Of a stretch of 64,000 bases of DNA, positions 1-64,000 are shown in pieces; the first letter of the stretch is position 1, and each line of letters starts with the position of its first letter. The DNA lies in IMG/VR virus record IMGVR_UViG_3300033153_015063, positions 178,597 through 242,596 of that record, one strand, 5' to 3'. The position numbers were made by a program, and so were the translations under genes. Under the pieces are notes generated by a model, which did not search any database, was not told the origin of the DNA, and worked only from the letters and a program-made list of their open reading frames with translations.

Positions 1-1
1 C

Positions 2-556
2 GGTTCCACCGGTCCCTCGGCGTCCCGGAAACTGAAAACCATCACCTCGATTTTTGGTTGCTGTGGTGGAGTACCCCAGGTGTTTTCCCTGCCATTCCGG
101 GTGGTCTGGGCTGTGGTTCCCTGACCCATAGTAGGTATCCCCTATGTTGACCCATAACGTGCCCCAGGAGGCAAGCCCTGGTCGGTGGCTGTCGAACAGG
201 TCAGGAAGGTTTGTGGATGCAAATAAGGATAAAAAAGGTTCCTGTCCCAATTCACCCTTCCATGCCCCACAGTAGATACAGAATGATTGTTCTGCATCAG
301 GAACTATCTGAAAGTTATCTTTACCTTTTATCTTAAGTTTACTTGTATTTGTTCCACCAGTTACCCCTTTCCTGATAAAATCTTCCCACTCATGGTCACA
401 ATCGGTGTCTCCGCCCCAGACCTGTGGTTCAGTCCCATAGGCCCTCATCGACCAGTATGGCGGACTGGTGGTTATCATCGAGATTGAACCTGGCTCCAAC
501 TTCCGTGCCAGGTCGATGGCATTCCCACGATGGATTTGGTTCAGTTCCAGATACAT
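2..556 (-). CDS. DNA methyltransferase (N4-C/N6-A, beta class), 5' part; runs off the window edge
   Basis: Not in the ORF track; translated by hand from ATG at 556: MYLELNQIHRGNAIDLARKLEPGSISMITTSPPYWSMRAYG...LWVNIGDTY. TSPPY catalytic motif; clear paralogue of 5992..7638. Confidence 0.85.
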   Translation of the reverse strand, partial: MYLELNQIHRGNAIDLARKLEPGSISMITTSPPYWSMRAYGTEPQVWGGDTDCDHEWEDFIRKGVTGGTNTSKLKIKGKDNFQIVPDAEQSFCIYCGAWKGELGQEPFLSLFASTNLPDLFDSHRPGLASWGTLWVNIGDTYYGSGNHSPDHPEWQGKHLGYSTTATKNRGDGFQFPGRRGTGGT

Positions 557-560
557 CAAC

Positions 561-785
561 TCATATCCTTTTTGCTTCGTATCGAAGATTACATCGTATT
601 TCTCTTTTTACATTTATTTTTTCCAATAGGTATTTTCTGATGAAGTATCTTAATTTTGGCCCTGAAAGGACCCCGGCATGATCCGTTTTTTCAAGATGCC
701 TTTTTATCTGTTTTGTTGTGCAATTTGGATTAGACTTGACAAACTCAACTATCGTATTTTTTAATTTTTTAAAGTTTTTAAACAT
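561..785 (-). CDS. small basic hypothetical protein, possible winged helix
   Basis: 74 aa, in operon context; IVEFVKSNPNCTTKQIKRHL resembles an HTH. Confidence 0.45.
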   Translation of the reverse strand: MFKNFKKLKNTIVEFVKSNPNCTTKQIKRHLEKTDHAGVLSGPKLRYFIRKYLLEKINVKREIRCNLRYEAKRI

Positions 786-786
786 C

Positions 787-1380
787 TTAAAACTCCATTA
801 CGCTCGTGTACTCGACATCATCATCTTCTTTCATAAGCGAGAGTGTTCTCAGCCTGAGTGGTTCATCTGATATCTTTTTCTCCACCACTACCAGTGTGTC
901 ATTGTGCCATCCGCCATGACAGACCACCAACAACTCTTCCTTTACAAACCCCCGGCATTCCCCGAACCCGGTGGTGTTCCAACAACAGGAGATAGCAACA
1001 CCACCAAGTTTTAATTTCCTTGCAGCGGCATCCTTTACCTTACTCCAGAACGATGATTGGGTCGTTTTCATTCCGACATCCATCCCTATCCCCTTGTAGC
1101 ATTCAGAGACCTGCCTGGGGCTGTATGGAGGGTCAAAAAGAACTCCGTCCAGTATCTCGTGTGGACAGTATTTTTCGATGAATACCAATGCATCAACGTG
1201 ATAGATTGTGGGTGCTTCAGGGTTCAGGTCGTTGGTTATCTGGGCTGGAGAGTTCCATCCAGCAAACGGGTCAGCCCATCCTCTACCATCTTCAGGAACA
1301 TACATCTTCAGTATCTCTTTGATTGGTTTGATGGTGAAAGTATCCTTAGATGGCATATGCCATGTCCATTCAAACTTCAC
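787..1380 (-). CDS. putative adenine-specific DNA methyltransferase (short phage type)
   Basis: DPFAG SAM-binding motif and LFDPPY catalytic motif. Confidence 0.8.
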   Translation of the reverse strand: MKFEWTWHMPSKDTFTIKPIKEILKMYVPEDGRGWADPFAGWNSPAQITNDLNPEAPTIYHVDALVFIEKYCPHEILDGVLFDPPYSPRQVSECYKGIGMDVGMKTTQSSFWSKVKDAAARKLKLGGVAISCCWNTTGFGECRGFVKEELLVVCHGGWHNDTLVVVEKKISDEPLRLRTLSLMKEDDDVEYTSVMEF

Positions 1381-3278
1381 TTATTACCACCCATCTCACT
1401 TTTTTCTCTCATAGCATTTACTTTGTACTCTACATTTGGTTGTGACAATCCTTTACCTTTACCTTTAGTGTAGGCATCTTGCCATGTATCTGTCCAATCT
1501 ACGACAAGTGGGGCACCACAAAGAACACAAAATTCTTCCTTATGTTGGTTCCTGTTCTTATACAACCGTCCACCACAACTGGAACAATAAGTAATACCTT
1601 TATGATGAGCTGAAACAGGGAACTCACAACTTATCTTCCATTTTGGTAGTGATTTCATATCAGGAACAAGAACTTTACGGCTATCAGGACGTTCAATCAA
1701 TCTCCGTAGCAACTTTATCCAAGTATGAGAACGTTCTCCCTTTTTTATATCAATATCTATCTCTTTTCTCTTGTTAATACTTTTCTCCTCGATTTGATAC
1801 TCTATGTCAGATGTCGTTATTATCTTCAGAATCTTATCTACTATAATCTTTATTTGTCTGTATATATCAAGTAAAGGACAATGACATAAATCGAGTTTAT
1901 CCTTATTGTGTGTTTTAAGGCATTTCATGGGAAAACAATGAATATTCAGAACCCTTCTTTTGAGAGGGTCGTCACTCTCATCATAATATTTTGATTGTTG
2001 GAACAAGCAAGTATAGTCACTTATCGACTCTGGGCAGTTTATAACAGATGTATTACCAGCATCATCTATACTCAACATAATCTCCTTATCATCAAATAAC
2101 GGATAATGTTTGGGATTATTGTGTATGCCCGGATATGGACTCATCGAAGAACCGTCACTCCACGATTCAGGAGTTGTTGTCCAACCACCATCTATTCTTA
2201 TTATAACCAATCTCTGTGATGTTTCATAATGTTCATTGTCGAGTATAAACACCGATTTAATAAGGATTTTATCAAAATGACCAAAGAATCTTCTATCACC
2301 TAATAACAAGTTATCCTCTATGTCATCAATTCGTGTTTTCAACTCTCTTTTATTCTCTGGTCTGGTTAGGTGTCTCATCTCCACTTGGGTAAAGAAGGGG
2401 TTATCTTCTTGAAAAGGTGGATGGTGTTCGATATTTGGAATTGTCAACCATGTGGGCTTCAGAGGTTCCTCAAACTCGAAGTGCATTGATTTATACGGCA
2501 GTCTTGGTTCAACGTCGAGTGGTGTCATCTCATCAAGTATCTCCATGAAGTTGTTGGAGATAAAGTACTCCATTATCTCGTCCTTTTTCTCCAATGATTG
2601 TTCATCAGTATATACTTCCTCTTCCTGCTTTTCTTCTATCTCATCCTCTTCAGGTGTTGCATCTTTTCCAAATATAGTAAATATCTCTTCGTTTGATAAA
2701 TCTTCTATTTTGTACTCGTCAATATCTTTAATCAGTTTCCCGATACTATCAGCAAAATCCTTCCATCTATCCTTAAATGTCTTTCCTAGTAGTTTACGAT
2801 ATGCTTTATAATATTCCTTCAGGAAATCAGTTGGGGTAATGATATTCTTGAGACTGAATCTCTTACCGTCTTTAAATACAAAATGATATTTATGCACGTG
2901 TTTAGGGTTGGTTGGCTCGACTAGAAAAACACCTAATATAGAATATAAAACTGCTTCTACAGTTTCCCGATTCTTTACTAAATATACAAGTTCTTTAAAG
3001 TCTGTATAAATTTCACTTCCTTCATATTCAAGTATTAAATTGGTCAACTCATTTCTTTTTCTTTCGTTATAAGGTACAAGGTAGTCCTGACTATATATAT
3101 CTTTGAAAAGTTGTTTCTCCACTTCTTTCTTTGTTAAGTTACAGTCACATTTTACGCATCCATCATAATAGTCTACAGTAAGTTCGTCTAAATCACCTTC
3201 TTTCCATATATTGTCAATGTCATAATGGTCACTGGGATAATGACCACACTTACAGACGTGGCATTTCGCTATATTCAT
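1377..3278 (-). CDS. large hypothetical protein with CxxC zinc ribbons, AT-rich
   Basis: 633-aa ORF; CHVCKC at the N-terminus, CSSCG...CVLCG near the C-terminus; no family recognised. Confidence 0.7.
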   Translation of the reverse strand: MNIAKCHVCKCGHYPSDHYDIDNIWKEGDLDELTVDYYDGCVKCDCNLTKKEVEKQLFKDIYSQDYLVPYNERKRNELTNLILEYEGSEIYTDFKELVYLVKNRETVEAVLYSILGVFLVEPTNPKHVHKYHFVFKDGKRFSLKNIITPTDFLKEYYKAYRKLLGKTFKDRWKDFADSIGKLIKDIDEYKIEDLSNEEIFTIFGKDATPEEDEIEEKQEEEVYTDEQSLEKKDEIMEYFISNNFMEILDEMTPLDVEPRLPYKSMHFEFEEPLKPTWLTIPNIEHHPPFQEDNPFFTQVEMRHLTRPENKRELKTRIDDIEDNLLLGDRRFFGHFDKILIKSVFILDNEHYETSQRLVIIRIDGGWTTTPESWSDGSSMSPYPGIHNNPKHYPLFDDKEIMLSIDDAGNTSVINCPESISDYTCLFQQSKYYDESDDPLKRRVLNIHCFPMKCLKTHNKDKLDLCHCPLLDIYRQIKIIVDKILKIITTSDIEYQIEEKSINKRKEIDIDIKKGERSHTWIKLLRRLIERPDSRKVLVPDMKSLPKWKISCEFPVSAHHKGITYCSSCGGRLYKNRNQHKEEFCVLCGAPLVVDWTDTWQDAYTKGKGKGLSQPNVEYKVNAMREKSEMGGNK

Positions 3279-3281
3279 TTT

Positions 3282-3710
3282 TCACTCCTCTCCTAACACA
3301 TTTCTACTATTCCGTTCAGACCACCCAATATCTTTCAATATTTCTTCGGTAATCGGAGATAGTGATAAAGCTTTTATTTCATCCTTCGAGAAGAAAGAAG
3401 CTGCAAGTATTTCTATGCCATCGACATTTATCTTATTGGAGACGTGTTTAGCATACCACACTACGATTATTCTATGATAATATGGCTTTTTGATTATTTC
3501 ATATACCCCAATTTCCTTTACTATCTCGATTTTAATACCGGTTTCCTCTTTCAACTCCCTGACCGCTGCATCTCTCATCAGTTCGAATGGTTCTATCTTA
3601 CCACCAGGGATAGTCCACTTGTTCTTGTCATTACCCTTGGCTCTCAGACCAAGGAGTATTTTATTATCTTTTATCACCACTGAGGCACTACATACTCGTG
3701 GTCCGTTCAC
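3282..3710 (-). CDS. Nudix hydrolase (MutT-like)
   Basis: Nudix box GGKIEPFELMRDAAVRELKEETGI. Confidence 0.9.
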   Translation of the reverse strand: MNGPRVCSASVVIKDNKILLGLRAKGNDKNKWTIPGGKIEPFELMRDAAVRELKEETGIKIEIVKEIGVYEIIKKPYYHRIIVVWYAKHVSNKINVDGIEILAASFFSKDEIKALSLSPITEEILKDIGWSERNSRNVLGEE

Positions 3711-4246
3711 GGTTCCACCTCTGGTTCGTCACCCTTCCACACTTTTTCTATTTTCAACCACATGAAGCTGCACATAATTGCTACATCCACGAGTTCTTCT
3801 GAGTCTGGGATAGAACCCTGCATCATAGATTCCTCCATCTCTATCCACTCGTCTTTGAGTCTTTTGATGAGATAGCCCATTTCATGGTCAGCCCAGGGTT
3901 CCTTTGAACGTGGCAACCCTTCTTTGTTTATACCTTCTGATATATCCTCGAACTTCTTTTCACAAGCTGTCCAGAACATCTGAAGTGTTATTGTTGTCGT
4001 TGAGTTGTTCTTTTTCAACCATTCTGCAGTAAAGTTTCCTCCTGAATCTTCATATCCACAGACCCAGCATCTTATACCATCTGTTTTATGTAGTAGTGTG
4101 CAATCATCATGGGCACCAGGGTCCGCCTCGACTACTAGACCATCGGAAGTCTGTGTTTCTACACCAACACCACATTTAGGACATGAGAACTCTTTGTCGG
4201 TTATTTGATACTCACAATGTTCGAGATAACAGTTTTCTTCAACCAT
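3707..4246 (-). CDS. zinc ribbon plus MazG-like all-alpha NTP pyrophosphatase domain
   Basis: CPKCG and CWVCG; C-terminal RLKDEWIEMEE...EELVDVAIMC acidic helices. Confidence 0.5.
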   Translation of the reverse strand: MVEENCYLEHCEYQITDKEFSCPKCGVGVETQTSDGLVVEADPGAHDDCTLLHKTDGIRCWVCGYEDSGGNFTAEWLKKNNSTTTITLQMFWTACEKKFEDISEGINKEGLPRSKEPWADHEMGYLIKRLKDEWIEMEESMMQGSIPDSEELVDVAIMCSFMWLKIEKVWKGDEPEVEP

Positions 4247-4504
4247 TTATAATACCTCATCGTCTATTTGTAGTGTACCAATCAGGCCAATTTCGTCTGG
4301 ATTTTCAAGTTGTCTGATTTTCTCTTTCAATGCCCTGATCTCGGCCCTGAGTTCACCTTCTATCTCGTACGCTGCACACAGTGGGCAAGGTAAGGTGGGA
4401 TGATCCCACTCGATACGAATACCACCTGCTGCATGTTCGCATTGAGTGGGAATTTGATCTGGTGGTAAGTTAATCCCCCACTGGCATTTTGATATATTCA
4501 TCAC
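4247..4504 (-). CDS. hypothetical protein (CxxC plus coiled coil)
   Basis: Abuts neighbours in the minus-strand operon. Confidence 0.5.
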   Translation of the reverse strand: MMNISKCQWGINLPPDQIPTQCEHAAGGIRIEWDHPTLPCPLCAAYEIEGELRAEIRALKEKIRQLENPDEIGLIGTLQIDDEVL

Positions 4505-4769
4505 ATTTGTTACAGAACCAGACCTCGAATAACCTGTCGGGAGTAAGATTGCCCTGGTTCCACATCAATTTTTTACACGTCGGACACTTCTTACAATCAG
4601 GTGGTGTCCCCTCACCATGAATCCACGTGGGGCAATTCCCCTCATTGTCTTTGGAACATCCTTTTTCCGAGAGAGTGCAGTCTTTACATTTCCTGAATGC
4701 GTTTGCTATTGCAACCTCTTTTTTATGTTCTTCACGTAGTAGTTCGAGAACGTCTTTGTCCCGCATCAT
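4470..4769 (-). CDS. cysteine-rich zinc-ribbon protein
   Basis: CKDC, CKKCPTC and CNKC motifs; operon context. Confidence 0.55.
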   Translation of the reverse strand: MMRDKDVLELLREEHKKEVAIANAFRKCKDCTLSEKGCSKDNEGNCPTWIHGEGTPPDCKKCPTCKKLMWNQGNLTPDRLFEVWFCNKCDEYIKMPVGD

Positions 4770-5149
4770 TCCACCTCATCGTTATGGTTGATCTCCTCAA
4801 GGACCTCGACTTCCCACCCATACTCATCTTTGAATACTTTTCCGAGACCGCTGCAGGTGTTACAGACATTATGACCGATGGTGCATTTGGCCTTACATCT
4901 TGGACATGGCTTCCACTCCAGCTTTTCGATTGTGGCTGCCATCTCGATAGCGTCCTGGATAGCCGAGAACTCGTTGTGCCCCATACCTTCGTAGGCGTAG
5001 GTCTCTTCTTTCTCTTTCCAGCCCATCCTTAAGGTGTACTGGAGAAGAACGTCTTTCAGTGGTTGTGGGTCCTTTTTCTTCCCGTAGTAGAAAAGCTCAT
5101 AACGGCCCCATCGTCGTTTGACCAGTTGTAGTATCGGATGCATCAGCAA
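4766..5149 (-). CDS. hypothetical protein with DnaJ-like CxxCxGxG zinc motif
   Basis: CPRCKAKC and CNTCSGLG; 4-bp overlaps with neighbours. Confidence 0.55.
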   Translation of the reverse strand: MLMHPILQLVKRRWGRYELFYYGKKKDPQPLKDVLLQYTLRMGWKEKEETYAYEGMGHNEFSAIQDAIEMAATIEKLEWKPCPRCKAKCTIGHNVCNTCSGLGKVFKDEYGWEVEVLEEINHNDEVE

Positions 5150-5433
5150 TATCCCCTCTTTGGATTGTGTTCAAGGTTCCAATCGTCTGTCTTGACCTTC
5201 GTGATTGGTGGAATCGGATTCGTGGTTGGTATCGGTTGGTGTGGTATCTTTGCCACTATAAAGGAATTGGATGTCTGGTAGAACTTGACATCCCCTTCAT
5301 AAGTATCTGCTTCATGGATAGCTCTGGCTGCAGCAGAGAGTGGACCGACGATGTAAGCCACTCTTTCGACAATCTCTCGGTTTACTTCCTCAAACATACC
5401 TTCACCTTCTTTACATATTTGTTGTAGTCTCAT
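5143..5433 (-). CDS. hypothetical protein
   Basis: Operon context only. Confidence 0.45.
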   Translation of the reverse strand: MRLQQICKEGEGMFEEVNREIVERVAYIVGPLSAAARAIHEADTYEGDVKFYQTSNSFIVAKIPHQPIPTTNPIPPITKVKTDDWNLEHNPKRGYC

Positions 5434-5987
5434 CAGAAATCAAGTATCGTCATCTGACCATCGCCAGGTTTCCAGAACTTCAGGATAGTATCTTCTTTCC
5501 AACCTCTTTTCATCTCCAGGACACAGGTCTGGACCCGGGACCCAGGAAAGGCATGTCGTGGTAAGTGGGATACCATCTTCAGTCCATATGACAATATTCT
5601 CTGGGTCCTTCCCTCGGAATTTATCAGAGATAACCAGGGTAGAAGGCAGATGATATGATCGGTTATATCCATGAACCTGTCAAGCATCCTGTAACCCATC
5701 TCCATAGGACTGAATGGTGGATTGGCCACTATACAGTCAAACTCTATCATGGAAGATAACTTCCAGAAGTCATTGGGTGCTGTGACATTATTGTAGTATC
5801 TCTTTATCTCATCGACCAGGTTACCCTCTCCTGGTGTTGGTTCGAGTATTGACTTGTTCCTGCACCCTCCTATCATCGAGACCATCTTCTTACATACCCA
5901 TCCCGGCGTCTGGAAGTCAGTCGGCATCGTTGTCTGAATGAAGTAATCGGTCATCGGGTCTACTTCTCCATCCATCACCATCACCAT
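5433..5987 (-). CDS. N6-adenine DNA methyltransferase (gamma class)
   Basis: ILEPTPGEG SAM motif precedes IVANPPF catalytic motif. Confidence 0.85.
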   Translation of the reverse strand: MVMVMDGEVDPMTDYFIQTTMPTDFQTPGWVCKKMVSMIGGCRNKSILEPTPGEGNLVDEIKRYYNNVTAPNDFWKLSSMIEFDCIVANPPFSPMEMGYRMLDRFMDITDHIICLLPWLSLINSEGRTQRILSYGLKMVSHLPRHAFPGSRVQTCVLEMKRGWKEDTILKFWKPGDGQMTILDF

Positions 5988-5991
5988 CTCA

Positions 5992-7638
5992 TCAGAAATC
6001 TAGTGCGTTTGAGTATTCATCGGGGTCTCTCTCCGTCCAGTCATCATCTTCTATCCGCCTTTTTGACATCTCCACGTATTCTGGGTTGATATCGAACAAC
6101 AACCAATCTTTCTTCTGACGCTTCGCAGCGATGCCAACAGTTCCCGTTCCACCAAACGGGTCCAGGACTACCCCAGGTTCGAACTCTGCCCCACAACCAC
6201 AATTGGTTTCTCCAAGGAAGATTGAGAAGGGTTTTTTTTCGTCCCACTCGATAAACCCAGTCAGAATGCAGTTCTTAAATTTCTCTTCTGGTGTTGATGT
6301 CGATAGTTTGAGTGGTTTACCGTAGACCCTTTCCATTGGTAGGCCACACTTTGTACAGACCTTTTCGGGGCATCCCGCCTTGACCGGCCTCATTGCAAGG
6401 TCCACCGGGAAGGTTGCGGTGTGAACCCCCTTGAGTGATGGCGTTGGAGGGATATCCCAGACGCATCGCATGTTTCGGCCTATCGGAGACCCACCCATGC
6501 CGTGTAACCCCCTGGAACGCCCCGTTTCACCGTCTCCAGAGACCTGTACGATTGGATTGGATGACGACCAGACATGGGACCCATCAGCCCGTAGAGTTCT
6601 CTGGTTCTCGAACATTTGTTCGAAATGATAGTTGCGACCCGCCCATAGGTTCTTTTTCAGACGGCCTGTTCCCTGACCCAGACGCCCTCTGTCCCTACAT
6701 CGTTGGCATGGATGCAATTGGGCGACCTCGAACAGGTTGCCCTTTCTCTCTTTTGGGGTTAGCTCTTCCACCCACAACAACTCTAATCCTTCCTTGGAGA
6801 TGCCATATCCCTGACAGTAGTGACACTCAACCCACACCCAGTCGGTGCCCTCTACACCATTGATGCCCTTCGGTTTCTTTGCTGTGATGCCAAGCGTTTC
6901 TCTGTTGACCCAGTAAAGTGGTTTGTTAGACCGTGAAAACATGAAGATATACTCGAAATCGTCAGTGAACCTATCTCGATGTGGATCTGGTATTGTGGAA
7001 CGTTTATACCAGATTATAGTGCTACGAAGTATCCACCCTCGATTACACATCTCGATGGCAAAGCGATGGGGGATGTTGCAGAGGCAGTTGTCGGGGAGCT
7101 CTTTCTGTCGGTTCTGATACCCATCCTTTACGTTGTATGACCTGTTGAACTCACCGTCTTTATACTCCAGGTCATACTTTGGTCTCGTTGCGTAGGAGTC
7201 TGCGATATTTACCATGGCCGTCGACCAGAGCTCCATGCCCGGGACCATTCTATCAAATACTGTGCAAAGGTTGTCCACGAACATGGTAAAGGTTGGTTCC
7301 AGCCCGAGTTGGCCGTGCCACGCCCCACAGTGAACACAGATTTTCCCACCACTTTTCTCTCGGTTCACGGATTCAATGGTCTTGGCTGTAGCTCTCGGAG
7401 CTCCGTGTAAGGTGGAACCACTCAAAGTGTATCTGTTGGACTGGTGAATCTCCAACTCTTCTCCCCACTCATGGTCACAATCGGGGTCTCCGCCCCAGAC
7501 CTGCGAAGGTCCATCATAGTCTCGTTTGTTCCAGTAAGGTGGGCTTGTAAAGATGGTTGCTATTGATCTGGATTCGAGACCATCGGCCAGATCAATAGCA
7601 TTCCCTTCAATAACCTGGTTCCTATCTATCTTCTGCAT
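5992..7638 (-). CDS. DNA methyltransferase (N4-C/N6-A, beta class) with zinc-binding insertions
   Basis: TSPPY, HTATFP and VLDPFGGTGT motifs; inserted CHYCQGYG...CQRC and CTKCG...CGCG segments. Confidence 0.9.
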   Translation of the reverse strand: MQKIDRNQVIEGNAIDLADGLESRSIATIFTSPPYWNKRDYDGPSQVWGGDPDCDHEWGEELEIHQSNRYTLSGSTLHGAPRATAKTIESVNREKSGGKICVHCGAWHGQLGLEPTFTMFVDNLCTVFDRMVPGMELWSTAMVNIADSYATRPKYDLEYKDGEFNRSYNVKDGYQNRQKELPDNCLCNIPHRFAIEMCNRGWILRSTIIWYKRSTIPDPHRDRFTDDFEYIFMFSRSNKPLYWVNRETLGITAKKPKGINGVEGTDWVWVECHYCQGYGISKEGLELLWVEELTPKERKGNLFEVAQLHPCQRCRDRGRLGQGTGRLKKNLWAGRNYHFEQMFENQRTLRADGSHVWSSSNPIVQVSGDGETGRSRGLHGMGGSPIGRNMRCVWDIPPTPSLKGVHTATFPVDLAMRPVKAGCPEKVCTKCGLPMERVYGKPLKLSTSTPEEKFKNCILTGFIEWDEKKPFSIFLGETNCGCGAEFEPGVVLDPFGGTGTVGIAAKRQKKDWLLFDINPEYVEMSKRRIEDDDWTERDPDEYSNALDF

Positions 7639-7685
7639 CTGATAGTGGGAAAAGAACTGGGAGTGTTTAAAAAGAGTTCGCTTAT

Positions 7686-8480
7686 CTACAATCCAAGTCT
7701 CTTTCTTACGTCACCTTCAGATATTTTTCCCTTTCTTCCCTGAGTCTCGAACGGGAAAATGCCAAGAAATTCCATATTGAGTTCTTTTAATTCTTTATTT
7801 TTCTTCTCAATATCTTCTATTGTTACACCTCTAGTCTCTCGAACTCCGTTTCCTATGACTTTTAATATCTCTTTCCAGTACGTTTCATTTTTCAATAAAA
7901 CAGGGCTGTCGGTTCTGATACACTGTAGGTTCAGGTCTTCCCAGGTTGCTGGTCTCCTATATGCAAGAAGCCTTATATCACCAGCAACATTTGGTAACAT
8001 TGGGTCATCTATAGTGTCTCTCCATAGACCTAATCTTATATGGAAATATTTATCGTATGTTTGTAACTCATCTTCGCTATAAGGATTCCTCTCGACCATT
8101 GCACGACCACCATCTGTTAATGTATATATATTGTCCAGATAATCATCGCCTTTTTGTAGTGTGAGGAGACCTCTACCAACTAGACATTGAAGGGTGCCCA
8201 GTTCTCCTATCTGTCCTTCTCGATATTTTGAAATTCCACCCCTTTCATGTATCTTCATTAAAGGCACTCTCTCATCTATTGGAAGTAACCATATCTCGTC
8301 TCGTTCCCATTTTTTCTGGCACACGAGATTATCACACTCGCTCAATTCCTTCAAGAACTCATCCTCTCTCAGCTCAGGAGAATCTCCAACAGGGCCCCTG
8401 TATTCCATATTACCTGTTTCTGGATTGTACTCGTAGCGATAGCGGTTGCCTGAGCCAGGAGGGATTTCGACGATGGTCAT
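7686..8480 (-). CDS. shared-leader family member 1 (payload contains a wHTH-like segment)
   Basis: N-terminus MTIVEIPPGSGNRYRYEY...YRGPVGDSPELREDEFL; ATG at 8480 lies 23 nt after TTTTTATA. Confidence 0.85.
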   Translation of the reverse strand: MTIVEIPPGSGNRYRYEYNPETGNMEYRGPVGDSPELREDEFLKELSECDNLVCQKKWERDEIWLLPIDERVPLMKIHERGGISKYREGQIGELGTLQCLVGRGLLTLQKGDDYLDNIYTLTDGGRAMVERNPYSEDELQTYDKYFHIRLGLWRDTIDDPMLPNVAGDIRLLAYRRPATWEDLNLQCIRTDSPVLLKNETYWKEILKVIGNGVRETRGVTIEDIEKKNKELKELNMEFLGIFPFETQGRKGKISEGDVRKRLGL

Positions 8481-8580
8481 CAAGGAATAGAAGGGGTGGT
8501 GGGTATAAAAATGTGATGGTGGTACTTGTTACTTCAAACTAAGCAATTAATGATAATACAATAGCATTAGGCACAGTTAT

Positions 8581-9645
8581 TTAACTCTTTGGTCTGAACA
8601 ATCGTTGTTTGTAGTTGCGGTCAGGCTCTTCGCCACTTTTCAACCGCTTGTATTTATGCCACTCACAGAGAGAGTGTTCGATGTTGATTAGTGATAGCTC
8701 TCTCACGGGTGGATACCAGCTCTCATCTCCGGCATAGTAATCCCTTTCATTCTCATACTTATCGTCGTCCCAGTAGTGTTCCCGTTCGACGTCCAGGGAT
8801 ATCTCAATGAAAGATGGGTGTTGTGGGGTGTTGCGTAGATACTTGAAATCATGTCCCAACCTTTTGAAGTGCTTCCGTTGACTTTTACAGAGATAGGTGA
8901 TTGCCTTTACATAATCCCGTTGCCCCAGTCTGTTTTTATCTTTCCTTGAAGCGAGATATTCAAGTCCCGATTTTGCACCTGGTCCTGGATCTACGAAATC
9001 ATTTTCTGAAAACGGATTGTTGTTTGAGATAGTGAGATAGTAGTTATAGTCGATGGCGATTTCAAAGGCGAGAAATCTTGAGATAAGAGAAATATCCTGT
9101 AGTGCCTCCCATATTCTACGTATAGTCCCAGCCCCATCTATTTGTCTGTAATATAAATTAAGATGTTTTTTGAGGTCTCGTTCTATCACTTCAACGAAAA
9201 TAGTGGTTAGTTTGTTATCTGTCCCAGCTACTTTGTGGGTGTGGCTAGGCGAGAAAACCTGTTGATTGTGGTCGTTGGACCACTCAGAGACGACATCAAC
9301 CATCGCCTCCCCATCCCACTCCCCCGGGTCCTGTAAACCCATGAAAATCATGGTTTCCGGGTGGTTTATCAGGCGGTAGAGGATTATGTTGAACAGGATC
9401 TTCATCCCAACTTCATCTGGGTCATCATCGGGGTTGTTGATAGGTAAGATGATGTTCTCAATGATGAACCTGGTCCCTCGGTCAAGCTCTCGATAGACGT
9501 TGGAGAAGTGGTACTTCGAGAGGATAGGGTCCTTGGTCCAGGATGCTACTTCCTTCGGGTGTTGACGCTGATGCCATATCTCCTGACGTTCATAAACAAA
9601 GGACCAGAACTCGTCCATCATATCTGTGTGTATTTGTATAGACAC
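8581..9645 (-). CDS. DNA base-modification protein of the aGPT-Pplase1 / 5-hmdU DNA kinase helical-domain family
   Basis: FVYERQEIW...WTKDPILSKYHFSNVYRELDRGT, GPGAKSGL and IEHSLCEWHKY match the motifs of this family as I recall them. Confidence 0.75.
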   Translation of the reverse strand: MSIQIHTDMMDEFWSFVYERQEIWHQRQHPKEVASWTKDPILSKYHFSNVYRELDRGTRFIIENIILPINNPDDDPDEVGMKILFNIILYRLINHPETMIFMGLQDPGEWDGEAMVDVVSEWSNDHNQQVFSPSHTHKVAGTDNKLTTIFVEVIERDLKKHLNLYYRQIDGAGTIRRIWEALQDISLISRFLAFEIAIDYNYYLTISNNNPFSENDFVDPGPGAKSGLEYLASRKDKNRLGQRDYVKAITYLCKSQRKHFKRLGHDFKYLRNTPQHPSFIEISLDVEREHYWDDDKYENERDYYAGDESWYPPVRELSLINIEHSLCEWHKYKRLKSGEEPDRNYKQRLFRPKS

Positions 9646-9742
9646 AGAATGTAAATGGCCGAGAGAGATTAAAAAGATAGCGGGTTGTTTTTGAGTGGCG
9701 ACTCAGACTTCGAGGTCACGAGCTCCAGACCCTCGGAGCGGG

Positions 9743-10372
9743 CTAACGTATCAGCCCTCTGTAGCCAATGGGGTTCCCATCCTCGGTTTGGACCAGCTCA
9801 TTGGGGGACCAGAGGTCCTTCCGATTCGGGGACTCTTTTCGGACCATCCACGACACGATGTAGGCCACTCCTACTTTGGGGGGAGGGAGGTTCTGAACTT
9901 GACCATAGATGGAACGATAGAGTGAGATTCCTCTGGTTTTCCTCAGTAACGTTGATGGTATGGTCACTCTGGCTACTTGCCCAGATGGGGGGATGATGAT
10001 TCCTTCATCTTCATCGGAAATGATCCCACAGGCCATCAGGTTGACGAACTCCACCATATCCTTTTTCTTCGCCCATTCCTTGCACTCTTCCCGGGTTGTG
10101 GCCCAGAGACCATCATCGTCCCAGGGGAGGACGTGAGACTCGTCCCTGTCTCCACGTTCCCAGTGGCTACCTTCATAGATCCTGATAAACAGATCACCTT
10201 TATCACCCCTGCACAGATGCCAGTCATCCTCGTCCCAATACTCCTGGTCCGATGGGTTAGGAGTAAGATTTGCATCAAACACAATCTCGTGAATCGTGTT
10301 CATTTCATCCTCGTCCACATAGAAGATGGATACGGTCTCACTCTCTCCCTCTTGCTTCGTTTCATCCGTCAC
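9743..10372 (-). CDS. acidic N-terminal domain plus conserved phage hypothetical domain
   Basis: IPPSGQVARV...LPPPKVGVAYIVS...RKDLWSP pattern seen in many phage proteins; preceded by the promoter cassette. Confidence 0.6.
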   Translation of the reverse strand: MTDETKQEGESETVSIFYVDEDEMNTIHEIVFDANLTPNPSDQEYWDEDDWHLCRGDKGDLFIRIYEGSHWERGDRDESHVLPWDDDGLWATTREECKEWAKKKDMVEFVNLMACGIISDEDEGIIIPPSGQVARVTIPSTLLRKTRGISLYRSIYGQVQNLPPPKVGVAYIVSWMVRKESPNRKDLWSPNELVQTEDGNPIGYRGLIR

Positions 10373-10409
10373 ATAATCACCTGCCGTTTCATCCTTGTCG
10401 ATAATCAGC

Positions 10410-10450
10410 CTTTATATAGTTTCATGGTTTTGAACCGTAAAAAGCGTAAA
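10410..10450 (-). promoter_or_regulatory. conserved promoter cassette, copy A (TTTACGCTTTTTACGGTT-N-TGAAACTATATAAAG)
   Basis: Motif recurs 7 times in intergenic DNA; contains a BRE/TATA-like element upstream of an RBS and start codon. Confidence 0.8.
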
Positions 10451-10534
10451 AGGATTGTTAGTTAGATGACCCGGACCTTGCGGCGAAGTGCTCGTAAGGT
10501 TCTCACTCCGTTCCATTTCCTGATGAGATATTTG

Positions 10535-11878
10535 TTAGAAATCAAAAACCCCCCCCGTCATACTGGGTTTACCATTCTTATTATCTGTAGAAACCCTTTT
10601 TTGTATCTCTTCAATCCTATCATCACTACTCTGTATTGAGAAATCATCTATCTCACCATACAGGTAGACACACTCAGTGTCTGTCAAGTCAGCGTAGTAT
10701 TTTAACAGTCTAACCATCTCGATGTCACCACGACAACATCTTACGAACAAGTTACCTGTATGCCGTAGGAACTCACGCCTATTTACCCTTGTCAAGCCCA
10801 CCTTTGTCAGCTTCCCTCGTATCCCACTCAACATCTTTGCTTCTTTCTCGTTGTATGGGAACCTGGTTTTCCACGTCCCGGGGTGTTTGATGTTCACGTG
10901 ACCTTTGATGGGATAGGGAGGTGTGACCGCAGTCAGAATTTTTTTTACCCACTTCCATGGCCGATAGTTGGTGTGCCTGACCTGTGAGAGTATGACATCG
11001 GCCATGGCAATTATTTCTGCCATATCATACCGTGCAAAACCATCGAAGCCATCTGTAATAGTCTCCAGTAAGAATAAGGTTAAAAGACCTGGGTCCTCCC
11101 GGTTCTCTACTGGCTTACCATAGATGATACCAGAGGTGACGGCAAATATGTCTGGGAAATAATCCTGACTGTCGATTTTCCCTTCTATTCCATTATGAAA
11201 AAGGTAGAGGGCATTGATGGCCGACCTGTAGTTTCCTCCCTTCTTCGATATCTCAATAAGCTTCTCATCTGATATTTTTACCTTCTCGGCCTTTACAATT
11301 TTCTTCAGATATGCTTTAATAGAACGATGGTCGGGTGCCCTCATCTTGAAAAATAGTGATTTATCTTTAACACTATCAGGTATCTTCTTGGCATCATTGC
11401 CCGTGATAACGATTGGATGTACTGTATCTTTGACAACACGTTCCAATATTTTCTTTGATTTTACCTTCAGATTATCTGCTTCGTCTATGATGATTACCTT
11501 AAGGTCGGTATCATCTATCGGTTCGTTTATTACAGCCATGTACAACTGTTTCATCTCTTTTTCTCGCCCATATTTACTTATATCGAACTCGATTGTTTTG
11601 ATACCATAGGTCTGCCCAAGAGTATGTGCAAATGTAGTTTTCCCGATGCCGTTCCTTCCAGTTAACACCACCGCCTTTTCCTTCGGAATACCCCGGAACC
11701 ATCTATCCATGAAATTGGCCAGGGCATCTTTGATATTTTTATATCCTTGAACATCCATCAGGTTCTTTGGTCGATACTTTTCATCCCAATTATCAGGGTC
11801 CGGTTCTGGTTCTGGCTTGGTCTCTACGGTGATGAAAAAATCGTCATCATCGTCTTCCGGCGTCACTATAGGATTCAT
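10535..11878 (-). CDS. rfcL: replication factor C large subunit
   Basis: WDEKYRPKNLMDV, Walker A GRNGIGKT, Walker B IIIDEADNL, C-terminal VFDF tail. Confidence 0.85.
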   Translation of the reverse strand: MNPIVTPEDDDDDFFITVETKPEPEPDPDNWDEKYRPKNLMDVQGYKNIKDALANFMDRWFRGIPKEKAVVLTGRNGIGKTTFAHTLGQTYGIKTIEFDISKYGREKEMKQLYMAVINEPIDDTDLKVIIIDEADNLKVKSKKILERVVKDTVHPIVITGNDAKKIPDSVKDKSLFFKMRAPDHRSIKAYLKKIVKAEKVKISDEKLIEISKKGGNYRSAINALYLFHNGIEGKIDSQDYFPDIFAVTSGIIYGKPVENREDPGLLTLFLLETITDGFDGFARYDMAEIIAMADVILSQVRHTNYRPWKWVKKILTAVTPPYPIKGHVNIKHPGTWKTRFPYNEKEAKMLSGIRGKLTKVGLTRVNRREFLRHTGNLFVRCCRGDIEMVRLLKYYADLTDTECVYLYGEIDDFSIQSSDDRIEEIQKRVSTDNKNGKPSMTGGVFDF

Positions 11879-11890
11879 GTTATCGCCTAC

Positions 11891-12124
11891 TCACTCTATC
11901 AATATTTTTCTTACTTCTTTAGATACAACTATTAACCCTTTACATTTCCTGAAGTTGTTGTACTCATTGCACAGTATTGGTCTCTCGAAGTCCCAACCAC
12001 TTTCATACTCATGTCCACATCTCTGGCACTTGTGTAGATAGACGGTCTTTTCAGAATACCCCCGTTCTCTGTCAATTTGTTTCTGCTTCTCTTTTTTCTC
12101 AAGCAGCTTTTTAAAATCAACCAC
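11891..12124 (-). CDS. small zinc-ribbon protein
   Basis: CQRCGHE...C motif; operon context. Confidence 0.5.
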   Translation of the reverse strand: MVDFKKLLEKKEKQKQIDRERGYSEKTVYLHKCQRCGHEYESGWDFERPILCNEYNNFRKCKGLIVVSKEVRKILIE

Positions 12125-12150
12125 TCATCTCACTCCTTTTATTACCTAAG

Positions 12151-12621
12151 TTAGAATCCATTACCCGTCTCATTGATTGTCAAAGTATTGTTGGATGACA
12201 TGGGCTTGACCTCCTCTACAAAATTTTCGTCTTGGATATCCCTGGTCCCGACCAACTTCATCTCTTTTCCGCACTCCTCACAAAGAGTTTCGGCCCCTAC
12301 TAAACCCCGTCCATAATATGCTTTGCACTCTGGACACCATGCGTCTTGGTCGTTGATGGGATGATATGTCAGGCGTCGTGGTTTTCCTTCTATCTCTGTT
12401 ATGATTTTATCGAAAACAACTTCGTAGTCAGAACCTTCTCCTTTGACACAGATGCTCTCGCCTCCTTTTTTCACTACAATATAAATGCGGTGTTTTTTGG
12501 TGTCTGAGACGTTATTACCAACGGAAGTAGATAGTGTGTACTCGTTCATGGCAACGATCCCGTAGCCATGTTCACGTAGTGCTTTGATGAAATCTTCAAA
12601 CTTCATTCCACTTCCTCCCAT
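12151..12621 (-). CDS. hypothetical protein with zinc ribbon
   Basis: CPEC...CEECG. Confidence 0.55.
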   Translation of the reverse strand: MGGSGMKFEDFIKALREHGYGIVAMNEYTLSTSVGNNVSDTKKHRIYIVVKKGGESICVKGEGSDYEVVFDKIITEIEGKPRRLTYHPINDQDAWCPECKAYYGRGLVGAETLCEECGKEMKLVGTRDIQDENFVEEVKPMSSNNTLTINETGNGF

Positions 12622-13010
12622 GGCCAGATAGCTTTTTCTCGTTTTTCAGATGCATAGTCACTGGTGTATGGTACACCCCTTTCATCCCAATTGGTCTCTC
12701 TTATAAGAAGTGTCAATTCGAATCCTTCTCCGTCATTACAGAACATGGTCCTGGTTTGTTGTTTATCCCCATACAGAAGACCTTCAATAGCAGATTTCAG
12801 GTCTACCAGTGATGCACGATTCAATACAATATGCACTTCAGAATGGTAGTGTGATTGACCGAACACGTGCATCAATGGGCCAGGGTCTGACACCGATACA
12901 ACATCGTTGGATTCGCACCAATTACATACGCATTTTCCATTGGGGAAATAAGTTGGTCTCCTACCACAGTTGTTGCACAACCAAAATTTATCTTCACTCA
13001 TTTTCATCAT
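12603..13010 (-). CDS. hypothetical protein with N-terminal zinc ribbon
   Basis: CNNCG...CNWC. Confidence 0.55.
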   Translation of the reverse strand: MMKMSEDKFWLCNNCGRRPTYFPNGKCVCNWCESNDVVSVSDPGPLMHVFGQSHYHSEVHIVLNRASLVDLKSAIEGLLYGDKQQTRTMFCNDGEGFELTLLIRETNWDERGVPYTSDYASEKREKAIWPWEEVE

Positions 13011-13012
13011 CC

Positions 13013-13243
13013 TCAGAAATCAAATACACTAGCTCTCTCCAATTCATGGTCATCATCACTCTCAACCTCTTCGTCAAAGGTGTCATCTTCTACCTCTTCG
13101 TGGCGACGTTCAGTAGCGTCTGTTCTGGTGCATGGTTTTCCAGCGAGACAGTTCCGATAGCAATGGTCACAGGTATGTCTTTCAATACCCATTCTCACAG
13201 TAGTATGTTCAGCCTCTGTGTTTTGACAACACTCACATTCCAT
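13013..13243 (-). CDS. small Cys-rich protein with acidic tail ending SVFDF
   Basis: CECC and CDHC; same terminal VFDF as RFC-L. Confidence 0.6.
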   Translation of the reverse strand: MECECCQNTEAEHTTVRMGIERHTCDHCYRNCLAGKPCTRTDATERRHEEVEDDTFDEEVESDDDHELERASVFDF

Positions 13244-13492
13244 CTACATACCTCGACTACTTGGCGAGAACAGTCTTTTGGCCTTATTTACAATCTCTCT
13301 ACTCTCATGCCAATTATTATGAGACCAGAGTGACTGCCTTTGATAAAGGTCACATTTGTCCACAGGCATGAAGAGTTCTTTAATTCGGGGGCTGAACCGG
13401 GCCCTGAGCTCATCAAACTTCCGCTGTGCTTCTTCCTGTTCCATACTCATCACGCCCACGTTCTTTGTTTTGTCTCGTTCCATCTTACACAC
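13244..13492 (-). CDS. hypothetical protein
   Basis: Operon context. Confidence 0.45.
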   Translation of the reverse strand: MCKMERDKTKNVGVMSMEQEEAQRKFDELRARFSPRIKELFMPVDKCDLYQRQSLWSHNNWHESREIVNKAKRLFSPSSRGM

Positions 13493-13509
13493 TCACCATC
13501 GTAATTGTT

Positions 13510-14121
13510 TCAATAACCCATCACGTCTGTCTTCTCATGGTCAGATGTTACCTCAGAGAATTTTCTACCAATGCCACGTAGTATGTTATTCAGTGGGGTC
13601 TCGATAACAACAATTGACATCTTTTTCCAGTTCATTTCAAAACCATCAGGCCATGGTTCATCCCAATCGAGAGAAATGACGTCAGTTGATGGGAATCCTC
13701 TGGGCGTTCCAGAAACATAGAAGAATTTTGGTTTATCGCCAATCCTATACTGTTTTCCCATCCACTCATTGCTATACATAGCGGCCCTGATATGAGCTGG
13801 GATTGCAATGATTACACCATTCTTCATCCTTCCATATTCATCGAATGGTTTCTTGATGCCAACACCTTTACCAAGACGGGTATGTTCTATCTCACCGTTG
13901 ATAACCATCAACCAACGTTCTGTAACATATCCGTCCATCATTGTGATTTTATTTTCATAGAGAAGTACTCGTAAAACATATGACATTAATTCCTTGGTCT
14001 CGGTTGCTGATGATGATACAATTATATCCATACCAGTTACATCCACTTTATCAAGGACCTTACCGCCCCGGTAGTCCTGCTTCGGTTCCAGCCCTCCGAA
14101 GAAATCTTCATCATCCAACAT
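13510..14121 (-). CDS. polB: family B DNA polymerase, C-terminal (thumb) subunit
   Basis: VDVTGMD...TKELMSYVLRVLL...KPFDEYG...PAHIRAAMYSN...IGDKPKFFYV is the PolB post-KKRY region; own GGAGG RBS. Confidence 0.8.
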   Translation of the reverse strand: MLDDEDFFGGLEPKQDYRGGKVLDKVDVTGMDIIVSSSATETKELMSYVLRVLLYENKITMMDGYVTERWLMVINGEIEHTRLGKGVGIKKPFDEYGRMKNGVIIAIPAHIRAAMYSNEWMGKQYRIGDKPKFFYVSGTPRGFPSTDVISLDWDEPWPDGFEMNWKKMSIVVIETPLNNILRGIGRKFSEVTSDHEKTDVMGY

Positions 14122-14122
14122 C

Positions 14123-14314
14123 TTAATCCTCCATTAATACTTTGAATTGCGGGTTTTCTTTCAGGTAATCTTTGGTATCCTGGAGCCATCCACAACTCCG
14201 GCAGGATAGGAGAGGGAAATAAACCTTCCGGTAACCTTTATTCTTTACCACTCTATTTTCTGGAAGAGCGGTTTTTTCACCACATCCAGGACACTCCACA
14301 GCTAATATTATCAT
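14123..14314 (-). CDS. 63-aa zinc-ribbon protein lying between the two PolB halves
   Basis: CPGCG...CRSCG; ATGA overlap with the upstream stop. Confidence 0.6.
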   Translation of the reverse strand: MIILAVECPGCGEKTALPENRVVKNKGYRKVYFPLLSCRSCGWLQDTKDYLKENPQFKVLMED

Positions 14315-16350
14315 TTTTTGAACACCAACCTACCACCATATTTTTTCTTTATTCCTTCACCACTTTTTTTGACCGAGAAGAATAGCCGTTTGTATATCTT
14401 CTCGAAACCAATACGGAACCGATGTTTTCCAGGGCTTATGTTCAACATCTCAGCGAACTCATCATATGTGGTGTTGAGATATTCGGCAATTTCATATCCC
14501 ATCGAAATTAATTCATCCAGTGTCATATCAGATTTGGCTGGGTCAGTCACGAACAAGCTGTCCGTGTCAGCATATAGCACATTATAACCAAGAGATTCAA
14601 TTTTCTCGGCAGAGTAATTTATGATTGATCTACCTACACTGGTAGTTGCTTCACCACAACGTACGTCCATAAGACGAAATCCGATGAAGCCCAATACTCC
14701 ATAAAATGCATTTGTAAGTGTCTTGAAAGAGAACTGCATCAACTCATATGTATTATAGAGGTCCGTACCAGGAACATTTTCATCTCTGGCATTTTTGTAG
14801 ACCTTTCGCTTCTCAATCATCTCAATAAGGATTGTAGGTATGATACCTTCCTTATCCTTACGAAACATATGGCCTGATGGTGTAGTTATATAGTCATCTG
14901 GTAATGGTTCACCATCAGATATGATAGTGGTTGGGTCGATGTCACATCCTATGATGATGTTGGGATAGAGTGAGTTCAGGTCGACCACCACCACGTTTTC
15001 ATGTAAACCAACAGGTGGTTCGAATACAGTTGCACCTTTGAATTTCTCTTCTCGTTCTTCTCCTCTGACTTGTGTTGGTAGTATCATTTTATTCCACAAT
15101 TTGTGGAAGATGTAGCTATCCAGTAGTTTTGAATTGTAAAAACATTCTTCGATGTCTGTACCTGCTGTGTTGACCACAGCCATATGATAGAACAGGACAT
15201 TCATTTTATCGTTGATTGCTTTCGTAAGTGCCACGTCTATAACATTGTATGCTGCAATGAGCTCACGGTCCCCCTCAAAATACTCCCATCCAAAACCATT
15301 TGGAAACGTCGACAACTTACCAGCTTTCAATTCACTGTTGGCGACAAAGTCGAGTTTTGAACTCTCAGGTAATCCTTTCAATAGTTTTTTCCAGCCACCC
15401 ATCGTGTCGAGGATAGGGATTCCAACGATGGGTCGCCTACCACCTCTGGCGTCGATACGACCAATTTCAGACAGCCGGGCTGGATTTACTCGCATTTCTT
15501 TCATCCGGCCCATGATTACAGGGATATCAAAACCATCAACCCACCATCCGCCGATAATATCGGTCTCCAGTTTATGTAGCATCTTCGGAATGGTCTGAAG
15601 CATACCAACCTCATCGACAGATTGAAAGTATCTGAGTGCCTGGTTATCGTGATGACCATGTGTGTTTATGATACGCACAACATCATTTTTAAGATACTCA
15701 TTCATATCTGGATTGCTTTCCAGATAATCTTTTATGTGTGCAACTACCTTATCATGGTCGATTTCGAGTTGATGGAGTAAATAGTACCTATCATGCTTCG
15801 GGGAATAAAATGAGACACAAAGGAACTCGCCTACTGGGTTTTCTCGGCTTGAGAATCCCTGTCTGTCATCAACCTCGATGTCGATGATAACGTAGTTTGG
15901 TTTGATTTCGGGCCTTTTTTCGTTTTCCCTGAGTGGAACAATCTCATCCTGGTGTATCTCATCACGATCTGGAATCCTGATAAATTCTTTGATGCCGAGA
16001 TCATAGCGACATTTGTCAGTGTAAATTACATCAGCCTGATAGGTCTTTGAGAAGAACTTACGGAGTTGACCCACGTCTCGTGGTAGTCTGGTTTCGATCT
16101 TCCAGGGATAACATCCGTCGATGGCTGGAACAGTTGAACGGGACACCTTGACGACACGTTCCAGATACTCATCAGAGAAATTGGGTTTCTCCGGTGTGTA
16201 GAAGTGGGGAGTTGTGCCCCTGACTCTGATGATACGACGCTTGTTGTCCTCATCACGTCCAAAAAGGATAAGAACCAACCCATCTTTATCCTCGGAGTAG
16301 GTAAGTGAGAATACGAAGAGTGAAATATATCGTTCCTTTGTCATCAACAA
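14311..16350 (-). CDS. polB: family B DNA polymerase, N-terminal subunit (exonuclease plus palm/fingers)
   Basis: ExoI DIEV, ExoII FDIP, ExoIII YNVID; motif A DLNSLYPNII, motif B KTLTNAFYG, motif C YADTDS; ends just after KKKYGG. Confidence 0.95.
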   Translation of the reverse strand: MLMTKERYISLFVFSLTYSEDKDGLVLILFGRDEDNKRRIIRVRGTTPHFYTPEKPNFSDEYLERVVKVSRSTVPAIDGCYPWKIETRLPRDVGQLRKFFSKTYQADVIYTDKCRYDLGIKEFIRIPDRDEIHQDEIVPLRENEKRPEIKPNYVIIDIEVDDRQGFSSRENPVGEFLCVSFYSPKHDRYYLLHQLEIDHDKVVAHIKDYLESNPDMNEYLKNDVVRIINTHGHHDNQALRYFQSVDEVGMLQTIPKMLHKLETDIIGGWWVDGFDIPVIMGRMKEMRVNPARLSEIGRIDARGGRRPIVGIPILDTMGGWKKLLKGLPESSKLDFVANSELKAGKLSTFPNGFGWEYFEGDRELIAAYNVIDVALTKAINDKMNVLFYHMAVVNTAGTDIEECFYNSKLLDSYIFHKLWNKMILPTQVRGEEREEKFKGATVFEPPVGLHENVVVVDLNSLYPNIIIGCDIDPTTIISDGEPLPDDYITTPSGHMFRKDKEGIIPTILIEMIEKRKVYKNARDENVPGTDLYNTYELMQFSFKTLTNAFYGVLGFIGFRLMDVRCGEATTSVGRSIINYSAEKIESLGYNVLYADTDSLFVTDPAKSDMTLDELISMGYEIAEYLNTTYDEFAEMLNISPGKHRFRIGFEKIYKRLFFSVKKSGEGIKKKYGGRLVFKK

Positions 16351-16393
16351 TCCTCCTTCTCGATGTTTTTGAACGGATTTCTCATTTCATCAC

Positions 16394-17143
16394 CTATTCA
16401 GTGTTTTCCAGGAGTCGGTTATTCAACTCTCGTTCACTATCAGCCAACTTGTTGAGCTCGTCAGCAACCCATTTCCAATCCCGGACAAGCTTCTGGTCTT
16501 CTGGTTCTCCACCATCTTCTCCTAATATTCGTAGTGGTTTATTTTCATCATCAAACTCGACCAGTACCCAGTGAAAATCATCATACAATTCTTTTTCTTT
16601 TTTATAGTATGTATAGTTGAGAATTTTCTGTTTGATTAAATCATCAGTGCTCATCACCTGGAATCTAACTACTCTCTTGTCCACTCCACCCAACTGTTCC
16701 CGGGCGAAGTTGAGTATCTCCTGCCAGTCCTCAATTTTCTTGGGCATCCTCTCGATGTCCTTCCGAACACACGCCTCGCACTGGTGGGCTTTTGAGTCAT
16801 CTCTTCTGGTCTTGTAAAGCTTCTCGGTCAGACCGTCGCACCACACACACTCATAACCCTGGAGTTGGAAACAAGTTTCCTGGCCGGTTCTGTGCCCACA
16901 GATAGACATGTAGACCCGTTCACACTTTGGGCAGACCAGGAAGAGGTCCGATTGACTGTCATCAGGAATAGAAGTCCTGTTGGCCGTGTTCAATTCTTCT
17001 CCGCACTTACACTCGATGACCTCGATGGCCGCCTGCTTTTCCACCACCAATGGCGTGTGATACTTTTCATAATCATTGTTCCATGCCATCTTTACCACAC
17101 CCCACCTCGTTGTCGTCCTGCCTCTATGGAAAGATTTTTCCAC
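16394..17143 (-). CDS. multi-zinc-finger hypothetical protein
   Basis: Several CxxC pairs; true start probably at MAWNND. Confidence 0.55.
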   Translation of the reverse strand: MEKSFHRGRTTTRWGVVKMAWNNDYEKYHTPLVVEKQAAIEVIECKCGEELNTANRTSIPDDSQSDLFLVCPKCERVYMSICGHRTGQETCFQLQGYECVWCDGLTEKLYKTRRDDSKAHQCEACVRKDIERMPKKIEDWQEILNFAREQLGGVDKRVVRFQVMSTDDLIKQKILNYTYYKKEKELYDDFHWVLVEFDDENKPLRILGEDGGEPEDQKLVRDWKWVADELNKLADSERELNNRLLENTE

Positions 17144-17655
17144 ATTGTCAGGTAGGCATTATGTGGACTCTTATCGTCATCTGTTATTCCACGTGCTACT
17201 CTTCTGAATATTTCAAGTAGTGCGTCGGTTTCGTCGAGGTATCGTAGATACCTGTCTTTCTCCATCATCCAGGGTGCCTTGTCAGTGATGTTGTCGTAAC
17301 GGTCTACCATCTTCAGGAGTTGAACCTCCCATCGTGCTGTTCTCATCCTCTTCAGCATATCAGCCTTCCGTTCCTTACGGGCCAGGCGGTTGTCATCTGT
17401 TACACCGACCACGATATCACCAACCACTTCTCCGAACTCAGAACGGATTGTTCCGTAGTTTACCCCACAATCTTCGATGGTATCATGTAGGAGAGCTGCT
17501 ATCACAACTCCATCGTATCGTTCGAAACCGAGTTCCCGAAGTGTCTCTGCAACCCTGATAGGATGGATGACGTAGGGGTCACCGGTTGTATCTCGTGTCT
17601 GGTGCCTGTGCTTCTCCATAGAGAACAGAAGAGCTTTGATGTAGATGTTGGTCAT
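17092..17655 (-). CDS. HD-domain hydrolase, SpoT/Mesh1-like
   Basis: HRHQTR...PYVIHPIRVA, AALLHDTIED, VTDD and LKMVDRYDN motifs. Confidence 0.8.
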   Translation of the reverse strand: MTNIYIKALLFSMEKHRHQTRDTTGDPYVIHPIRVAETLRELGFERYDGVVIAALLHDTIEDCGVNYGTIRSEFGEVVGDIVVGVTDDNRLARKERKADMLKRMRTARWEVQLLKMVDRYDNITDKAPWMMEKDRYLRYLDETDALLEIFRRVARGITDDDKSPHNAYLTMWKNLSIEAGRQRGGVW

Positions 17656-18197
17656 GGTTTCTCACTCCTTGGTTCAGTGTATGCTTTCAGCCATGCAAGA
17701 GCCACGATGAGTAGGGTCTTGAGCGGGGTGACTTCTTCGCCTTCAGGTATCTGGGTGACCATTTTAACAAAGTCAGTATCTTTCGGACGGAGCTGTACGA
17801 CCTTTAGGTGACTCATAACCCACGCCCCCAGGGGTTTTGATACACTTATAGGCCACTCCTCGAAGTTGAGAAAGTCCTGCACATCAGGAATCCAGAGTAG
17901 GTTGTGGTAAGGAACGGTGATGAGCTGACCTTTTATCTCTTCGACACAATCAATCATGTCCTGTCGGATGTCGTTGGTCTTGACGATGGATACGATACGA
18001 GGACTGTACTCCGGTTTTTTCTTGTCGAGGAGATGTATCTGAGGGAACCAGAAAGCCCTGCGTCCGAACCTGGGCCATCGTTCGTTGGGTAGTTTTTCCT
18101 GGGTCACTACCAGACAAACCTTAGCCAGAGCTCGAAGGTCGGGGTCCTCGATGAGTTCCAGGTTACGTTCAATCCATTTCTCCTCTCCATCTCTCAT
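17652..18197 (-). CDS. hypothetical protein
   Basis: Operon context, 4-bp overlaps. Confidence 0.55.
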   Translation of the reverse strand: MRDGEEKWIERNLELIEDPDLRALAKVCLVVTQEKLPNERWPRFGRRAFWFPQIHLLDKKKPEYSPRIVSIVKTNDIRQDMIDCVEEIKGQLITVPYHNLLWIPDVQDFLNFEEWPISVSKPLGAWVMSHLKVVQLRPKDTDFVKMVTQIPEGEEVTPLKTLLIVALAWLKAYTEPRSEKP

Positions 18198-18661
18198 GTA
18201 TCTACCTGCCTCAGGTTGTTATCTGCGATGAATCCCAATGCAAGAAACTCGGTTTTGAAAGAGTTAAGCCAATAGCTAGACCCAACTATCTGGACTGCGT
18301 AGACTTCTCCCCCTGTCTCAGTGGTGTGGTTGATAAACACTGGTATATCCTCAACCACACATATGGATAGTAAATACTCTACCTGTTCTTTGGAACTACT
18401 GATGTATGGGAGACCATCGTCCACAATCATTTTCCCTCTATCTCCATCTTTCACATTATTACCAGTTTGTAGTGCAAGTTCCCAGATTAATCTATGAAAT
18501 GCTTCGATGGCCCTGATACAGTTCTTGCAAGGTTTCCCATCACATACCCCGACGTCTTTCAATTCGATTTCAATCTTCGGGCTACACATAGCAGTTCCAC
18601 CAGTTGTGGTGTAGTGACTCTTCGAGAGTGGTTTATTATGGGACTTCCCCCACCACTTCAT
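18194..18661 (-). CDS. hypothetical protein
   Basis: Operon context. Confidence 0.5.
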   Translation of the reverse strand: MKWWGKSHNKPLSKSHYTTTGGTAMCSPKIEIELKDVGVCDGKPCKNCIRAIEAFHRLIWELALQTGNNVKDGDRGKMIVDDGLPYISSSKEQVEYLLSICVVEDIPVFINHTTETGGEVYAVQIVGSSYWLNSFKTEFLALGFIADNNLRQVDT

Positions 18662-19645
18662 TTACAATACCTCAACTGTGCCTTTCTCCAGGTCCATTCT
18701 CACGGAGCTGTTATGCTCCAACTTTTTGGTAGCCTCTCCTGTTCCGACTATCACCGCAAGATGAACTCCACGCTTCGCCCATTCGATGGTCTGAATTGAT
18801 GCATGGCATGTCCTGGACCCATAGTCGGTAATTATACCGGCGACCACATCAAAAAGCGGTGTGAGTGATGGAGAGAAGTGTTCACAGACCACGATATCCA
18901 CTTTCTCGATTTCTCTGGATAACATCATCTCAACCATCTCATTGATGGATGACTCTGGATACTCTGGATTCCCTTCCATCAGAACAAATACCTTTCCTTC
19001 GTAACCACTCTTCAAGGAATAAGGAGTGATGTCAGTGATTATACCGAGACCAGCGACCACATCATTATTTCTTTCCTTGGTCTCGACAACTTCCTGGTCC
19101 CAGTACTGCGTCCCTTCTCCGACAAACAATCGTTTTCCTGCTAAATCTATGCATTCCTGGGGGTTAAAGCCTCGCTCTAGGCAAAACCTTAGGAGGTGGA
19201 TAATGGTCTCTCCTATGGTGCTTTTTTCGTCGTTTTCTGAGCCGTATGGAGTGGCCCTGGGGTTGTAGGTTGGGTCGTGGCACACCCGCCGATGGATATC
19301 CCCGAGCTGCCCCTGGATGACCGATAGAGTGTAGAGTGGGTCCTTGCTGTGTTGAGTAGCCTCACACTCCCTGACGCCACTCTTCTCAACAGAGTAGCAA
19401 TGTTTTGTATAATATTCTTTGACAGTACCTGCGATGCTGATGTTGATAGGTGGTATCACCTTCATTTCGTCTATATCTTTCATTCGGTGGTAGATACCCT
19501 CGACAACTTCCAGTTGTTCCAGGGGGAGTTCAGGTAGACCGGGGGTTGTGGGTGTGAATGTAGGTGATTGCAATTTCTGGGCGTTGTGGTCCCTCATGGC
19601 TTGAAGAAATGAGAGAACATCTTTGAAGGCACGGAGTTCGTCCAT
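18662..19645 (-). CDS. fusion of a MazG-like helical domain and a PEP-utilising enzyme mobile (phospho-His swivel) domain
   Basis: C-terminal GIITDYGSRTCHASI...VIVGTGEAT...VRMDLEKGTV matches the PEP-utiliser mobile domain; QGQLGDI...TIGETII is MazG-like but weaker. Confidence 0.7.
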   Translation of the reverse strand: MDELRAFKDVLSFLQAMRDHNAQKLQSPTFTPTTPGLPELPLEQLEVVEGIYHRMKDIDEMKVIPPINISIAGTVKEYYTKHCYSVEKSGVRECEATQHSKDPLYTLSVIQGQLGDIHRRVCHDPTYNPRATPYGSENDEKSTIGETIIHLLRFCLERGFNPQECIDLAGKRLFVGEGTQYWDQEVVETKERNNDVVAGLGIITDITPYSLKSGYEGKVFVLMEGNPEYPESSINEMVEMMLSREIEKVDIVVCEHFSPSLTPLFDVVAGIITDYGSRTCHASIQTIEWAKRGVHLAVIVGTGEATKKLEHNSSVRMDLEKGTVEVL

Positions 19646-19704
19646 GGCCGATGTAGGGCCGGTCAGAGTTTAAAAAGATACTGAAGGTCTTGTCGAATTG
19701 TGAC

Positions 19705-21717
19705 CTATCCGACCCGGGCCATGATGGTCCGTTGGATGAGTTTCAGGAACTCGGTAGGCAGGTCTTCGGTATTCTCGATACTGATGCTTCTCTTGTAGTA
19801 CTGCTTGACAGGGCTACCGTCGATGCCGATCCCAATGATGTTATCATTGGCGTACGAGCTCAGAACAGAGTGAAGGATACTTGAAGCGTCCATACTCTCG
19901 CCTTTCCACGAAGAACCCTGTGATGGCATCCCATCAGAGGTAACCAACAGGAACTTTTCTTGTTCTGGTCTGTTGTTGAGGCGGGTCATGGCGTAGTGGA
20001 TGGAAGCACCATCGTTGTTCATACAGCCCCCCGGGTCATCGACCACCTTGAACTTTCTACGTTCGTATTCGGCGTCGAATGGTTTGGGGACCCAGGTCTG
20101 AACAGTGTCACCGGCTGCCCCGAACATCTGAACCTCGAACGGGATGCCGAGTTGGTTCAGGACCTCACAGAAGAGTAGTACCGCCTCGCAAGCTTTGTTT
20201 GTCTTGTTACTACCCCACGACCCCATCGACCCCGACCGGTCCACGATGACGCTGAAAACAACATCGAGTGCTTTTCCGCCCTTCCGCTGCTTGAAGATGC
20301 GGTTGTTGAAGGTCAACGCCTTGATGAGACGCTTTCCGTTCAGTTTACCCCGGGTCTGACCACCGACCATCTTTTTACGGGACCTCTTTGCCGCTTCGAT
20401 GATGTTCTGGAGTTTGCGGGATGTCAGATTAACAAGCGGAGCGACCTTTTTTAACAGGTGCCAGTATCGTTCTGGTCTGTCGATACATTCGTGACTGACC
20501 CATTTTGTTGTACCATCTGCTATGGAAAGATTCGTGCAATCTTTTTTGGTATCTTGATCCTGCTTCCTGTCCTTTTTCTCTCTATCCACCTCTTCGTTGA
20601 TTTCTGGGAGCTCATCAGAAATATCAGATTCCAACTTTTCCTTTTTCTTCTCCATCATCTCGGTCAAGATCTCTTCGTCAGACTTTTTTCCATCCCCATC
20701 CTGCTTTTCTTTCTCGTCTTTCTTATCACCATCTTTACCAGAACCACCATCTTTCTCATCGGCGTCTTTGCCGCTTTCCTTACTGGAGCTGCCCCCCTCA
20801 TCTTCCCCCTCTCCTTTCTTTTTGTTATGAGTACCACCTTTCCCCTCTTTCCCTTCCTTATCCCGGGCTTTTTCAATTGCGTTATCTCGGGCCTGTTCGA
20901 CGGTTGTGGTGATATCAACGTCCTCGCCTTCACTGTCCCCAGGCTGCATCTGGGTAACAAAATCGGGCATATCGGTCTTTTCAGCCCGGTCTTCGGCGGA
21001 TTTCATCTTCTTTTCGATGATAGCCGCTGCTTCAATGACCTTCCAGAGACACGCCTTCGTGTTTAGCGTCATAGCCGCCTCTTGCATGATGCCAAGTGTA
21101 TCAGCATACAGCTTTTTGGCTGCGTCATTGCTGAACGGGGGCGGTTCACGATGGATGATGACCTTGATAGCCAGGGCGGCAATGAGTTGTTTCATGTAGT
21201 CTCCGCCAAGGGTAGACTCATTGGCCCATTGCCGCCGGTAGATACGCTCATGGTCAAGATAGAAATCCTCGGCTATCCCTGGAAGGCTAGTTGCCATACA
21301 GTTGTTGATTCTGTCGTCTTCGGAGATGTTCAGCAGATCCTTGACGAGAGTGAGTGCCTTCACGTTCTCGTTGTTCTGCTTGTTCCATTTGTTGACTACC
21401 TCTTTCATGCCTTTTTCCTTTACTACAGTGAAATCCGAGAATTTCACGTGGCCCACTTCATGGTAGTTGTCGGCCTTCTGTGTTGCCAGGACGTCCAATG
21501 GATCTGAGTATTCAACCCATGATCGTTCACAGATAGCAATGGTGTTGCCATCAGTATGTGACGACCCACTATCCCAGTGGTATTTGATGGCCCTGCCGGC
21601 GAGAATGTTACCGGTCTTACGGAGTCTGGTCAACCGCACGGTCTTTCCCGATGCCGATGGCAACCTCTTTGAGAACCATGCAGCTGGGAACTTTTCTGCT
21701 TGGACATGTTCTGCCAT
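19705..21717 (-). CDS. CobT/NorD-like vWA-domain protein (MoxR partner)
   Basis: N-terminal HEVGH, charged linker, C-terminal MIDAS DRSGSM...TSDG. Confidence 0.85.
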   Translation of the reverse strand: MAEHVQAEKFPAAWFSKRLPSASGKTVRLTRLRKTGNILAGRAIKYHWDSGSSHTDGNTIAICERSWVEYSDPLDVLATQKADNYHEVGHVKFSDFTVVKEKGMKEVVNKWNKQNNENVKALTLVKDLLNISEDDRINNCMATSLPGIAEDFYLDHERIYRRQWANESTLGGDYMKQLIAALAIKVIIHREPPPFSNDAAKKLYADTLGIMQEAAMTLNTKACLWKVIEAAAIIEKKMKSAEDRAEKTDMPDFVTQMQPGDSEGEDVDITTTVEQARDNAIEKARDKEGKEGKGGTHNKKKGEGEDEGGSSSKESGKDADEKDGGSGKDGDKKDEKEKQDGDGKKSDEEILTEMMEKKKEKLESDISDELPEINEEVDREKKDRKQDQDTKKDCTNLSIADGTTKWVSHECIDRPERYWHLLKKVAPLVNLTSRKLQNIIEAAKRSRKKMVGGQTRGKLNGKRLIKALTFNNRIFKQRKGGKALDVVFSVIVDRSGSMGSWGSNKTNKACEAVLLFCEVLNQLGIPFEVQMFGAAGDTVQTWVPKPFDAEYERRKFKVVDDPGGCMNNDGASIHYAMTRLNNRPEQEKFLLVTSDGMPSQGSSWKGESMDASSILHSVLSSYANDNIIGIGIDGSPVKQYYKRSISIENTEDLPTEFLKLIQRTIMARVG

Positions 21718-21735
21718 GATACTTACCTGACCTCT

Positions 21736-21779
21736 GGTCTTTATATACTTTCAGCTTGTTTAACTGTAAAAAGCGTAAA
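21736..21779 (-). promoter_or_regulatory. conserved promoter cassette, copy B
   Basis: Plus-strand GGTCTTTATATACTTTCAGCTTGTTTAACTGTAAAAAGCGTAAA; near-identical to copy F in the opposite orientation. Confidence 0.8.
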
Positions 21780-21899
21780 TTAGAGATGTTGTGTCAATCC
21801 TCTACCCTGGAGACCGGATACCATCAGCAAAACAGATGGCTGGGTCGAGCTTTGTAGCGGATAATAAAGACAAGAAGATAGGGTTGGGGTTTGGCGATC

Positions 21900-23669
21900 T
21901 TACGAGGCGGAGATTGTGATTTCTTCCCACTCATAGGGTCCATAGTCACCATTATTACATGCCTGACCGTTGTCCATGTTGTAGGCAGGCCAGAAGTGGA
22001 AATTTCCATCATCACCATTCCCAACTCCGAAATCCCACTGGTCCACCGGGTCATTCTGGCCAAACTGTCCAACCCATTTACCAGCGTGTCCTTCCCATTC
22101 CAATCCTGCATTGATGTCGTCGTTGTAGTTGTCATCATGTAGGAGCGAAATTGTAAACGTTCCTTGTGGTACAAGGATTAGAACACCACACCCCGGATGA
22201 CAGTCTCCCATACGGTCATAACCGAGCGTGTAGTCGATGTTATCGGTGTCGCCATCACGAATACCAACAAATATTTCTCGAAACTCAATGTTGTTGGTAG
22301 CATGAGTATTTTTGTACTGGAAATAAAGATGCCATATGTAGTCATCGTTATTTACTGTCGGGTCTTTGTGAACGTCCATATACCATGCGTTCAGTCGGAC
22401 GTTATAGTTTCCATCAGACGTTCCTGACATCAGATGGCGACGATATGGCACTTTGCTACCATATTCATAATCAATATCATCATTGATATTATTGGTGTTA
22501 GCAGACGAATACTTCCACCACTTATCACTATCTGAATCTGGGAGTTGGCTACGCATAAAACTGTATTTAGTGTTCCATTCCATACACCAGATTAAGAACC
22601 ATCTAACACAGTAGGTGTTGGAAGTAGCATCATCGTGGCTTCCTTCATAGGCATGGCCGAACTCGTGAAGAGCCACGAAATTTATATCATTGTTCGACCC
22701 AGAGTGCTTGACCCATATATACCTTATTCCACCATGACACCCCAAGTGGTTGTCAAACGTATATTTAGTTGTCGATGAGGTGAAATAAATGAGGAGGTCA
22801 AAATATTCGTAGCTAGGAACTTGGTATTCAATAAATAGGTTATCCATCAAAGTACCTGGGTCTCCACTACAATCAGCATCCCCGTTCAGGTCGTCATTGT
22901 CCTCTACATCTCTGGTTTCCTCGATGATGAGAAACATCTTGTCCAGGCCATGGTCTCCATCATCGAGCTCGGAGTTCATCACATTGATATGATGGACAAC
23001 GCTACCCACCGTAGAATCGTCATAAAGCAGTACAACCCGATGAAGCTTGAAAGGCGTCTGGATGGACTCAGCAGACTTGCCACCGGTCTCATTTTTCTCA
23101 CTGGTGGGTGTGATGGTCTCAACCACCTCGTTCTGAACTTTTTTCTCTTTGGCAATCTCCATTGACGATAGTTTCTCAGGGGCGTTGGAATAGCTCAAGT
23201 AGGTGTTGGGGTAATCCTTCTCCAGTTGCTCACTCTTGCCCCAGTACTGGGCCGGTAAGATGTAGTAATCATATTCCTTGTAGTTGAACGATACCTCGAT
23301 GCATACCTCACCCATTGCATAGGTGATGACAGCAGAACTTCCGTCGTAACCATCGACTACTCCATGCCATGCCAACACAGGATAGCCTGCAAGGTCGCTG
23401 TCGGCAATGTATTGCCTCGTCAAGATGATGTCTGCGGGCTTTCCATCAAGATTCACTTCCAGTTTCCCGGTTCGGTCCATCCGGTCTGCGAGCTTCACCG
23501 GGTCCAGTTCCTTCAGCTCGAAGGACTCGATCTCAGCCTCTTCAGGCAGATACGATGCTACCTCGGTCATGTCAGATGACAAGTCATCTGACGCTGTCAC
23601 ATCTCCTATTACCAAGGTTTGGCATAGGAACAAAACCACTACAAATCCAACTACCATTTTCGAACTCAT
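21900..23669 (-). CDS. secreted zinc metalloprotease (metzincin/reprolysin-like)
   Basis: N-terminal hydrophobic signal (VVGFVVVLFLCQTLV), propeptide-like region, HEFGHAYEGSH zinc motif, downstream SFM Met-turn. Confidence 0.75.
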   Translation of the reverse strand: MSSKMVVGFVVVLFLCQTLVIGDVTASDDLSSDMTEVASYLPEEAEIESFELKELDPVKLADRMDRTGKLEVNLDGKPADIILTRQYIADSDLAGYPVLAWHGVVDGYDGSSAVITYAMGEVCIEVSFNYKEYDYYILPAQYWGKSEQLEKDYPNTYLSYSNAPEKLSSMEIAKEKKVQNEVVETITPTSEKNETGGKSAESIQTPFKLHRVVLLYDDSTVGSVVHHINVMNSELDDGDHGLDKMFLIIEETRDVEDNDDLNGDADCSGDPGTLMDNLFIEYQVPSYEYFDLLIYFTSSTTKYTFDNHLGCHGGIRYIWVKHSGSNNDINFVALHEFGHAYEGSHDDATSNTYCVRWFLIWCMEWNTKYSFMRSQLPDSDSDKWWKYSSANTNNINDDIDYEYGSKVPYRRHLMSGTSDGNYNVRLNAWYMDVHKDPTVNNDDYIWHLYFQYKNTHATNNIEFREIFVGIRDGDTDNIDYTLGYDRMGDCHPGCGVLILVPQGTFTISLLHDDNYNDDINAGLEWEGHAGKWVGQFGQNDPVDQWDFGVGNGDDGNFHFWPAYNMDNGQACNNGDYGPYEWEEITISAS

Positions 23670-23813
23670 GGTATCACCAAAGATCCTATAAAACGGTAGA
23701 GTTTATATCTTTATCCCCATAAGTCCGGGGGGTTTATAAGTTTTTTATATATAAGGATGGGCCCCCAACTCCGACAGTGGAAAGGAGACGCATCAGGAGT
23801 TTACCTAACCCCT

Positions 23814-23872
23814 GGTCTTTATATACTTTCATGCTGAGTTGCTGAGTACTGAGTAACCGTAAAAAGTGTAAC
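23814..23872 (-). promoter_or_regulatory. conserved promoter cassette, copy C (spacer expanded by CTGAGT repeats)
   Basis: Same TATA and upstream boxes, separated by three CTGAGT units; only a 19-codon ORF follows. Confidence 0.65.
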
Positions 23873-23874
23873 TA

Positions 23875-24261
23875 TCAGAGTGAACGTGCATCCCAGTCCT
23901 CTTCCAGGTCCTTCTCAAATTGATACCAGTCCCCTGGTTTGAAATTGACGATACTGTCGAACTTTTTCACTTTATGTTTTTTGTACCACCGAAGTAAGGT
24001 GCCCATCTGTTGGTTGGTTGGCTTTATCCTGTCACTTTCCCAGGTGACGAAACTGAAGATACTCATTGCCGTGACCTTAATCCATCCATCTTGTTCCAGG
24101 TGGTCTTCAGCGGAGTGTCTTGAGAAGTTGTCAGATTTTTTAAAACCAACCAGCCAGACAGCGATTTCACTATGGTCACCACATTCACAGGAGTACCAGA
24201 GACCGTCTGGAGACAACCATCCTTCTTCTTTCTCAATGTCATCTGGTTCGACTTTACTCAT
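23875..24261 (-). CDS. conserved phage hypothetical protein
   Basis: GWLSPDG...HSEIA...LEQDGWIKV pattern. Confidence 0.55.
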   Translation of the reverse strand: MSKVEPDDIEKEEGWLSPDGLWYSCECGDHSEIAVWLVGFKKSDNFSRHSAEDHLEQDGWIKVTAMSIFSFVTWESDRIKPTNQQMGTLLRWYKKHKVKKFDSIVNFKPGDWYQFEKDLEEDWDARSL

Positions 24262-24263
24262 CT

Positions 24264-25019
24264 CTACACCTTTACAAACTCCTGACCGTTCCAGGCCAGC
24301 CCATGGTTCATCAGGAGACGGGGCTCGTGGACCTCATCACTTCTACCACAGTAAATTAAAATGACTCCTTCTTGTTTGTCGGGTGGTTTTGTTCTCAACT
24401 TGTTGTCATAGATAACTTTCTTTGTATTACGATGTGTTATACACTCCATAGTATAACAATCCTGTCTCTTTATCATATTTAGTGCTTCAATCGACTTCGG
24501 AGTGAGTTTTTTTGGTTTTTTAACTCGTAACAGGCCCCTGAACATCATGCAGCCTGGGCGATGCCCACAATAATCCTTTCCTACAGATGAACCATAGCTC
24601 CATCTCACCTGAACACTTTCTCCTAACTTTTTTCCTACCTCTTCCCATGAGAAAGACGCATACCTTTTAACCTGCTTCAGCCATCTATCTATAGTTATTT
24701 CCCAAGTATAGTGATACTTCACTTTGTCCCGGTTATGGGTTTCCACTTCACTCTTGTAGTATTTCAGTGCATCTACCTCGGTCCCATCTACACCGCCTGT
24801 CAGGAAATAGAATCGAGTCATCTCGTCCCATGAATCCCAGAGTTCCTGAGGCGTCTCTGCGGTACCATAGGTTGATACGAAGCGTTGATAATCCTTATCG
24901 GTGAAGTGGAACCACGTATCTAGTTCCATCTCGTAACGATAGTGCTTCTTACAAAATGGGCACCAGATAGAATTTCTATATTTCTTTGCTTCTTTACCAC
25001 AATCAGGGCAATGAGACAT
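24264..25019 (-). CDS. hypothetical protein with N-terminal zinc ribbon
   Basis: Start moved to ATG 25019 (MSHCPDCGK) to avoid a 200-bp overlap with the MoxR gene. Confidence 0.6.
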   Translation of the reverse strand: MSHCPDCGKEAKKYRNSIWCPFCKKHYRYEMELDTWFHFTDKDYQRFVSTYGTAETPQELWDSWDEMTRFYFLTGGVDGTEVDALKYYKSEVETHNRDKVKYHYTWEITIDRWLKQVKRYASFSWEEVGKKLGESVQVRWSYGSSVGKDYCGHRPGCMMFRGLLRVKKPKKLTPKSIEALNMIKRQDCYTMECITHRNTKKVIYDNKLRTKPPDKQEGVILIYCGRSDEVHEPRLLMNHGLAWNGQEFVKV

Positions 25020-25089
25020 AGGTCCCTTGTGGGGCCGAACCCACAGCCATCCAAGGAGGCTCCACTCCATAGCGGAAGGGAGAGAAAAA

Positions 25090-26499
25090 TCAGAAATTGG
25101 TGTTAAAAACGTCCAGGATCGCTTTCTTATCATCTTCACGGAATAAATGATGGGTTGTAAAACTGTAGGCGGTGTGAACATCAAAATCGAGGCAGGCCTC
25201 GGCCCACATGATAAGGTGTCGGGTTGTGATGGTTGACCGAATGTCACTATCCCAGTTTTTGTATGCCGTGCGGATATCCTTGGCAAATCTCATCATGGCT
25301 GGATAGACAACATTGTGTTCGTCCTGGAAACCAGAGTAGTGCTTGACACACTCGATTTCATCGTCCTTTTCCAGATAGTCCATCTCCATGATGACACCGA
25401 AGCGGTCTTTGTCAGCAAAGTTGAGCTCGTGTGTTCCGCTATGTTCTCCGGTGTGGGATGGGTTCATTGTTGCGAAGAACCTGAAGTTCTGGTGAGCTCT
25501 GATTACATCATGTCCTTGTTGGGCCAGGGTGATGGAACGGGCTCCATCAAGGAGAGAACGAAGGATGAACAGGACTGTGTCCTCAGCTGCATTGATTTCG
25601 TCGAACGTAATCCAGTGCCCGAGCTTCATAGCGACGACGAGGGCACCATCGACCCATTTTGTCACAGGATTTCCACTCTCACCTTCGTCCAGGATGAATT
25701 GCCCCAGGATTTCATCTGGGGAAGTATGGCCGGACAGGTTGATACGCCAGTAGGGGATCTTTTCCATCCCAGCCAGATGCTCTATGGCCACAGATTTTCC
25801 ACAACCGGGGGGACCGACGAGAAGGGTGTTTTTGTTCTTCTTGACACCCCATCTGACGGCCCCGAGGATAGTTACGTCGATGTCAGGTAGACCATCGACC
25901 TTCAGATCCTGGTCGTAGTACTTGTCGATGGTCGGAACCATTTCAGAGAAATCTCTGAACACAACCTCCTCACCCTTCTTTTGTTCCTTCTGTGGTTTGT
26001 GAGTGGTTGTACTCTGTTGTCCGTCCTGTATCTGGAGGAGCTGCCCGAACAGGTCGGGGTCCGTGTCTTTCATCTGCACGATGAACTTTACCTTCTCCTC
26101 GAAGGGGAGTGAGCTGTAGGTGTCGAAGATGTACTTTGCCTGGGTCACTGTTGCGGACTTTCCAGGGACCCCTACGACCCCGGTACCTGCGGTATCGGCC
26201 AGTATCTCAACGGGATGCCATCCCATCGCCTTTACCAACCCCTTCGTCATGGTCCGGCTGTCTCGGAGGTCCCGGATGTTGTAGGTTCCTCCGTTTACGA
26301 GGGGGACCTCGCTTTTTACAGCAATACGAAGGCTACCTCGATAACCATTGAACCACACTATGGTATGGTTCCCGCCACGCTCCATGACCACGTCGGTCCC
26401 TTCTGGGGGGAGTTCGATTCCATCAAACTCGGAGGTCCAGTCGACCTCCTTGGATGCTCTGTCCGAACCAAGTGTTTGTGAGTTATTTTCACTCATCAT
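25090..26499 (-). CDS. MoxR/CobS/CbbQ-type AAA+ ATPase
   Basis: GPPGCGKS, ITFDEIN, FFATMNP and DRF motifs. Confidence 0.9.
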   Translation of the reverse strand: MMSENNSQTLGSDRASKEVDWTSEFDGIELPPEGTDVVMERGGNHTIVWFNGYRGSLRIAVKSEVPLVNGGTYNIRDLRDSRTMTKGLVKAMGWHPVEILADTAGTGVVGVPGKSATVTQAKYIFDTYSSLPFEEKVKFIVQMKDTDPDLFGQLLQIQDGQQSTTTHKPQKEQKKGEEVVFRDFSEMVPTIDKYYDQDLKVDGLPDIDVTILGAVRWGVKKNKNTLLVGPPGCGKSVAIEHLAGMEKIPYWRINLSGHTSPDEILGQFILDEGESGNPVTKWVDGALVVAMKLGHWITFDEINAAEDTVLFILRSLLDGARSITLAQQGHDVIRAHQNFRFFATMNPSHTGEHSGTHELNFADKDRFGVIMEMDYLEKDDEIECVKHYSGFQDEHNVVYPAMMRFAKDIRTAYKNWDSDIRSTITTRHLIMWAEACLDFDVHTAYSFTTHHLFREDDKKAILDVFNTNF

Positions 26500-26529
26500 A
26501 CATCACTACCACTTACTCCCAGATTCAGC

Positions 26530-26570
26530 CTTTATATAGTTTCACATTGATTAACCGTAAAAAGCGTAAA
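26530..26570 (-). promoter_or_regulatory. conserved promoter cassette, copy D
   Basis: Plus-strand CTTTATATAGTTTCA...AACCGTAAAAAGCGTAAA upstream of the MoxR gene. Confidence 0.8.
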
Positions 26571-26616
26571 AAAATAGAAACTGTTAACGGTTTTTGTCAA
26601 CGGAATTTTGCATAAC

Positions 26617-27444
26617 TCAGAAACCGAGAACAAAAGGGTCCCTCCCATCTACATTCAGACCCAAGTTTTCCATGACGTCGATGGCGTCAGTATCTATGTC
26701 GATGCCGATATAGTGCCTGTCGTTGTCTCTGGCCATTCGTAGTGATGTTCCTGATCCTGCGAAGGGGTCGAGAACCAGGTCTCCGGGGTTCGAAAAAGCA
26801 AGGATGATGTCTCTGGCCAGATCATCGGGCATCGTCGCCGAGTGTTGCAATTTAACTTTGTTACCCTCGGTGTTACTGGTGTTGTAGAACCAGACTGTGC
26901 CTCTACACTTCATGTCACCCTGGACCTTTTTCTCGATAGGGACCCGTTTACCTGATGTCAGGGTCTGGGTCCCATGCCAGGTTTCGCCAGCGTGTTTGGC
27001 CGGGACCATCAATAATTCCTTGTGGTAGACTCTTGGCTTGATGGTTCCCTTCCCGGTCTGTTTGACGAAGGCGAGGATATACTCGTGGTCGACCCGGAAA
27101 CGGTCCTGCCACCATGCCCCAGGCCTACCGTGACGGTGATATATGATGTCTGCCCATAGGGACCACCCCAGACTCTCCCAGTCATCCACCAGATATCTGG
27201 TGGTCCCCGTTACCCGACCTTCCTGATGGGAATCCCGCATGACTACCCAGGCCATACCTCGCTCTACTGTGAGGGCATAGAGATTCCTTCCTATATACCT
27301 CAAATATTCCCTTCCCACCTCCCTCTTCCTGATACCGTCGTAGGGTGGACTGGTCACTGTAAGATGGATACTTTCCTTTCCCAATTCGAGAATCTCGGAG
27401 AGCTTGATGCCACTGTCCTTGTGATAGATGATATCCTTTTTCAT
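26617..27444 (-). CDS. DNA methyltransferase (N4-C/N6-A, beta class)
   Basis: TSPPY, HSATMP and VLDPFAGSGT. Confidence 0.9.
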   Translation of the reverse strand: MKKDIIYHKDSGIKLSEILELGKESIHLTVTSPPYDGIRKREVGREYLRYIGRNLYALTVERGMAWVVMRDSHQEGRVTGTTRYLVDDWESLGWSLWADIIYHRHGRPGAWWQDRFRVDHEYILAFVKQTGKGTIKPRVYHKELLMVPAKHAGETWHGTQTLTSGKRVPIEKKVQGDMKCRGTVWFYNTSNTEGNKVKLQHSATMPDDLARDIILAFSNPGDLVLDPFAGSGTSLRMARDNDRHYIGIDIDTDAIDVMENLGLNVDGRDPFVLGF

Positions 27445-27456
27445 ATTTTTTACCTT

Positions 27457-27753
27457 CTATATTTTTCGATGCATCATTTTCTGGTTCTCATCGAACCACT
27501 CTTTGTTCTCGTCTATCCACCGTTCTTTCTCTTTTTTGCCCCTACAATAGATATATTTCTCTGGTGGAAAAGCATGTTGCCCAGGTTGATTTACTATCCT
27601 CATCTCCAGTTTCAATTGGCCAGTGCTGACTATGACAACCTCGATGTTCTTTCCTCTATGGAAAAACCCCAGAATTTCTCCCTTACTGGGTTTCTTCTCC
27701 AGATAAAGGTGACCTCCAGGTTCATTGTCTATAGTCAATTCATATGAAGGCAT
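27457..27753 (-). CDS. hypothetical protein
   Basis: Operon context. Confidence 0.5.
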   Translation of the reverse strand: MPSYELTIDNEPGGHLYLEKKPSKGEILGFFHRGKNIEVVIVSTGQLKLEMRIVNQPGQHAFPPEKYIYCRGKKEKERWIDENKEWFDENQKMMHRKI

Positions 27754-27785
27754 ACCATCACTCTATGGGTGGGATTTCGATATTA

Positions 27786-28334
27786 CTACTCACCTACTTT
27801 ACCGAGAAAAAGAGAGAAATCCTGGACCTCACGAATGGCCAACGGAACGACCTTGTCTTTGTTCACACCACAATCGAGTAGGATAATTGGCCGCTGCCCC
27901 TTCTTTTGATGTCCATATTTCTCACATACCTTTATCAATACCCTTGAAGGGAGATGGGGTTTGGCTTTGTAGGAGTCATTGAACCATGAGATAGTGAATT
28001 TGACGCCGAACTCCTCGACTACGATTCGTTCATCTTTATGGAACCTATCGGTGTAGTCTTTCATCCGTTCACTCAGAGTAAGTTCTTCGGAGAAGGTAAC
28101 TATGTCTCCATCGAACTCGTCCTCGTCCTCTTCCTCGACATCCCACTCGTCTATCTCTGTCAAGTTCTTGAGTTGATGGGCGATCTCTATGCCGAGCTTT
28201 CGATTCACAGACGTATCTTCGATGGGTTTTCCATCATCTGTGCATGGCCCGAGTACCTTCCATCTTCCTCCATTCCTGTGAAATTTGAAGCACGATGAAG
28301 CCCTGTTGTTAGAAAGACGAATAATTTTGTCCAT
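27786..28334 (-). CDS. hypothetical protein
   Basis: Start moved to ATG 28334 (MDKIIRL) to avoid overlap with the membrane-protein gene. Confidence 0.5.
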   Translation of the reverse strand: MDKIIRLSNNRASSCFKFHRNGGRWKVLGPCTDDGKPIEDTSVNRKLGIEIAHQLKNLTEIDEWDVEEEDEDEFDGDIVTFSEELTLSERMKDYTDRFHKDERIVVEEFGVKFTISWFNDSYKAKPHLPSRVLIKVCEKYGHQKKGQRPIILLDCGVNKDKVVPLAIREVQDFSLFLGKVGE

Positions 28335-28398
28335 GAAAGTGGGATGGCCTGGAGAGTTTTTAAAGATTGAGAGAGAAGAAAGGGTTGGTGGATCTACA

Positions 28399-28809
28399 TC
28401 AGTAGTATTTTTCCCACAGAGCCTCTCCAACCCACAAAACAAGCGGGGCGGAGAAGGAAGCCCACAGAACCACTCTGCGGAAGTAAAAATCGTCTTCGAT
28501 GGTGATTGACCTCTCCAATACAAAGTCGCTCATCCCATACCCGTTGTACATGAAGGAGAGTGCTACCACAAAGAAGACTGTCATCAGGATGAAGTTGGCG
28601 ATGGGTTGACTGTTATCTTCAAAGGTCTCGAAGAGATAGAAGTACACGACGCCCATGATGAGTCCCATTACAAGACTGTAAAGGGCATACTCCTCGAATG
28701 CTTTCGGTGTGTAACCTGCGAGAGTATACGGTGCTATGATGAACCAGAAAAGAGTGAGGGCGAGAGCTACTATTGCCGTTTTCACAGCCTGTCGCGGTAC
28801 TTCAGTCAT
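28399..28809 (-). CDS. four-pass membrane protein
   Basis: Four hydrophobic segments; ATG at 28809 lies 24 nt after TTTAAATA. Confidence 0.7.
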   Translation of the reverse strand: MTEVPRQAVKTAIVALALTLFWFIIAPYTLAGYTPKAFEEYALYSLVMGLIMGVVYFYLFETFEDNSQPIANFILMTVFFVVALSFMYNGYGMSDFVLERSITIEDDFYFRRVVLWASFSAPLVLWVGEALWEKYY

Positions 28810-28853
28810 CGGCCAACGCAATAGCTTGTGGAGTATTTAAACCTACCGAACAT

Positions 28854-29309
28854 CTAATGTTCAGTCTTATGGATGACGATGAAATTATCTTCTTTCAATA
28901 TCACTTCGAGAACGGGACGGACCTGGTCCCAATCAAGACCACCGCAACCGCATCCTGGTCGTGGGATAGCAACAGTAGGCCGTCGTGGTCGTGGAAGATG
29001 CATCATCCATTCACCCCTGAGCTCCATGCAACTGGCCCTTATCAGTTCCAGGGTTGCCTTGTCACGCCAGTGTTTTTTCACTGGAAAAGAAAAAATGGTT
29101 TTACCTTTCCAAGCCCCTATCGGGGTAACATCACAACCCATACGAATCGCCTTACCAAGGTTGATATCGACGCCAGGGACCCGGTTCACAGCCTCGGCTG
29201 CACACCCTCTACCCATCACAGCTCGTCCATCACTCTTCGTGGTCTTGTTGGTTGTGATACAAAGCCAGTCGGCGTCAATCTCCCATAGGTCTTCGTTTTT
29301 CTCTATCAA
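28854..29309 (-). CDS. macrodomain protein (DarG/Poa1-like ADP-ribose hydrolase)
   Basis: TTN...GRAVMGRGCA, FPVKKHWR and IPRPGCGCGGLDWDQV are macrodomain motifs. Confidence 0.85.
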   Translation of the reverse strand: MIEKNEDLWEIDADWLCITTNKTTKSDGRAVMGRGCAAEAVNRVPGVDINLGKAIRMGCDVTPIGAWKGKTIFSFPVKKHWRDKATLELIRASCMELRGEWMMHLPRPRRPTVAIPRPGCGCGGLDWDQVRPVLEVILKEDNFIVIHKTEH

Positions 29310-29462
29310 TCATAATCCTCAGTGAAACGCAAAGCCTTCGGGACGGATAAGGTCGTGTAGTTGCGGTTGCATTTTTCTATCAATTATAATCCTCAGTGAA
29401 ACAGGTTGAGGTTAAAATTTCCGGTACATGGTACTACTGTTGCATTTTCTATCAATTATAAT
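29292..29462 (-). CRISPR. CRISPR mini-array: 3 repeats, 2 spacers, no adjacent cas genes
   Basis: Full 37-nt repeat at 29366..29402 (plus: GTTGCATTTTTCTATCAATTATAATCCTCAGTGAAAC); 31/37-match copy at 29292..29328; truncated copy at 29439..29462; unique spacers of 37 and 36 nt; AT-rich leader-like DNA on the right. Confidence 0.75.
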
Positions 29463-29478
29463 TCGAAAATATAATATA

Positions 29479-30177
29479 TTATCCACGTTTCCACCATCGT
29501 TTCTTCTTCTTCGGTTCTCCTTTCTTCTTCATTGTATTCTTTTCCAGGATATTACTCATGTCATAAAGATAATTATCCCCCCTCGTCATAAACTCGAATG
29601 ACATACAGACAAAATCACTCTTCAACCCTCCGTCTTTTGTCGATCCAAGGATATATGAAACCATTCCAATCGCATATCGGCTAGTATATGATACCTCTTC
29701 TGGGTTGAACTCAAGCAATATCAACCAGTCGCCGATTCTGAAGTTACGGTCATTCTTACGCAGCTCGAAGCTCTTTTCTTTTTCCCAGACTGCGTTGAAA
29801 TGTTTCGGCCACGTCTTTATCTCATGCCCTCGGACTGGTATCGTGAATCCTGGAACATTTTCTCTTATGTCGGAAAGGGTCTCCCCATCAACGTTACCTT
29901 CTGCATCAAACAGTCCGATAGACATCGCAAACTCCATGTTTTTCTGGACGTGGATAATTGCAGTAAGGACATCTTTACGATACCGTTCTTCGGCGGTCTC
30001 CTGAGCCTCTTTCCACACCTCCATTTCATCTTCTCTCTTTTTTATTTCATCCTCCATCTCCTTGAATTTATCTGGCCCCATGATGTTCAATAGTTCATCC
30101 TTCAGACCAGTATCATCGTCTTTGAATATAGTAACTATACCACATCCAGGGGTTTTACATCGTGGCATTTTACACAT
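29479..30177 (-). CDS. ASCH/PUA-like (DUF3850-type) domain protein
   Basis: HEIKTWPKHFNAV...KSFELRKNDRNFRIGDWLILLEF. Confidence 0.7.
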   Translation of the reverse strand: MCKMPRCKTPGCGIVTIFKDDDTGLKDELLNIMGPDKFKEMEDEIKKREDEMEVWKEAQETAEERYRKDVLTAIIHVQKNMEFAMSIGLFDAEGNVDGETLSDIRENVPGFTIPVRGHEIKTWPKHFNAVWEKEKSFELRKNDRNFRIGDWLILLEFNPEEVSYTSRYAIGMVSYILGSTKDGGLKSDFVCMSFEFMTRGDNYLYDMSNILEKNTMKKKGEPKKKKRWWKRG

Positions 30178-30584
30178 TCAATGAAGTAAAAACCAGTTCC
30201 AGGGGCCGTGACATGCCGGTATTTACCACCACAGGAACAAGTGTTTAGGGATCGTTCCATCAACCCTAACCCTTCCATCTTCATCCTGTTATCGTACCAG
30301 AAGTTTCTGACGTCGTCTGGGACATCCAGTGTCGAAATACCATGAACCCGTTCTCCAGACGCCTCCGCCCCATAATAATACATGACCTTCAAACCAAAGA
30401 AAGCCAGTTTTAAAGTTAATATAGGATGGAAAATGAACTTGAGAAAACCACGTATGTCAAGCCATTTTCTGGTATTTCCAGGCCAGAGTTTGTCGATGAG
30501 GTCGGCCTTTTGTTGTGTTAAGCCGCAATGAGTACATTTATTGTTCTCAACTACCTTCCCACAACGAAAACAATTTTCCGGCAT
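30135..30584 (-). CDS. hypothetical protein with two zinc ribbons
   Basis: CFRCG...CTHCG and CSCGG...CVKC. Confidence 0.55.
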   Translation of the reverse strand: MPENCFRCGKVVENNKCTHCGLTQQKADLIDKLWPGNTRKWLDIRGFLKFIFHPILTLKLAFFGLKVMYYYGAEASGERVHGISTLDVPDDVRNFWYDNRMKMEGLGLMERSLNTCSCGGKYRHVTAPGTGFYFIECVKCHDVKPLDVV

Positions 30585-30593
30585 ATTATCCCT

Positions 30594-32453
30594 TCATTCT
30601 CCCTGAAACTCTCGTAGACATTTCTTGCCTTCCTCAGTCATCTTGAACTCGAAGCGGGCATACTCGAAGTGGTTGCCTTTCCCGGTGAATGTCCCCTCGG
30701 TAATGTTGGATGGGACGGCCATAGTCATCGCCAACCGTCCAAGGAAATCAGAGACGTAGTAAGGGTTATTGTTCTCAAAGAGCTCCTTCAGGAAGGCGGT
30801 CTGGGCCGGTGTGTTGGTGTTCTTCATCGACTCTGGACGTTCTTTCTTTTTCTCATCGAGGTGGACCTTGACTTCAGTCACTCTATCAAACTCGGAAAGT
30901 GCCTTCTTGGTCCGTTCTATCGCTTCTTTTTGACCAGGCCAGTCAGGTTCAGGTTCGTCTTTAACCATTTCTTTCTCCTCCTTCTCTACGATGTCAGATG
31001 ACTCACATTCGTTCTTGGTGATGATTGGGATCGGTTCCCACTTTGAAGTGTATTCAGTAAACAATACTTCATCCAGATTGTGTGTTTCGCAGTCCTTCAG
31101 TATCCTTTCTCTTATCCGGTGATTGGCGTTCAGTTTATCATAATCCTTTTTTTCCGTCAGACTTTCCATATAATCTTTGTCTTCAACGGACTCGTAGAGA
31201 CGTTGGGCCAACGACACCCACCATTCGTTTGTGACATAATCCAGATGGTCACAGGATAATTCGTACAATTGCATCTCTCGATACCAATCACAGGCAATGG
31301 CACGAAGCCAGAATCTCCAGTATGACCAGACTGGCTTCGTGATACCACCATAGAAAACCTTAGCTGTGGCATAGGAGAGAAGACCTGAATCGGTCCTGAT
31401 GATGGACCCTGGGAAGTCATTGACCATCGTTTTAATGATATCGTGACACCACTCCAGAACACCATTCATTTCTTCCTTGGTCATGGGTGGCATCGGTTCA
31501 GGGTCGAAGTGGTCATATATCTCAAACTGCTCAGCGATGATGTTTGGAATGATGTTCTTGTGTCTACTCATGTAGATGTGCATGTTGTTGGAGACCTGGT
31601 AGAACTTACCAACCTCAAGACCGAGACGGGATGCGACGAGTTGCTGGAAGATGGTGGGATCGAACAGGTCAAAAGGTAAACCCCAGATGGCGTCGTTGGA
31701 CCTGATGGTGCAATGCATATCAACCCGACCCTCTCGAACCTCGAACTGCCATGACATTGTGCAAGGCACGTACTGGCGGGAGTGGTCATGCATCGGGTTC
31801 CAGAAAGAGATAATGGCGTGGCGGGTTGTGGGGTCCCGCTGCAGCTTCTCGATACAGACCTCCAGTTGGTCCACCTCCCATGTCCTGACTGGTACCTCTT
31901 TACGAGATACGTGACAAATCTTGGGTTTCACTTGTTGTATCTGATGGGCGTTGTAAGAGTGGACGTTGTTCATCATCCAGCTCTCCTCGTAGTCATATTT
32001 GTGTGTCCAGTCGAGTTTGATGGGTAGGTCCCGGCCCGGCCAGTGTCTGATACGGTCACCATAGGTATAAGGACAGAGCTCTTTCTTCTCGTCTTTATCT
32101 GGTGGTTCTTGGTGATATTCGTCGTAAGGAATAGGACTCTGACGCCACTTCTCAATCAAGAGCCAGCGTTTGTGGTAGGGGTGGAAGTGATGGATGAATC
32201 CTGGGTTGAGACCGAGAAGGTAGTCCATAACCTCGACCAGGCAGACGCCGACCTGTTGACGGACGTTTGGGATGCCGCACCAGTTCTTCGTCGGATCTTC
32301 GAGAACCAGATGGAGAGAAGGGGCCTCTCGCATGGTCATTACTTTCTCCTTGTTCGGACCTTCAGGACGTTTGATTTTCAGTCCGTTGTTGGAGATGTAG
32401 TCGATGGTATCTCTTACTACTTCAGTAGAAGTATTACCGACAATACTCTTCAT
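30594..32453 (-). CDS. thymidylate synthase-family enzyme, probably a dCMP hydroxymethylase/methylase, with long C-terminal extension
   Basis: YTYGDRI, DPTTRHAII, catalytic VPC, RSNDAIWGLPFD (Asp at the E. coli ThyA Asn177 position) and NMHIY. Confidence 0.8.
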   Translation of the reverse strand: MKSIVGNTSTEVVRDTIDYISNNGLKIKRPEGPNKEKVMTMREAPSLHLVLEDPTKNWCGIPNVRQQVGVCLVEVMDYLLGLNPGFIHHFHPYHKRWLLIEKWRQSPIPYDEYHQEPPDKDEKKELCPYTYGDRIRHWPGRDLPIKLDWTHKYDYEESWMMNNVHSYNAHQIQQVKPKICHVSRKEVPVRTWEVDQLEVCIEKLQRDPTTRHAIISFWNPMHDHSRQYVPCTMSWQFEVREGRVDMHCTIRSNDAIWGLPFDLFDPTIFQQLVASRLGLEVGKFYQVSNNMHIYMSRHKNIIPNIIAEQFEIYDHFDPEPMPPMTKEEMNGVLEWCHDIIKTMVNDFPGSIIRTDSGLLSYATAKVFYGGITKPVWSYWRFWLRAIACDWYREMQLYELSCDHLDYVTNEWWVSLAQRLYESVEDKDYMESLTEKKDYDKLNANHRIRERILKDCETHNLDEVLFTEYTSKWEPIPIITKNECESSDIVEKEEKEMVKDEPEPDWPGQKEAIERTKKALSEFDRVTEVKVHLDEKKKERPESMKNTNTPAQTAFLKELFENNNPYYVSDFLGRLAMTMAVPSNITEGTFTGKGNHFEYARFEFKMTEEGKKCLREFQGE

Positions 32454-32490
32454 ATGAGAGAGTAGGAGAAGGATGAGTTTTTAAAGAGTT

Positions 32491-32970
32491 CTATTTCCCA
32501 TGCCTCTCTTTAAGTTCACGTTGCATAGCCGGAAACGTTCGGTTGAGACGATAAGCTTCATCAGCCCTTTTCCACGCCGTTTCTGGATTGGCATAACCAC
32601 TCTTTGCCTGATAGACCTCACTGAACTGCCCAAGACCAGTATTGGACTTACTACTCAATGGATTTCGCTGATACGCTTTCCATTTTCCATTACCTTCACG
32701 AACAAGTTTATATTCCAGGAAATTGGTCTCATCGAGTTTGACAATCATACCTGCATACAACCCATCTTCTACGACAGGCCAATCTGTGATTGATGGTAGA
32801 TTCAGGGGAAGGCTATCGTGTATTGTTATACCACCAACCATCCTCTCCAGGAACTCTCCCTCCGTCAACTGAGGACTGTCTCCCACAGGCCCCTTGTAAA
32901 CCGTAGCTCCCTCTTCGTAGACGTATTTGTAGCGGTTACCTGAACCTGGAGGGATTTCGACGACGGTCAT
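32491..32970 (-). CDS. shared-leader family member 2
   Basis: MTVVEIPPGSGNRYKYVYEEGATVYKGPVGDSPQLTEGEFLERM. Confidence 0.85.
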   Translation of the reverse strand: MTVVEIPPGSGNRYKYVYEEGATVYKGPVGDSPQLTEGEFLERMVGGITIHDSLPLNLPSITDWPVVEDGLYAGMIVKLDETNFLEYKLVREGNGKWKAYQRNPLSSKSNTGLGQFSEVYQAKSGYANPETAWKRADEAYRLNRTFPAMQRELKERHGK

Positions 32971-33046
32971 GGTATCAATGTGGGATGGGCTGAGGAGTAT
33001 TTAAAAGGTTCTAACGTTTTACGTTTTGTATTTCATTACTGTCGAC

Positions 33047-33313
33047 TCATGGTTGCCTCAGGAAGTTCTTTCGGCAATTGGAACACCAGTCGACGTTTGG
33101 AGTGACACGGTCCATGAGACTGTCACACTCTTTACATTTCCTTGGAGTATCGTCATCCTTTTGTCTCTTCAGATGGTCGGATAATGCGTTGGAGACGGCA
33201 TCGTTTTCTAACATATCCAACAACGACTTTTTCCTTCGCAGTACAGTTTCATCGGGCACCAGTAACACTCCTTTGTGTTTTTCTGAAATTCTTGTTTCTC
33301 TATCTGTTCCCAC
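33047..33313 (-). CDS. small zinc-ribbon protein
   Basis: CKEC...CSNC; the annotated start overlaps the nuclease gene, so the true start is uncertain. Confidence 0.4.
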   Translation of the reverse strand: MGTDRETRISEKHKGVLLVPDETVLRRKKSLLDMLENDAVSNALSDHLKRQKDDDTPRKCKECDSLMDRVTPNVDWCSNCRKNFLRQP

Positions 33314-34020
33314 ATGTATTCAATCTTTCCTATTGCCTTGTTGATGCGTTCTGTGGTGATCTCAAATCTGATTGGTTTGTTGACCCGTAAGAACAGAAAC
33401 TCGAACTCCTTTATCATCTGACCGAATACTCCATCTATCAACATAGCCGTGACCAGGGCCTGCATCTTCATCGGCCCGGTCAACTCTGCCTTCTTATTGG
33501 ATTTATAATCTCTGACCAATATTATGTTTCCGTCTTTGTCGGTCCACATTGCATCAATGATAGCCCTGAGACGTATTTTTTCATCCTTGATATCCAGTTC
33601 ACGGAAACGTGGGATGAAGTCAACCCCTGGGTCAGGGTCCATTCTCCATACTTTCCATCTGCCAGACTCTCTGATAGAGAACAACCTCAACATATCTTTA
33701 GCGTCCATCAGGTGTACTTCACTTTGCCCATACTCCCAATGTGCATCCAGTAGTTGTAGCAACACCGCCTCAATTTTATTCTTTGCATCACGATCAAGGT
33801 CATCATCATCTGGAAAGTACTGTGGTCGGTAGAAGTCTTCCAGTATGGTGTGCATCATACTACCAAACCACCCATAGTCGAATCGTGTTCTTTCGTTGGG
33901 CTCAGGGTTTCCCTGGCATTGGTCTGCGTAGATGAGTTCATACTTTTTCGGGCACTCATAGAATTTATTGATTGCCGTCTGTGAAAGTAGTTTACTGTCG
34001 AGTATTTCCTGAACACCCAT
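33208..34020 (-). CDS. PD-(D/E)xK exonuclease, Cas4/RecB-like, with Fe-S cysteines
   Basis: LSQTAINKFYECP, AIID...VRDYKS, and C-terminal CYWCPMKLYC. Confidence 0.8.
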   Translation of the reverse strand: MGVQEILDSKLLSQTAINKFYECPKKYELIYADQCQGNPEPNERTRFDYGWFGSMMHTILEDFYRPQYFPDDDDLDRDAKNKIEAVLLQLLDAHWEYGQSEVHLMDAKDMLRLFSIRESGRWKVWRMDPDPGVDFIPRFRELDIKDEKIRLRAIIDAMWTDKDGNIILVRDYKSNKKAELTGPMKMQALVTAMLIDGVFGQMIKEFEFLFLRVNKPIRFEITTERINKAIGKIEYMWEQIEKQEFQKNTKECYWCPMKLYCEGKSRCWIC

Positions 34021-34037
34021 TTTATATACCCTCTAAA

Positions 34038-35051
34038 TTAGATGAAGTTTTCGAGTTCGGCCTTTGGGCACTCTGGTGAAATATATTTCATAACACCAAA
34101 CCACCCGATAAGACAACGTAGTTGAATACGTTCGGACCTTCCGTTGGTCATACGGTTGTCGATGTCGCCTATCTTAGCCATCAACCTACCGTAATCCTGA
34201 CGACTCATCTCCATAGAGTCGATGATATTGGCCATCATCTCCAGTATCTCTGAGCCAGAGTAACCATATTGATAAATCATCTCATCAATAGTTGCACAAG
34301 CTCTCTGGAATTTCCCCTCGAAAGCCTCTTTCAGACACCTCTCGACCAGTTCCTGGTCCACCCAACCAATGAGATATCTGGCTTCATCTATAGTGACCTT
34401 CCCTTCGATATAGGAGAGCTCCTGCAAGGCGTTGACAGCTATCCTGGCGTCGCCCTTTGCAGCATCAGCGATATAGTCTTTGACCTTATTTGGGAGACGC
34501 ATATCCTCACCCTTGTCGATGGTGTCAATTATTTTCAGGATGTTCGCTTTCGATAGAACTGTGAAGCGAAATATAGCACATCGTGACTGGATCGGTTCGA
34601 TGAGTTTGTTTGACCAATTACATCCAAGGATAAAACGACATGAGTCAGAATGAATTTCCATCGTTCGACGAAGGGCAGCCTGAGCATCTTTGGTCAACTC
34701 ATCTGCTTCATCGAGGAATAGAACTTTGAAGGATGAAGGTCCATAAGGCACAGTCGAGGCAAAATCCTGTATCGGCCCCCTGACAGTATCAATACCCCGA
34801 CTATCAGAAGCATTCATTTCCTTGAAGTTTTTATCAACAAACTCGTCTCCGAACAATTCATTGGCTAAAGCGATGGCCATCGTGGTTTTGCCGATACCCT
34901 GGGCCCCTGTGAATAGAAGATGAGGTAGGTTGCGATTCTTGATTAACCTTTTCAATCTGGCAATCTTATGTTCGTGACCGATAACCTCGTCCAGAGTCTC
35001 TGGGCGGTACTTCTCCAGAAAGAGTATCTGTTCGATGTCCTCGTAATCCAT
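34038..35051 (-). CDS. rfcS: replication factor C small subunit
   Basis: EKYRP, PHLLFTGAQGIGKT, EMNASDSRGID, DEADELTKDAQAALRRTME and IQSRCA. Confidence 0.95.
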   Translation of the reverse strand: MDYEDIEQILFLEKYRPETLDEVIGHEHKIARLKRLIKNRNLPHLLFTGAQGIGKTTMAIALANELFGDEFVDKNFKEMNASDSRGIDTVRGPIQDFASTVPYGPSSFKVLFLDEADELTKDAQAALRRTMEIHSDSCRFILGCNWSNKLIEPIQSRCAIFRFTVLSKANILKIIDTIDKGEDMRLPNKVKDYIADAAKGDARIAVNALQELSYIEGKVTIDEARYLIGWVDQELVERCLKEAFEGKFQRACATIDEMIYQYGYSGSEILEMMANIIDSMEMSRQDYGRLMAKIGDIDNRMTNGRSERIQLRCLIGWFGVMKYISPECPKAELENFI

Positions 35052-35111
35052 GAAAGGAGTAGGACTGGATGAGTTTAAAAAGTTAAAGGATGGATAGGTG
35101 AAGTGGTGAGA

Positions 35112-35852
35112 TTAACCGATGATGTGTATTTCGCCACCGTAAACGGCATACTCGAAGCTTCTACCATCCTTTGCTAACACTATGTAATGGGGATAGTAAC
35201 GGCGGCCTCTTCCCATGTAGAAATCCTTGAGCCTGATACCCTCGATGTTGTTGAGTACCCTTATTTCTCGGCCAAAGAAAGGATTGTTCTTCCGTTCCCT
35301 TCCGGTAGGCGTCTGCCACTGGCTCATCAACCACTTACTGACCTTCTGGTTCTGTTCTTTTGTCAGGGGGATACCCCCCTCCATCTCTACCCATGTTTGT
35401 AGAGTTCCCAAGTGTACATCCTCTCCACTGTTCTTCCGTCGAGTAAGAAGATTAATTTCCTGTTCTGTGAGATGGTCCTTACCCCAATCTATCTCCTTTC
35501 TTCGGGATTTTTTCAGGCTCCCCTCGTTGTACCATGTGCCATGCACCTTGTAGGCCCACCACCCACTGACTTTGAGTTTTTTATCATCGTCGTACCAGCC
35601 CTCCCGCCATTCCTTGAGTGTCACAGGATGATAACCCCAGTTGGGGCTATCAGGGAGGGTGAGATAGTCACCGAGCTCAAACTTATTCTTCGGGACTTTC
35701 CCTTTCCCACCTTCCATCCCCTTCAAGAACTCCTCCTCCGAAAGCCCAGGACTATTCCCTACAGGCCCCTTGTAGACTGTGTCCTGGGTGCCCTTGTCGT
35801 AATCATACCTGTAGCGGTTCCCTGAGCCCTCAGGAATCTCAACGGTGGTCAT
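35112..35852 (-). CDS. shared-leader family member 3
   Basis: MTTVEIPEGSGNRYRYDY...VYKGPVGNSPGLSEEEFL. Confidence 0.85.
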   Translation of the reverse strand: MTTVEIPEGSGNRYRYDYDKGTQDTVYKGPVGNSPGLSEEEFLKGMEGGKGKVPKNKFELGDYLTLPDSPNWGYHPVTLKEWREGWYDDDKKLKVSGWWAYKVHGTWYNEGSLKKSRRKEIDWGKDHLTEQEINLLTRRKNSGEDVHLGTLQTWVEMEGGIPLTKEQNQKVSKWLMSQWQTPTGRERKNNPFFGREIRVLNNIEGIRLKDFYMGRGRRYYPHYIVLAKDGRSFEYAVYGGEIHIIG

Positions 35853-35903
35853 CAGGGGAGGAAAGGGCTGAGGAGTATTTAAAGATTCGGAGGGAGGATC
35901 GGA

Positions 35904-36647
35904 TTACTCGGTCCTTTTCAGGACCTTTTTACCGAGTGGCCCGATATCATAATAGACTGATTTGCCACGTTTAGATTTGATGATATAACCGTCGTCAGCC
36001 CATCCACCCAGTATCATGCCACCCTGACGCCCACCTGGAAGCATACCCGCTTTTTTCAGCTCGGTCTGGGCAACAGATCCCTCTTTCTCCAGATGGATGA
36101 TAAGGTTGTGTTTTTTCGAACCATCTCTCACGGCACCAGGTCCGACCAGGTCATCTTCGACCTTTTCCTTCCAGTTGGGGACGTCCTTGTTCTGGACTAC
36201 AATTTTCTTTAGTGCGGTCTTGTAGCGTTTGGCCCTACTTCCATACCCGTAGTTTACCTTCACGAACTCGTCGATGAACTGATTTTTCCAGGTGTCAGGC
36301 TTGAGTCTGGTTGTGGTTGGGTCGTCGGCCTGGATGAACTTACCCTCACGCCCTTTGAACACCACACCATCAATACTCTTACCTGTCAGACCTTCGAGTT
36401 GTTTTTGGAGTTCAGCGACCTCATGGTAGGTCTTTTCGTGTTCACCGGCCGGTTCAGTGACCAACTCTGGAGTATGGTCATCAATGTCGATGATAGTTGG
36501 AGTTTTGAACCTCTCCAGGAACTCCTCCTCCGAAAGCTCAGGTGCTTCTCCCACAGGCCCCTTGTATTGTGTCTTTCCTTCCTCGTACTCGTACCTGTAT
36601 CTGTTACCGGACCCTGGTGGAATCTTGTTGGACTGGCGGCGGTTCAC
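35904..36647 (-). CDS. shared-leader family member 4 (C-terminal winged-helix payload)
   Basis: IPPGSGNRYRYEYEEGKTQYKGPVGEAPELSEEEFLE; GTG start overlaps the stop of member 5; MarR-like C-terminus. Confidence 0.85.
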   Translation of the reverse strand: MNRRQSNKIPPGSGNRYRYEYEEGKTQYKGPVGEAPELSEEEFLERFKTPTIIDIDDHTPELVTEPAGEHEKTYHEVAELQKQLEGLTGKSIDGVVFKGREGKFIQADDPTTTRLKPDTWKNQFIDEFVKVNYGYGSRAKRYKTALKKIVVQNKDVPNWKEKVEDDLVGPGAVRDGSKKHNLIIHLEKEGSVAQTELKKAGMLPGGRQGGMILGGWADDGYIIKSKRGKSVYYDIGPLGKKVLKRTE

Positions 36648-37153
36648 TTTTTTTGTGGTATATGGAAGAAATCCTCCGTTTCCTTCACATTTTCCATCTT
36701 ACGGAGCGATTTTTGAAGAGCTGTACTGGCCTGAAACTTTTCGACCACGATACCATTCTCATAATCTGATATTATTTGACGTAAAGCATCCTGATATCTT
36801 CCCTGACCTCGATATAATTCATCGAGCTCCGTGTTCCAGATTGCTATCAGGTTGATATTATCTATTCCGACCTGTTCTTTGAATTTTTTACTATCGCCAA
36901 CGTACTCAAAACCAGCGATATGGCCGATTCGTTTTCGGCCATCATAGATACCATATATCGCTGTTTTATACTCAGACTTCAAACGACGCACCCTGGTTGT
37001 ATATGAGACGTTTTTACCAGCCATCCTCTCCATGAACTCAGCCTCTCCCAGCTCAGGTGCTTCTCCCACAGGTCCTTTGTACTGTGTCTTGCCATTCTCG
37101 TACTCATAGCGGTATCTGTTGCCACTTCCAGGAGGGATTTCAACTATGGACAT
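36644..37153 (-). CDS. shared-leader family member 5 (GNAT-like payload)
   Basis: Leader, then ELDELYRGQGRYQDAL resembling the GNAT acetyl-CoA-binding motif A. Confidence 0.8.
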   Translation of the reverse strand: MSIVEIPPGSGNRYRYEYENGKTQYKGPVGEAPELGEAEFMERMAGKNVSYTTRVRRLKSEYKTAIYGIYDGRKRIGHIAGFEYVGDSKKFKEQVGIDNINLIAIWNTELDELYRGQGRYQDALRQIISDYENGIVVEKFQASTALQKSLRKMENVKETEDFFHIPQKK

Positions 37154-37190
37154 TGGAGAGTGATAGGGGAGGGAGGATAAGAAGATTGTG

Positions 37191-37243
37191 GTAGGATGGT
37201 GGGATGGAGTAGGATGGTGGGATGGAGTAGGGAGGTGGGAGGA
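37191..37243 (+). repeat. 18-bp tandem repeat (GTAGGATGGTGGGATGGA x2 plus a degenerate third copy)
   Basis: Read directly at 37191..37208, 37209..37226 and 37227..37243, in a divergent intergenic gap. Confidence 0.8.
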
Positions 37244-37281
37244 GAGTGACGATGGTGATGGGGCAGTCTTTATAAAGACGG

Positions 37282-39372
37282 TTGGTTGTTTTCAATTACG
37301 TGCCCAGACCCAATATCAAACACTTCATTGCGAAGGAAAACACTAACCTCAACGATTCATTTATTCCTTGGTCGGAGATTGCACCTTATTTTGTCTTCGA
37401 AAAACCACGTAAGATACAAGAAGTATTATTGCGGGTCATCATATCAGCAATAGAGAAAGGTAGGAAAGAAATCGTTCTATCAGCACCAACGGGGATAGGT
37501 AAGTCTGTAATTGCTGTCACAATTGCAAAGTGGATAGAGGCTCAGGGTAAAAAATCTCTCTTTCACATCCCCAGAAAAGCACTTGTAGACCAATACCAGG
37601 AAGTATTTCCTGAGTATCCACTCATCAAAGGCAACAACGAATACAGATGTATATTATCACACAATGAACTGAAGAAAGCTGGATTCGAGCCTGGTTACTA
37701 CACCAAGGATAAAGCACCTTGTTCAGTTACCAAGTATTTTTGTAAATACAAACCACGTCGAAGGGGAGAAAAAGATGGGTTGTTACCAGCACTCGCCACG
37801 TCGGCCAAGAGGGGTGAAATGGTGTGTGGCAATGACCCGTGCCCATTCTGGGAGGAGAAGATAAAGTGTCTCAACAGTAAAATCATCTTTGCATCTTCAA
37901 TGTTTGCTTACATGGAGAGACAGACCAGTGACGATTTTGGTGTCGTCGAATTTGGCGTCTATGATGAGGGTGACCACGTCGAGACCGATATAATGTCCGT
38001 TGAGACAGTGAAAATCACAGAAAAAGAACTCGAAGAGTTCATGGGCCATCCAATGCAGATTCCCAATAACATCAAGGATATAAAAGAATGGATACCGGTT
38101 GTAGAAAAACTTCGGGAGGGTGCTTTAGCCAGAGGTATTTATCTGAGTGGTAAGATAAAGGATATGGAAATTGGTACAAAGAATAAAGGGTTGATATTAA
38201 GAGAAAAAATGAGATTGAGATTCTCTGAGGAAAGATTAGAAAAGTATGATGATATTATCAGCTACATCAAAAAGTGGCCTGATACTATGGTGAGTGCCAT
38301 TGGTGAGGATGAGATTAAGGGTGAGAAGGTTGGGTATGTTGAGTTCAAACCAGCTTTTGTTCGTCAGTTTGCAGGTAAACATCTCCGAAGGAGTTCAACC
38401 AGGCTTTTTATGTCAGCGACCATCCTCCACCCGGTTCTGTTCGGCCATAACATCGGAATGTATGATTTCCTGTATATCGAGGTCCCAGAAAGCCCATTTC
38501 CTACCAAAAATAGGGGCATAGAACTCCATAATGTGGGACGGGTAAACAACAATACCATCCGGGAGTTAATGCCCAAAATAATGGCAGAAATCAAGCAAAT
38601 CGTGGCCGATAATCAGGGTAGGTCTGGACTCATCATCCCCGTATCTCACAGGATGAGGCTTGAAATCTACCGTGCATTGATGAAAGATATCTCGTTCAGT
38701 AAAATCCAGGAAAATGGGGTAGAGTGCCCATATTGTGGTCAGAGGTTGTGGCAGTTGTTCCCGCATGTAGAAGACATCCATAAAACAAACACTTATCAAT
38801 TTCTACGTGAGTTTGGAAGGGACATTGAATTGTTCTCACCGGCAGCGTCTATCATCACCAATGGTTCACATACACTGGAGCGTAAGAAAGCTATGGCCCT
38901 TTTCTCGCAGGGTTTAATCTGCCCGGAGTGTGGCGACTATGTTCACGGTGGCGGTTCCGTACTTCATTGCCGTAGATGTAGAATACATTACAAAAAGAGT
39001 ATGTTGAAACCGATGCCCAGGTTGTGGATAAGCACCTATCCTAAGGAGGGATTCGACGGTAAGGATGATGTTGTGAGATATATTATCATCCCGAAAATGT
39101 TCTATGCCTATCTTGGAGATCCGTTGGTTCAGAAACGTAAGGAAGTACAACCAACATCTTATCTTATCGACGCACTCCGTTCTCTCATCCAGGCATCGGG
39201 ACGTGGAACCAGACATGAGGATGACTATTGTAACACTCATGTTCTCGACAGTGGTATCAATACTCTGTTGGGTATGATTAGACGGTCTGAGGGTAAGCTC
39301 AGGAACGATTATCTACCCAATGCCAGTATTATACCCAGATGGTGGGAAAAGGCCATGACAAAGAAAAAATGA
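37282..39372 (+). CDS. XPD/DinG/Rad3-family SF2 helicase with Fe-S and zinc-ribbon insertions
   Basis: SAPTGIGKS, KGNNEYRC, YDEGDH, MSATI and QASGRGTR; the start may be GTG 37300 given the TATA at 37269. Confidence 0.85.
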   Translation: MVVFNYVPRPNIKHFIAKENTNLNDSFIPWSEIAPYFVFEKPRKIQEVLLRVIISAIEKGRKEIVLSAPTGIGKSVIAVTIAKWIEAQGKKSLFHIPRKALVDQYQEVFPEYPLIKGNNEYRCILSHNELKKAGFEPGYYTKDKAPCSVTKYFCKYKPRRRGEKDGLLPALATSAKRGEMVCGNDPCPFWEEKIKCLNSKIIFASSMFAYMERQTSDDFGVVEFGVYDEGDHVETDIMSVETVKITEKELEEFMGHPMQIPNNIKDIKEWIPVVEKLREGALARGIYLSGKIKDMEIGTKNKGLILREKMRLRFSEERLEKYDDIISYIKKWPDTMVSAIGEDEIKGEKVGYVEFKPAFVRQFAGKHLRRSSTRLFMSATILHPVLFGHNIGMYDFLYIEVPESPFPTKNRGIELHNVGRVNNNTIRELMPKIMAEIKQIVADNQGRSGLIIPVSHRMRLEIYRALMKDISFSKIQENGVECPYCGQRLWQLFPHVEDIHKTNTYQFLREFGRDIELFSPAASIITNGSHTLERKKAMALFSQGLICPECGDYVHGGGSVLHCRRCRIHYKKSMLKPMPRLWISTYPKEGFDGKDDVVRYIIIPKMFYAYLGDPLVQKRKEVQPTSYLIDALRSLIQASGRGTRHEDDYCNTHVLDSGINTLLGMIRRSEGKLRNDYLPNASIIPRWWEKAMTKKK

Positions 39373-39408
39373 AATTGGGCACAATTTGTATAATATCTTT
39401 AATTATCT

Positions 39409-39639
39409 TTAATGGCCAATTGTAGTAATTTCCTCATTGATCCGCTTGCATGATTTACACGTGGTGTCCATCCTTGTGCTGCACCATCCATCCAGCCACA
39501 TTTGAGTTATAAGCGTCTCACGATCACTTCTGTATTGAAGACCGCAAAGTGTTTTATTTCCAGTGAGTGGGACGACGTGAATTTTAGTTGTTGGTGACAT
39601 TACTCTGAAACCATCACTTGTCCTGGCCGGATATTTCAT
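39409..39639 (-). CDS. small Cys/His zinc-binding protein
   Basis: H...TLCG...CKSC pattern. Confidence 0.45.
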   Translation of the reverse strand: MKYPARTSDGFRVMSPTTKIHVVPLTGNKTLCGLQYRSDRETLITQMWLDGWCSTRMDTTCKSCKRINEEITTIGH

Positions 39640-39643
39640 AGTT

Positions 39644-39841
39644 TCAGATCACCTCAATTCCCATCTTTTTCAATTTAGATACAGCAATCCGTCTACACCT
39701 CTTACAGACAGAACCACATTCCAAGAACGGATGAATATAAGACAGCACTCTGCGGTTGTTATGTGTGGTTTGATTTAACCTATAAGATGTCAAAGAACCA
39801 AGATGAGCTTGACACCATAGATAGATGTGTACTGTTGACAT
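39644..39841 (-). CDS. small Cys/His zinc-binding protein
   Basis: H...C...CKRC pattern, similar in architecture to its neighbour. Confidence 0.4.
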   Translation of the reverse strand: MSTVHIYLWCQAHLGSLTSYRLNQTTHNNRRVLSYIHPFLECGSVCKRCRRIAVSKLKKMGIEVI

Positions 39842-39857
39842 CAGATCACCGATACTG

Positions 39858-40559
39858 TCATTTTGAAAGATAGGTTGCTGGGTCCCAACCGCAGAGTAAC
39901 GTCAGGTCCTGGTTCGAGGCGATCTTGTCGGCGAGGTGAACGATAAGGGGTATGATGGCGTGATTGGTGATGTCGGCCGGTGGCTTACCCCACTTCCCAT
40001 GATGAAGGAGGACCGCACGACACACCTGCTCGGGGAACTTCAGGTCCCAAAGAAAGTCTGCTATCATCTTGTTGTGGTCGTCGGCCAGTTTCCAGTCAGG
40101 ATTCCATATAGGTTTTTTGCCTTCTCCAAGATGTGGGTTGTTCTCCTTCGAACAACCTTTCAGGATGTCATGGAGAAGACAAGCTGCCATTACATGGTCG
40201 AACTCTTCCGAACCAGGCTCGATGTTGTAGGCATCCAGTAAGGTAAGGGCAACCGCACAGACCCGGTTGGTGTGGATGACCAGACCTTTGATGTCTCGCT
40301 CATCAAGTGGATGATGTTTAACCGACGAGGGGCTGACCCAGAACTGGCGTGGGGCCTTCCTGAAGGCATTGATAACCTTTGCGTGAAGCTCGGCGTTCTT
40401 GATGTAAAGTAGGAATCTGTCGAGCCCAGATGATCTGAGAATACCTTTCTCCCCATCTACCTGAAGCTCTCTTCCTTGGTCGTTTCCCAACGCTTGTTCG
40501 AGGTTTCTCTTCAGGACCACCAATTCTACCGGGAGAACTTTATGTTTCTCGGTCTGCAT
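39858..40559 (-). CDS. HD-domain phosphohydrolase (YhaM/Cbf1-like)
   Basis: KHH...GLVIHT, CLLHDILK, HHGKW and HLADKIAS. Confidence 0.8.
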   Translation of the reverse strand: MQTEKHKVLPVELVVLKRNLEQALGNDQGRELQVDGEKGILRSSGLDRFLLYIKNAELHAKVINAFRKAPRQFWVSPSSVKHHPLDERDIKGLVIHTNRVCAVALTLLDAYNIEPGSEEFDHVMAACLLHDILKGCSKENNPHLGEGKKPIWNPDWKLADDHNKMIADFLWDLKFPEQVCRAVLLHHGKWGKPPADITNHAIIPLIVHLADKIASNQDLTLLCGWDPATYLSK

Positions 40560-40642
40560 GGTTGTGATTTGAGAAACTATGTTTAAAAAGATTTAGTTAA
40601 CGTATCACTCCCGGGCTTTTACCAGAAGCCCCGAGGCGAATC

Positions 40643-40825
40643 CTATAAATGTTTTAAATTCTTTAAATATCCTCTATTTTGATAATCACTCAAATGATAT
40701 ATCAATTCATCTTTTGAGTACATGGTAGCTGGAAAAGGGATATTATGAGTTATTTTCAACCTCTTCCCCAGCTTAACCAACTCTGCTTTTGTCATTCTCT
40801 CCAAATTATATTCCATATTGTTCAC
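40643..40825 (-). CDS. small helix-extension-helix (Rho-N/LEM-like) protein
   Basis: LERMTKAELVKLGKRLKI...SKDELI. Confidence 0.4.
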   Translation of the reverse strand: MNNMEYNLERMTKAELVKLGKRLKITHNIPFPATMYSKDELIYHLSDYQNRGYLKNLKHL

Positions 40826-41094
40826 TCCCTGGCTTCATCTTTGCTATCCATGATTACGTGTTGACCACAGGTCCCACAGTGCCCATCAGCACCACAGTCG
40901 TTGACGGTACCCAGCATGAACCTACAGGGATTACCACACTCCTGACCACAGGTAGGGCAGATCCCGGTGAGTTGGAAATCCTGTTTGGCATTCCACTCTA
41001 CGTCGATGATAAAATCATCATGGTCCATCTGTTGATGTCGGGCATCGTCGGATCGCCATGTATGGTCGTATTCAGAAGTTTGAGTTGCCATCAT
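40822..41094 (-). CDS. small zinc-binding hypothetical protein under promoter cassette E
   Basis: CPTCG and CGTCG; GGTGA RBS. Confidence 0.6.
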   Translation of the reverse strand: MMATQTSEYDHTWRSDDARHQQMDHDDFIIDVEWNAKQDFQLTGICPTCGQECGNPCRFMLGTVNDCGADGHCGTCGQHVIMDSKDEARE

Positions 41095-41125
41095 ACATCA
41101 CCTGTTGCCTCTTACTAACAATCAG

Positions 41126-41167
41126 CCTTTATATACTTTCAGGGAAATCAACCGTAAAAAGCGTAAA
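41126..41167 (-). promoter_or_regulatory. conserved promoter cassette, copy E
   Basis: Plus-strand CCTTTATATACTTTCAGGGAAATCAACCGTAAAAAGCGTAAA. Confidence 0.8.
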
Positions 41168-41174
41168 AGAACAA

Positions 41175-41702
41175 TTATTTCCTGGATGTACTTCTACGAC
41201 TGCCCCCTTCCCCCATCGCCTTCTGAGATTTCCGACGGAGTTCTTGAAGTGTGAGGTTACCCCAACGAAGCTCAGCCTCTTTGACACCATCATCTGTGAT
41301 ATAACCGTAGATGACACTAAAATAATAAGGACTACCAGCCTCTCTAAAACGTTCACCCTTCTGTCTGGTCAGGCCCCTCTTGTTGAGGCTATGTATGATA
41401 CGGAGATCAACGTTCGACAACCCAGGAGATTCCAATCCAGTTTCGTGTGTTCTTCCTCGTCCACCAGTTGTTTTATCCTCGGTCACCAGACGATAGTGGG
41501 CATAGAGACGGAGGAGATACTCCTCCTGACTGACGCTGAGCTCAACCTGGCCCTTTCTCTTCATCCTCTCCAGGAACTCCTCCTCACTCAGCTCAGGTGC
41601 ATTGCCGACCGGCCCCTTGTACACGGTCTTTCCTTCCTCGTAATCGTAGCGATAGCGGTTGCCTGAACCTGGAGGAATCTCTACAGTGGTCGGATGTTGT
41701 GA
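41175..41702 (-). CDS. shared-leader family member 6, lacking a canonical start codon (wHTH-like payload)
   Basis: The frame is open from the TAA of member 7: SQHPTTVEIPPGSGNRYRYDYEEGKTVYKGPVGNAPELSEEEFLERM, with CCG where other copies have ATG. Confidence 0.75.
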   Translation of the reverse strand, partial: SQHPTTVEIPPGSGNRYRYDYEEGKTVYKGPVGNAPELSEEEFLERMKRKGQVELSVSQEEYLLRLYAHYRLVTEDKTTGGRGRTHETGLESPGLSNVDLRIIHSLNKRGLTRQKGERFREAGSPYYFSVIYGYITDDGVKEAELRWGNLTLQELRRKSQKAMGEGGSRRSTSRK

Positions 41703-42440
41703 TTAGGTTATGATCCTTATCCATACGTCGTTCTTTCCAGCATATCCGATAAATTTGTATTCATTTGATTGTGCCCGATTCCTGACTGCCCTCAAACCAG
41801 TGTCGTAGAATGGTATAATATTCAATATCTCTTCTTGGCTCATATTTTCCTGGGCCCACGCCTTTGGATTATTCGATATTTCTTCTTTGAAGTCATTAAA
41901 TGCAGATGTTTGCCAACTCCACCCTATCGCTGCTTCATAGTCATCCTCATCCCATCCATCTTCCCAATCGTCAGGTGGAAAATACTCGTCTGGGTTGAAA
42001 TGTTCTTCACGTAGGTAATCCTGACCTTGCCAACCCAGAAAATCGTGCCACTTCACGTGGTCCATGAGTACCGGGAGATATCTATCTGGAACGTCTTTAA
42101 CGCTATTAAATCTATTTGAAAGGTCAATATCTACACCTTCTTTGTTGATGAAGAACTCATACTTTTCATTCCCTTTCTTGATAACACCACCACACGTTCT
42201 GGTAATGTCAACCTCCAGATCCTTTCTATCGACGCCCCAGTGACTTGCCAGTAAGTCAATCTCTGGTATGAACTCATCGTCCCAATCGCCCACACCACCA
42301 ACCATCATCTCCAGGAACTCCTCCTCTCCCAGCTCAGGTGCTTCTCCCACAGGCCCCTTGTAGATTGTAGCCTTGGTCTCAGCATCATAGACGTATTTGT
42401 ACCTGTTGCCGGACCCTGGGGGGATTTCGACGACGGTCAT
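41703..42440 (-). CDS. shared-leader family member 7 (acidic payload)
   Basis: MTVVEIPPGSGNRYKYVY...YKGPVGEAPELGEEEFLEMM. Confidence 0.85.
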   Translation of the reverse strand: MTVVEIPPGSGNRYKYVYDAETKATIYKGPVGEAPELGEEEFLEMMVGGVGDWDDEFIPEIDLLASHWGVDRKDLEVDITRTCGGVIKKGNEKYEFFINKEGVDIDLSNRFNSVKDVPDRYLPVLMDHVKWHDFLGWQGQDYLREEHFNPDEYFPPDDWEDGWDEDDYEAAIGWSWQTSAFNDFKEEISNNPKAWAQENMSQEEILNIIPFYDTGLRAVRNRAQSNEYKFIGYAGKNDVWIRIIT

Positions 42441-42485
42441 TGGAGAGTGATAGGGCCGGAGAGTATAAAAAGATTGGTAGTTACT

Positions 42486-42821
42486 TCATCGTTCGTTCCA
42501 GGACTCCGATCCACTTTTTCGTTGAAAGGCCTGGATGGTTGTCCATTTTGCCTGGGAAAACCACTTATCGGGAGTGTTCTTGAGGACGACGTCAAGGACC
42601 TTTCCGATAGCCTGGTTCTCAAACTCACGGTCATCTTTGATTTTGCTGTCGCCTTTCAAGTCCAGATCCATTTCATGTTCCATCTTGTAGAACACCCATG
42701 CGAGCTCCTCCAGAATGATGGCAAGGTCAGGGAATCTCTTTTTTATCTCTTTATCTTCACCCATCGCTTCTAGACCGTCTCGGATGCGAGCACCACAGTA
42801 ATCCCAATGCCCACCACTCAT
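42486..42821 (-). CDS. hypothetical protein
   Basis: MSGGHWDY start; own TATA upstream. Confidence 0.55.
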   Translation of the reverse strand: MSGGHWDYCGARIRDGLEAMGEDKEIKKRFPDLAIILEELAWVFYKMEHEMDLDLKGDSKIKDDREFENQAIGKVLDVVLKNTPDKWFSQAKWTTIQAFQRKSGSESWNER

Positions 42822-42910
42822 GTTATCACGTCCACTTTATGAGTAGTCATGTTTAGGGAAAGAAGTGGTGAGTATAAAAAGATGATGAGAGACCACTTGT
42901 TTTGTTACCT

Positions 42911-43168
42911 TCAGGAGCTGATGGGAACAGGGAAGACCAGCTCTCGCAGGTTCCATTCGCAGATGTGATAGCTCCCGTAGCGACTTCCGACCCGGCGGAC
43001 ATACCCCACCTTCACTATGTCTCGGTCCTTGGCCAGGATGTTCCCCAGTTGCTGTGTGGTCGTCCCGTGCCTGGATGTCGTGTTGATGTGTTCGAGGATC
43101 TCTGCTGTGCTCTTGGGACCGTTCTTCAGATACTCCTTGACCTTCTGTCTCAGTCGTGTTGTTTTCAT
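42911..43168 (-). CDS. DUF3860-like small winged-helix DNA-binding protein
   Basis: Start moved to ATG 43168 after GGAGG: MKTTRLRQKVKEYL...ILEHINTTSRHGTTTQQLGNILAKDRDIVKVGY...ICEW, closely matching a Thermoplasmata family as I recall it. Confidence 0.7.
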   Translation of the reverse strand: MKTTRLRQKVKEYLKNGPKSTAEILEHINTTSRHGTTTQQLGNILAKDRDIVKVGYVRRVGSRYGSYHICEWNLRELVFPVPISS

Positions 43169-43287
43169 GTTGTTTCCTCCATGTAGATTGGTGAACGGCC
43201 TTACGGCCGGATACCTCGGAATTGGTGGGGCAGGCGAGATTAGACCGCCTTTCAATCTTCTGACATCAGTCATCACGAAGAACCCCT

Positions 43288-46044
43288 TTATGAACAACCG
43301 GTGTTCTGTCCGCATTTACCACAGACCCGGCAGCCACCTGATGGAAAGGTCATACCACCACATCTGTCACATACCCCCAATGAGGCCGAGAGATTGAGTT
43401 TCTTTCCAGCATCACCCCGTTCTCGCCGATGCCCACCGTTGAAGTGGATATTGGTCATGGCGTTGACCTGTTTGTGTAGGTTATCTCTCTCAGTCTCCCA
43501 GTCTCCTCGTGGTTTGATACCAAGTTCCTCCCAATCTGCAGGGTCCAGGAACATGATGGCTAACCATTTAACCATGAAATCAACCACAGAATCGCAGAAT
43601 GGGATGATGGGATTCCCAGTTGGACCAGATGGGTCGAACTTCTGATAGATGAATTTTTTCACCACGAACTTCAGTGGCACTCCGTATTGGAGAAGATACG
43701 AGATGGCCATCCCGAAGTTTCGCATCATCCCCATGGCCATACCACCCTCTTTACCGATACACATGAATATCTCTCCAACCCTCCCGTCTTCATAGAATCC
43801 CACATGCATATAACCAGAGTCGGAAGGTCCTATTGCCACCTTCTCTCTGACACATGGAACCAGATGTGGTAATTGTTCACGTTTTGAAGTTTCACGATAT
43901 TTGCTGGTTGAAAGTGGCTGGGAACCTTTGGAGCCATCACGGTAGACGGCAACCGACTTGACACCCCTCTGCCATGCCTCAATGAATATCTGTTCGATGT
44001 CCTCTGGAGTCGAACTCTCAGGCATATTGATAGTTTTCGAGATCCCACCGCTGATGAACGGCTGGACAGCCTCCAACATCTTTATGTGGCCCATCGGAGA
44101 AAGGCATCTTGTTTTTCCTGCTGCTTTGAACGAGCAGTCAAATACATCCAGATGCTTGGTATTGATTTCCTTGCATCCCTCGACACTCCCATTTTCATCT
44201 ATATAAGAGAGAATCTGGGCAATATCATCTGTTTCATATCCAAGTGTTTCAAGGGTATATCCAAGGAATTTTGTTCTCATTGTTAGTTGTCCTTCCCCAA
44301 CCAACTTCTTATAATAGACAAGAGCCATCATCGGTTCGATGCCAGTACTGTCACAGTCCATAATGAACGAGATGGTCCCGGTCGGTGCCATCAGTGTTGC
44401 CTGGGAATTACGATAGCCGTTTATCTGACCCATCTCATAAGATTCACTCCAGAGCTTGTGTGCTATACGATGGAGTTTAAGCGAAATATCGCTACCTGAA
44501 ATCCTTTTTTCATCCATCTCTTTATGCATCTTGATAACATTTAACATATATTCCTTGTTCTCGCTCCACCCTTCGAATGGGCCTACTACGGAAGCTATCT
44601 CTGATGAGATTTTGTATGCCTGGGCTGTCATAATCGACGCCAGGGACCCGGCCATAGCCCTACCATCATCGCTGTCATAAGGTAAGCCCAGGGACATCAA
44701 TAATGCACCAAGATTGGCGTATCCCATGCCGAGGTTCCGATATCTGTGGGCGTTCTCGGTGATACGGGGGTCGGGGTATGATGAGTTCGAGACCAGTATC
44801 TCCTGGGCCAGAATCATTATTTTGATAACGTGGAGATAGGATTCAATGTCGATGCTGCCATTATCTGTACGATACTTCATCAGGTTGAGACTGGCGAGAT
44901 TACACGCTGACCAGTCGATAAAAATCACTTCGCTGCAAGGATTCGTAGCTGTGATGGGCCCGGCGTCTGGGCAGGTGTGCCAGCGATTCATATGGTCATT
45001 GAATTGCACACCAGGGTCACCACATCGCCATGCCATATTGGCCATCTTTTTCAACATCTCTCTGGCGGGGAACTTCATGGCATCCTCTCCAGAGACACGA
45101 TAGGTGGTTTTCCACTCTCGGTTCTCAATAGCAGCCAACATGAAGCTGTCAGTCACCGAGACCGAGTTGTTCCCGTTCTGGAAATGAGTGTTATCGTAGG
45201 CGGAATGTGGATGATTGAAACTGAGGGGGCGGCCTGTTGTCTTATGAATGGCCCAGGCAATATCTTCCTGTTCAGCCTTGATACCGATAAAATCATTGTA
45301 GGTATCTGGCCCATGATAGACGTCTGGATGGTCATCATTCATCACAACCATCTTTGCAGCCCGTCGTGTAGAACCACCTGACTTGATACTTCCGGCATTG
45401 GCATCGTGAGATTTCATAAACTGGATGGGGCCTGATGACGTTCCACCTCTTGATAACGGTTCCCCAAAAGCTCTGAGTTTACTCAGGTTGAAGCCTGACC
45501 CCGATCCCATCTGGAAGATGCGGCCCTCGATTTTACTGATATCGGTGATACTCTCCATTTTATCCTTACAGCCAAGGATAAAACATGCTGCCGTCTGAGG
45601 ATCGACAACCGAACCAAGGTTGAACCACACCGGGCTGTTCGGAGCTGCATACTGATGGAGAAGGATATACATCAGTTCATCTGCGAAGACGTCAGCTCTT
45701 TTGTGAGTCTCATCGTGTAAGCTATCGAACCCGAAGTATCCACCCTTGATACCCCATTTCTTCATCGTCAGAACAATGCGTTGAATGACATCCCAGAGTG
45801 AGGCTTCTTTGACACCATTGTGCATCTTGAAATATTTGTCAGCGAACATAGTCCGAGCTCTTTCACTCCATGTATCAGGGAACTCAACACCATCCTGTTT
45901 GTAAACTACACTACCATCATGTTCCGATTGAATCTTGACGTTGTAGCGTCCCCATTTCACAGTGCTGTAGACATCCCTTCCATCAGTAAAGAACCTCGGT
46001 ATCTCGATTGTATTGGTGTTAACAATCTCCTCTGTTACAGACAT
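43288..46044 (-). CDS. nrdJ: class II (adenosylcobalamin-dependent) ribonucleotide reductase
   Basis: PNSPVWFN, AACFI, GGSTRRAAKM, TNPCSE, CNLASLNL, MAPTGTIS, ISKTINMP, YRDGSK and a C-terminal zinc ribbon. Confidence 0.95.
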   Translation of the reverse strand: MSVTEEIVNTNTIEIPRFFTDGRDVYSTVKWGRYNVKIQSEHDGSVVYKQDGVEFPDTWSERARTMFADKYFKMHNGVKEASLWDVIQRIVLTMKKWGIKGGYFGFDSLHDETHKRADVFADELMYILLHQYAAPNSPVWFNLGSVVDPQTAACFILGCKDKMESITDISKIEGRIFQMGSGSGFNLSKLRAFGEPLSRGGTSSGPIQFMKSHDANAGSIKSGGSTRRAAKMVVMNDDHPDVYHGPDTYNDFIGIKAEQEDIAWAIHKTTGRPLSFNHPHSAYDNTHFQNGNNSVSVTDSFMLAAIENREWKTTYRVSGEDAMKFPAREMLKKMANMAWRCGDPGVQFNDHMNRWHTCPDAGPITATNPCSEVIFIDWSACNLASLNLMKYRTDNGSIDIESYLHVIKIMILAQEILVSNSSYPDPRITENAHRYRNLGMGYANLGALLMSLGLPYDSDDGRAMAGSLASIMTAQAYKISSEIASVVGPFEGWSENKEYMLNVIKMHKEMDEKRISGSDISLKLHRIAHKLWSESYEMGQINGYRNSQATLMAPTGTISFIMDCDSTGIEPMMALVYYKKLVGEGQLTMRTKFLGYTLETLGYETDDIAQILSYIDENGSVEGCKEINTKHLDVFDCSFKAAGKTRCLSPMGHIKMLEAVQPFISGGISKTINMPESSTPEDIEQIFIEAWQRGVKSVAVYRDGSKGSQPLSTSKYRETSKREQLPHLVPCVREKVAIGPSDSGYMHVGFYEDGRVGEIFMCIGKEGGMAMGMMRNFGMAISYLLQYGVPLKFVVKKFIYQKFDPSGPTGNPIIPFCDSVVDFMVKWLAIMFLDPADWEELGIKPRGDWETERDNLHKQVNAMTNIHFNGGHRRERGDAGKKLNLSASLGVCDRCGGMTFPSGGCRVCGKCGQNTGCS

Positions 46045-46201
46045 GGTATTACTCCCAGATAGGTAAGTATAAGGACCGGCAGTCCGAGTTTTTAAAGTTT
46101 CAATCTATACAAGTACAAGGATAAAAGAGTGATTGTATTTGGGTTTTAAGTACTCCGGGCACAAACGTATTGGAGTGGTGTTATCAGTTGTAGGAGGGGC
46201 C

Positions 46202-46576
46202 CTATCTACCCCTCAACTCTTTCGTCTTCCTGGCCAACGCCAACGAACCTCCCAACGTTTTAATAGCCTCACGTGGGGCGTGTTCAGGTAGCATAAGTCT
46301 ACCCTCATAAACAATCGCCACATCTGAACCATTGTAGTAGATTAATCTGGGGCAGTTTTGTTTACACTGGCATCGTGTGGCTTTTGCCACCCCTTTCTCA
46401 TCTCGACGGTCTTCCATCAACAGAAGAGTAGGTGGTTCTTGATCCATAGCCGCCATGAACTCCTCCTCCGTCAACTGAGGGCTATCCCCGACCGGCCCCT
46501 TGTAGACCGTAGATCCACCTTCGTACTCGTACCTGTATTTATTCCCTGAACCCTCAGGTATCTCTACGGTGGTCAT
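46202..46576 (-). CDS. shared-leader family member 8
   Basis: MTTVEIPEGSGNKYRYEYEGGSTVYKGPVGDSPQLTEEEFM. Confidence 0.85.
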   Translation of the reverse strand: MTTVEIPEGSGNKYRYEYEGGSTVYKGPVGDSPQLTEEEFMAAMDQEPPTLLLMEDRRDEKGVAKATRCQCKQNCPRLIYYNGSDVAIVYEGRLMLPEHAPREAIKTLGGSLALARKTKELRGR

Positions 46577-46619
46577 TGGAGAGTGATAGGGCCGGAGAGT
46601 ATAAAAAGATGGTGATTAG

Positions 46620-47780
46620 TTAACCGTCACTCGTATTGAAGTACTGACCACATTTATCCTTGACGCAGAGACCCCAGTGTTTCAGGGTTGAACAGTTCGG
46701 GGTATTGTATGGTGGATCGTTGAAAGCTATCTGGTAGACTTGTATCTTCGTTTCCTCTTCACTCCAGTCAGCCATGTTGAGGTTCTTGAAAAACTCGATG
46801 ACTTTCTCAGGTGGCCACTTGTAGTAGTTGAGTAGTAGTACTGCCACGTAGAGTCTGGTGATGTGGGATGGTTCCGATGAACCCAATATATCGTTGTGGA
46901 TACATGGTTTTTGGAACATCTTTTTGATTACTTCTGTCTGTGGATGAGTGTAGTTTCCTTTGTATTGGCTATAGACAGCAATACCTTTACTACCACCCAT
47001 TTTCAACCAATCTTCTATCCTGATATCAAATCTTTCCATGAACTCATCCAACGTCAACAGGTCTTTTGTCCTATCAATAACCGGTTTGATAGGATGCCAC
47101 TTCTTACATCTCTTGATGATTGTGGCGTGGTTAAATTCCATCATAATATCGTTCGGGACGACCATACAGTAAGTATCCTTTACAAAGTATCGACTGTTCT
47201 TGAATTTCGAGTATCTGTATCCAGGCACTCTTACCAGACGCCGATAGTCGCCCTTTACACGGATATCAAGTGTCCGAAGTAACCTGAAGTTGCCTGGATT
47301 GACCAACTTATCATCATCACCCCGTTGCCATAACCACCCCTTTGCCCCAATCCAGTTCGAGACCGCCCTCAACTTGAGTTTGAGCTCTGTGGCCTGTTCT
47401 ATCTTCCTGATGGAGAAACGTTGTGGTTTCAGGATGACATAAGAGTGATAACCCTTTGAACCAGTAAAGATACCGACGTGCTGAAAATTCTCTTTCTCAC
47501 ACCATTCAATTATTTCCCTGATGTCACTCAGGGCGTGTTCTGGCTTCTTTTCATCGTCCAGGTCGTTATAGAGATGGTCCACGATACACCAGCGTCCTGG
47601 TTTGAAGCAGTAGAGGGAGACGAAGCAGCAGTAACCCATCTTCTCCCACATCTTCAGGGCGTTGAATAATTGCCGCTTATCAGATACCCGTTGTTGGTGT
47701 GGATTCCCCATGTAACGTGGCATCTTGACAAAGTTCAACACGTGACCGGTTTCGGAGTACCATTTTTCCTCGTCAACCAT
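46620..47780 (-). CDS. priS: archaeo-eukaryotic primase: PriS catalytic domain fused to a PriL Fe-S C-terminal domain
   Basis: NDLDD, FTGSKGYH and RLVRVPG; then PCI...SHITRL...PNCSTLKHWGLCVKDKC. Confidence 0.85.
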   Translation of the reverse strand: MVDEEKWYSETGHVLNFVKMPRYMGNPHQQRVSDKRQLFNALKMWEKMGYCCFVSLYCFKPGRWCIVDHLYNDLDDEKKPEHALSDIREIIEWCEKENFQHVGIFTGSKGYHSYVILKPQRFSIRKIEQATELKLKLRAVSNWIGAKGWLWQRGDDDKLVNPGNFRLLRTLDIRVKGDYRRLVRVPGYRYSKFKNSRYFVKDTYCMVVPNDIMMEFNHATIIKRCKKWHPIKPVIDRTKDLLTLDEFMERFDIRIEDWLKMGGSKGIAVYSQYKGNYTHPQTEVIKKMFQKPCIHNDILGSSEPSHITRLYVAVLLLNYYKWPPEKVIEFFKNLNMADWSEEETKIQVYQIAFNDPPYNTPNCSTLKHWGLCVKDKCGQYFNTSDG

Positions 47781-47781
47781 A

Positions 47782-47926
47782 TGGACTTGAGGGGTCTCGA
47801 ACCCCCATCTACCTATCGGGCATAATTACACACAGGTGTGCTAGCTGAGGTAAGAACAATGCCGAGCTGAAGAAGTTATGTTCTCATGTCCTTCAAGGCC
47901 GTTTTTTCCCATTAAACTACAAGCCC
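47782..47926 (-). tRNA. tRNA-like gene with ~70 nt of insertion in the anticodon region; anticodon unresolved
   Basis: Acceptor GGGCTTG/CAAGTCC plus discriminator A; T8A9; D arm GTTT-AATGGGAAA-AAAC; T arm GGGGG-TTCGAGA-CCCCT; 145 nt in total. Confidence 0.65.
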
Positions 47927-47970
47927 TTTTAATAACGTTGGGTATGGTCGTGGGGCGGGCGGTCGTTGGC

Positions 47971-49002
47971 TCAGATGAGTTCGATGTCCTCGTCTTCTTC
48001 TTCTTTCTTCGGTTTCTTGGCTTTGGCTTTGGCTTTGGACTTGGACTTCCCACCTTTCTTTGCTGAGGAGGCTTTTGTCTTTGCCTTGTCCTTTGGTTTC
48101 ATCGGACTGACCACGTAGTGGGCGATATACATCGGTTCACCCTCTGTCTCCTCATTCGTCTTTTTTCCATCGACTTCGACCTCTTTGACCACCTTCACGT
48201 TCTTTTTCGATGAGACGAGTACTGGGTAGAGGCCGGGTGTCATGTCGAGAAAGACGTGTTCGGTGCCGAACACTTTCACGACGTTCAGGAAGTGCTCAGT
48301 CATCTTGGTCTCGATGGGCCCCACGTCGTTCCAGTACTCGGTATCGTCGGTCTTGATATTGCCGTCATACGACCCGGCCGACCTGTCTCCCATGTGACCA
48401 CACTGGATGTTGAGATTCTCCTTGGTCAGTGTCACAGGAACGTAGTTGGTGTCCTTTTTACCTCCACCAGCCCAACTGAGTCCCCTGGATACCACCTTTT
48501 TCAGAGTACTCATCGAGACCTTCGCCCGGGCTACAGCCTCGGCGTTGGAGTACTTGATGCTTCGGATGTCTGGGTACTTCTCAGAGACCTCGACCAGCCT
48601 GTATGGGAACGTTTTCATGTTGTTCAGAGCTTTGGTTGACGCCTTCCTGGGGTGAACGAACCTCTCGACCCTGTCACCATCACCATCGAAAGATTCCACG
48701 ATGATGTTCTCCTTCTCGATGGTCATCTTGACGGTCTTCTCGGACTTGACGAATCCGGCCACCTCTGTCATTTTCTTCGTCTCCCACGTGAAGCTTTCCT
48801 TACCCACAACCTCCTCGAAGAATGGTTTGAAGTAGCTGTTGATGAGAATGACCATTGAATCGGTCCCGAGGGCGAGGACATCCACTGTCGCCTCGTCCTC
48901 TTTCTCATCATCCACGTTCACAACGACGCTCTCGAAATTGCCGTCACAGTGTAGATGTGCAGCAAGTTCGGAAAAGTTCTCGGTTGTCATCTCGATGTGC
49001 AT
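47971..49002 (-). CDS. divergent PCNA-like sliding clamp with Lys-rich tail
   Basis: Beta/alpha pattern with ALGTDSMVILI...FEEVVG resembling the PCNA N-terminus; replisome context; no strict motif. Confidence 0.5.
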   Translation of the reverse strand: MHIEMTTENFSELAAHLHCDGNFESVVVNVDDEKEDEATVDVLALGTDSMVILINSYFKPFFEEVVGKESFTWETKKMTEVAGFVKSEKTVKMTIEKENIIVESFDGDGDRVERFVHPRKASTKALNNMKTFPYRLVEVSEKYPDIRSIKYSNAEAVARAKVSMSTLKKVVSRGLSWAGGGKKDTNYVPVTLTKENLNIQCGHMGDRSAGSYDGNIKTDDTEYWNDVGPIETKMTEHFLNVVKVFGTEHVFLDMTPGLYPVLVSSKKNVKVVKEVEVDGKKTNEETEGEPMYIAHYVVSPMKPKDKAKTKASSAKKGGKSKSKAKAKAKKPKKEEEDEDIELI

Positions 49003-49032
49003 TTTCTCACCTTATCTTGATGGACTTTGATA

Positions 49033-50181
49033 TCAGAAATATACATCTTCATCTTCTTTTTTATTTTCATTTTCAGTCTTTTTTGCAGATGCGGTTGCCT
49101 CTTTTGAAAAAGAGATATCTTCGGGTTTTTTTGGCCCTTCAATCTCATTTTGTGGTTGAACCTCGTCATCTGAAGTGTTGGTTGAAGTTTCGTGATAGAG
49201 ACCACGTTCAACCAACGTCTCCCTCAGGTGTTTAAAGTCTCGTTCTTCATCAATACGGTCAAATACAGTGCATTTTTCCAAAAAATACATATGTTTCCAG
49301 TAAGTGACACGATTGACACAAAGTGTCCGGTCTTTTTTCTCCTTATTTTTTATGGTTCTTTTCAGGTCTGGGGTACCACCGTAACGGTTTTTTACATCAC
49401 GGGATTTTTCGAGGAATGCCCAGACATTAGCGGGGTTGTCGGGATCTTTGTGGAGGAAGATAGTGTTGTCAACTCTGAACCCATTATTCTTCTGGCCTGC
49501 GGGCCTTCGGCCAATGATTTTAAAACGTTCCTCTTTCGAGTAGACATCTTTGGCCGGTGCTGTCCAGATGAAGTTGACGCCACTCTTCTTCAGGGCATCA
49601 GCAACGTTGTTATGCTTTGGGTTGATGGCGTTGTAGTCGGTCATCGGGTCGAGACGTTCATTATCGTCCATTCTCATTTCACCGAGATTCATGTTCCGCT
49701 TGTGTTGGGTGTACCATTCCTGGGCCCCGGTTGAATCGTCCCACCACCCTGCGATGGTATCACAGATTATCCAGGCTGAATAGAAACCTTTTTCACCGAT
49801 TTCTTTTTCCTTAACCTTTTGCCACTCACGGCATTCGTATATATACCAGTCCACAAGTTTCTCGATATCGTTCATATCCTTTGGATATGCTATTTCGACA
49901 GATTGCATGTACTCATGTTTGAATTTTTTCAGAATGGGTTTAAACCCATAGTCGGTGTCGATGACCCTGATGCATATGTCCTCAGGTTCAAGACCGAGTA
50001 CCAGATGAAGGTAGTCGATCACGGAACAGGCAAAGTACGTTTTACCTGTCCCCTCTGGGCCGTAGATGAGAACTCCATGACGTCGTTCTTCGTCGTCGAT
50101 GGGATGGTCGAAGGTGACGTGTTCTACAGACTTTCTCTTTTTTATCCCTGGTGTCTTTATTTCTATAGCCAAACACGTCAC
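49033..50181 (-). CDS. RecA-fold ATPase (Sak4/RadB-like, AAA_24)
   Basis: LIYGPEGTGKT, VIDTDYG and IICDTI; next to the RPA-like gene. Confidence 0.7.
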   Translation of the reverse strand: MTCLAIEIKTPGIKKRKSVEHVTFDHPIDDEERRHGVLIYGPEGTGKTYFACSVIDYLHLVLGLEPEDICIRVIDTDYGFKPILKKFKHEYMQSVEIAYPKDMNDIEKLVDWYIYECREWQKVKEKEIGEKGFYSAWIICDTIAGWWDDSTGAQEWYTQHKRNMNLGEMRMDDNERLDPMTDYNAINPKHNNVADALKKSGVNFIWTAPAKDVYSKEERFKIIGRRPAGQKNNGFRVDNTIFLHKDPDNPANVWAFLEKSRDVKNRYGGTPDLKRTIKNKEKKDRTLCVNRVTYWKHMYFLEKCTVFDRIDEERDFKHLRETLVERGLYHETSTNTSDDEVQPQNEIEGPKKPEDISFSKEATASAKKTENENKKEDEDVYF

Positions 50182-50211
50182 CTCTGTTTTCTATCGTCCC
50201 ACTCTACCGGT

Positions 50212-51249
50212 TCACAGATCATCGAGCGATTGTTCACGTTCCTTTGCTTCGCCGCCCTCCAACCCGCCAGTCGTCCCGGTGTCAGAGGCGGCGGATTTGA
50301 TGGTCTCCTTGATGGGTTCGAGGACGTCCCCCTTGACCACGATGGGGTGGATGAGCCTACCGTCGATGATACGCTCTTCGGTTGGTTCTCCCTCGCCTGG
50401 GTTCTCGTTCTCACTTTTTCTGAGCCGACCGACGACCTGGACGATGGAGCCCTGTGGATAGACGACCTGCTCAGGAGACAGAAAGATGGTTATCTCCCGC
50501 TGGGAATGGTCTCCCTTCTTTGCCGCATCGACTTTCTGGCTGTCATCCACCAGAGTGATGATACCCCAGGGGTTGCCCTTCTTGTACCCACCGGATCGAC
50601 GCCCGACGATGCCCATCACGAGCTTGTAGTCACCGGCTTTACCCTTCGAGAGGTGGTCATCGAAATCGGCCAGCTTGACCGTCGGGAAGAGGTTGTTGAG
50701 AACGGATGCGATGGCAGGAGTTCCGTCGATTTCTTCAGAATCCTTGAACTTGGTGTTGTCCGAGCTGGAGAGGTTGTAGATGCCGTTCTTCTTTTCACCC
50801 CACAGGTTGACATCGTACCATGCACACCGCTTCAAGCCGCCGATCAAACCCGTCTGGTCGTTCCACAGAGTGACCTCGGCGAACATCAGCTCATCGTCCT
50901 TCCCGGCCTTCTCCTTGACCAACATGAAGACGTCGGTAGCCTTCCAGGGCTTACCTTCTTTGATACCTTTCCTGACGCTCTTCCAGTCGATGACCTGACC
51001 GATGAATGGTTTGGTCCCTCGCTGCACTTCGAGAAGCATCTCACCCTTCAGCGAAAGCCAGGCCATCTCATGGCGTTGTTCACCATCAAGGCTGCTCAAG
51101 AAGTCAGAGCTGTAAACTTCCTTGTACTTGCTCTTGATGTCTTTCATGTCGAGTCCGGTCTCTGTCTGGAACTCCTTCAGATTCTGGACGATGTCCTTTG
51201 GGACCTTCAGTTGCTTTTCATCTGCCATAGGGGATACCTCATCGTTCAA
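50212..51249 (-). CDS. RPA/SSB-like OB-fold protein
   Basis: N-terminal helical domain plus two OB-like repeats (AEVTLWNDQ; ITIFL...VQVVGRL). Confidence 0.65.
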   Translation of the reverse strand: MNDEVSPMADEKQLKVPKDIVQNLKEFQTETGLDMKDIKSKYKEVYSSDFLSSLDGEQRHEMAWLSLKGEMLLEVQRGTKPFIGQVIDWKSVRKGIKEGKPWKATDVFMLVKEKAGKDDELMFAEVTLWNDQTGLIGGLKRCAWYDVNLWGEKKNGIYNLSSSDNTKFKDSEEIDGTPAIASVLNNLFPTVKLADFDDHLSKGKAGDYKLVMGIVGRRSGGYKKGNPWGIITLVDDSQKVDAAKKGDHSQREITIFLSPEQVVYPQGSIVQVVGRLRKSENENPGEGEPTEERIIDGRLIHPIVVKGDVLEPIKETIKSAASDTGTTGGLEGGEAKEREQSLDDL

Positions 51250-51292
51250 CTTGAGTGACTATCAAAGTAATGGAATGTGTTTTTAAAGATTA

Positions 51293-53734
51293 CTATACCA
51301 GGATGTATTTACCAACATCTGGAGACTCTACTGTACCCTTTTCGATGAGAACCTGGATGATTCGATAGAGCTCTGATGTTCCTATCTGACACATCAGAGT
51401 CAACTGGTCGAATGGCACATACCCGTCCGCATCAACGGGACACTTGTGGATAGCTTCGACTACCATATTAAGATCCTCAGTGGTAGTCGAGATTTCATCT
51501 TCTTTCATAAAGGATCGAAGGTCGTTGAGTATCTTCTTGTAGACCTCCCTTCCGAGTGTGGTAAGTTTGTAGACGCCTCCTGATGGCCGAGTAATCAATT
51601 CCTCCCTGATGAGAACATTGATGTTCGTGAAGATAGTGTTTTCACTCTCACTAAATACTTTACATAAATCACTGAAACCTCTTCCGTTATGCCTCGCAAT
51701 CTCAGAATAAAGGCGATATTTGAGCTTTGCCTTTTTCTTCATGTTCTTGACAGCGATATACATCGAAGAGACGGTTTGACGGAACTGACCTTCCTCGATA
51801 AGCATAAGGTCGAACTCCCATCTTCTTTCGTACTCATCAAGAAGTTTTTCCAGTTGTCTGGCATGACGTTCTTTGATGTATATCTGTTGATCTGCATCCA
51901 ACTTGAAATCAATGAAAGCAATACCTTTAATCATTTTACGGAGATGGACCAGAAGGTCATTGGAGTATGGTTGTATATAGGACATCTCAAATCTGTTCTT
52001 TCTGGATACATATATTTGATTTATAATATCCTGCACACCATCTTCCCATATATAGTTTTTTTCGCTGTTCAATCCATCACAAAATATCTTTAACATCTTA
52101 AAATCTTCTGGACTGAGACCAATAACATCTCCATCCATGTACTTGTTATAGGCTGAGACCATCATAGTTGATGGGACGTCATCCTGTCCGAATGGCACAA
52201 CCAGGGTGAAGCGTTTCAGGTCAAAATAAGTAAAAGCCCCGGGCATTCCACTTTTCCATGCTGCATAGCGATGTGGGTAGTTGGAGAATTCCTCTTCGAG
52301 ATTCCAAGTTACTCCATACCTCGTAACAAAATCGACGGTCATGGTCTGTCCGGTGGTTCCTGCCCCACCGATAATCATTTTACCTTGAGGTAGTGCTTCC
52401 CGAAGGATACCGATAATTTCTTTGTTTGCCTCGGTCACACTGTCTATGAATAGTCGTCCGTGTATAGCTCTGAGGGCCTTACCCTTCAGCAGTTTCCACT
52501 CTCCACTTTCACTATCCCGCTTATGTTCATAGAACACCGTCCGTTTGATGTTCTCGCCCTGAAGGACAACATCACAATCCGCAGCCTTGTTGTCACTCAC
52601 ACTCTCATACCTTGAGATAAATGACAGACCAGCGTTGAAGATATCACTCTTTCCGACTCTCGAATCCCCGATGAAAGCTATGAACATTGGGTCGTCCGGG
52701 GCTGAGAAGCACCAGATGAGAAATAACTCTTTCTCGAAGTCACGACCACCAAGCCAGGGAGCCACAGTGTTCATCATCAACTCCAGGTTGTCGTCATAGG
52801 TTCCATTCAACCTATGACGGAAATTTGTCATCATTTCTTCTGTAATAACAGTATAACTGAAGCGTTTGTCTGTCTCGAACAACTCCATACACTCGAACAC
52901 CTTTCTTCCGGTATTGAACTGAGTGTTTTTAACCATCAGCTTGAGTTTGAGTTTGAGTTTGTTAGCAGATTCTATCTTTTGTAATAACTCTCGTTGATGT
53001 TTTTTGTCTTTACAAAATATGTAGCATGGGTATGCTTGTTCTACCTCATGTTCCCATGTCTCCATGTTGTTGTCGATATCTTTTATCGACAGTTTGATGA
53101 CGTCCTGATGTGTTGATGGTTCAATACGAATCTTCTTCTTTTTACAGACAGGGCACACCAGTTGTAATTCTTTGACAAGACGTATCTCCTCGCACTTCTT
53201 GATGCCACCCACCATTTTCAAGGAAATTTCTCTATCAATTTTTACGATGTCCTCCCAGCAACCTTTCTCACACCATGCATAAACGTGAGATGGGATAGTA
53301 TTGATTGTAAGTTCTGTCCATGTAACCTCTACTACCTGTGGGTTATCATCATGTGGTAATATGTCAATAAGTCTACCATACTTTATCGGGTTGGTATGAT
53401 ATTCACAATCATCAACGTGGAGAGCTGCGGCCTCTTTTGTAATAAGATCGCACTTGAAAACGCCGCTGCCAAGTTTATCTCGAATCTTGAAGATATCATC
53501 CTCGTTCTGGAGACCTTGACGGCGGGCCAAACGCCGGGCCATCGAGTCAAATATCTTACCATCCATTGTATCATATATCGACCTGATGCAGGCTAGAGCC
53601 ACTTTACAGGCATTGATGGGGTTCCCCCGAAAGCATGTCTCTGGGGCACGTTGATTGAACAGATACTTGATGCATGGTGGTAGATTGTCGATAGCTGCCC
53701 TGGGTGTGTTGGGATAATCAATTTTTTCAAACAT
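51293..53734 (-). CDS. mcm: MCM-like AAA+ helicase with N-terminal PriL-CTD-like Fe-S domain and C-terminal winged helices
   Basis: LPPCIKYLF...C...FKC...C...NPIKY; zinc motif CPVC...C; GDSRVGKS, GRLFIDSV and LKRF arginine finger. Confidence 0.7.
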   Translation of the reverse strand: MFEKIDYPNTPRAAIDNLPPCIKYLFNQRAPETCFRGNPINACKVALACIRSIYDTMDGKIFDSMARRLARRQGLQNEDDIFKIRDKLGSGVFKCDLITKEAAALHVDDCEYHTNPIKYGRLIDILPHDDNPQVVEVTWTELTINTIPSHVYAWCEKGCWEDIVKIDREISLKMVGGIKKCEEIRLVKELQLVCPVCKKKKIRIEPSTHQDVIKLSIKDIDNNMETWEHEVEQAYPCYIFCKDKKHQRELLQKIESANKLKLKLKLMVKNTQFNTGRKVFECMELFETDKRFSYTVITEEMMTNFRHRLNGTYDDNLELMMNTVAPWLGGRDFEKELFLIWCFSAPDDPMFIAFIGDSRVGKSDIFNAGLSFISRYESVSDNKAADCDVVLQGENIKRTVFYEHKRDSESGEWKLLKGKALRAIHGRLFIDSVTEANKEIIGILREALPQGKMIIGGAGTTGQTMTVDFVTRYGVTWNLEEEFSNYPHRYAAWKSGMPGAFTYFDLKRFTLVVPFGQDDVPSTMMVSAYNKYMDGDVIGLSPEDFKMLKIFCDGLNSEKNYIWEDGVQDIINQIYVSRKNRFEMSYIQPYSNDLLVHLRKMIKGIAFIDFKLDADQQIYIKERHARQLEKLLDEYERRWEFDLMLIEEGQFRQTVSSMYIAVKNMKKKAKLKYRLYSEIARHNGRGFSDLCKVFSESENTIFTNINVLIREELITRPSGGVYKLTTLGREVYKKILNDLRSFMKEDEISTTTEDLNMVVEAIHKCPVDADGYVPFDQLTLMCQIGTSELYRIIQVLIEKGTVESPDVGKYILV

Positions 53735-54266
53735 CTTTTAACACCTCGATAACTTCATTTAGATTGTAGTAATAAATCTCTGAATCGGTAAGGTCATCAA
53801 GGTCTATCTCACGGTGTTTTGCGAGATAATCTCTGACTATAACAGCACGTTTAATTTTACCATGTTCTGTCCAGAACCCGTCTGGCCAGTCCAGATGTTT
53901 GTCTGTGACCTGTTGAGTTATTCTGATGACCTGACCTGTCCAGTTCCTGGGCCATGGTTCTAATTTTCCTGGCACCGGAACTGAACGGAGTAACAGAGGG
54001 AACGTGACCCTGGCGTATAGTGACGGTTTGTGAAAGTATATAATAACCAGTGGAGACGAGAGATGATACTCTGCAAAGAAGGACCTTGTGAACTCCCACT
54101 CCTTAATCTGATAATCTTTGAGTCCTAGTATGTTGTACATCAGGTGCTTCAACAACCTGGTAGAGTTATAGATGCCGATATTTTTTGGTGTCCACGTCCC
54201 TCGTCGTAGTTTACCCCCTTCTCCTCGGAGTATCTTTTCATACTTCTCGATGAGACGGGACTTCAT
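53727..54266 (-). CDS. hypothetical protein
   Basis: First gene of the replication operon; TATA upstream. Confidence 0.55.
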   Translation of the reverse strand: MKSRLIEKYEKILRGEGGKLRRGTWTPKNIGIYNSTRLLKHLMYNILGLKDYQIKEWEFTRSFFAEYHLSSPLVIIYFHKPSLYARVTFPLLLRSVPVPGKLEPWPRNWTGQVIRITQQVTDKHLDWPDGFWTEHGKIKRAVIVRDYLAKHREIDLDDLTDSEIYYYNLNEVIEVLKDV

Positions 54267-54317
54267 AATGACTCTGAAAAACGTTGATGAGTTTATAAAG
54301 ATTTAGCTAATACACCA

Positions 54318-54361
54318 GTTACGCTTTTTACAGTTAAACAAGCTGAAAGTATATAAAGACC
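54318..54361 (+). promoter_or_regulatory. conserved promoter cassette, copy F
   Basis: TTACGCTTTTTACAGTTAAACAAGCTGAAAGTATATAAAGACC. Confidence 0.8.
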
Positions 54362-54376
54362 AATAGAAAGCTAGTA

Positions 54377-54712
54377 GTGGTGATGTATGTGGTTACAGGA
54401 GATGATATCCTTGACGCTATGCTGAACGGGACTGATGCTGAGTTCGCCGGGGTCCTTGAGAACTACTGGCACGAACTGGCCGTTGAGATGAAAGACAACG
54501 AGTATCTCCGAAAGAGAGAGCTCTTCGACCAGGTGTCCAACCCCGAGAACTGGAAACTCCCGACCCGACCGGTGGAGTTCGATACCCTGGATGAAGCTGA
54601 TGAGATGCTGTCTGCTATCACCCATTTTGTGGGTGGTGCTGAGATGTTGGGTCTCCCATCAGGGAAAATTGCTGTATGGTCGAAGGGTTACTATCATCAC
54701 ATCGGTGCGTAG
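54377..54712 (+). CDS. conserved phage hypothetical protein
   Basis: LFDQVSNPENWKLP...AITHFVGG...KGYYHHIGA; directly behind cassette F. Confidence 0.65.
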   Translation: MVMYVVTGDDILDAMLNGTDAEFAGVLENYWHELAVEMKDNEYLRKRELFDQVSNPENWKLPTRPVEFDTLDEADEMLSAITHFVGGAEMLGLPSGKIAVWSKGYYHHIGA

Positions 54713-54825
54713 TCGATCTATCCACTTCCCAACCCCCTCTTTTTTGGTCTCTCTTTTTTTCCACACACTATAATTGGCTGCACCTTACACTATAATAATC
54801 TATAAAAGGGAAAAGACTGGTTTAG

Positions 54826-55350
54826 TTGCTGATGGCTGTCAACACCAGTGAGAAAAAAACTGTTGGTAGCGACGGTAATGTCACTCTCCAGACGCCATTT
54901 CTTGCAATGATACTAGCTCTGGGCGTCTCGTTGTTGGTTATTATCATCTACACGAGTGGGCTTTTCAAGTACGCTTACACACTGTTTGTGGTGTATATGA
55001 TATATACCTCGATAGAGCGTCAAACAGAACCGATGGAAGTAAAAAAGCAGGAAAACCCTGGGTTGGTGAGGAAAGACCTTGGGATTGACGAGAACCATAT
55101 TATTTTTGGCGTCGATAAAATCGGTGGCATCAAAAAAGTTGATGATGTTGACGTTGATTCTGTAGAGTTGTTGATTGCTGAGCCAGATAACGCCAAAGAA
55201 ACGGACGATGATGAGTTGTGTTGGGTTATCTTTCGAGAGAGAGAGGGAAAGATAACAGAACATATCATCGTCCGTTCATTTATACTTGGTAGGATTATGA
55301 TTTATTCGTGGGGTGAAAACGATGGGCTCATTGAAGGAAGAGTTAGATAA
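54826..55350 (+). CDS. two-pass membrane protein
   Basis: Two adjacent hydrophobic helices; overlaps the ATPase start. Confidence 0.65.
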   Translation: MLMAVNTSEKKTVGSDGNVTLQTPFLAMILALGVSLLVIIIYTSGLFKYAYTLFVVYMIYTSIERQTEPMEVKKQENPGLVRKDLGIDENHIIFGVDKIGGIKKVDDVDVDSVELLIAEPDNAKETDDDELCWVIFREREGKITEHIIVRSFILGRIMIYSWGENDGLIEGRVR

Positions 55351-57001
55351 ACGAGATAAAATAAAAGTGAAAAACGAAGATTTCTGTGCTTTTAAGACAC
55401 TAATACGTCTTGGTAAAAATATAAAAAGGATGGACCGCAGTCTCCCACGTCCAGATACCACTTTCAAACAAATGATGAGAATAAAAGATATTAAACCTAT
55501 AGTAGTTGAATCCACCGATGAAAATGCAAAATTTAATCTTGGATATGTGGTATATGCTACGGACCCGAAAGAGACCAGAGTCTATAAAAAAATTGGGTAT
55601 GCCTCAAAGAAAAGTGGTTATCCAATTGAGGATATGATGAGTGTTCCACAACGAGACCTTATAGGAGTGACTGCCAATCCACTCTATCAGAACACCAATG
55701 GTATCTTCATCGGTGGAACTGGGTCAGCCAAAACTGTCAGGGCGAAACGAGAGGTCGAGAACCGCTATTTGAGAGGTAGACGCATCATCGTAGTAGACCC
55801 CAAAGGTGAGTGGGAACATGGCTTACCGTATCCCCAGGAAACTTCCAGAGAAATCCAGATGTTGAAGTGGAATGGCGAGGAACCAAGAGGTTTTCCTGTT
55901 CGTATCATCCCACCTCGATTCGATGATCGTATCGTTCTACACGATTCTGATATACTTTCGGCGGTTGCATCTTTACAAACAACCAACCAGAAGGCACAAG
56001 TGGCCATATTGTTGGGTGTTTTCAAATCACAAGTGGTTCCGACTCTTGACCACGAACCCCGTATCGGAGATTTTGTCGAGTTCTGCACGACATGGCAACA
56101 AAAACAGATGGATGGTGAGGGATTCGGAGACGAGGAAGAGGAAGAGGAATATGACGAAAAAGGAAAAAAGAAGAAAAAGAAGAAGAAGAAAGGTGTGAGT
56201 CTACCCCAGATTCAACGTGGACTGGAGAAATTGAAGGAACGTTATGACCGGGGTATGTTCGCACCAGTATTGGAAGAGATGTTGACCATGCCTCAACGTG
56301 AGATTGGTGTGGTCTCGGCCGGGACAGTCTTCAGAGGCGATCTGTATGGCGTTCTCATCGAACACTGGACCGGTCTGTTCTTCCGATATCTAATGCAGAA
56401 CACGTGCCCAAAGTGTTATGAGACATATACCAGTCGAGACCTCAACGTAGGTACGAAAATCTGTACAGAATGTGGCGGTCATCATAGCTCCGGTATCTGC
56501 CAGAAATGTAAATGCCGAGAGTTTAAAGTCAGGGAACCAAGCGATGAGTGTGTTCATTGTGCCGATGGTACCAAGGTGGTCAGAGTCATACCAACTGACA
56601 TTGTCCTTGAAGAGGTGCAGGAGGGAACCAGCAAGTCAGATACTCTGGTCAAAGAACTGGCACGTATCATGTCGATAAACAGGGTCATGGGTGGTGGTTG
56701 TGGTGTCATAATGATTACACAGTCAGCAACCGTGTTAAAGTCGTCTGGTGGTGGTCAGAACCCCATTTACACTAACCTGGGGACAGTCTCCTATGCCGGG
56801 GCCATGTCCGGGCGTCAGGATATTGCACCACTCAGAGAGGGTTTTGGAATTGCTTATGGTACAGAGAACACTGACGACGATAAAGTTCAAATCATCAGGT
56901 GTTCAGATACGAGTCTTGGCACGAAAATCTGCAACATCATGCCGCCGAGGTCCTATCACCCGATGTTTTCAGGATTCAATCCAAATAGGTTAAATGTGTA
57001 G
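55313..57001 (+). CDS. VirB4/HerA/FtsK-superfamily ATPase with zinc-ribbon insertion
   Basis: IGGTGSAKT, IIVVDPKGEW, IVLEEVQ and MITQS; CPKC/CTECGG/CQKC/CVHC insert before Walker B. Confidence 0.8.
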   Translation: MKTMGSLKEELDKRDKIKVKNEDFCAFKTLIRLGKNIKRMDRSLPRPDTTFKQMMRIKDIKPIVVESTDENAKFNLGYVVYATDPKETRVYKKIGYASKKSGYPIEDMMSVPQRDLIGVTANPLYQNTNGIFIGGTGSAKTVRAKREVENRYLRGRRIIVVDPKGEWEHGLPYPQETSREIQMLKWNGEEPRGFPVRIIPPRFDDRIVLHDSDILSAVASLQTTNQKAQVAILLGVFKSQVVPTLDHEPRIGDFVEFCTTWQQKQMDGEGFGDEEEEEEYDEKGKKKKKKKKKGVSLPQIQRGLEKLKERYDRGMFAPVLEEMLTMPQREIGVVSAGTVFRGDLYGVLIEHWTGLFFRYLMQNTCPKCYETYTSRDLNVGTKICTECGGHHSSGICQKCKCREFKVREPSDECVHCADGTKVVRVIPTDIVLEEVQEGTSKSDTLVKELARIMSINRVMGGGCGVIMITQSATVLKSSGGGQNPIYTNLGTVSYAGAMSGRQDIAPLREGFGIAYGTENTDDDKVQIIRCSDTSLGTKICNIMPPRSYHPMFSGFNPNRLNV

Positions 57002-57012
57002 GAAGTAGTAGT

Positions 57013-57186
57013 ATGATGAAACGATTAATATTAGTCATCAAACGCCGAATACAACTATTTTTCTATAACAGGAAATCAGACTATTGGAAGTGTAAGGAAA
57101 AGAAAAGTGACCCATACATGGTCAATTTTGATTATAAACGTCTTCTTCGGAAGGAGTGTGAAAAATATGACGCCAAAGGTGAGTAA
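57013..57186 (+). CDS. small basic protein (57 aa), missed by the ORF track
   Basis: Hand translation MMKRLILVIKRRIQLFFYNRKSDYWKCKEKKSDPYMVNFDYKRLLRKECEKYDAKGE fills the gap between the ATPase and the next gene. Confidence 0.45.
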   Translation: MMKRLILVIKRRIQLFFYNRKSDYWKCKEKKSDPYMVNFDYKRLLRKECEKYDAKGE

Positions 57187-57187
57187 T

Positions 57188-57616
57188 ATGACCAAAGAGG
57201 AAGAGATGGCTATCTGGTGCAAGAAGAACAAAAACAATCGCTATGTTCTCAAATGGATTGAGAAGAATCCAGCCGGAAAGAAGTGGGTCGAGAATGGTCA
57301 CACTGACCTTGAGTGGGCTTTCACCGAGATGCCACTCTACTTCAATGATATCGAAGGTATCGTTGCTATGATATTCATATCAGTCTTTTTCTTAATCATA
57401 AGTGGTTTTGCATATTATTTTTTGTTTATGTTTATTGTTGTCATAACCATTCTCGGTGCAGGTTTCTTGTTGAATTGGCGTGATGAGAAAAGGAGGTTAG
57501 ATACCAATAAGAGAGAAAATAAGAGAGAAAATAATGATCGAAATAGTAAGTTATTCCATGATACGTTCGATGCTTGTATGATAACGAGTAAGAAAGGGGA
57601 TGACACAGGTGAATAA
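57188..57616 (+). CDS. two-pass membrane protein
   Basis: Start moved to ATG 57188 after GGTGA; long hydrophobic hairpin. Confidence 0.65.
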   Translation: MTKEEEMAIWCKKNKNNRYVLKWIEKNPAGKKWVENGHTDLEWAFTEMPLYFNDIEGIVAMIFISVFFLIISGFAYYFLFMFIVVITILGAGFLLNWRDEKRRLDTNKRENKRENNDRNSKLFHDTFDACMITSKKGDDTGE

Positions 57617-57690
57617 AATGGAGATACAAATAGGTAGATTCTTCACGATTCTTTCTCTACGAATTAAGATGAAAAATAGTTGGTGACGAT

Positions 57691-59061
57691 ATGGGAAAAA
57701 GGGCAAAACAGGTAGCTTCAGGCTATGCACCTGGTAGTGGCACAGCCCAGCAGTACCCAGGTCAGGCTGCTATCCTGAATCTGGATGAAGGTACTATCAA
57801 CGAAATGGTCACTCCGCAGGTTGACCAGGCTATCGTCACTGGGCGTCTCCAGGAGATTCAGGACCACGCAGATGTCGGGGCCTATATGAGGGACTTTGAT
57901 AGAATTAAAGATAAAGCCCACTTCCTTTCCACAATCGGAGACCCCGATGAGTTAAAAAAGAAAGTCCCGAAGCTCGGACATTGTAAAGTCAAAACGCAGG
58001 ATGAAGTCGAGGAAATGTCAAAAAAGCAGAAGCGGGATACGGAGATACTCATCTATTTCCTGGTTGCTGTTCACATCGTTGGTTACGTTGCTGCGTTCGT
58101 TTTTGCATGGTATGTTATCTGGGGTATGGTCACCGGATTCTGGGGAAGGTTAGCTATCATTATAAACAAAGTTCTTAATGGGTATATAGTCACTGCACCC
58201 TATGGAGTCCCAGTTGTATTTCCTTTTACAGGAACATGCGGATTGTTTATAGGGACGTGGTTAATTTCCCTGGTTTGGTCTTCAATGCGTATTATCAGTG
58301 AGAAATTGGGTGGTTTTGCCGGTTTCTACTACATTATGGATGACAATATGAATGTCCGAGGAAGATTCTTCGCTGCTGGACAGACTTTGACAGGAACACA
58401 CATGGTCAGCGATACCGTCATGTGTAATGTATCCACTCCCGCTGAGAGTATCAACGAACCAAGATTCATAGCGGTCTGGAAAATGTTTAAAAGTTGGTTC
58501 CCGTTTTATCTGGGAAACCAGGTGAGAGTCGATAAAATAGTTATTTTCTCAACGAAGGATATGTTTTTCCCAACCGAGAATTACGCTAACCAGCACAACC
58601 AGATACTTGGTGAATTATACGATACTGGTTATTACTATACATCTGGACCGACAATCTATAAAATATATACATGTGACAAAGTTATGGCCTGGAACAGGAT
58701 ACCTCCTGGTGCTTACCCAAAAATCACCTACCAGGCGATGTCGGCCTACAAGGGTGTCAGCATACAGCTCCGTATCAAGGAAAAGAACCTCCAACTCCTC
58801 TTTACAGAGATTGAGTTGCTCCTTCGTAACAAACACATCACCGACAGGCACTTCATCAAGCTGGTCTCTGACCGTCTGACACAGATGGGATTGATTGACC
58901 GCCAGACCGGTGTCATCAGGGCAAAGTATGGCGGATACTGGGATAACATCGGAGAACGCCAGAAGCTGTCGAGTGGTTGGAAGCAGCTTTATGAGGACAG
59001 AAAGTTGCTCGAAGACGCCAAGGAGAAGTACGCTCCAAAGACACGCTATACGGGTGATTAG
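57691..59061 (+). CDS. multi-pass membrane protein
   Basis: Two to three hydrophobic segments followed by a large soluble domain. Confidence 0.7.
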   Translation: MGKRAKQVASGYAPGSGTAQQYPGQAAILNLDEGTINEMVTPQVDQAIVTGRLQEIQDHADVGAYMRDFDRIKDKAHFLSTIGDPDELKKKVPKLGHCKVKTQDEVEEMSKKQKRDTEILIYFLVAVHIVGYVAAFVFAWYVIWGMVTGFWGRLAIIINKVLNGYIVTAPYGVPVVFPFTGTCGLFIGTWLISLVWSSMRIISEKLGGFAGFYYIMDDNMNVRGRFFAAGQTLTGTHMVSDTVMCNVSTPAESINEPRFIAVWKMFKSWFPFYLGNQVRVDKIVIFSTKDMFFPTENYANQHNQILGELYDTGYYYTSGPTIYKIYTCDKVMAWNRIPPGAYPKITYQAMSAYKGVSIQLRIKEKNLQLLFTEIELLLRNKHITDRHFIKLVSDRLTQMGLIDRQTGVIRAKYGGYWDNIGERQKLSSGWKQLYEDRKLLEDAKEKYAPKTRYTGD

Positions 59062-60948
59062 ATGTCGTTAACAGAAGCGAACGAGAACGAGAATCGTTTC
59101 GAACTTGGAGGGGACGATGAGGATGAAGAATTTAGCCTCTCCAAACTACGTGAACAAGTTGAGGTGTTTGACAACAAAGACAAAGGTAGACAGGAGAGTG
59201 CTGAGGCACTTACCTATCGCTGGTTGGAGTTGATGTTGGAGGGCGGACGGGACGAGATACTCTACGACCTGAACGTTCGAGAGTTGGTGGATATCGTCCC
59301 ATTCGCCCGACGCATCATACACTCTAAAATCGGACATATTCTTGGTCTGATGAAAAAGATAGCTGGTCTCCTGTACAAATACGAGTTGTTCGGTGAGTTC
59401 TACAGCAGCAGGACGCCGGGTATGTTCGGTGAAGACTACATCTCTATTCAAGGAGAACTTATCGAGAAGCAACTTGAGATGATAAAACTGATGCTTCCTG
59501 CTCTTGGAGCTGCCGACACTACATTAGATCAATTATCCTCAAACTTCGACTCTATTGGCTATGAACTGCAGAAGCAGGCAGTACCGAAGATGATGAGAGA
59601 GACCATCGTGGTTCTGTATCTACTTGCCAGAGAAGGTTCTGTCGAAGAGGCAAATCTCCAATTAATGGCAAAACGGCATGGTATCGAACACGTCCAGAAG
59701 CAGGTTCTCGAAGGTATTGAGTTCGGATGGGTCGAACGTGATGAGAACAAATTGAAGTGGAAATCGGCAAAGATGAGAACCTTCATGCTTACTATAGGTG
59801 AGATATCTGCAGTTGAGACACTTCCCGAAATCGTGAAGCAAAAGGAGGAAGATAACAACGCATTACGTCGTCAGGTTCGTAAGTTATCAAACATCGTGTT
59901 TAAATTAAAAGGTGGTCACGAGCTACTGGAAGAGTTTGATATGAGCGAACAGGAACTGGAAGAAATCGCCGAGATGAGTCCTGGTCCAGACCCCGAAATC
60001 AAAGCGTTGTTAGATGTTTTCACTGGTCAGATGACTGGTCTGGTAGGTGAACTGAAAGAGAGTAACAGGATACGGGACGAAGAGACACGCATCCTCCGAG
60101 AAGAGATATCTGACACCAAATTCACACCTTTCACACCGCCACCCCGGATCGAGGAATCGAGTCATTTTGATACGACCGACACTTTCTCATTAGATGATGA
60201 CCAAGAACTCGAAAACATACCTGTTTCTTTTGGGCTCGATGACGTTACTGAATCCGATGAGATTGATGAAAGTGATGGCGACACCACAGCCACAGATGAC
60301 ATCGTTGAACCTGACAAAGGTGTGAAGAAAAAAAAGCAGAGGGAAATAACGGATGAGGAGTTGGAAGAGGAAGAGAAAAGAAAAAAAGAGGCCCGTTCAA
60401 TGTTCGAAAAAACCAAGTTCGAAGCAAGAGATTTTGTTATGTGTGAGTTTTATCTGGGCCCAAAGGAAATAAAAGAACTGGAAGATAGACTGTCTACTCT
60501 TGATGAAGGTTCTGATGAATGGATACAGACAAAGGTAACGCTGGAGATGAAACCAGATACACATTGTAAGATAGGCTTCAAGCCAACTACTCTGGTGATG
60601 GACAACAAAACATGTATGTTTCAACTCCCGGTCCCAGACGAAGATGGATTTTATTGTGGTGTTACTGCATTGGTAAATAAGGGGTATGATGATGAAACAA
60701 TTTCTACTCTACTTGGTGATAGGGCAGCTACCTTTAAATGCCCTCATTGTGATGAGTGGTTCAAGAAGGAAATCTCCCTTAAGAGTCATATAAAAAGAAA
60801 TCATAAAGAAGAGAAAAAAACGGATGTCGAGGAGAAGCTCCCTTTTTGTACCTGCCGGACCTGTGGTTACATATTCCATGACGAAAAAGAGTATGACCTT
60901 ACTGATGGTAAATGCCCATCAGGTTGTGGTAAGGTCGAAAAAGAGTAG
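59062..60948 (+). CDS. coiled-coil protein with wHTH-like segment, acidic linker, C2H2 zinc finger and zinc ribbon
   Basis: CPHCDEWFKKEISLKSHIKRNH and CRTCG...CPSGCG. Confidence 0.7.
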   Translation: MSLTEANENENRFELGGDDEDEEFSLSKLREQVEVFDNKDKGRQESAEALTYRWLELMLEGGRDEILYDLNVRELVDIVPFARRIIHSKIGHILGLMKKIAGLLYKYELFGEFYSSRTPGMFGEDYISIQGELIEKQLEMIKLMLPALGAADTTLDQLSSNFDSIGYELQKQAVPKMMRETIVVLYLLAREGSVEEANLQLMAKRHGIEHVQKQVLEGIEFGWVERDENKLKWKSAKMRTFMLTIGEISAVETLPEIVKQKEEDNNALRRQVRKLSNIVFKLKGGHELLEEFDMSEQELEEIAEMSPGPDPEIKALLDVFTGQMTGLVGELKESNRIRDEETRILREEISDTKFTPFTPPPRIEESSHFDTTDTFSLDDDQELENIPVSFGLDDVTESDEIDESDGDTTATDDIVEPDKGVKKKKQREITDEELEEEEKRKKEARSMFEKTKFEARDFVMCEFYLGPKEIKELEDRLSTLDEGSDEWIQTKVTLEMKPDTHCKIGFKPTTLVMDNKTCMFQLPVPDEDGFYCGVTALVNKGYDDETISTLLGDRAATFKCPHCDEWFKKEISLKSHIKRNHKEEKKTDVEEKLPFCTCRTCGYIFHDEKEYDLTDGKCPSGCGKVEKE

Positions 60949-60951
60949 TTT

Positions 60952-61032
60952 TTAATCTCCGAACCAGATGTACCACAGGGCATAGAGACCAACCACTACA
61001 CCAATCACGTAAAGCCATATTGGGATATCCAT
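60952..61032 (-). CDS. 26-aa single-pass membrane peptide, missed by the ORF track
   Basis: MDIPIWLYVIGVVVGLYALWYIWFGD; TATA-like ATAATATA about 21 nt upstream. Confidence 0.5.
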   Translation of the reverse strand: MDIPIWLYVIGVVVGLYALWYIWFGD

Positions 61033-61069
61033 AACAGGCAATCCCGAATGTGGTATATTATGTTTACTG

Positions 61070-61675
61070 CTAGTAATCCATGTGGAGTTCCATTGCTATA
61101 ACCCTTTTTTCCACGGGCTTTCTCCCAAGACCTTTGATGTCGCCCCAGAACAACTCACTCACACCACGCCATATCTGGTAATCCTCTTTGGGGTAGTATG
61201 CATCTCGGCTGAGAGGATTATATTCTTCACGTTCGGCACCCCAGAACTCATATTCGTGGAGATTGGTCAGTGCTTTGAACTCGCTATTGGTCATTTTCTT
61301 CGGGACCCATACCCACTTGTGGACCTTCTCACAGCCCATTTTCCCCTTATCCGCTATAAACTTCATCTCTCGTTTCTCATAGGGACCAATACTCCACCTG
61401 TCTCTGAAGGCTTCAACATATTTTGCTGTATGTTTACCTTCGGTGGACGTATCATCAAAAGGGGCGACGAATACGAATACTTCATCCTCTATCGGTTCCC
61501 TGACCATCTCCCGCCCCTCAAACTCTCCCCTCGATGCCACCTTCATCCTCTCCAGGAACTCCTCCTCCGTCAACTGAGGGCTATCCCCGACCGGCCCCTT
61601 GTAAACCGTAGCTCCCTCTTCATATTCATAGCGGTATCTATTCCCTGAACCCTCAGGTATCTCTACAGTGGTCAT
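61070..61675 (-). CDS. shared-leader family member 9
   Basis: MTTVEIPEGSGNRYRYEYEEGATVYKGPVGDSPQLTEEEFLERM; ATG at 61675 lies 23 nt after TTTATATA. Confidence 0.85.
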   Translation of the reverse strand: MTTVEIPEGSGNRYRYEYEEGATVYKGPVGDSPQLTEEEFLERMKVASRGEFEGREMVREPIEDEVFVFVAPFDDTSTEGKHTAKYVEAFRDRWSIGPYEKREMKFIADKGKMGCEKVHKWVWVPKKMTNSEFKALTNLHEYEFWGAEREEYNPLSRDAYYPKEDYQIWRGVSELFWGDIKGLGRKPVEKRVIAMELHMDY

Positions 61676-61726
61676 CAAGGAATACAATGGGTGTTGAGTA
61701 TATAAAGAGTTCTAACCTCCCCTCCC

Positions 61727-61771
61727 TTTTACGCTTTTTACGGTTGTTTGGCCTGAAAGTATATAAAGACC
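61727..61771 (+). promoter_or_regulatory. conserved promoter cassette, copy G
   Basis: TTTACGCTTTTTACGGTTGTTTGGCCTGAAAGTATATAAAGACC. Confidence 0.8.
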
Positions 61772-61802
61772 AAGATGCGGGTAAGAGTTAGGTGATGCAA
61801 AC

Positions 61803-62354
61803 ATGACCGACAGTAAACAGAAACGGACCTTATATGAACCCTTCTACATCGGCCACAACATCCTCAATCCTCGTGATATCGAGGATGTAGAAGAACGTGT
61901 GAAGGCCAAATCCAGACTGAACAACGGCATCGGACGGACCGCCGGAGACCTGTGGAACGACTGGGGGTCTGATGGAATCTACGATTTCCTGGTAGATGAA
62001 ATCGGATACAGCGACAGCCGGACCGTTGGGACCGGGGCCCGGGGTGGTTCCGAGTGTCCAGGGAACACCGGGAAGTTGGCCGAGATGTTTTGGGATGAAA
62101 TCGGAGAGCGTCGTCAAAAGAAAATCGGCGATGAGATGGATCGCCTCGGTCTCATCGAACCGGATCTCCCGAAGGTAGTAGTCGAAGAGGCTACTGTGGA
62201 CAATAAACCCATCTACAAGGTCTTTCTCCACATCAGCAACCAGAAGCTTCAGCTCTCCAATCGTTTCGGTCTGGATATCTTCGCCTACCGCCGGGACGCC
62301 AGCACCACCGTCGATGAGTTCTTCAATGCGTGGTGGAAAGAGAACAAGCAGTAG
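61803..62354 (+). CDS. hypothetical protein under promoter cassette G
   Basis: AGGTGA RBS; GC-rich codon usage; isolated plus-strand gene. Confidence 0.7.
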   Translation: MTDSKQKRTLYEPFYIGHNILNPRDIEDVEERVKAKSRLNNGIGRTAGDLWNDWGSDGIYDFLVDEIGYSDSRTVGTGARGGSECPGNTGKLAEMFWDEIGERRQKKIGDEMDRLGLIEPDLPKVVVEEATVDNKPIYKVFLHISNQKLQLSNRFGLDIFAYRRDASTTVDEFFNAWWKENKQ

Positions 62355-62417
62355 GCCCAACCAACCACTACCCCAAACCCTTTATTTTATCCCTTCTCTT
62401 TTCTTTATTGTGCTAAC

Positions 62418-63164
62418 CTAGAATCTCATGGCACCTAATCGCTGTTCTGCCACTTCACAATATTCCTTGGACATGTCTATTCCGATGAACCGACGCCCAA
62501 GCCTGCTGGCGACGGCTGTGGTCGTTCCTGCCCCGTTAAAGGGGTCTAAAACAGTGTCTCCAGGCCATGAAAAGAGTTTGATGAGGCGATATACCAGTTC
62601 CTCGGGAAACATCGCTGGGTGCCCAAAATCCCGCATCTTTCTCTCCGGGGCGATGGACCACTTAGCCGTTGTCCATTGCTTGAACTCGTCGCCATCCAGG
62701 TCGCTTTCGATCCCATCTGGTCTCTTCTTTGTGTAGGTATCTTTACAGAACACTTCGATGAACTCCCAGGTGTATTTGAGATATGGGTTGCTCGGGGATT
62801 TCCAGCTCCCCCAGGCCGTGTACTTACAGTTGTAGTTGTTCTTCTCCCACAGTATCTCGCCCTTCCATAGGAATCCAAGGTCGGTAAGGTCTTTTGTGAT
62901 GATGTGATGGGTTGGTTGATAGACTTTCCAGTTGGGTTGGATGACGATACACAACCGACCACCTGGTTTCAAAACTCCCCTTATCTTTTGCCAGATACCA
63001 TACAACCACTCGAAGTACTGGTCCCAATCCTGGACATCATCGTGGGTATCGTATTCTATCCCGTAGTTGTAAGGTGGGCTGGTCACTACCAGGTCAATAG
63101 AGTTTTTACCCAGAGTAGATATCTCATCGTAGGCATCTCCACAGATGATGGAATCTTCCATCAA
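62418..63164 (-). CDS. DNA methyltransferase (N4-C/N6-A, beta class)
   Basis: VTSPPY, HPAMFP and VLDPFNGAGTT. Confidence 0.92.
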   Translation of the reverse strand: MMEDSIICGDAYDEISTLGKNSIDLVVTSPPYNYGIEYDTHDDVQDWDQYFEWLYGIWQKIRGVLKPGGRLCIVIQPNWKVYQPTHHIITKDLTDLGFLWKGEILWEKNNYNCKYTAWGSWKSPSNPYLKYTWEFIEVFCKDTYTKKRPDGIESDLDGDEFKQWTTAKWSIAPERKMRDFGHPAMFPEELVYRLIKLFSWPGDTVLDPFNGAGTTTAVASRLGRRFIGIDMSKEYCEVAEQRLGAMRF

Positions 63165-63481
63165 AACCGCAGGCCACCGAATATCCGAGAACTCCAGATC
63201 CTGAGTGGCCGGCCGTGATTGTGGTTGACCCGGGTAGACCGCTTGAACTCATCGGTCTGGGTGCAGATGCCATCTTTTTTTGCTTCCATCATCACAGGAC
63301 CCATGATCCTTGGTTCTCTGGGAGTTTCGAGAGAAGACTGTTCTATCTTCTCCCATACATCATCAGTCGTGAACTTCCGTTTGGCCAACGCAATCAGACG
63401 CACGAAGTGGCCAACCTCATCTTTCCAGGTCTTTTCGTCCATGATAGGAAAACACCGGTCGAGTTTAAAAAGATTAATCAT
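63161..63481 (-). CDS. conserved phage HTH-like hypothetical protein
   Basis: FTTDDVW...EPRIMGPVM...HGRPLRIWSS. Confidence 0.6.
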   Translation of the reverse strand: MINLFKLDRCFPIMDEKTWKDEVGHFVRLIALAKRKFTTDDVWEKIEQSSLETPREPRIMGPVMMEAKKDGICTQTDEFKRSTRVNHNHGRPLRIWSSRIFGGLRF

Positions 63482-64000
63482 CGAACTCTCTTCTTACATC
63501 CTTTGCGTGTTCTATCACGTCTCCAACACTGTCGCCATCTTCCCAACTGACACCCCTACTCCACTTAATGTCACCATCTCCGTCATAGTAGTAGACAACG
63601 ACAGATTCCTCATAGTGTTCGAAGCCGTACTCACCCTTCCCGGTCCAATATGAACAAACTTCCTGTGTCATCTTCGTCTTTCTGGTCACATGAGCTTTTT
63701 TGATGACGTCTTCGATGGTGTCGCCCTCCTTCCAGTAGGCAACTCCACCCCACGAGAAATTCTTTCCTGAACGACCATAGGATATGACAGTGACTCTCTC
63801 CCCTTTATGTTCGAACGTATATGTGATGCCTTTCAATTTGATTTTATCCAGGTCTCTTGACGTCCTCTCATCCACCACCTTCATAATCTCCAGGAACTCC
63901 TCCTCCGAAAGCTCAGGTGCTTCTCCCACAGGCCCCTTGTATTGTGTCTTTCCTTCCTCGTACTCGTACCTGTATCTGTTACCGGACCCTGGTGGAATCT
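63474..64000 (-). CDS. shared-leader family member 10 (5' end beyond the window)
   Basis: The frame is open to the window edge: IPPGSGNRYRYEYEEGKTQYKGPVGEAPELSEEEFLEIM. Confidence 0.85.
   Translation of the reverse strand, partial: IPPGSGNRYRYEYEEGKTQYKGPVGEAPELSEEEFLEIMKVVDERTSRDLDKIKLKGITYTFEHKGERVTVISYGRSGKNFSWGGVAYWKEGDTIEDVIKKAHVTRKTKMTQEVCSYWTGKGEYGFEHYEESVVVYYYDGDGDIKWSRGVSWEDGDSVGDVIEHAKDVRREFDD

What the first reader, a model, noticed from the sequence alone, without database searches (positions are those of the whole stretch)
10410..61771. Seven-copy ~42-bp promoter cassette defines a regulon that includes both the MoxR and vWA genes
Seen: TT(T)ACGCTTTTTAC[GA]GTT-N8/9-TGAAA[GC]TATATAAAG at 10410, 21736, 23814, 26530 and 41126 (minus) and 54318 and 61727 (plus), always oriented towards a downstream RBS and start codon. 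The upstream box holds a 9-bp-period TTTACG direct repeat. The targets include the vWA and MoxR partners and isolated plus-strand genes, several with visibly GC-richer codon usage. Established: repeated early-promoter cassettes mediate modular shuffling in T4-type phages. Inference: a binding site for an activator that drives immediate-early genes, and a second recombination handle.
Basis: partly seen in the sequence, partly recalled or inferred. Interest (0 to 1): 0.6.

Follow-up and report, generated by a model that had tools for sequence, protein, structure and literature searches.

The report
Archaeal-type promoter cassette, genome-wide class
The repeated 42-bp motif is real, but it is one of about 27 copies of an archaeal-style promoter (TFB site and TATA box, with an extra upstream box) spread over a 242-kb archaeal virus-like genome, not a seven-gene MoxR/vWA regulon of a T4-type phage.

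Summary
All seven copies lie at the stated places (0.2 expected by chance). One copy (23817-23871) has a 23-nt spacer, not 8/9.

The window is the last 64 kb of a 242,596-bp circularly assembled virus record. That genome carries 37 upstream boxes and 27 full cassettes.

The host is almost certainly archaeal:
- tRNA genes carry short anticodon-loop introns, one with a canonical bulge-helix-bulge fold.
- The RFC small subunit is a true archaeal type (E 1e-79; 44-48% identity to methanogen-lineage proteins).
- No sigma factor or RNA polymerase was found.
- Intrinsic terminators are not enriched.

About 50 further TATA-like boxes (CTTTWWAWA) lie exactly 21-25 nt before start codons that lack a Shine-Dalgarno sequence. 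The cassette's TATATAAA shows the same spacing.

I read the cassette as an archaeal core promoter: a purine-rich BRE plus TATA, an upstream direct-repeat box at about -61..-45, and a proximal GTAAGAG element. Together they define one co-regulated class of mostly orphan genes.

Whether the class is activated or repressed, and when it is expressed, is untested; no RNA data were available.

The closest known cases are the halovirus HF2 intergenic promoter repeats and the SIRV2 early-gene regulatory consensus.

The parts
10373..10449 (-). Cassette copy 1: upstream box 10433-10449, 8-nt spacer, BRE/TATA box 10410-10424, leader with AGGTGAT running up to the GTG start at 10370-10372
21718..21778 (-). 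Cassette copy 2 (vWA gene): upstream box 21762-21778, BRE/TATA 21739-21753, GTAAG element, ATG 22 nt after TATATAAA (leaderless-type spacing)
23817..23871 (-). Cassette copy 3, aberrant: upstream box (ACAC variant) 23855-23871, 23-nt spacer with ACTCAG repeats, BRE/TATA 23817-23831; next ORF starts about 148 nt further on
26500..26569 (-). Cassette copy 4 (MoxR gene): upstream box 26553-26569, BRE/TATA 26530-26544, GTAAG element, ATG at 26499
41095..41166 (-). Cassette copy 5: upstream box 41150-41166, BRE/TATA 41127-41141, GTAAGAG, AGGTGAT, ATG at 41094
54319..54376 (+). Cassette copy 6: upstream box 54319-54335, BRE/TATA 54344-54358; back-to-back with a minus-strand CTTTATAAA box at 54292-54300
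61729..61802 (+). Cassette copy 7: upstream box 61729-61745, BRE/TATA 61754-61768, GTAAGAG 61781-61787, AGGTGAT, ATG at 61803; back-to-back with a minus-strand CTTTATATA box at 61699-61707
54014..54045 (+). Degenerate partial copy: ACGGTT joined almost directly to TGAAAGTATATAATA, lying inside a minus-strand gene; probably a relic
9743..10372 (-). Target gene, 209 aa, no family; paralogue of a 279-aa gene behind another cassette copy (genome 169753-170592)
19705..21717 (-). Target gene, 670 aa, C-terminal CobT-type vWA domain
   Evidence: PF11775, E 8e-12
21900..23669 (-). Target gene, 589 aa (585 aa in the JGI call), no family
25090..26499 (-). Target gene, 469 aa, MoxR/CobS-like AAA_5 ATPase; two small genes follow on the same strand
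40822..41094 (-). Target gene, 90 aa, no family; shares its first residues (MMATQT) with the 83-aa gene behind the copy at genome 32061
54377..54712 (+). Target gene, 111 aa, no family
61803..62354 (+). Target gene, 183 aa, no family
47782..47926 (-). tRNA gene with a short insertion in the anticodon loop (about 54 nt by ARAGORN, 72 extra nt by Rfam); evidence that the host is archaeal, so TBP/TFB-type promoters are expected
34038..35051 (-). Archaeal-type replication factor C small subunit, behind a CTTTTTAAA box 22 nt before its ATG; evidence for the host domain and for the general promoter geometry

Best explanation
The cassette is one class of archaeal-type promoter in a 242-kb virus-like genome that is transcribed by an archaeal host's RNA polymerase with TBP and TFB. 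YRAAAS acts as the TFB-recognition element (BRE) and TATATAAA as the TATA box. Transcription would start about 19-25 nt after the TATA box. In roughly ten copies that places the start at or just before an ATG with no Shine-Dalgarno sequence (leaderless mRNA). In roughly thirteen copies it places it at or just before a short leader that begins with AGGTGAT. Two further conserved blocks mark this class. One is a 17-nt upstream box with two direct YTTTTACGS units at about -61..-45. The other is a GTAAGAG element at about -10..-4. These are most likely bound by a sequence-specific factor, viral or host, that switches the 27 units (37 if every upstream box is counted) on or off together. MoxR and vWA are only two of the genes involved. 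Shown: the copy number, placement, orientation, spacing and archaeal context. Inferred: promoter activity, the start site, factor binding and timing.
For: (1) Real, and not chance. (2) Placement: 31 of 37 boxes are non-coding (P about 1e-21), each oriented towards the next gene. (3) Geometry: there are 122 CTTTWWAWA boxes in the genome. Of these, 48 have an ORF-opening ATG 21-25 nt downstream (36 at 22-23), and the reversed-pattern control is flat (list). The cassette's TATATAAA has ATGs at 20-23 nt in about 10 copies without a Shine-Dalgarno sequence. Fragments of related viruses (L024-L026) show the same TATA-to-ATG spacing, including before their RFC-S genes. (4) Archaeal context. tRNA genes carry short anticodon-loop introns, and the tRNA-Met intron folds into a 3-4-3 bulge-helix-bulge. 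RFC-S matches A. fulgidus and P. furiosus RFC-S at E 1e-79 and 4e-76, against 1e-18 for T4 gp44. Its best named cellular relatives are Methanomassiliicoccales, Methanocella and Methanoperedens at 44-48% identity. PolB's best matches among deposited phages are haloarchaeal tailed viruses. (5) No sigma-70 region 2, multisubunit or T7-type RNA polymerase, TFB or TBP was found by Pfam in the genome; the T7-type (PF00940) search had no positive control, so that blank is uninformative. This fits dependence on the host's transcription machinery. Intrinsic terminators are not enriched, and no cassette is called sigma-70-like. (6) Modularity: the same upstream box is joined to a different TATA box (TTATATAC) at 6 sites, and lies 23-26 nt from the TATA box at 2 sites. 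(7) A third element: GTAAG/GTAAA lies 12-14 nt after TATATAAA in 18 of 27 copies. That compares with 2 of 52 class II promoters with the motif anywhere in the 30 nt after the box (none at 12-14 nt) and 3.8% of random 30-nt windows. (8) About 9-12 boxes lie in divergent intergenic regions with nothing upstream to terminate. (9) Published precedent: the HF2 class I intergenic repeats are experimentally shown promoters with an upstream alpha block, a TATA-bearing beta block and a start-site gamma block.
Against: There are no transcript data. No sequencing run was listed, so the start site and the promoter activity are inferred. The cassette was not found in any other record: IMG/VR gave none, the metagenome scan gave only 2 chance hits in unrelated 27%-GC contigs, and 18 kb of related fragments held none. 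Conservation across species therefore cannot be shown. The genome also carries bacterial-style genes: a class II CCA-adding enzyme, T4-like topoisomerase II and a 5-hmdU DNA kinase. In the copies with a Shine-Dalgarno sequence, AGGTGAT begins right at the start site predicted from the leaderless copies, so the true start may lie a few nt upstream, in the GTAAGAG block. No candidate binding protein was identified. High identity among copies could partly reflect recent duplication or gene conversion rather than selection on every position.
Confidence: 0.7

Rival explanations
1. The upstream box has no factor-binding role. Its two oligo-T runs (T4 and T5) act as an archaeal-style terminator for the gene before it, so the cassette is a terminator-plus-promoter boundary.
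For: In about 25 of 37 sites the box lies 3-90 nt after the stop codon of a gene on the same strand. No hairpin terminators are enriched, so termination here probably uses T-runs.
Against: About 9-12 boxes lie in divergent intergenic regions with no co-directional gene upstream, yet keep the same sequence, for example window 54319 and 61729. The non-T positions (ACGC, ACRGTT) are as invariant as the T-runs. The two roles could coexist.
Confidence: 0.12
2. It is a bacterial sigma-70-type early promoter (-35 TTTACR, 17-nt spacer, -10 TATATA) of a T4-like jumbo phage, akin to the T4-type promoter-early stem-loop cassettes.
For: TTTACA/TTTACG followed 17 nt later by TATATA can be read in the cassette (sequence). 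The genome has T4-like topoisomerase II and a bacterial-type CCA-adding enzyme.
Against: The -10 reading lacks the T at its last position, and the scan called no cassette. There is no stem-loop: fold z-scores are -0.96 to +1.33. Intron-bearing tRNAs and an archaeal RFC-S point to an archaeal host. The 22-23-nt box-to-ATG spacing with no Shine-Dalgarno sequence does not fit a -10 element, where a leaderless ATG would lie about 7 nt away. Intrinsic terminators are not enriched.
Confidence: 0.05
3. Only the BRE/TATA part is functional. The flanking identity is a by-product of recent duplication and gene conversion among promoter copies, with no dedicated regulator.
For: Subsets of copies share identical spacers, leaders and even 20-45 nt of upstream flank, for example genome 15061 with 240327, and 32061 with 49736. 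Some downstream genes are paralogues.
Against: The 8-nt spacer varies freely between two nearly invariant blocks. That is the pattern of selection, not of recent copying. The upstream box also occurs with other TATA boxes and at other distances.
Confidence: 0.1
4. The repeats serve a non-transcriptional role, such as origin iterons or packaging signals.
For: They are repeated, AT-rich and contain direct repeats.
Against: They are dispersed over the whole 242 kb, not clustered. Each is oriented with the next gene and lies at a fixed distance from its start codon.
Confidence: 0.03

Closest known systems
Halovirus HF2 class I intergenic repeats (58 bp; alpha, beta and gamma blocks), PMC8707807
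   Same: Multi-copy intergenic repeats in an archaeal tailed virus that carry the promoter. There is a conserved upstream block (alpha), a TATA-bearing block with the BRE just 5' of it (beta), and a conserved block at the start site (gamma). They are used for early-middle genes and are thought to bind virus-encoded factors, while a second repeat class serves other genes. PolB of the present genome has its best deposited-phage matches in this virus group.
   Different: There is no sequence similarity between the HF2 repeats and this cassette; the HF2 beta motif TCTTTAAGTC looks more like this genome's other box class, CTTTWWAWA. There are 27-37 copies here against 7. The host is not a halophile (median protein pI 5.7). 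Here the upstream block is a tandem direct repeat. Activity is untested here, whereas it was shown for HF2.
Consensus regulatory sequence of SIRV2 and other archaeal-virus early / anti-defence genes, PMC11065993
   Same: A highly conserved stretch with a purine-rich BRE and a TTTAWATA-type TATA box in front of many small, unrelated, unannotated genes. The promoter is far more conserved than the genes, and a viral regulator (Aca8) is proposed to bind it. Here 20 of the 27 genes behind the cassette have no family match, and 10 encode fewer than 150 aa.
   Different: Early timing is not known here. No Aca-like protein or palindromic operator was found; the boxes are direct repeats upstream of the BRE. 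The targets here also include large enzymes: a helicase, MoxR, a vWA protein and a RecT-like protein.
Promoter-early stem-loop cassettes of T4-type phages
   Same: A repeated promoter unit in front of unrelated genes. The mosaic copies suggest recombination at the repeats.
   Different: Those are bacterial sigma-70 promoters followed by a stem-loop. Neither feature is present here, and the host domain differs.
Archaeal upstream activating sites, for example the Ptr2 sites of Methanocaldococcus and the GvpE site of haloarchaea (from my own knowledge, not checked here)
   Same: A factor-binding site just upstream of the BRE that helps recruit TBP or TFB. The position of the box (about -61..-45) fits this.
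   Different: There is no sequence relationship, no binding protein has been identified, and activation is not shown.

Membership tests
Archaeal BRE/TATA core promoter | AT-rich TATA box about 23-31 nt upstream of the transcription start | tested here: inconclusive
   No start-site data exist. As a proxy, ATGs without a Shine-Dalgarno sequence lie 20-23 nt after TATATAAA in about 10 copies. The same 21-25-nt spacing holds for 48 CTTTWWAWA boxes, with a flat control.
Archaeal BRE/TATA core promoter | Purine-rich TFB-recognition element directly 5' of the TATA box | tested here: met
   YRAAAS (mostly TGAAAG or TGAAAC) abuts TATATAAA in all 27 copies.
Archaeal BRE/TATA core promoter | Host uses TBP/TFB-dependent RNA polymerase (archaeal host) | tested here: met
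   tRNA genes with short introns and a bulge-helix-bulge fold. Archaeal RFC-S. No sigma factor or RNA polymerase in the genome. Terminators not enriched. The host itself was not identified.
HF2-type intergenic promoter repeats | Multi-copy intergenic repeat with separate conserved blocks upstream of, at, and downstream of the TATA box | tested here: met
   Upstream box, BRE/TATA and GTAAGAG blocks are separated by variable positions; 31 of 37 are non-coding.
HF2-type intergenic promoter repeats | Sequence homology to the HF2 alpha, beta and gamma motifs | tested here: not met
   The motifs quoted (TCTTTAAGTC, CGTCTNNTAGAG, CTAAAGACTTAGAA) are not in the cassette consensus. The relationship is by architecture only.
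HF2-type intergenic promoter repeats | Repeats and their positions conserved in related viruses | tested here: inconclusive
   Only 18 kb of related fragments could be read (L024-L026). They hold no cassette, though about 2-3 would be expected at this genome's density.
HF2-type intergenic promoter repeats | Promoter activity in a reporter and a mapped start site | not testable with these tools
   Needs an experiment.
Early / anti-defence regulatory consensus of archaeal viruses (SIRV2 type) | Expressed immediately after infection | not testable with these tools
   No RNA run was listed.
Early / anti-defence regulatory consensus of archaeal viruses (SIRV2 type) | Precedes mostly small, single genes with no annotation | tested here: inconclusive
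   20 of 27 targets have no family match and 10 of 27 encode fewer than 150 aa, but the targets also include enzymes of 437-670 aa.
T4-type promoter-early stem-loop cassette / sigma-70 promoter | Sigma-70 -35/-10 hexamers with A at position 2 and T at position 6 of the -10 | tested here: not met
   No cassette is among the sites called in window 1-40000, and TATATA/TATAAA lacks the final T.
T4-type promoter-early stem-loop cassette / sigma-70 promoter | Conserved stem-loop after the promoter | tested here: not met
   Fold z-scores of the seven window copies are -0.96 to +1.33.

The most novel reading that the evidence does not exclude
The cassette marks the immediate-early, largely anti-defence gene set of one of the largest archaeal virus genomes yet seen (242.5 kb). 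It would be controlled by a virus-encoded, Aca-like factor that recognises YTTTTAC units on both sides of the core promoter: two direct units at about -55 and an inverted, one-mismatch unit, GTAAGAG, near the start site. If so, the motif alone would give a ready list of about 27 candidate host-takeover and anti-defence genes in an uncultivated methanogen-lineage virus.
Probability: 0.2. Interest if true: 0.7.

Novelty: new member of a known kind. Interest (0 to 1): 0.5.

Why it matters
Repeated promoter cassettes are among the few handles on gene regulation in uncultivated archaeal viruses. In HF2 they separate temporal classes, and in Sulfolobales viruses the same idea led to new anti-defence genes. 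Here the cassette sorts the 27 units that carry the full cassette (37 sites if every upstream box is counted), mostly orphan genes, into one co-regulated class. The genome is larger than the 228-kb 'jumbo' archaeal virus reported in a 2025 preprint. The cassette also gives exact sequences for reporter, pull-down and in-vitro transcription tests. In addition, the analysis corrects the frame: this window is not a T4-type bacteriophage, so bacterial promoter rules should not be used to read it.

Tried and rejected
- DNA search of 8 kb of the window against deposited phages: no match.
- Cassette pattern in IMG/VR: none.
- Cassette pattern in JGI metagenomes: two hits in 27%-GC contigs with no similarity to this genome, taken as chance.
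- Sequencing runs: none was listed. Read laying was therefore not used and no start sites could be read.
- PolB as a single query in IMG/VR: no close relatives.
- RFC-S as a single query in GTDB genomes: none.
- An alignment of viral RFC-S proteins in IMG/VR: only distant relatives at 27-42% identity, among them a 103,257-bp record that is probably a haloarchaeal tailed virus.
- Host search with the mini-CRISPR repeat: absent from GTDB genomes, and only chance 18-mers in IMG/VR.
- Haloarchaeal host: rejected, because the proteome is not acidic (median pI 5.7).
- Own-genome Pfam searches for sigma-70 r2/r4, the RNA polymerase beta subunit, T7-type polymerase, TFIIB, TBP, PCNA, terminase and HK97 capsid: none above cut-off. 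There were two weak r4-like hits (E 0.02-0.07). The T7 model had no positive control.
- PHROGs and Pfam on the largest proteins: no RNA polymerase and no virion hallmark; only PKD, fn3 and TSP3 repeat proteins in the 63-101 kb region.
- The paper search for the JGI sample identifiers found nothing.
- Eukaryotic giant virus: considered because RFC-S also resembles eukaryotic and Nucleocytoviricota proteins. Set aside because of the Shine-Dalgarno-type leaders, DNA methylases, mini-CRISPR arrays and overlapping gene packing.
- The jumbo circular elements of Methanoperedens (PMC13444090) differ: they have Orc1, many host-like metabolic genes and 38-42% GC.
- The large exhaustive protein search, structure prediction and complex prediction were not used.


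Full report
**Observation.** Both boxes occur seven times in the window at the stated places.
- The upstream box ACGCTTTTTACRGTT gave 7 matches against 0.20 expected, and no shuffle out of 100 reached 7.
- The downstream box TGAAASTATATAAAG gave the same 7 places without mismatch, plus a weak eighth at 54031-54045.
- The alignment shows two nearly invariant blocks separated by a variable 8-nt spacer.
- The exception is the copy at 23817-23871. Its spacer is 23 nt, through an insertion of ACTCAG-like repeats.
- The 9-bp direct repeat in the upstream box (TTTTACGC, TTTTTACGG) is there.

**Scale.** The window is bases 178597-242596 of a 242,596-bp virus record, JGI 3300033153, contig Ga0366824_1000500. 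Its 'terminal repeat' is only 64 bp, so it reads as a circular or circularly permuted assembly.
- The whole genome has 37 upstream boxes with up to 2 mismatches.
- 27 are followed by TATATAAA: 26 at the standard spacing and one at +15 nt.
- 6 are followed by a different TATA-like box, TTATATAC or similar.
- 4 have a weak, displaced or no box.
- 31 of the 37 lie in the 13.6% of the genome that my crude ORF set leaves non-coding (P about 1e-21). Each points at the next gene.

So the seven copies are the window's share of a genome-wide class. They are not a regulon built around MoxR and vWA. Both of those genes are indeed behind a copy (AAA_5 and CobT_C domains).

**What kind of genome this is.** No deposited phage matches at the DNA level. 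Several independent features point to an archaeal host.
- *tRNA introns.* Rfam finds a tRNA at window 47782-47926 whose anticodon-loop region is 83 nt instead of 11. Two more such genes lie elsewhere in the genome, and ARAGORN in intron mode agrees. In the tRNA-Met precursor, the anticodon stem, a 3-nt bulge, a 4-bp helix and a second bulge form the bulge-helix-bulge shape that the archaeal splicing endonuclease cuts. Introns of about 25-94 nt are far too short to be bacterial group I introns; that last point is from my own knowledge.
- *Clamp loader.* The 337-aa protein at 34038-35051 is a full-length archaeal RFC small subunit. It matches Archaeoglobus at E 1.6e-79 and Pyrococcus at 4e-76, against 1e-18 for T4 gp44 and 2e-16 for bacterial gamma/tau. 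Its best named cellular relatives, at 44-48% identity, are Methanomassiliicoccales, Methanocella, Methanoperedens and other Euryarchaeota. A second, RFC-large-like protein lies at 10535-11878.
- *DNA polymerase.* PolB (14311-16350) has its best deposited-phage matches in haloarchaeal tailed viruses. Its PDB matches are slightly better to archaeal PolB than to RB69.
- *Transcription proteins.* No sigma-70 region 2 and no multisubunit RNA polymerase were detected; the T7-type (PF00940) search also returned nothing but had no positive control, so that blank is uninformative.
- *Terminators.* Intrinsic terminators are not enriched (13 against 15.7 ± 4.4, and 22 against 17.1 ± 4.2). No cassette meets the sigma-70 criteria.

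Against this, the genome also carries genes typical of bacteriophages: a class II CCA-adding enzyme, T4-like topoisomerase II and a 5-hmdU DNA kinase. The proteome is not acidic, so the host is not a haloarchaeon. The host itself was not identified.

**The general promoter rule of this genome.** The genome holds 122 CTTTWWAWA boxes. Of these, 48 have an ORF-opening ATG 21-25 nt after the box, 36 of them at 22-23 nt. The intervening sequence is pyrimidine-rich and has no Shine-Dalgarno motif. The reversed pattern shows no such peak.

A fixed box-to-ATG distance means that the start codon is set by the transcription start, so the mRNAs are leaderless or nearly so. About 23 nt between an 8-bp TATA box and the start is the archaeal geometry. 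A bacterial -10 element would lie about 7 nt away.

Three fragments of related viruses were recovered through RFC-S relatives at 53-57% identity with the same RFC-S/nuclease gene order. They show the same arrangement, including in front of their own RFC-S genes. In the window this class drives, for example, the RFC-S, thymidylate-synthase-like, PEP-utiliser-domain and N6-methylase genes.

**Anatomy of the cassette in that light.** TATATAAA occupies the same position as the general box.
- In about ten copies an ATG without a Shine-Dalgarno sequence follows at 20-23 nt. The vWA gene is at 22 nt.
- In about thirteen copies the ATG or GTG follows at 31-38 nt, and AGGTGAT begins 22-24 nt after the box.
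- Directly 5' of the TATA box lies YRAAAS, purine-rich as a TFB-recognition element should be.
- Eight variable nt further upstream lies the 17-nt box, at about -61..-45.
- GRCYRA follows the TATA box.
- GTAAG or GTAAA lies 12-14 nt after it in 18 of 27 copies. That compares with 2 of 52 general promoters with the motif anywhere in the 30 nt after the box (none at 12-14 nt) and 3.8% of random windows.
- GTAAGAG is the reverse complement of the box unit CTTTTAC with one change. I rate this as suggestive only.
- The copies have no significant fold.

**Is the upstream box more than a terminator or a relic?**
- Its T-runs could stop archaeal transcription, and in about 25 sites it follows a gene on the same strand.
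- However, about 9-12 boxes lie in divergent regions with nothing to terminate. These include window 54319 and 61729, which stand back-to-back with general boxes at 54292-54300 and 61699-61707.
- The non-T positions are as invariant as the T-runs, while the spacer is free.
- The box also occurs with another TATA type and at another distance.

This modularity favours a separate binding site. Whether it activates or represses is open.

**Targets and timing.**
- Of the 27 genes behind full cassettes, 20 have no family match and 10 encode fewer than 150 aa.
- The rest are a helicase, a DUF6011 protein, two Zn-ribbon proteins, a protein whose nearest deposited-phage match (25% identity) is annotated RecT-like, MoxR and the vWA protein.
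- No full cassette lies between about 50 and 96 kb or between 97 and 117 kb. The large PKD, fn3 and TSP3 repeat proteins, presumably virion or adsorption proteins, lie there. This fits a non-late class but does not prove it.
- Cassette genes have higher GC3.

**Shuffling.** Identical leaders are joined to different spacers and the reverse. Examples are the leader starting ACCAAGATGCGGG with spacers AACCCAGC or GTTTGGCC, and spacer GATTTCCC with two different leaders. In several groups identity ends at the start codon of unrelated genes. No strict four-gamete case was seen.

**Comparison with what is known.**
- The nearest match in architecture is the 58-bp class I intergenic repeat of halovirus HF2. 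It is a shown promoter with an upstream alpha block, a TATA-bearing beta block and a start-site gamma block. It is used for early-middle genes and is thought to bind viral factors. There is no sequence homology to it.
- The second parallel is the conserved BRE/TATA regulatory sequence in front of SIRV2 early and anti-defence genes.
- The T4-type cassette comparison fails on the sigma-70 criteria, on the stem-loop and on host domain.

**Limits.**
- Gene calls are my own crude ORF set.
- No run was listed for the window, so nothing was laid on it.
- No relative carrying the cassette could be found, so there is no cross-species test.
- Whether the element is a virus rests on the IMG/VR record. 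I found no capsid or terminase family.

Noticed in passing
window 29292-29402 (minus); also genome 24.8 kb, 28.1-28.4 kb and 38.4 kb (L010, L011): Mini-CRISPR-like arrays: a 37-nt repeat (GTTTCACTGAGGATTATAATTGATAGAAAAATGCAAC) with unique 34-38-nt spacers, 12 repeats in four arrays. No cas genes were sought. The repeat is absent from the GTDB genomes searched.
   Followed up: partly
window 47782-47926 (minus); L018:3517-3683 and L018:14182-14278: tRNA genes with short anticodon-loop introns; the tRNA-Met intron folds as a bulge-helix-bulge. The 3' end of the window tRNA directly abuts the ATG of the 386-aa gene at 46620-47780, so tRNA processing might create that mRNA's 5' end.
   Followed up: partly
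whole genome, 30 copies; window copies have their YKGP motif near 32898, 35774, 36566, 41621, 42362, 46504, 61603 and 63941 (minus): A 30-member paralogous gene family. The members share an N-terminal module of about 60 aa (MT.VEIPPGSGNRYRYEYE..TVYKGPVG.APEL.EEEFLEMM) followed by unrelated C-termini. Most sit behind near-identical CTTTAAATA or CTTTTTATA promoter-leader units. Function unknown.
   Followed up: no
whole genome; window boxes with 5' ends at 7674, 19677, 28365, 32486, 35082, 35884, 40590, 42472, 46608, 54300, 61707 and 63472 (minus): A second, larger promoter class: CTTTWWAWA boxes (consensus about gAACTCTTTTTAAACTC) 21-25 nt before ATGs without a Shine-Dalgarno sequence, with 52 at 20-28 nt genome-wide. 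The same geometry is seen in related fragments L024-L026.
   Followed up: yes
window 8581-9645, 18662-19645 and 30594-32453 (minus): Genes of the thymidine-hypermodification type in an apparently archaeal virus: a 5-hmdU DNA kinase, a protein with a PEP-utiliser mobile domain, and a 619-aa thymidylate-synthase-like protein. Several N6/N4 DNA methylases are also present (5992-7638, 26617-27444).
   Followed up: no
L015:4902-5062 (genome 112.9-113.04 kb, minus): A tandem array of six 27-bp units (GGCCTACTTGTGAGTATATAAAGCTCT). Each unit holds a cassette-like GAGTATATAAAG box but no upstream box. Purpose unknown.
   Followed up: no
whole record: 242,596 bp with only a 64-bp terminal overlap, so it reads as a circular assembly. 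The signatures are archaeal, yet no capsid, terminase, TBP, TFB or PCNA family was detected. If it is a virus, it exceeds the 228-kb 'jumbo' archaeal virus of a 2025 preprint (10.1101/2025.08.23.671958).
   Followed up: partly
L011:15972-17297 (+), L012:3977-6355 (-), L009:11760-13721 (-): Bacterial or phage-style genes in the same genome: a class II CCA-adding enzyme with an HD domain, and both subunits of a T4-like type II topoisomerase. This is a mixed ancestry worth a phylogeny.
   Followed up: no
L012-L014 (genome about 63-101 kb): A block of large proteins with PKD, fn3 and thrombospondin type 3 repeats (up to 1130 aa), plus proteins of 1490 and 1627 aa with no match. Probably virion or adsorption proteins. 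No full cassette lies in this block.
   Followed up: partly
window 54014-54045 (+): A truncated cassette copy (ACGGTT fused to TGAAAGTATATAATA) inside a minus-strand gene, 290 nt upstream of the intact copy at 54319.
   Followed up: no

What the first reader, a model, noticed from the sequence alone, without database searches (positions are those of the whole stretch)
29292..29482. Cas-less CRISPR mini-array
Seen: a 37-nt repeat (minus strand GTTTCACTGAGGATTATAATTGATAGAAAAATGCAAC) in three copies, with spacers 29329..29365 (plus GCAAAGCCTTCGGGACGGATAAGGTCGTGTAGTTGCG) and 29403..29438 (plus AGGTTGAGGTTAAAATTTCCGGTACATGGTACTACT). The outer repeats are degenerate mainly on their outward-facing ends, so both spacers keep intact flanking handles. 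AT-rich DNA on the right could be a leader. No cas operon is in the window. Established: some archaeal and bacterial viruses carry mini-arrays that borrow host effectors against competing elements, and repeat-like RNAs can act as anti-CRISPRs. Inference: this array hijacks or decoys a host system; the repeat should identify the host.
Basis: partly seen in the sequence, partly recalled or inferred. Interest (0 to 1): 0.8.

Follow-up and report, generated by a model that had tools for sequence, protein, structure and literature searches.

The report
Viral Cas12f-like system's satellite array
The three-repeat CRISPR mini-array is real, but it is not orphaned: the same 243-kb virus carries, about 63 kb away round the circle, a miniature Cas12f-like protein with an unusual active site, a candidate tracrRNA and three more arrays with the same repeat.

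Summary
Observation confirmed. Window 29292-29474 holds three copies of a 37-nt repeat and two unique spacers of 36 and 37 nt.

Interpretation largely not supported. The window is part of a complete 242,596-bp virus record. The same repeat forms four arrays in that genome. The largest array abuts a 573-aa gene whose product is Cas12f-like by profile and by fold.

A conserved, structured non-coding RNA of about 240 nt lies upstream of that gene. It has two anti-repeat boxes that co-vary with the repeat's 3' end in four loci. I read it as a tracrRNA candidate.

No Cas1, Cas2 or Cas4 gene is present. No cellular genome among 185,579 species representatives has an array with this repeat. The window array is therefore most likely a satellite array that feeds the virus's own effector.

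The effector family is tiny: five clusters among 1.84 billion representatives. All five members carry His-His-Asp where RuvC nucleases have Asp-Glu-Asp. It may bind without cutting, or it may use a rearranged active site.

Targets of the two window spacers were not found. One spacer of the main array matches a gene of the virus itself with 3 mismatches, and that spacer has lost its repeat handle.

Verdict: a new variant of a known kind, moderately to highly interesting.

The parts
29439..29474 (-). Proximal (first transcribed) repeat R3. Its 3' 24 nt (29439-29462, ATTATAATTGATAGAAAATGCAAC on the minus strand) keep both tracrRNA-pairing boxes, with one A missing from the unpaired A-run. Its 5' part is replaced by AT-rich sequence.
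   Evidence: pairing boxes
29403..29438 (-). Spacer D2, 36 nt. Guide on the minus strand: AGTAGTACCATGTACCGGAAATTTTAACCTCAACCT.
   Evidence: no target found
29366..29402 (-). Repeat R2, identical to the genome-wide consensus GTTTCACTGAGGATTATAATTGATAGAAAAATGCAAC (minus strand).
29329..29365 (-). Spacer D1, 37 nt. Guide on the minus strand: CGCAACTACACGACCTTATCCGTCCCGAAGGCTTTGC.
   Evidence: no target found
29292..29328 (-). Terminal repeat R1. Its 5' 31 nt are kept. The last 6 nt (the TGCAAC box) are lost, so no guide follows it. It contains the TTG start (29309) and a GAGGA Shine-Dalgarno-like site of the next gene.
29479..30177 (-). Upstream gene, a DUF3850/ASCH-like putative RNA-binding protein. 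Its stop codon ends 4 nt before R3, and no terminator-like site lies between them, so the array can be transcribed by read-through.
28854..29309 (-). Downstream gene, a Macro-domain or phosphatase-like protein. Its first codons lie inside terminal repeat R1.
51034..51066 (+). Near-self protospacer. It matches spacer B2 of the main array (G000 28167-28199) at 30 of 33 positions and lies inside gene 50212..51249 (-). B2 itself has lost its 3' repeat handle.

Best explanation
The window array is one of three satellite arrays of a CRISPR system that the virus itself encodes. That system resembles type V-F.

Shown:
- The 242.6-kb virus genome carries four arrays with the same 37-nt repeat, all in one orientation. 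In genome coordinates they are A 24771-25025, B 28004-28443, C 38393-38568 and D 207888-208070 (D is the window array).
- Array B starts 1 nt after the stop codon of a 573-aa Cas12f-like gene (G000 28448-30166, minus strand).
- Upstream of that gene lies a conserved, structured non-coding region of about 240 nt. It follows a TTTATAAAC box and ends in a G6/C6 hairpin.
- This region has two boxes complementary to the 3' 20 nt of the repeat.

Inferred mechanism:
1. Array D is transcribed on the minus strand, probably by read-through from the gene that ends 4 nt upstream.
2. The tracrRNA pairs with the 3' part (TTGATAGA ... TGCAAC) of R3 and R2.
3. Each handle plus the following 36-37-nt spacer becomes a guide (D2, then D1), which loads the Cas12f-like protein.
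4. R1 is a dead terminal repeat.

What the loaded effector does is the least certain step. Its RuvC motifs read His308 / His416 / Asp521 instead of Asp / Glu / Asp, and this is conserved in all five family members. It either binds DNA and silences it without cutting (as Cas12m, Cas12k, TldR and dCas12f do), or it cuts with a rearranged metal site.

The likely targets are competing relatives or other mobile elements. The only spacer with a recognisable match hits a gene of this virus lineage.
For: Four arrays with the same repeat in one complete virus record.

The effector is Cas12f-like:
- Pfam Cas12f1-like TNB domain.
- PADLOC Cas12u3/Cas12f models.
- A profile of the family hits OsCas12f at 2e-41 and AsCas12f at 3e-40 across RuvC-I to RuvC-III.
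- Foldseek's top hits are all Cas12f, at E about 1e-18.

Homologous loci L019, L020 and L021 each have an array directly downstream of the effector gene on the same strand. Many truncated units there keep only the 3' 17-20 nt of the repeat. This fixes the orientation and the functional handle.

The upstream non-coding RNA is conserved in five loci. Its consensus fold has 35 pairs, 11 of them with compensatory changes.

The anti-repeat boxes co-vary with the repeat:
- own: TCTATCAA + GTTGTA
- L019: TTCCATCAATCC + GTTGCA
- L020: AAACATCC + GTCGCT
- L021: TAGCATCCC + GTCGCA
For each repeat, its own locus's ncRNA gives the most stable duplex of the four tested.

The repeat alone is unstructured, which fits dependence on a tracrRNA.

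The degeneracy of R3 (5' part) and R1 (3' part) is what a minus-strand type V array predicts.

All four arrays lie within 21 nt downstream of, or overlap, the stop codon of a co-directional gene. No terminator-like site was found at array D.

No Cas1, Cas2 or Cas4 gene and only one effector copy are present.

Arrays of the family change between samples. L023 has two extra full units at the effector-proximal end compared with L021, with no other difference.
Against: - No RNA data: no sequencing run could be listed. Transcription, processing and the tracrRNA are therefore all inferred from comparison.
- No target was found for D1 or D2. I checked the own genome, GenBank phages, IMG/VR and JGI metagenomes. 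The collection scans required exact 22-24-mers.
- Two of the three canonical RuvC carboxylates are missing, so ordinary interference by cleavage is doubtful.
- No adaptation genes are present, so how spacers are gained is unknown.
- Array D lies about 63 kb (circular) or about 180 kb (linear) from the effector. Such dispersal is unusual.
- The structure model is of moderate confidence (pLDDT 74.7, pTM 0.54, 11-sequence alignment).
Confidence: 0.8

Rival explanations
1. One reading: a Cas-less viral mini-array that borrows the host's CRISPR effector, as in Saccharolobus portogloboviruses, to attack competing viruses.
For: - The window has no cas gene.
- The array has only two spacers.
- The virus lacks Cas1, Cas2 and Cas4.
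- One spacer of the same repeat family matches the virus's own lineage at 30 of 33 positions. This is the pattern described for inter-virus mini-arrays (PMC11656645).
- The host is unknown and may be unsampled.
Against: - The same genome has a Cas12f-like effector abutting an array with the identical repeat.
- It also has a matching tracrRNA candidate.
- No array with this repeat occurs in 185,579 species-representative genomes.
- In related viruses the repeat co-varies with a virus-encoded ncRNA, not with a host system.
Confidence: 0.06
2. An RNA anti-CRISPR decoy. The repeat units are transcribed to sequester Cas proteins of a host or of a rival virus, and the spacers are irrelevant.
For: - Solitary or few repeat units in viruses can act as Racr (PMC11656645).
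- Truncated units and solitary handles occur in this family.
Against: - Spacers have regular CRISPR length (36-37 nt) and are unique.
- The handle needed for pairing with the virus's own tracrRNA is precisely what is conserved.
- No cellular system with this repeat was found.
Confidence: 0.03
3. A decaying, non-functional relic. Array fragments were scattered by recombination or duplication, the effector is inactivated and nothing is guided. A variant of this idea is a local triplication of the Macro gene's start.
For: - RuvC-I Asp and RuvC-II Glu are replaced.
- There is no adaptation module.
- Several units are truncated: the B2 unit and the array C handle.
- No targets were found.
- R1 overlaps the gene start.
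Against: - The effector ORF is intact, and the His-His-Asp pattern and zinc ribbon are conserved over five members down to 30% identity. That indicates selection, not decay.
- R2 is a perfect consensus copy, and both D handles are intact.
- Arrays in a family member gain or lose whole units between samples.
- The same repeat occurs at four loci, not only at this gene start.
Confidence: 0.1

Closest known systems
Type V-F CRISPR-Cas12f (Cas14) systems, which depend on a tracrRNA
   Same: - A miniature effector with the Cas12f fold: RuvC plus zinc-ribbon TNB domain. These are the best profile and fold matches.
- An NADxN RuvC-III motif.
- An unstructured repeat whose 3' part pairs in two segments with a long structured ncRNA encoded next to the effector gene.
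- The array lies adjacent to and on the same strand as the effector gene.
   Different: - RuvC-I Asp and RuvC-II Glu are both His.
- Sequence identity to solved Cas12f proteins is only 13-15%.
- No Cas1, Cas2 or Cas4 gene.
- It is encoded by a 243-kb virus with four dispersed arrays.
- Arrays contain many units that keep only the 3' handle.
Virus-borne mini-arrays that use host Cas proteins (SPV1/SPV2 portogloboviruses; reviewed in PMC11656645)
   Same: - One or two spacers in a virus genome, with no adjacent cas gene.
- At least one spacer of the repeat family points at the virus's own lineage.
   Different: - Here the repeat belongs to a virus-encoded effector and tracrRNA.
- No host array with the repeat was found.
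Hypercompact type V systems of huge phages (CasPhi/Cas12j, CasLambda). Comparison from my own knowledge of Pausch 2020 and Al-Shayeb 2022, plus PMC12141684.
   Same: - A single small Cas12 effector encoded by a virus of more than 200 kb.
- No adaptation module.
- Presumed use against competitors or the host.
   Different: - Those effectors process their own crRNA without a tracrRNA and have an intact Asp-Glu-Asp RuvC site.
- They are weaker fold matches than Cas12f (CasLambda 2e-7 to 8e-9 and CasPhi 3e-7, against 1e-18 for Cas12f).
RuvC-altered relatives: Cas12m, Cas12k, TldR, dCas12f and catalytically 'rearranged' TnpB clades (PMC10691335, PMC13472631, PMC12669027)
   Same: - Substitutions at canonical RuvC positions with the fold and RNA guidance retained.
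- Some dCas12f genes also lie next to CRISPR arrays.
- Conserved substitutions may mean a rearranged site rather than a dead one.
   Different: [quoted passage not shown] Here RuvC-III and the zinc ribbon are intact and a separate tracrRNA is predicted.
- In the passages of these papers that I read, I did not see a double Asp-to-His and Glu-to-His pattern described. RIIIr-4 has Asp-to-His at RuvC-III only.

Membership tests
Type V-F (Cas12f) CRISPR-Cas | Small effector with the Cas12f/TnpB fold: a split RuvC with a zinc-ribbon (TNB) insertion | tested here: met
   Pfam PF07282. Family profile against PDB: OsCas12f 2e-41, AsCas12f 3e-40. Foldseek top 15 hits are all Cas12f. Two CxxC pairs are conserved.
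Type V-F (Cas12f) CRISPR-Cas | Canonical RuvC catalytic triad Asp-Glu-Asp | tested here: not met
   His308, His416 and Asp521 in P0001. The same pattern occurs in P0002-P0005, while five of the six TnpB-like outgroups in the alignment have Asp and all six have Glu at the same columns. Alignment to AsCas12f and OsCas12f places the two His residues on GIDLG and MEDLT.
Type V-F (Cas12f) CRISPR-Cas | tracrRNA with an anti-repeat, encoded in the locus | tested here: inconclusive
   A conserved structured ncRNA upstream of the effector gene in five loci. Two anti-repeat boxes co-vary with the repeat in four loci. No expression data exist.
Type V-F (Cas12f) CRISPR-Cas | CRISPR array adjacent to the effector gene | tested here: met
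   Array B starts 1 nt after the stop codon. The same layout is seen in L019, L020 and L021.
Type V-F (Cas12f) CRISPR-Cas | Adaptation module (cas1, cas2, cas4), present in V-F1 and absent in some variants | tested here: not met
   No match to PF01867, PF09827 or PF01930 in the complete virus genome, with positive controls working.
Host-dependent viral mini-array (SPV1/SPV2 type) | Repeat identical or nearly identical to a CRISPR repeat of the host | tested here: not met
   0 hits for 26 specified bases of the repeat, and only 27 single hits for the 18-nt handle, consistent with chance, in 185,579 species genomes. No locus had two or more copies. The host may be unsampled.
Host-dependent viral mini-array (SPV1/SPV2 type) | The virus encodes no cognate effector | tested here: not met
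   A Cas12f-like gene lies next to an array with the identical repeat in the same genome.
Host-dependent viral mini-array (SPV1/SPV2 type) | Spacers target closely related viruses | tested here: inconclusive
   Spacer B2 matches an own-lineage gene at 30 of 33 positions. D1 and D2 have no match anywhere that I searched.
RNA anti-CRISPR (Racr, solitary repeat units) | The repeat mimics that of a targeted Cas system in the host | tested here: not met
   No cellular array with this repeat.
Nuclease-dead RNA-guided binders (Cas12m, Cas12k, TldR, dCas12f) | Loss of DNA cleavage with guided binding retained | not testable with these tools
   Sequence shows two of three catalytic carboxylates replaced. 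Conserved replacements can also mean a rearranged active site (PMC10691335). A biochemical test is needed.

The most novel reading that the evidence does not exclude
The five-member family is an undescribed virus-borne offshoot of Cas12f. Both the RuvC-I Asp and the RuvC-II Glu have been replaced by conserved histidines (His-His-Asp). The protein works with a long tracrRNA and several arrays scattered through a jumbo genome, possibly of an archaeal virus. It would act either as a natural programmable DNA-binding silencer used in virus-virus or virus-host conflict, or as a nuclease with a new metal-site chemistry. Units are added to the arrays without any virus-encoded Cas1-Cas2.
Probability: 0.45. 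Interest if true: 0.75.

Novelty: new variant of a known kind. Interest (0 to 1): 0.62.

Why it matters
Orphan arrays in viruses are usually read as parasites of host CRISPR systems. This case shows that an array with no cas gene within 64 kb can still belong to a virus-encoded system, so whole-genome context is needed before calling an array Cas-less.

The system itself is of interest for four reasons.
- It is a very rare Cas12f-like lineage: five clusters in 1.84 billion representatives, the only one with an NCBI record being named 'hypothetical protein' there.
- It has a conserved His-His-Asp RuvC site.
- It has a clear tracrRNA candidate supported by co-variation.
- Its arrays change between samples without any adaptation genes.

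If the protein is a natural binder, it adds a viral example to RNA-guided silencing. If it cuts, it offers a new catalytic arrangement in a 573-aa effector.

Promoter architecture and the affinities of the DNA polymerase hint at an archaeal host. A 243-kb archaeal virus would be unusually large.

Tried and rejected
- Rfam scans of the array and of the effector locus: nothing.
- tRNA search of the T-arm-like element in the upstream ncRNA: no tRNA.
- Folding of the repeat in both orientations: unstructured. A self-processed hairpin repeat of the Cas12a or CasPhi type was therefore rejected.
- Plus-strand orientation. I first favoured it because the repeat then ends in GTGAAAC. I rejected it because the effector gene, the homologous loci and the truncated units all point to the minus strand.
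- Exact scans for the repeat in IMG/VR and in species genomes: no arrays.
- Spacer searches:
  - own genome with up to 28% mismatches;
  - GenBank phages by blastn, arrays D and B;
  - IMG/VR exact 24-mers of D1, D2 and B2;
  - JGI metagenomes, exact 22-mers of D1 and D2;
  - all fetched related loci.
  The only hit was the B2 near-self match.
- Search for relatives of the virus in IMG/VR, using the B2-target protein and PolB: none.
- Search of the whole 137-kb record behind L021 for self-like protospacers: the record is not held.
- Sequencing runs: none was listed.
- Sigma-70 promoter and terminator scan around the array: not above chance.
- Haloarchaeal host idea: the proteome is only mildly acidic, with median pI 5.7, so this is not supported.
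Full report
**1. The observation**

Window 29292-29474 holds three copies of a 37-nt repeat at spacings of 74 and 72 nt.
- R2 (29366-29402) is the exact consensus.
- R1 (29292-29328) matches over 31 nt.
- R3 (29439-29474) matches over its first 24 plus-strand nt, with one T missing.

The spacers are 29329-29365 (37 nt) and 29403-29438 (36 nt). They are unique and of CRISPR-typical length. The full repeat is expected 0.00 times by chance in shuffled sequence. No Rfam family matches.

**2. Genome context changes the picture**

The window is G000:178597-242596 of a 242,596-bp IMG/VR virus record. The record has a 64-bp terminal repeat and a CheckV completeness estimate of 100. The same repeat occurs about 17 times in this genome, all in one orientation, in four arrays:
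- A, 24771-25025
- B, 28004-28443
- C, 38393-38568
- D, 207888-208070 (the window array)

Array B, the largest, begins 1 nt after the stop codon of a minus-strand gene. Its 573-aa product is P0001 (G000 28448-30166).

Evidence that P0001 is Cas12f-like:
- It carries the Pfam Cas12f1-like TNB domain.
- It hits PADLOC Cas12u3 and Cas12f models.
- A profile built from its family matches solved Cas12f proteins from the WED/REC region through RuvC-III: OsCas12f 2e-41, AsCas12f 3e-40, Un1Cas12f 2e-30.
- An AlphaFold model (pLDDT 74.7) retrieves Cas12f structures as its top 15 Foldseek hits, at E about 1e-18. Cas12k, CasX, Cas12m, CasLambda, CasPhi, TnpB and Fanzor score lower.

The complete genome has no Cas1, Cas2 or Cas4 match, with positive controls working, and only one effector copy. 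So the array is Cas-less only within the 64-kb window.

**3. Orientation and the functional part of the repeat**

An exhaustive HMMER search of 1.84 billion representatives found only four other family members with E below 1e-30: P0002 to P0005, at 30-65% identity.

Three of their contigs (L019, L020, L021) carry an array directly downstream of the effector gene on the same strand. In these arrays the effector-proximal units have full 36-nt repeats and 36-37-nt spacers. Many distal units are shortened and keep only the 3' 17-20 nt of the repeat.

The array is therefore read in the direction of the effector gene. The selected part of the repeat is its 3' end, ATTGATAGAAAAATGCAAC.

This explains the anatomy of array D exactly.
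- R3, the first repeat transcribed, has lost its 5' half but keeps the 3' handle in front of spacer D2.
- R2 is perfect in front of D1.
- R1, which has no spacer after it, has lost the last six bases.

**4. A tracrRNA candidate**

The repeat is unstructured in either orientation. That argues against a self-processed hairpin repeat.

A region of about 240-290 nt immediately upstream of the effector gene is non-coding. It follows a TTTATAAAC box and ends in a GGGGGG-loop-CCCCCC hairpin 14 nt before the start codon. It is conserved in all five loci, and between our genome and L019 it is 74% identical at the DNA level, against 62-65% amino-acid identity between the two proteins. RNAalifold predicts 35 pairs, 11 of them with compensatory changes. 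No tRNA or Rfam family matches it.

It contains two boxes complementary to the repeat handle, and these change together with the repeat:

| Locus | Repeat handle | Anti-repeat boxes in the ncRNA |
|---|---|---|
| own | TTGATAGA ... TGCAAC | TCTATCAA and GTTGTA |
| L019 | GGATTGAT(A)GGAA ... TGCAAC | TTCCATCAATCC and GTTGCA |
| L020 | GGATGTTT ... AGCGAC | AAACATCC and GTCGCT |
| L021 | GGGATGCTA ... TGCGAC | TAGCATCCC and GTCGCA |

For each repeat, its own locus's ncRNA gives the most stable duplex of the four tested. I take this to be a tracrRNA with a two-part anti-repeat. As far as I recall, Cas12f guide RNAs have that architecture (own knowledge). No RNA data could be obtained; no sequencing run was listed.

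**5. The unusual active site**

In the alignment of the family with TnpB-like outgroups:
- The RuvC-I aspartate column (G-I-D-x-G) is histidine in all five members (G-[VIL]-H-G-G-I-Y; His308 in P0001).
- The RuvC-II glutamate column (E-D-L) is histidine (H-D-[FW]-T; His416).
- The RuvC-III aspartate (N-A-D-x-N-A; Asp521) and both CxxC pairs are kept.

The profile alignment to AsCas12f and OsCas12f puts these histidines on the GIDLG/GVDMG and MEDLT motifs.

Published surveys caution that conserved substitutions in RuvC may mark rearranged but active sites rather than dead ones (PMC10691335). Independent inactivation with retained interference by binding is also well documented for V-C, V-M, V-K, TldR and dCas12f (PMC12669027, PMC11656645, PMC13472631). 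Sequence alone cannot decide between the two. In the passages of these papers that I read, I did not see a double Asp-to-His plus Glu-to-His pattern described. The one family member with an NCBI record (KKN51593.1, from the LCGC14 marine sediment metagenome) is named 'hypothetical protein', and its accessions occur in no searchable paper.

**6. What the arrays target**

I compared thirteen spacers of the four arrays with the virus's own genome. Only one gave a significant second hit. Spacer B2 of the main array matches window 51034-51066 at 30 of 33 positions (E 1.5e-6). The match lies inside gene 50212..51249 (-), which has no known function.

This B2 unit has a deletion of about 21 nt that removed its 3' handle, so B2 is probably not a usable guide. 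A spacer against the virus's own lineage that is both mismatched and disabled fits a system that harms what it targets. It also fits the inter-virus competition described for viral arrays (PMC11656645).

For the window spacers D1 and D2 I found no target in:
- the own genome;
- GenBank phages;
- IMG/VR;
- JGI metagenomes;
- any related locus.

The collection scans required exact 22-24-mers, so diverged protospacers would have been missed.

Arrays of the family are dynamic. Two assemblies of the LCGC14-type element are identical over the compared stretch apart from a 19-nt length difference at its end, except that L023 has two extra full repeat-spacer units near the effector-proximal end.

**7. 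How array D is probably expressed**

All four arrays lie within 21 nt downstream of, or overlap, the stop codon of a co-directional gene. Arrays C and D run into the start of the next gene. For D, the upstream DUF3850/ASCH-like gene ends 4 nt before R3. No terminator-like site intervenes, and no sigma-70-like promoter stands out. The TTG start and a GAGGA site of the downstream Macro-domain gene lie inside R1. Read-through transcription within the operon is the simplest model. The AT-rich stretch that replaces the 5' half of R3 could add a promoter.

**8. Host**

The repeat does not identify a host. In 185,579 species-representative genomes, one scan gave 0 hits and the other gave 27 single, scattered hits, about the number I estimate for an 18-mer by chance.

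In passing, I noticed signs of archaeal-type leaderless promoters. TATA-like hexamers pile up 26-30 nt before predicted start codons (65 in that bin against about 5 in most other 5-nt bins). Shine-Dalgarno-like sites peak at -11 to -15. The family B DNA polymerase is closest to haloarchaeal replicative PolB among cellular proteins, at about 30% identity. The proteome is only mildly acidic. An archaeal host is suggested, not shown.

**9. Verdict**

The array is real and correctly described. The 'Cas-less, host-hijacking' reading is replaced by 'satellite array of a virus-encoded, tracrRNA-dependent, Cas12f-like system with a His-His-Asp RuvC site'.

Membership in subtype V-F fails on the catalytic triad and the adaptation module. 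It passes on fold, array adjacency and, provisionally, the tracrRNA. I therefore class it as a new variant of a known kind.

The main uncertainties are expression, the targets, and whether the effector cuts or only binds.

Noticed in passing
whole genome; e.g. G000 30450, 25956, 144473, 164368, 232895 (the last is window 54299): TATA-like hexamers peak 26-30 nt upstream of predicted start codons, and Shine-Dalgarno-like sites peak at -11 to -15. TTTATAAAC lies 29-33 nt before four gene starts and precedes the tracrRNA candidate. This pattern is typical of archaeal leaderless transcription.
   Followed up: partly
window 14311-16347 (-): The family B DNA polymerase has three metagenomic relatives at 57-58% identity. 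Its nearest named cellular homologues are haloarchaeal replicative PolB at about 30% identity. The proteome has median pI 5.7, which is not halophile-like.
   Followed up: partly
G000 28167-28219 (outside the window); target at window 51034-51066: The only spacer with a near-self match (B2) is preceded by a repeat that lost its 3' 17-nt handle, apparently together with about 4 nt of the spacer. This may be a disabled self-targeting guide.
   Followed up: yes
L021:11833-12800 compared with L023:5819-6950: Over the compared stretch, two assemblies of the same LCGC14-type element differ internally only by two extra full repeat-spacer units (145 nt) near the effector-proximal end of the array; L023 also runs 19 nt longer at the end of the stretch. 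This shows unit gain or loss without a known adaptation module.
   Followed up: partly
L019:1113-1157 and L021:9604-9658: A solitary repeat handle followed by a guide-length stretch lies next to the tracrRNA region. In L019 it sits between the tracrRNA hairpin and the effector's start codon, which resembles a natural fused guide.
   Followed up: no
window 5992-7635 (-), 26617-27444 (-); G000 26623-27498, 32137-32997, 35816-37084, 37097-38386: At least six N6/N4 DNA methyltransferase genes are present, several next to the arrays. This suggests heavy DNA modification of the virus genome.
   Followed up: no
window 30594-32453 (-): A 619-aa protein has a thymidylate-synthase-like core (residues 129-300) and long extra N- and C-terminal regions. 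It might be a nucleotide-modifying enzyme rather than a plain ThyA.
   Followed up: no
G000 172573-174225 (-), 51972-53297 (+); window 43288-46041 (-): The virus encodes a TROVE/Ro60-like protein with a vWA domain, a CCA-adding or poly(A)-polymerase-like enzyme with an HD domain, and a class II ribonucleotide reductase. It also encodes gyrase A/B-like subunits and topoisomerase I.
   Followed up: no
window 37191-37257: An 18-nt tandem repeat (GTAGGATGGTGGGATGGA, 3.6 copies) appears in the TRF scan. It is unrelated to the CRISPR repeat.
   Followed up: no

What the first reader, a model, noticed from the sequence alone, without database searches (positions are those of the whole stretch)
36512..64000. 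Leader copies are nucleotide mosaics, including a perfect 114-bp duplicate 27 kb apart
Seen: 36512..36625 (member 4) and 63887..64000 (member 10) are identical over 114 nt, and the identity stops at the leader/payload junction. Members 7 and 8 share an identical 40-nt promoter/start block (42435..42474 = 46571..46610). Member 7 shares its first 20 coding nt with member 2 (32951..32970 = 42421..42440), and its CCAGCTCAGGTGCTTCTCCCACAGG block with member 5. Members 8 and 9 share AACTCCTCCTCCGTCAACTGAGGGCTATCCCCGACCGGCCCCTTGTA. Inference: ongoing gene conversion or recombination among leaders lets payloads be exchanged or captured, so the leader doubles as a recombination handle. The element's own Sak4-like, RPA and exonuclease genes could drive this.
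Basis: partly seen in the sequence, partly recalled or inferred. Interest (0 to 1): 0.72.

Follow-up and report, generated by a model that had tools for sequence, protein, structure and literature searches.

The report
Recombining promoter-leader cassettes in giant virus
A 242-kb, probably archaeal, virus genome carries 42 copies of a ~180-bp cassette (promoter plus a 45-residue N-terminal protein domain) fused to unrelated genes, and these copies demonstrably overwrite pieces of one another by recombination, which keeps the tags alike but has not been shown to swap the cargo genes.

Summary
The window is the last 64 kb of a single 242,596-bp IMG/VR virus record. Its 10 "leaders" belong to a family of 42, spread over both strands of the whole genome (about 14% of ORFs).

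The repeated unit is a BRE/TATA promoter (about 45 nt) plus about 135 nt that encode a confidently modelled beta3-alpha domain. No curated family or fold match was found. Payloads are almost all unrelated to each other.

Mosaicism is statistically solid:
- PHI P<2e-4 on all sites and P=3e-4 on synonymous third positions.
- 129 of 435 pairs pass a GENECONV-type test at P<=0.01, against 4.35 expected.

Leaders evolve in concert. Payload orthologues in other metagenomes keep a leader, but each leader resembles its own genome's paralogues. The orthologue of member 4 is 69% identical in the payload and 46% in the leader, while member 4's leader is 100% identical to member 10's. That points to short-tract ectopic gene conversion.

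Payload exchange or capture is not demonstrated. The assembly could not be checked with reads: the 114-nt copy ends at the record's last base, and the record's 64-nt terminal repeat lies inside this repeat family.

The parts
36512..36625 (-). 114-nt exact tract in member 4 (F36), leader nt +13 to +126. It is bounded by the payload on one side and by the 3' end of member 5 on the other.
63887..64000 (-). 114-nt exact tract in member 10 (F42). It ends at the last base of the record, and its last 64 nt are repeated at the record start (the 'DTR').
63474..64000 (-). Member 10 (F42) gene. Its first 13 coding nt and its promoter lie at the start of the record. The cassette is a patchwork: nt 0-55 equal F10/F18, nt 13-126 equal F36, and the promoter resembles that of F27.
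35904..36647 (-). Member 4 (F36) gene. It has a GTG start overlapping the stop of member 5 and no promoter of its own. Its first five leader codons are replaced. The payload has an orthologue, P0156.
36644..37198 (-). Member 5 (F37): gene 36644-37153 plus promoter block 37154-37198.
35112..35897 (-). Member 3 (F35): gene 35112-35852 plus promoter block.
32491..33015 (-). Member 2 (F34): gene 32491-32970 plus promoter. Cassette positions -35 to +57 (93 nt) are identical to F16, which lies outside the window.
41175..41693 (-). Member 6 (F38). The leader has no start codon (CCG in place of ATG) and lies in frame directly behind the stop of member 7. A 114-nt tract is identical to F31, 57 kb away.
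41703..42485 (-). Member 7 (F39): gene 41703-42440 plus promoter. Its 40-nt promoter/start block is identical to that of member 8.
46202..46621 (-). Member 8 (F40): gene 46202-46576 plus promoter. Positions +9 to +82 (74 nt) equal F05, and +72 to +119 equal member 9.
61070..61720 (-). Member 9 (F41): gene 61070-61675 plus promoter. Positions -37 to +7 equal F07/F15/F17, +9 to +70 equal F07, and +81 to +132 equal F32.
7686..8525 (-). Member 1 (F33): gene 7686-8480 plus promoter. Positions -42 to +7 (50 nt) equal F24.
49033..50181 (-). Sak4-like single-strand annealing protein, a candidate driver of short-homology recombination.
   Evidence: phrog_124, 5.4e-9; AAA_24, weak
33208..34020 (-). PD-(D/E)XK nuclease, a candidate recombination exonuclease.
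   Evidence: PF12705, 5.9e-19

Best explanation
The window is the end of a roughly 242.5-kb genome of a virus that is probably archaeal and related to tailed viruses. About 300 ORFs are present. Of these, 42 begin with the same ~180-nt cassette: a BRE/TATA promoter with a short 5' region (about 45 nt), followed by about 135 nt that encode a compact, acidic N-terminal domain of about 45 residues. The domain is modelled as three beta strands and a helix, with invariant PxGSGN and YKGPVG loops.

Shown: the cassette copies are patchworks. Different 20-115-nt stretches of one copy are identical to different paralogues, irrespective of distance or strand.

Inferred: this is non-reciprocal, short-tract homologous exchange (ectopic gene conversion) among the dispersed copies in replicating viral DNA. 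The virus's own Sak4-like annealase and PD-(D/E)XK nuclease plausibly catalyse it.

Shown: the net effect is concerted evolution. Leaders within this genome resemble each other more than they resemble the leaders of orthologous genes in related viruses.

The 114-nt pair in the finding is one such event. Member 4's leader was overwritten by member-10-type sequence along the whole stretch that the two still shared, while its payload and operon position stayed as in its orthologue.

Inferred and untested: the domain is a common address or docking tag that couples many unrelated effector proteins to one shared viral or host partner. Known payloads include RelA/SpoT-like, Ham1 NTPase and CCA-adding-like enzymes. 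Homogenisation would keep all tags compatible with that partner.
For: Family and unit:
- 42 members were found by tblastn and HMM search.
- Self-BLAST shows that homology runs from about -30/-50 to +125/+140 and stops at the payload.
- Payloads are unrelated except for two pairs.

Mosaic structure:
- PHI on all 69 informative sites: P<2e-4 (0 of 5000 permutations reached the observed value).
- PHI on 20 synonymous third positions of invariant codons: P=3e-4.
- GENECONV-type test: 129 of 435 pairs at P<=0.01 against 4.35 expected, and 68 at P<=0.001.
- Segment types reassort: of 34 pairs that share the first third of the leader, 8 share the second third and 1 shares the last third.
- Per-member painting shows different partners for different stretches.
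- Synonymous-codon identity has a median of 0.56, against 0.44 at saturation, with a tail up to 1.0.

Concerted evolution:
- All 36 own leaders have an own-genome nearest neighbour.
- For 5 of 7 payload-homologue pairs, 34-35 of the 35 own paralogues are closer than the homologue's own leader.
- 35 of 42 own copies have 3 residues before the VEI core, whereas 86 of 122 external ones have 6.
- YKGP occurs in 34 of 36 own copies and 33 of 122 external ones.
- F36 against its orthologue P0156: payload 69% aa and 66% nt identity; leader 46% aa and 53% nt identity. F36 against paralogue F42: leader 100% nt identity.

Protein domain:
- AlphaFold model from a 58-sequence alignment: pLDDT 88.
- 284 proteins at E<=1e-3 in 1.84 billion representatives, with the domain at or near the N-terminus in almost all.

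Recombination genes.

No effect of distance or orientation.
Against: - No reads were available, so none of the identical tracts is verified. The record end coincides with the end of the repeat.
- The three perfect pairs all involve atypical copies that lack a start codon, lack a promoter or are frameshifted. Their tract ends coincide with the ends of homology, which pure gene conversion does not predict particularly.
- Part of the amino-acid-level concerted signal could come from co-evolution with a shared partner rather than from conversion.
- The proposed function of the domain has no direct evidence. Fold searches and family libraries gave nothing.
Confidence: 0.8

Rival explanations
1. Recombination handle for cargo. 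The conserved leader serves mainly as a homology handle through which payload genes are exchanged between loci or genomes, or through which newly acquired genes get captured behind a leader.
For: - Cellular-type enzymes (Ham1, RelA/SpoT, CCA-adding-like) carry the leader, so fusions to acquired genes have happened.
- F08 and F28 share one exact 114-nt leader fragment joined at the same nucleotide to unrelated ORFs, with no flanking similarity.
- About half of the members (20 of 42) sit next to another member in runs of two to five, where flanking leaders could mediate cassette exchange.
- Related metagenome contigs are dense with leader genes.
Against: - Eight payloads keep their leader in homologues, likely orthologues, at 31-69% payload identity, so the pairings are stable over long times.
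- Most tract end points lie inside the leader, not at the leader/payload junction.
- Payloads have no paralogous copies elsewhere that would witness movement.
- No population data were available.
Confidence: 0.25
2. Assembly artefact. The identical tracts, and in particular the 114-nt pair, arise from collapse or bubble-merging of similar repeats. Under this reading the apparent terminal repeat is a break at a repeat, not a true genome end or circle.
For: - The record ends exactly at the last identical base.
- The 64-nt 'DTR' lies wholly inside the repeat, and its first 30 nt occur three times in the record.
- IMG/VR's completeness call rests on that DTR.
- No reads and no second assembly of either junction were available.
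Against: - The internal copy sits in unique flanks.
- Joining the ends yields a complete, typical cassette.
- The mosaic signal comes from 30 copies and hundreds of pairs, including synonymous sites.
- Collapse cannot create second copies of a tract.
- The concerted-evolution signal relies on independent assemblies.
Confidence: 0.07
3. No exchange at all. The likeness reflects purifying selection on a short domain plus codon bias, and the patchwork is chance homoplasy.
For: - The domain is strongly constrained, with 17 invariant residues.
- Most pairs are close to synonymous saturation.
- The 20-nt m2/m7 block is not significant on its own.
Against: - Incompatibility between sites rises with distance, also for synonymous third positions of invariant codons.
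- Non-coding promoter blocks take part in the exchange.
- Exact 81-114-nt tracts occur against a median identity of 0.69.
Confidence: 0.03
4. Mobile cassette. The promoter-leader unit is itself a small transposable or homing element that inserts in front of genes.
For: - The unit is discrete at about 180 nt, with fairly sharp outer limits.
- Identical fragments occur at unrelated sites.
- A transposase gene is present in the genome.
Against: - Inspection of the cassette ends by eye showed only a 6-nt GAACTC/GAGTTC inverted match between them, and no target duplications were seen. No inverted-repeat search was run.
- Outer limits vary from copy to copy.
- Orthologues show stable positions.
Confidence: 0.05

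Closest known systems
Concerted evolution by gene conversion in viral gene copies (for example homogenisation of vaccinia K3L arrays; PMC6115191, found, abstract only read)
   Same: Recombination between copies within a viral genome spreads sequence variants from copy to copy, so copies in one genome resemble each other.
   Different: Here the copies are not tandem duplicates of a whole gene. They are a ~180-nt promoter plus N-terminal module shared by 42 otherwise unrelated genes, dispersed on both strands of a 242-kb genome. The tracts are 20-115 nt long.
Polymorphic toxin and effector families with a conserved N-terminal delivery domain and variable C-termini (Rhs, CdiA, MIX/FIX-type T6SS effectors; from my own knowledge)
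   Same: One conserved N-terminal module sits in front of many unrelated C-terminal modules. The conserved part can serve as homology for recombination.
   Different: No secretion apparatus, immunity genes or displaced orphan toxin cassettes were identified. The identified payloads are nucleotide or tRNA enzymes. The host genome is a virus. Payload swapping was not observed.
Capsid targeting sequence and propeptides of phage T4 and giant phages such as SPN3US (PMC5694885, listed; otherwise from my own knowledge)
   Same: A shared N-terminal element on several unrelated proteins of a large virus could direct them to one destination. A conserved [L/I/M]-x-E motif lies just before the leader's helix, which resembles the cleavage motif recalled for T4.
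   Different: The T4 element is a peptide of about 10 residues, not a folded 45-residue domain. Virion location and cleavage are untested here. No capsid, portal or protease gene was identified in this genome.
Relaxed homologous recombination by phage annealases (Sak4, Rad52-like) that produces mosaic phage genomes (from my own knowledge)
   Same: A Sak4-like gene and a nuclease are present. Exchange occurs on short, imperfect homologies.
   Different: That work concerns exchange between different phage genomes at orthologous or flanking homologies. Here the exchange is ectopic, among paralogous modules of one genome. The activity of this protein is untested.

Membership tests
Multigene family under concerted evolution by gene conversion | Paralogous copies within a genome are more alike than orthologous copies between genomes. 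| tested here: met
   All 36 own leaders have an own-genome nearest neighbour. For the F36 orthologue, the payload is 69% identical and the leader 46%, while the paralogue's leader is 100% nt identical.
Multigene family under concerted evolution by gene conversion | Mosaic sequence: incompatibility between sites increases with distance, and shared tracts are longer than a site-order permutation gives. | tested here: met
   PHI P<2e-4 on all sites and 3e-4 on synonymous sites. 129 of 435 pairs at P<=0.01 against 4.35 expected.
Multigene family under concerted evolution by gene conversion | Exchange is non-reciprocal and confined to the homologous segment, while the flanks stay in place. | tested here: inconclusive
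   Confinement to the cassette is shown, with payloads and flanks unrelated. Non-reciprocity cannot be read from one genome.
Multigene family under concerted evolution by gene conversion | Events are ongoing in the population, seen as variant junctions or tracts in reads. | not testable with these tools
   No sequencing run was listed. No other record holds either junction.
Polymorphic toxin/effector system | A conserved N-terminal module with many unrelated C-terminal modules. | tested here: met
Polymorphic toxin/effector system | The C-terminal modules are toxins paired with immunity genes, and there is a delivery apparatus. | tested here: inconclusive
   Pfam recognises only RelA_SpoT, Ham1 and DUF5661 among 41 of the 42 members scanned, with one member (F28) left out; the CCA-adding-like identification of F08 rests on a motif seen by eye. 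Immunity genes and a delivery apparatus were not searched for systematically.
Polymorphic toxin/effector system | C-terminal modules are replaced through recombination at the conserved handle (orphan cassettes). | tested here: not met
   Leader-payload pairings are conserved in the payload homologues found. The promoterless member 4 has the same arrangement in its orthologue. F08/F28 remain an unexplained exception.
T4-type capsid targeting sequence | A short N-terminal peptide that directs proteins into the prohead and is removed by the prohead protease. | not testable with these tools
   Only sequence-level observations exist: an N-terminal position and a conserved [LIM]-x-E motif. The element is a folded 45-residue domain, and no capsid or terminase family was found.
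Terminal redundancy / DTR of a complete viral genome | The end repeat is unique to the termini. | tested here: not met
   The first 30 nt of the 64-nt repeat also occur internally, at member 4. The repeat belongs to a 42-member dispersed family.

The most novel reading that the evidence does not exclude
The cassette is a virus-wide addressing system. One promoter class and one ~45-residue beta3-alpha docking domain mark about 14% of the virus's genes for co-expression and for delivery to a single shared partner or destination. These genes encode unrelated effectors, including nucleotide- and tRNA-modifying enzymes. The destination might be, for example, loading into the particle for co-injection, or recruitment to one viral machine. 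Ectopic gene conversion would then be the maintenance mechanism that keeps dozens of tags matched to their one receptor as it evolves. This would be a new protein-targeting domain family and a new organising principle for a large archaeal virus.
Probability: 0.3. Interest if true: 0.85.

Novelty: new variant of a known kind. Interest (0 to 1): 0.68.

Why it matters
- **Module-level concerted evolution.** This is a clean natural case of concerted evolution acting on a sub-genic module (promoter plus N-terminal domain) shared by dozens of unrelated genes, in a viral genome that encodes its own annealase and nuclease.
- **An undescribed domain family.** At least 284 cluster representatives carry the domain, yet no Pfam, NCBIfam or PHROG model and no fold match exists. 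It tags about one gene in seven of a 242-kb virus, so finding its partner would assign a role to many 'hypothetical' proteins at once.
- **A caution for virus catalogues.** A 'direct terminal repeat' that lies inside a dispersed repeat family is weak evidence of completeness. Such repeats probably also explain why relatives of this virus appear only as 1-4-kb contigs.

Tried and rejected
- **Reads.** Two run searches listed nothing, so read laying was never used.
- **Independent copies of the two junctions in IMG/VR.** None found.
- **Relatives in IMG/VR.** None found with either leader profile. One alignment was too diverse to search with.
- **Species genomes.** Only four weak 26-residue matches, in Streptococcus and Oribacterium, which I regard as spurious.
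- **Curated families for the leader.** Pfam, NCBIfam and PHROGs gave nothing.
- **Fold searches with the pLDDT-88 model.** PDB by Foldseek gave E>1. VIA-wide gave Z<=3.3. AFDB clusters gave E>=0.45. BFVD gave E>=0.3. The AP2, Sac7d and PC4 rows are too weak to use, and the domain is acidic (median net charge -4), which argues against DNA binding.
- **ESM Atlas.** No usable hit.
- **Self-association of the leader.** Complex prediction returned no verdict, so it is not evidence either way.
- **Distance or strand dependence of leader similarity.** None, so local tandem duplication is rejected as the source of the similarity.
- **Same phenomenon in the related metagenome contigs.** Only one non-orthologous pair shares 40 nt or more. 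The contigs are a mixture of genomes, so this is uninformative.
- **Capsid and terminase Pfam families.** No match in the genome.
- **Literature.** Searches on archaeal jumbo viruses, conserved N-terminal families and the peptide motifs themselves found no description.
- **DGR-type template/variable repeats.** Considered and dropped. The pairs are either identical or differ at all base types, and the element is N-terminal.


Full report
**Observation**

The 114-nt identity (36512-36625 = 63887-64000) does not extend by a single base towards the payloads.

The window is bases 178597-242596 of a single 242,596-bp record. IMG/VR classes this record as a virus with direct terminal repeats and 100% completeness. 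The last 64 nt of the record equal its first 64 nt.

Joining the ends completes member 10 with an ATG, the residues MTTVE and a promoter. Member 4 continues at the same point with unrelated sequence. So 114 nt is the true length of the identity, and it is not cut off by the window.

**What the leaders are**

tblastn and an HMM built from the window's leaders find 42 members on both strands of the whole genome: 39 clear and 3 divergent, 11 on the + strand and 31 on the - strand. That is about 14% of roughly 300 ORFs. The window's members 1-10 are F33-F42.

Self-BLAST and the upstream sequences show the repeated unit. It runs from about -45, which includes a BRE/TATA box near -30 and a short 5' region, to about +135, and it stops at the payload. 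The payloads are unrelated to one another except for two pairs. Pfam recognises RelA_SpoT in F09, Ham1 in F32 and DUF5661 in F26.

The leader has no model in Pfam, NCBIfam or PHROGs. It is nevertheless a real protein domain, for four reasons:
- 17 residues are invariant.
- A profile finds 284 proteins at E<=1e-3 among 1.84 billion cluster representatives. The domain sits at or near the N-terminus in almost all and is followed by variable sequence. These proteins lie on short metagenome contigs.
- AlphaFold2 with 58 sequences gives pLDDT 88 for a unit of three strands plus a helix.
- No fold search gave a usable match.

The domain is acidic, with a median net charge of -4.

**What the genome is**

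It encodes:
- gyrase A and B, a type IA topoisomerase, a family B polymerase, a class II ribonucleotide reductase and an SNF2 helicase;
- a clamp loader and a Ro60/TROVE protein;
- large proteins with thrombospondin-type and PKD repeats.

The polymerase is closest to those of haloarchaeal tailed viruses, at 30% identity. Together with the TATA-type promoters, this makes an archaeal virus the likely source. No capsid or terminase family was recognised.

**Is the mosaic real?**

Median pairwise nucleotide identity of the leaders is 0.69. Even so, there are exact tracts of:
- 114 nt (F36/F42)
- 114 nt (F08/F28)
- 114 nt (F31/F38)
- 104 nt (F13/F24)
- 83 nt (F10/F18)
- 81 nt (F11/F16).

On 30 full-length copies, several tests agree.
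- 84% of pairs of informative sites are incompatible.
- The pairwise homoplasy index is far below its permutation distribution (P<2e-4), and incompatibility rises with distance.
- Restricting the test to 20 synonymous third positions of invariant codons removes selection on the protein and within-codon effects. It still gives P=3e-4.
- A GENECONV-type test that permutes site order gives 129 of 435 pairs at P<=0.01, where 4.35 are expected.

I cut the cassette into the promoter and three leader thirds and clustered each part at 93% identity. The segment types reassort freely. A painting of the ten window members shows different partners for different stretches, and most partners lie outside the window.

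- m7/m8 is significant alone (P=5e-5).
- m5/m7 and m8/m9 are nominally significant (P=2e-4 and 3e-4).
- The 20-nt m2/m7 block is not (P=0.07).

Leader similarity does not depend on distance or orientation. Synonymous-codon identity has a median of 0.56, against 0.44 expected at saturation, with a tail reaching 1.0. So exchange is sporadic and partial, on an old family.

**Direction of the process**

Seven payloads have homologues, likely orthologues, in other metagenomes, and these also carry a leader. Payload identities range from 31% to 67%. The fusions therefore predate the split from those relatives.

Yet for five of the seven, 34-35 of the 35 own paralogues have a closer leader than the homologue does. 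All 36 own leaders have an own-genome nearest neighbour. Two genome-specific marks point the same way:
- 35 of 42 own copies have three residues before the VEI core, whereas 86 of 122 external copies have six.
- YKGP occurs in 34 of 36 own copies and in 33 of 122 external ones.

The test that bears most directly on the finding concerns member 4. Its payload has an orthologue, P0156, on JGI contigs. That orthologue also starts by overlapping the upstream gene. Payload identity is 69% aa and 66% nt. Leader identity is only 46% aa and 53% nt, and the leader has a different loop type. Member 4's leader, by contrast, is 100% identical at the nucleotide level to that of its paralogue, member 10.

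So the leader was overwritten in place, and the cargo did not move. This is concerted evolution by short-tract ectopic gene conversion. Part of the amino-acid signal could also reflect co-evolution with a shared partner, but identity at synonymous and promoter positions cannot.

**Who could do it**

A Sak4-like annealing protein (49033-50181; phrog_124, 5.4e-9) and a PD-(D/E)XK nuclease (33208-34020; 5.9e-19) are encoded in the window. From general knowledge, phage annealases recombine short, diverged homologies, which fits tracts of 20-115 nt. Their role here is an inference.

**Payload exchange or capture**

This is not demonstrated. Arguments against it as a current process:
- the conserved pairings in the payload homologues;
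- the absence of payload paralogues;
- tract ends that mostly lie inside the leader.

Arguments for it as a historical process:
- enzymes of cellular families now carry the leader;
- the unexplained pair F08/F28.

F08 and F28 share an identical 114-nt leader fragment. It starts exactly at the ATG, lacks the helix codons, and is joined at the same nucleotide to two unrelated long ORFs. Both ORFs continue in the +1 frame. One is a 459-residue CCA-adding-like enzyme that has no start codon of its own before its GGAVRD motif.

All three perfect pairs involve atypical copies. F36 has no ATG and no promoter. F31 and F38 share a start codon destroyed by the same A-to-C change. F08 and F28 are frameshifted.

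**Assembly caveat**

The record ends exactly at the last identical base of the 114-nt tract. The 64-nt terminal repeat lies inside this repeat family, and its first 30 nt occur three times in the record. That is the behaviour expected of an assembly graph at a repeat.

Circular closure is plausible, because the two half-cassettes complement each other exactly. It is not proven. The alternative resolution is two circles of 27.4 kb and 215 kb.

No sequencing run was listed, and no other record holds either junction. An artefact could affect single junctions. It cannot create the family-wide mosaic or the between-assembly concerted signal.

**Function of the domain (inferred)**

Several facts point to a shared address or docking tag rather than a catalytic or DNA-binding part:
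- a compact, acidic N-terminal domain with invariant surface loops;
- its retention on payload homologues (likely orthologues) over long divergence;
- a cassette-specific promoter flavour: 15 of the 17 motif hits that are followed by an ORF are leader genes, although the motif was derived from them;
- cargo that includes nucleotide and tRNA enzymes.

The partner is unknown. A homodimer prediction gave no verdict. A conserved [L/I/M]-x-E motif just before the helix recalls prohead-protease sites of T4-like phages. That is a lead from memory only.

**Verdict**

- The recombination inference is supported and extended to 42 copies with concerted evolution.
- The cargo-exchange inference is not supported by present evidence.
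- The phenomenon is a new variant of a known kind: gene conversion in a multigene family, acting here on a novel promoter-plus-domain module of a large, probably archaeal, virus.

Noticed in passing
outside the window: L003:13824-15294 (+) and L007:10542-11100 (+), that is genome 51824 onwards and 124542 onwards: F08 and F28 share an exact 114-nt leader fragment, from the ATG to +114, that lacks the helix codons. In both, the long downstream ORF continues in the +1 frame from the same junction. F08's ORF is a 459-residue CCA-adding/tRNA nucleotidyltransferase-like protein with no start codon of its own. The possibilities are a programmed +1 frameshift, two dead genes sharing one converted defective leader, or a sequence error.
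   Followed up: partly
window 41690-41705 and L009:11240-11275: Member 6 (F38) lies in frame directly behind the TAA of member 7 and has CCG where the ATG should be. F31, 57 kb away, has CTG there and a deletion that puts the TATA box 10 nt upstream. The two start-less leaders are identical over 114 nt and share the A-to-C change in the first codon.
   Followed up: partly
window 63937-64000 and record start (L001:1-64): The record's 'direct terminal repeat', which is the basis of its 100% completeness estimate, is 64 nt inside a dispersed 42-copy repeat and has a third, internal copy at member 4. Completeness and circularity are therefore less certain than the label says.
   Followed up: partly
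L003:15300-16106 (+), L009:13982-14656 (-), L007:9010-9756 (+): Leader-tagged enzymes: a RelA/SpoT-type nucleotidyltransferase (F09, 7e-18), a Ham1-type NTP pyrophosphatase (F32, 2e-22) and a DUF5661 protein (F26, 5e-11).
   Followed up: no
window 10403-10463, 21732-21792, 23850-23871, 26523-26583, 41120-41180: A second repeat family: a TATA-like CTTTATATA box followed by AACCGTAAAAAGCGTAAAA. The GTAAAA-N-GTAAAA motif also occurs just upstream of several leader promoters and in related contigs. On the opposite strand it reads as two T-runs, so it could be a terminator or a regulator site.
   Followed up: no
L010:1576-3090 (-), L004:980-3295 (-), L001:11763-13721 (-), L003:6118-8145 (-), L005:15337-18726 (+): Unusual cargo for an archaeal virus: a Ro60/TROVE protein with a vWA domain, gyrase A and B, a type IA topoisomerase, and a 1130-residue protein with 17 thrombospondin type 3 repeats and a PKD domain.
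   Followed up: no
window 30594-32453 (-): A 619-residue ORF whose thymidylate-synthase match (1e-24) covers only residues 130-301. The rest is unassigned.
   Followed up: no
L039:1300-2100 and the 23.6-kb JGI contig: Related contigs carry what look by eye like several tRNA genes, not checked with a tRNA finder, and an eRF1-like gene. In the 23.6-kb contig a 529-residue PolyA_pol+HD (CCA-adding type) gene lies two genes downstream of the member-4 orthologue. It is 70 residues longer than F08's ORF, so it may carry an in-frame leader.
   Followed up: no
L003:1129-1851 (-) and L002:5001-5636 (-): In F06 and F04 the leader is internal or C-terminal within a longer open frame. In F06, 115 zinc-finger-like residues lie upstream. 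A few external homologues show the same (P0074, P0100). The domain is therefore not strictly N-terminal.
   Followed up: no
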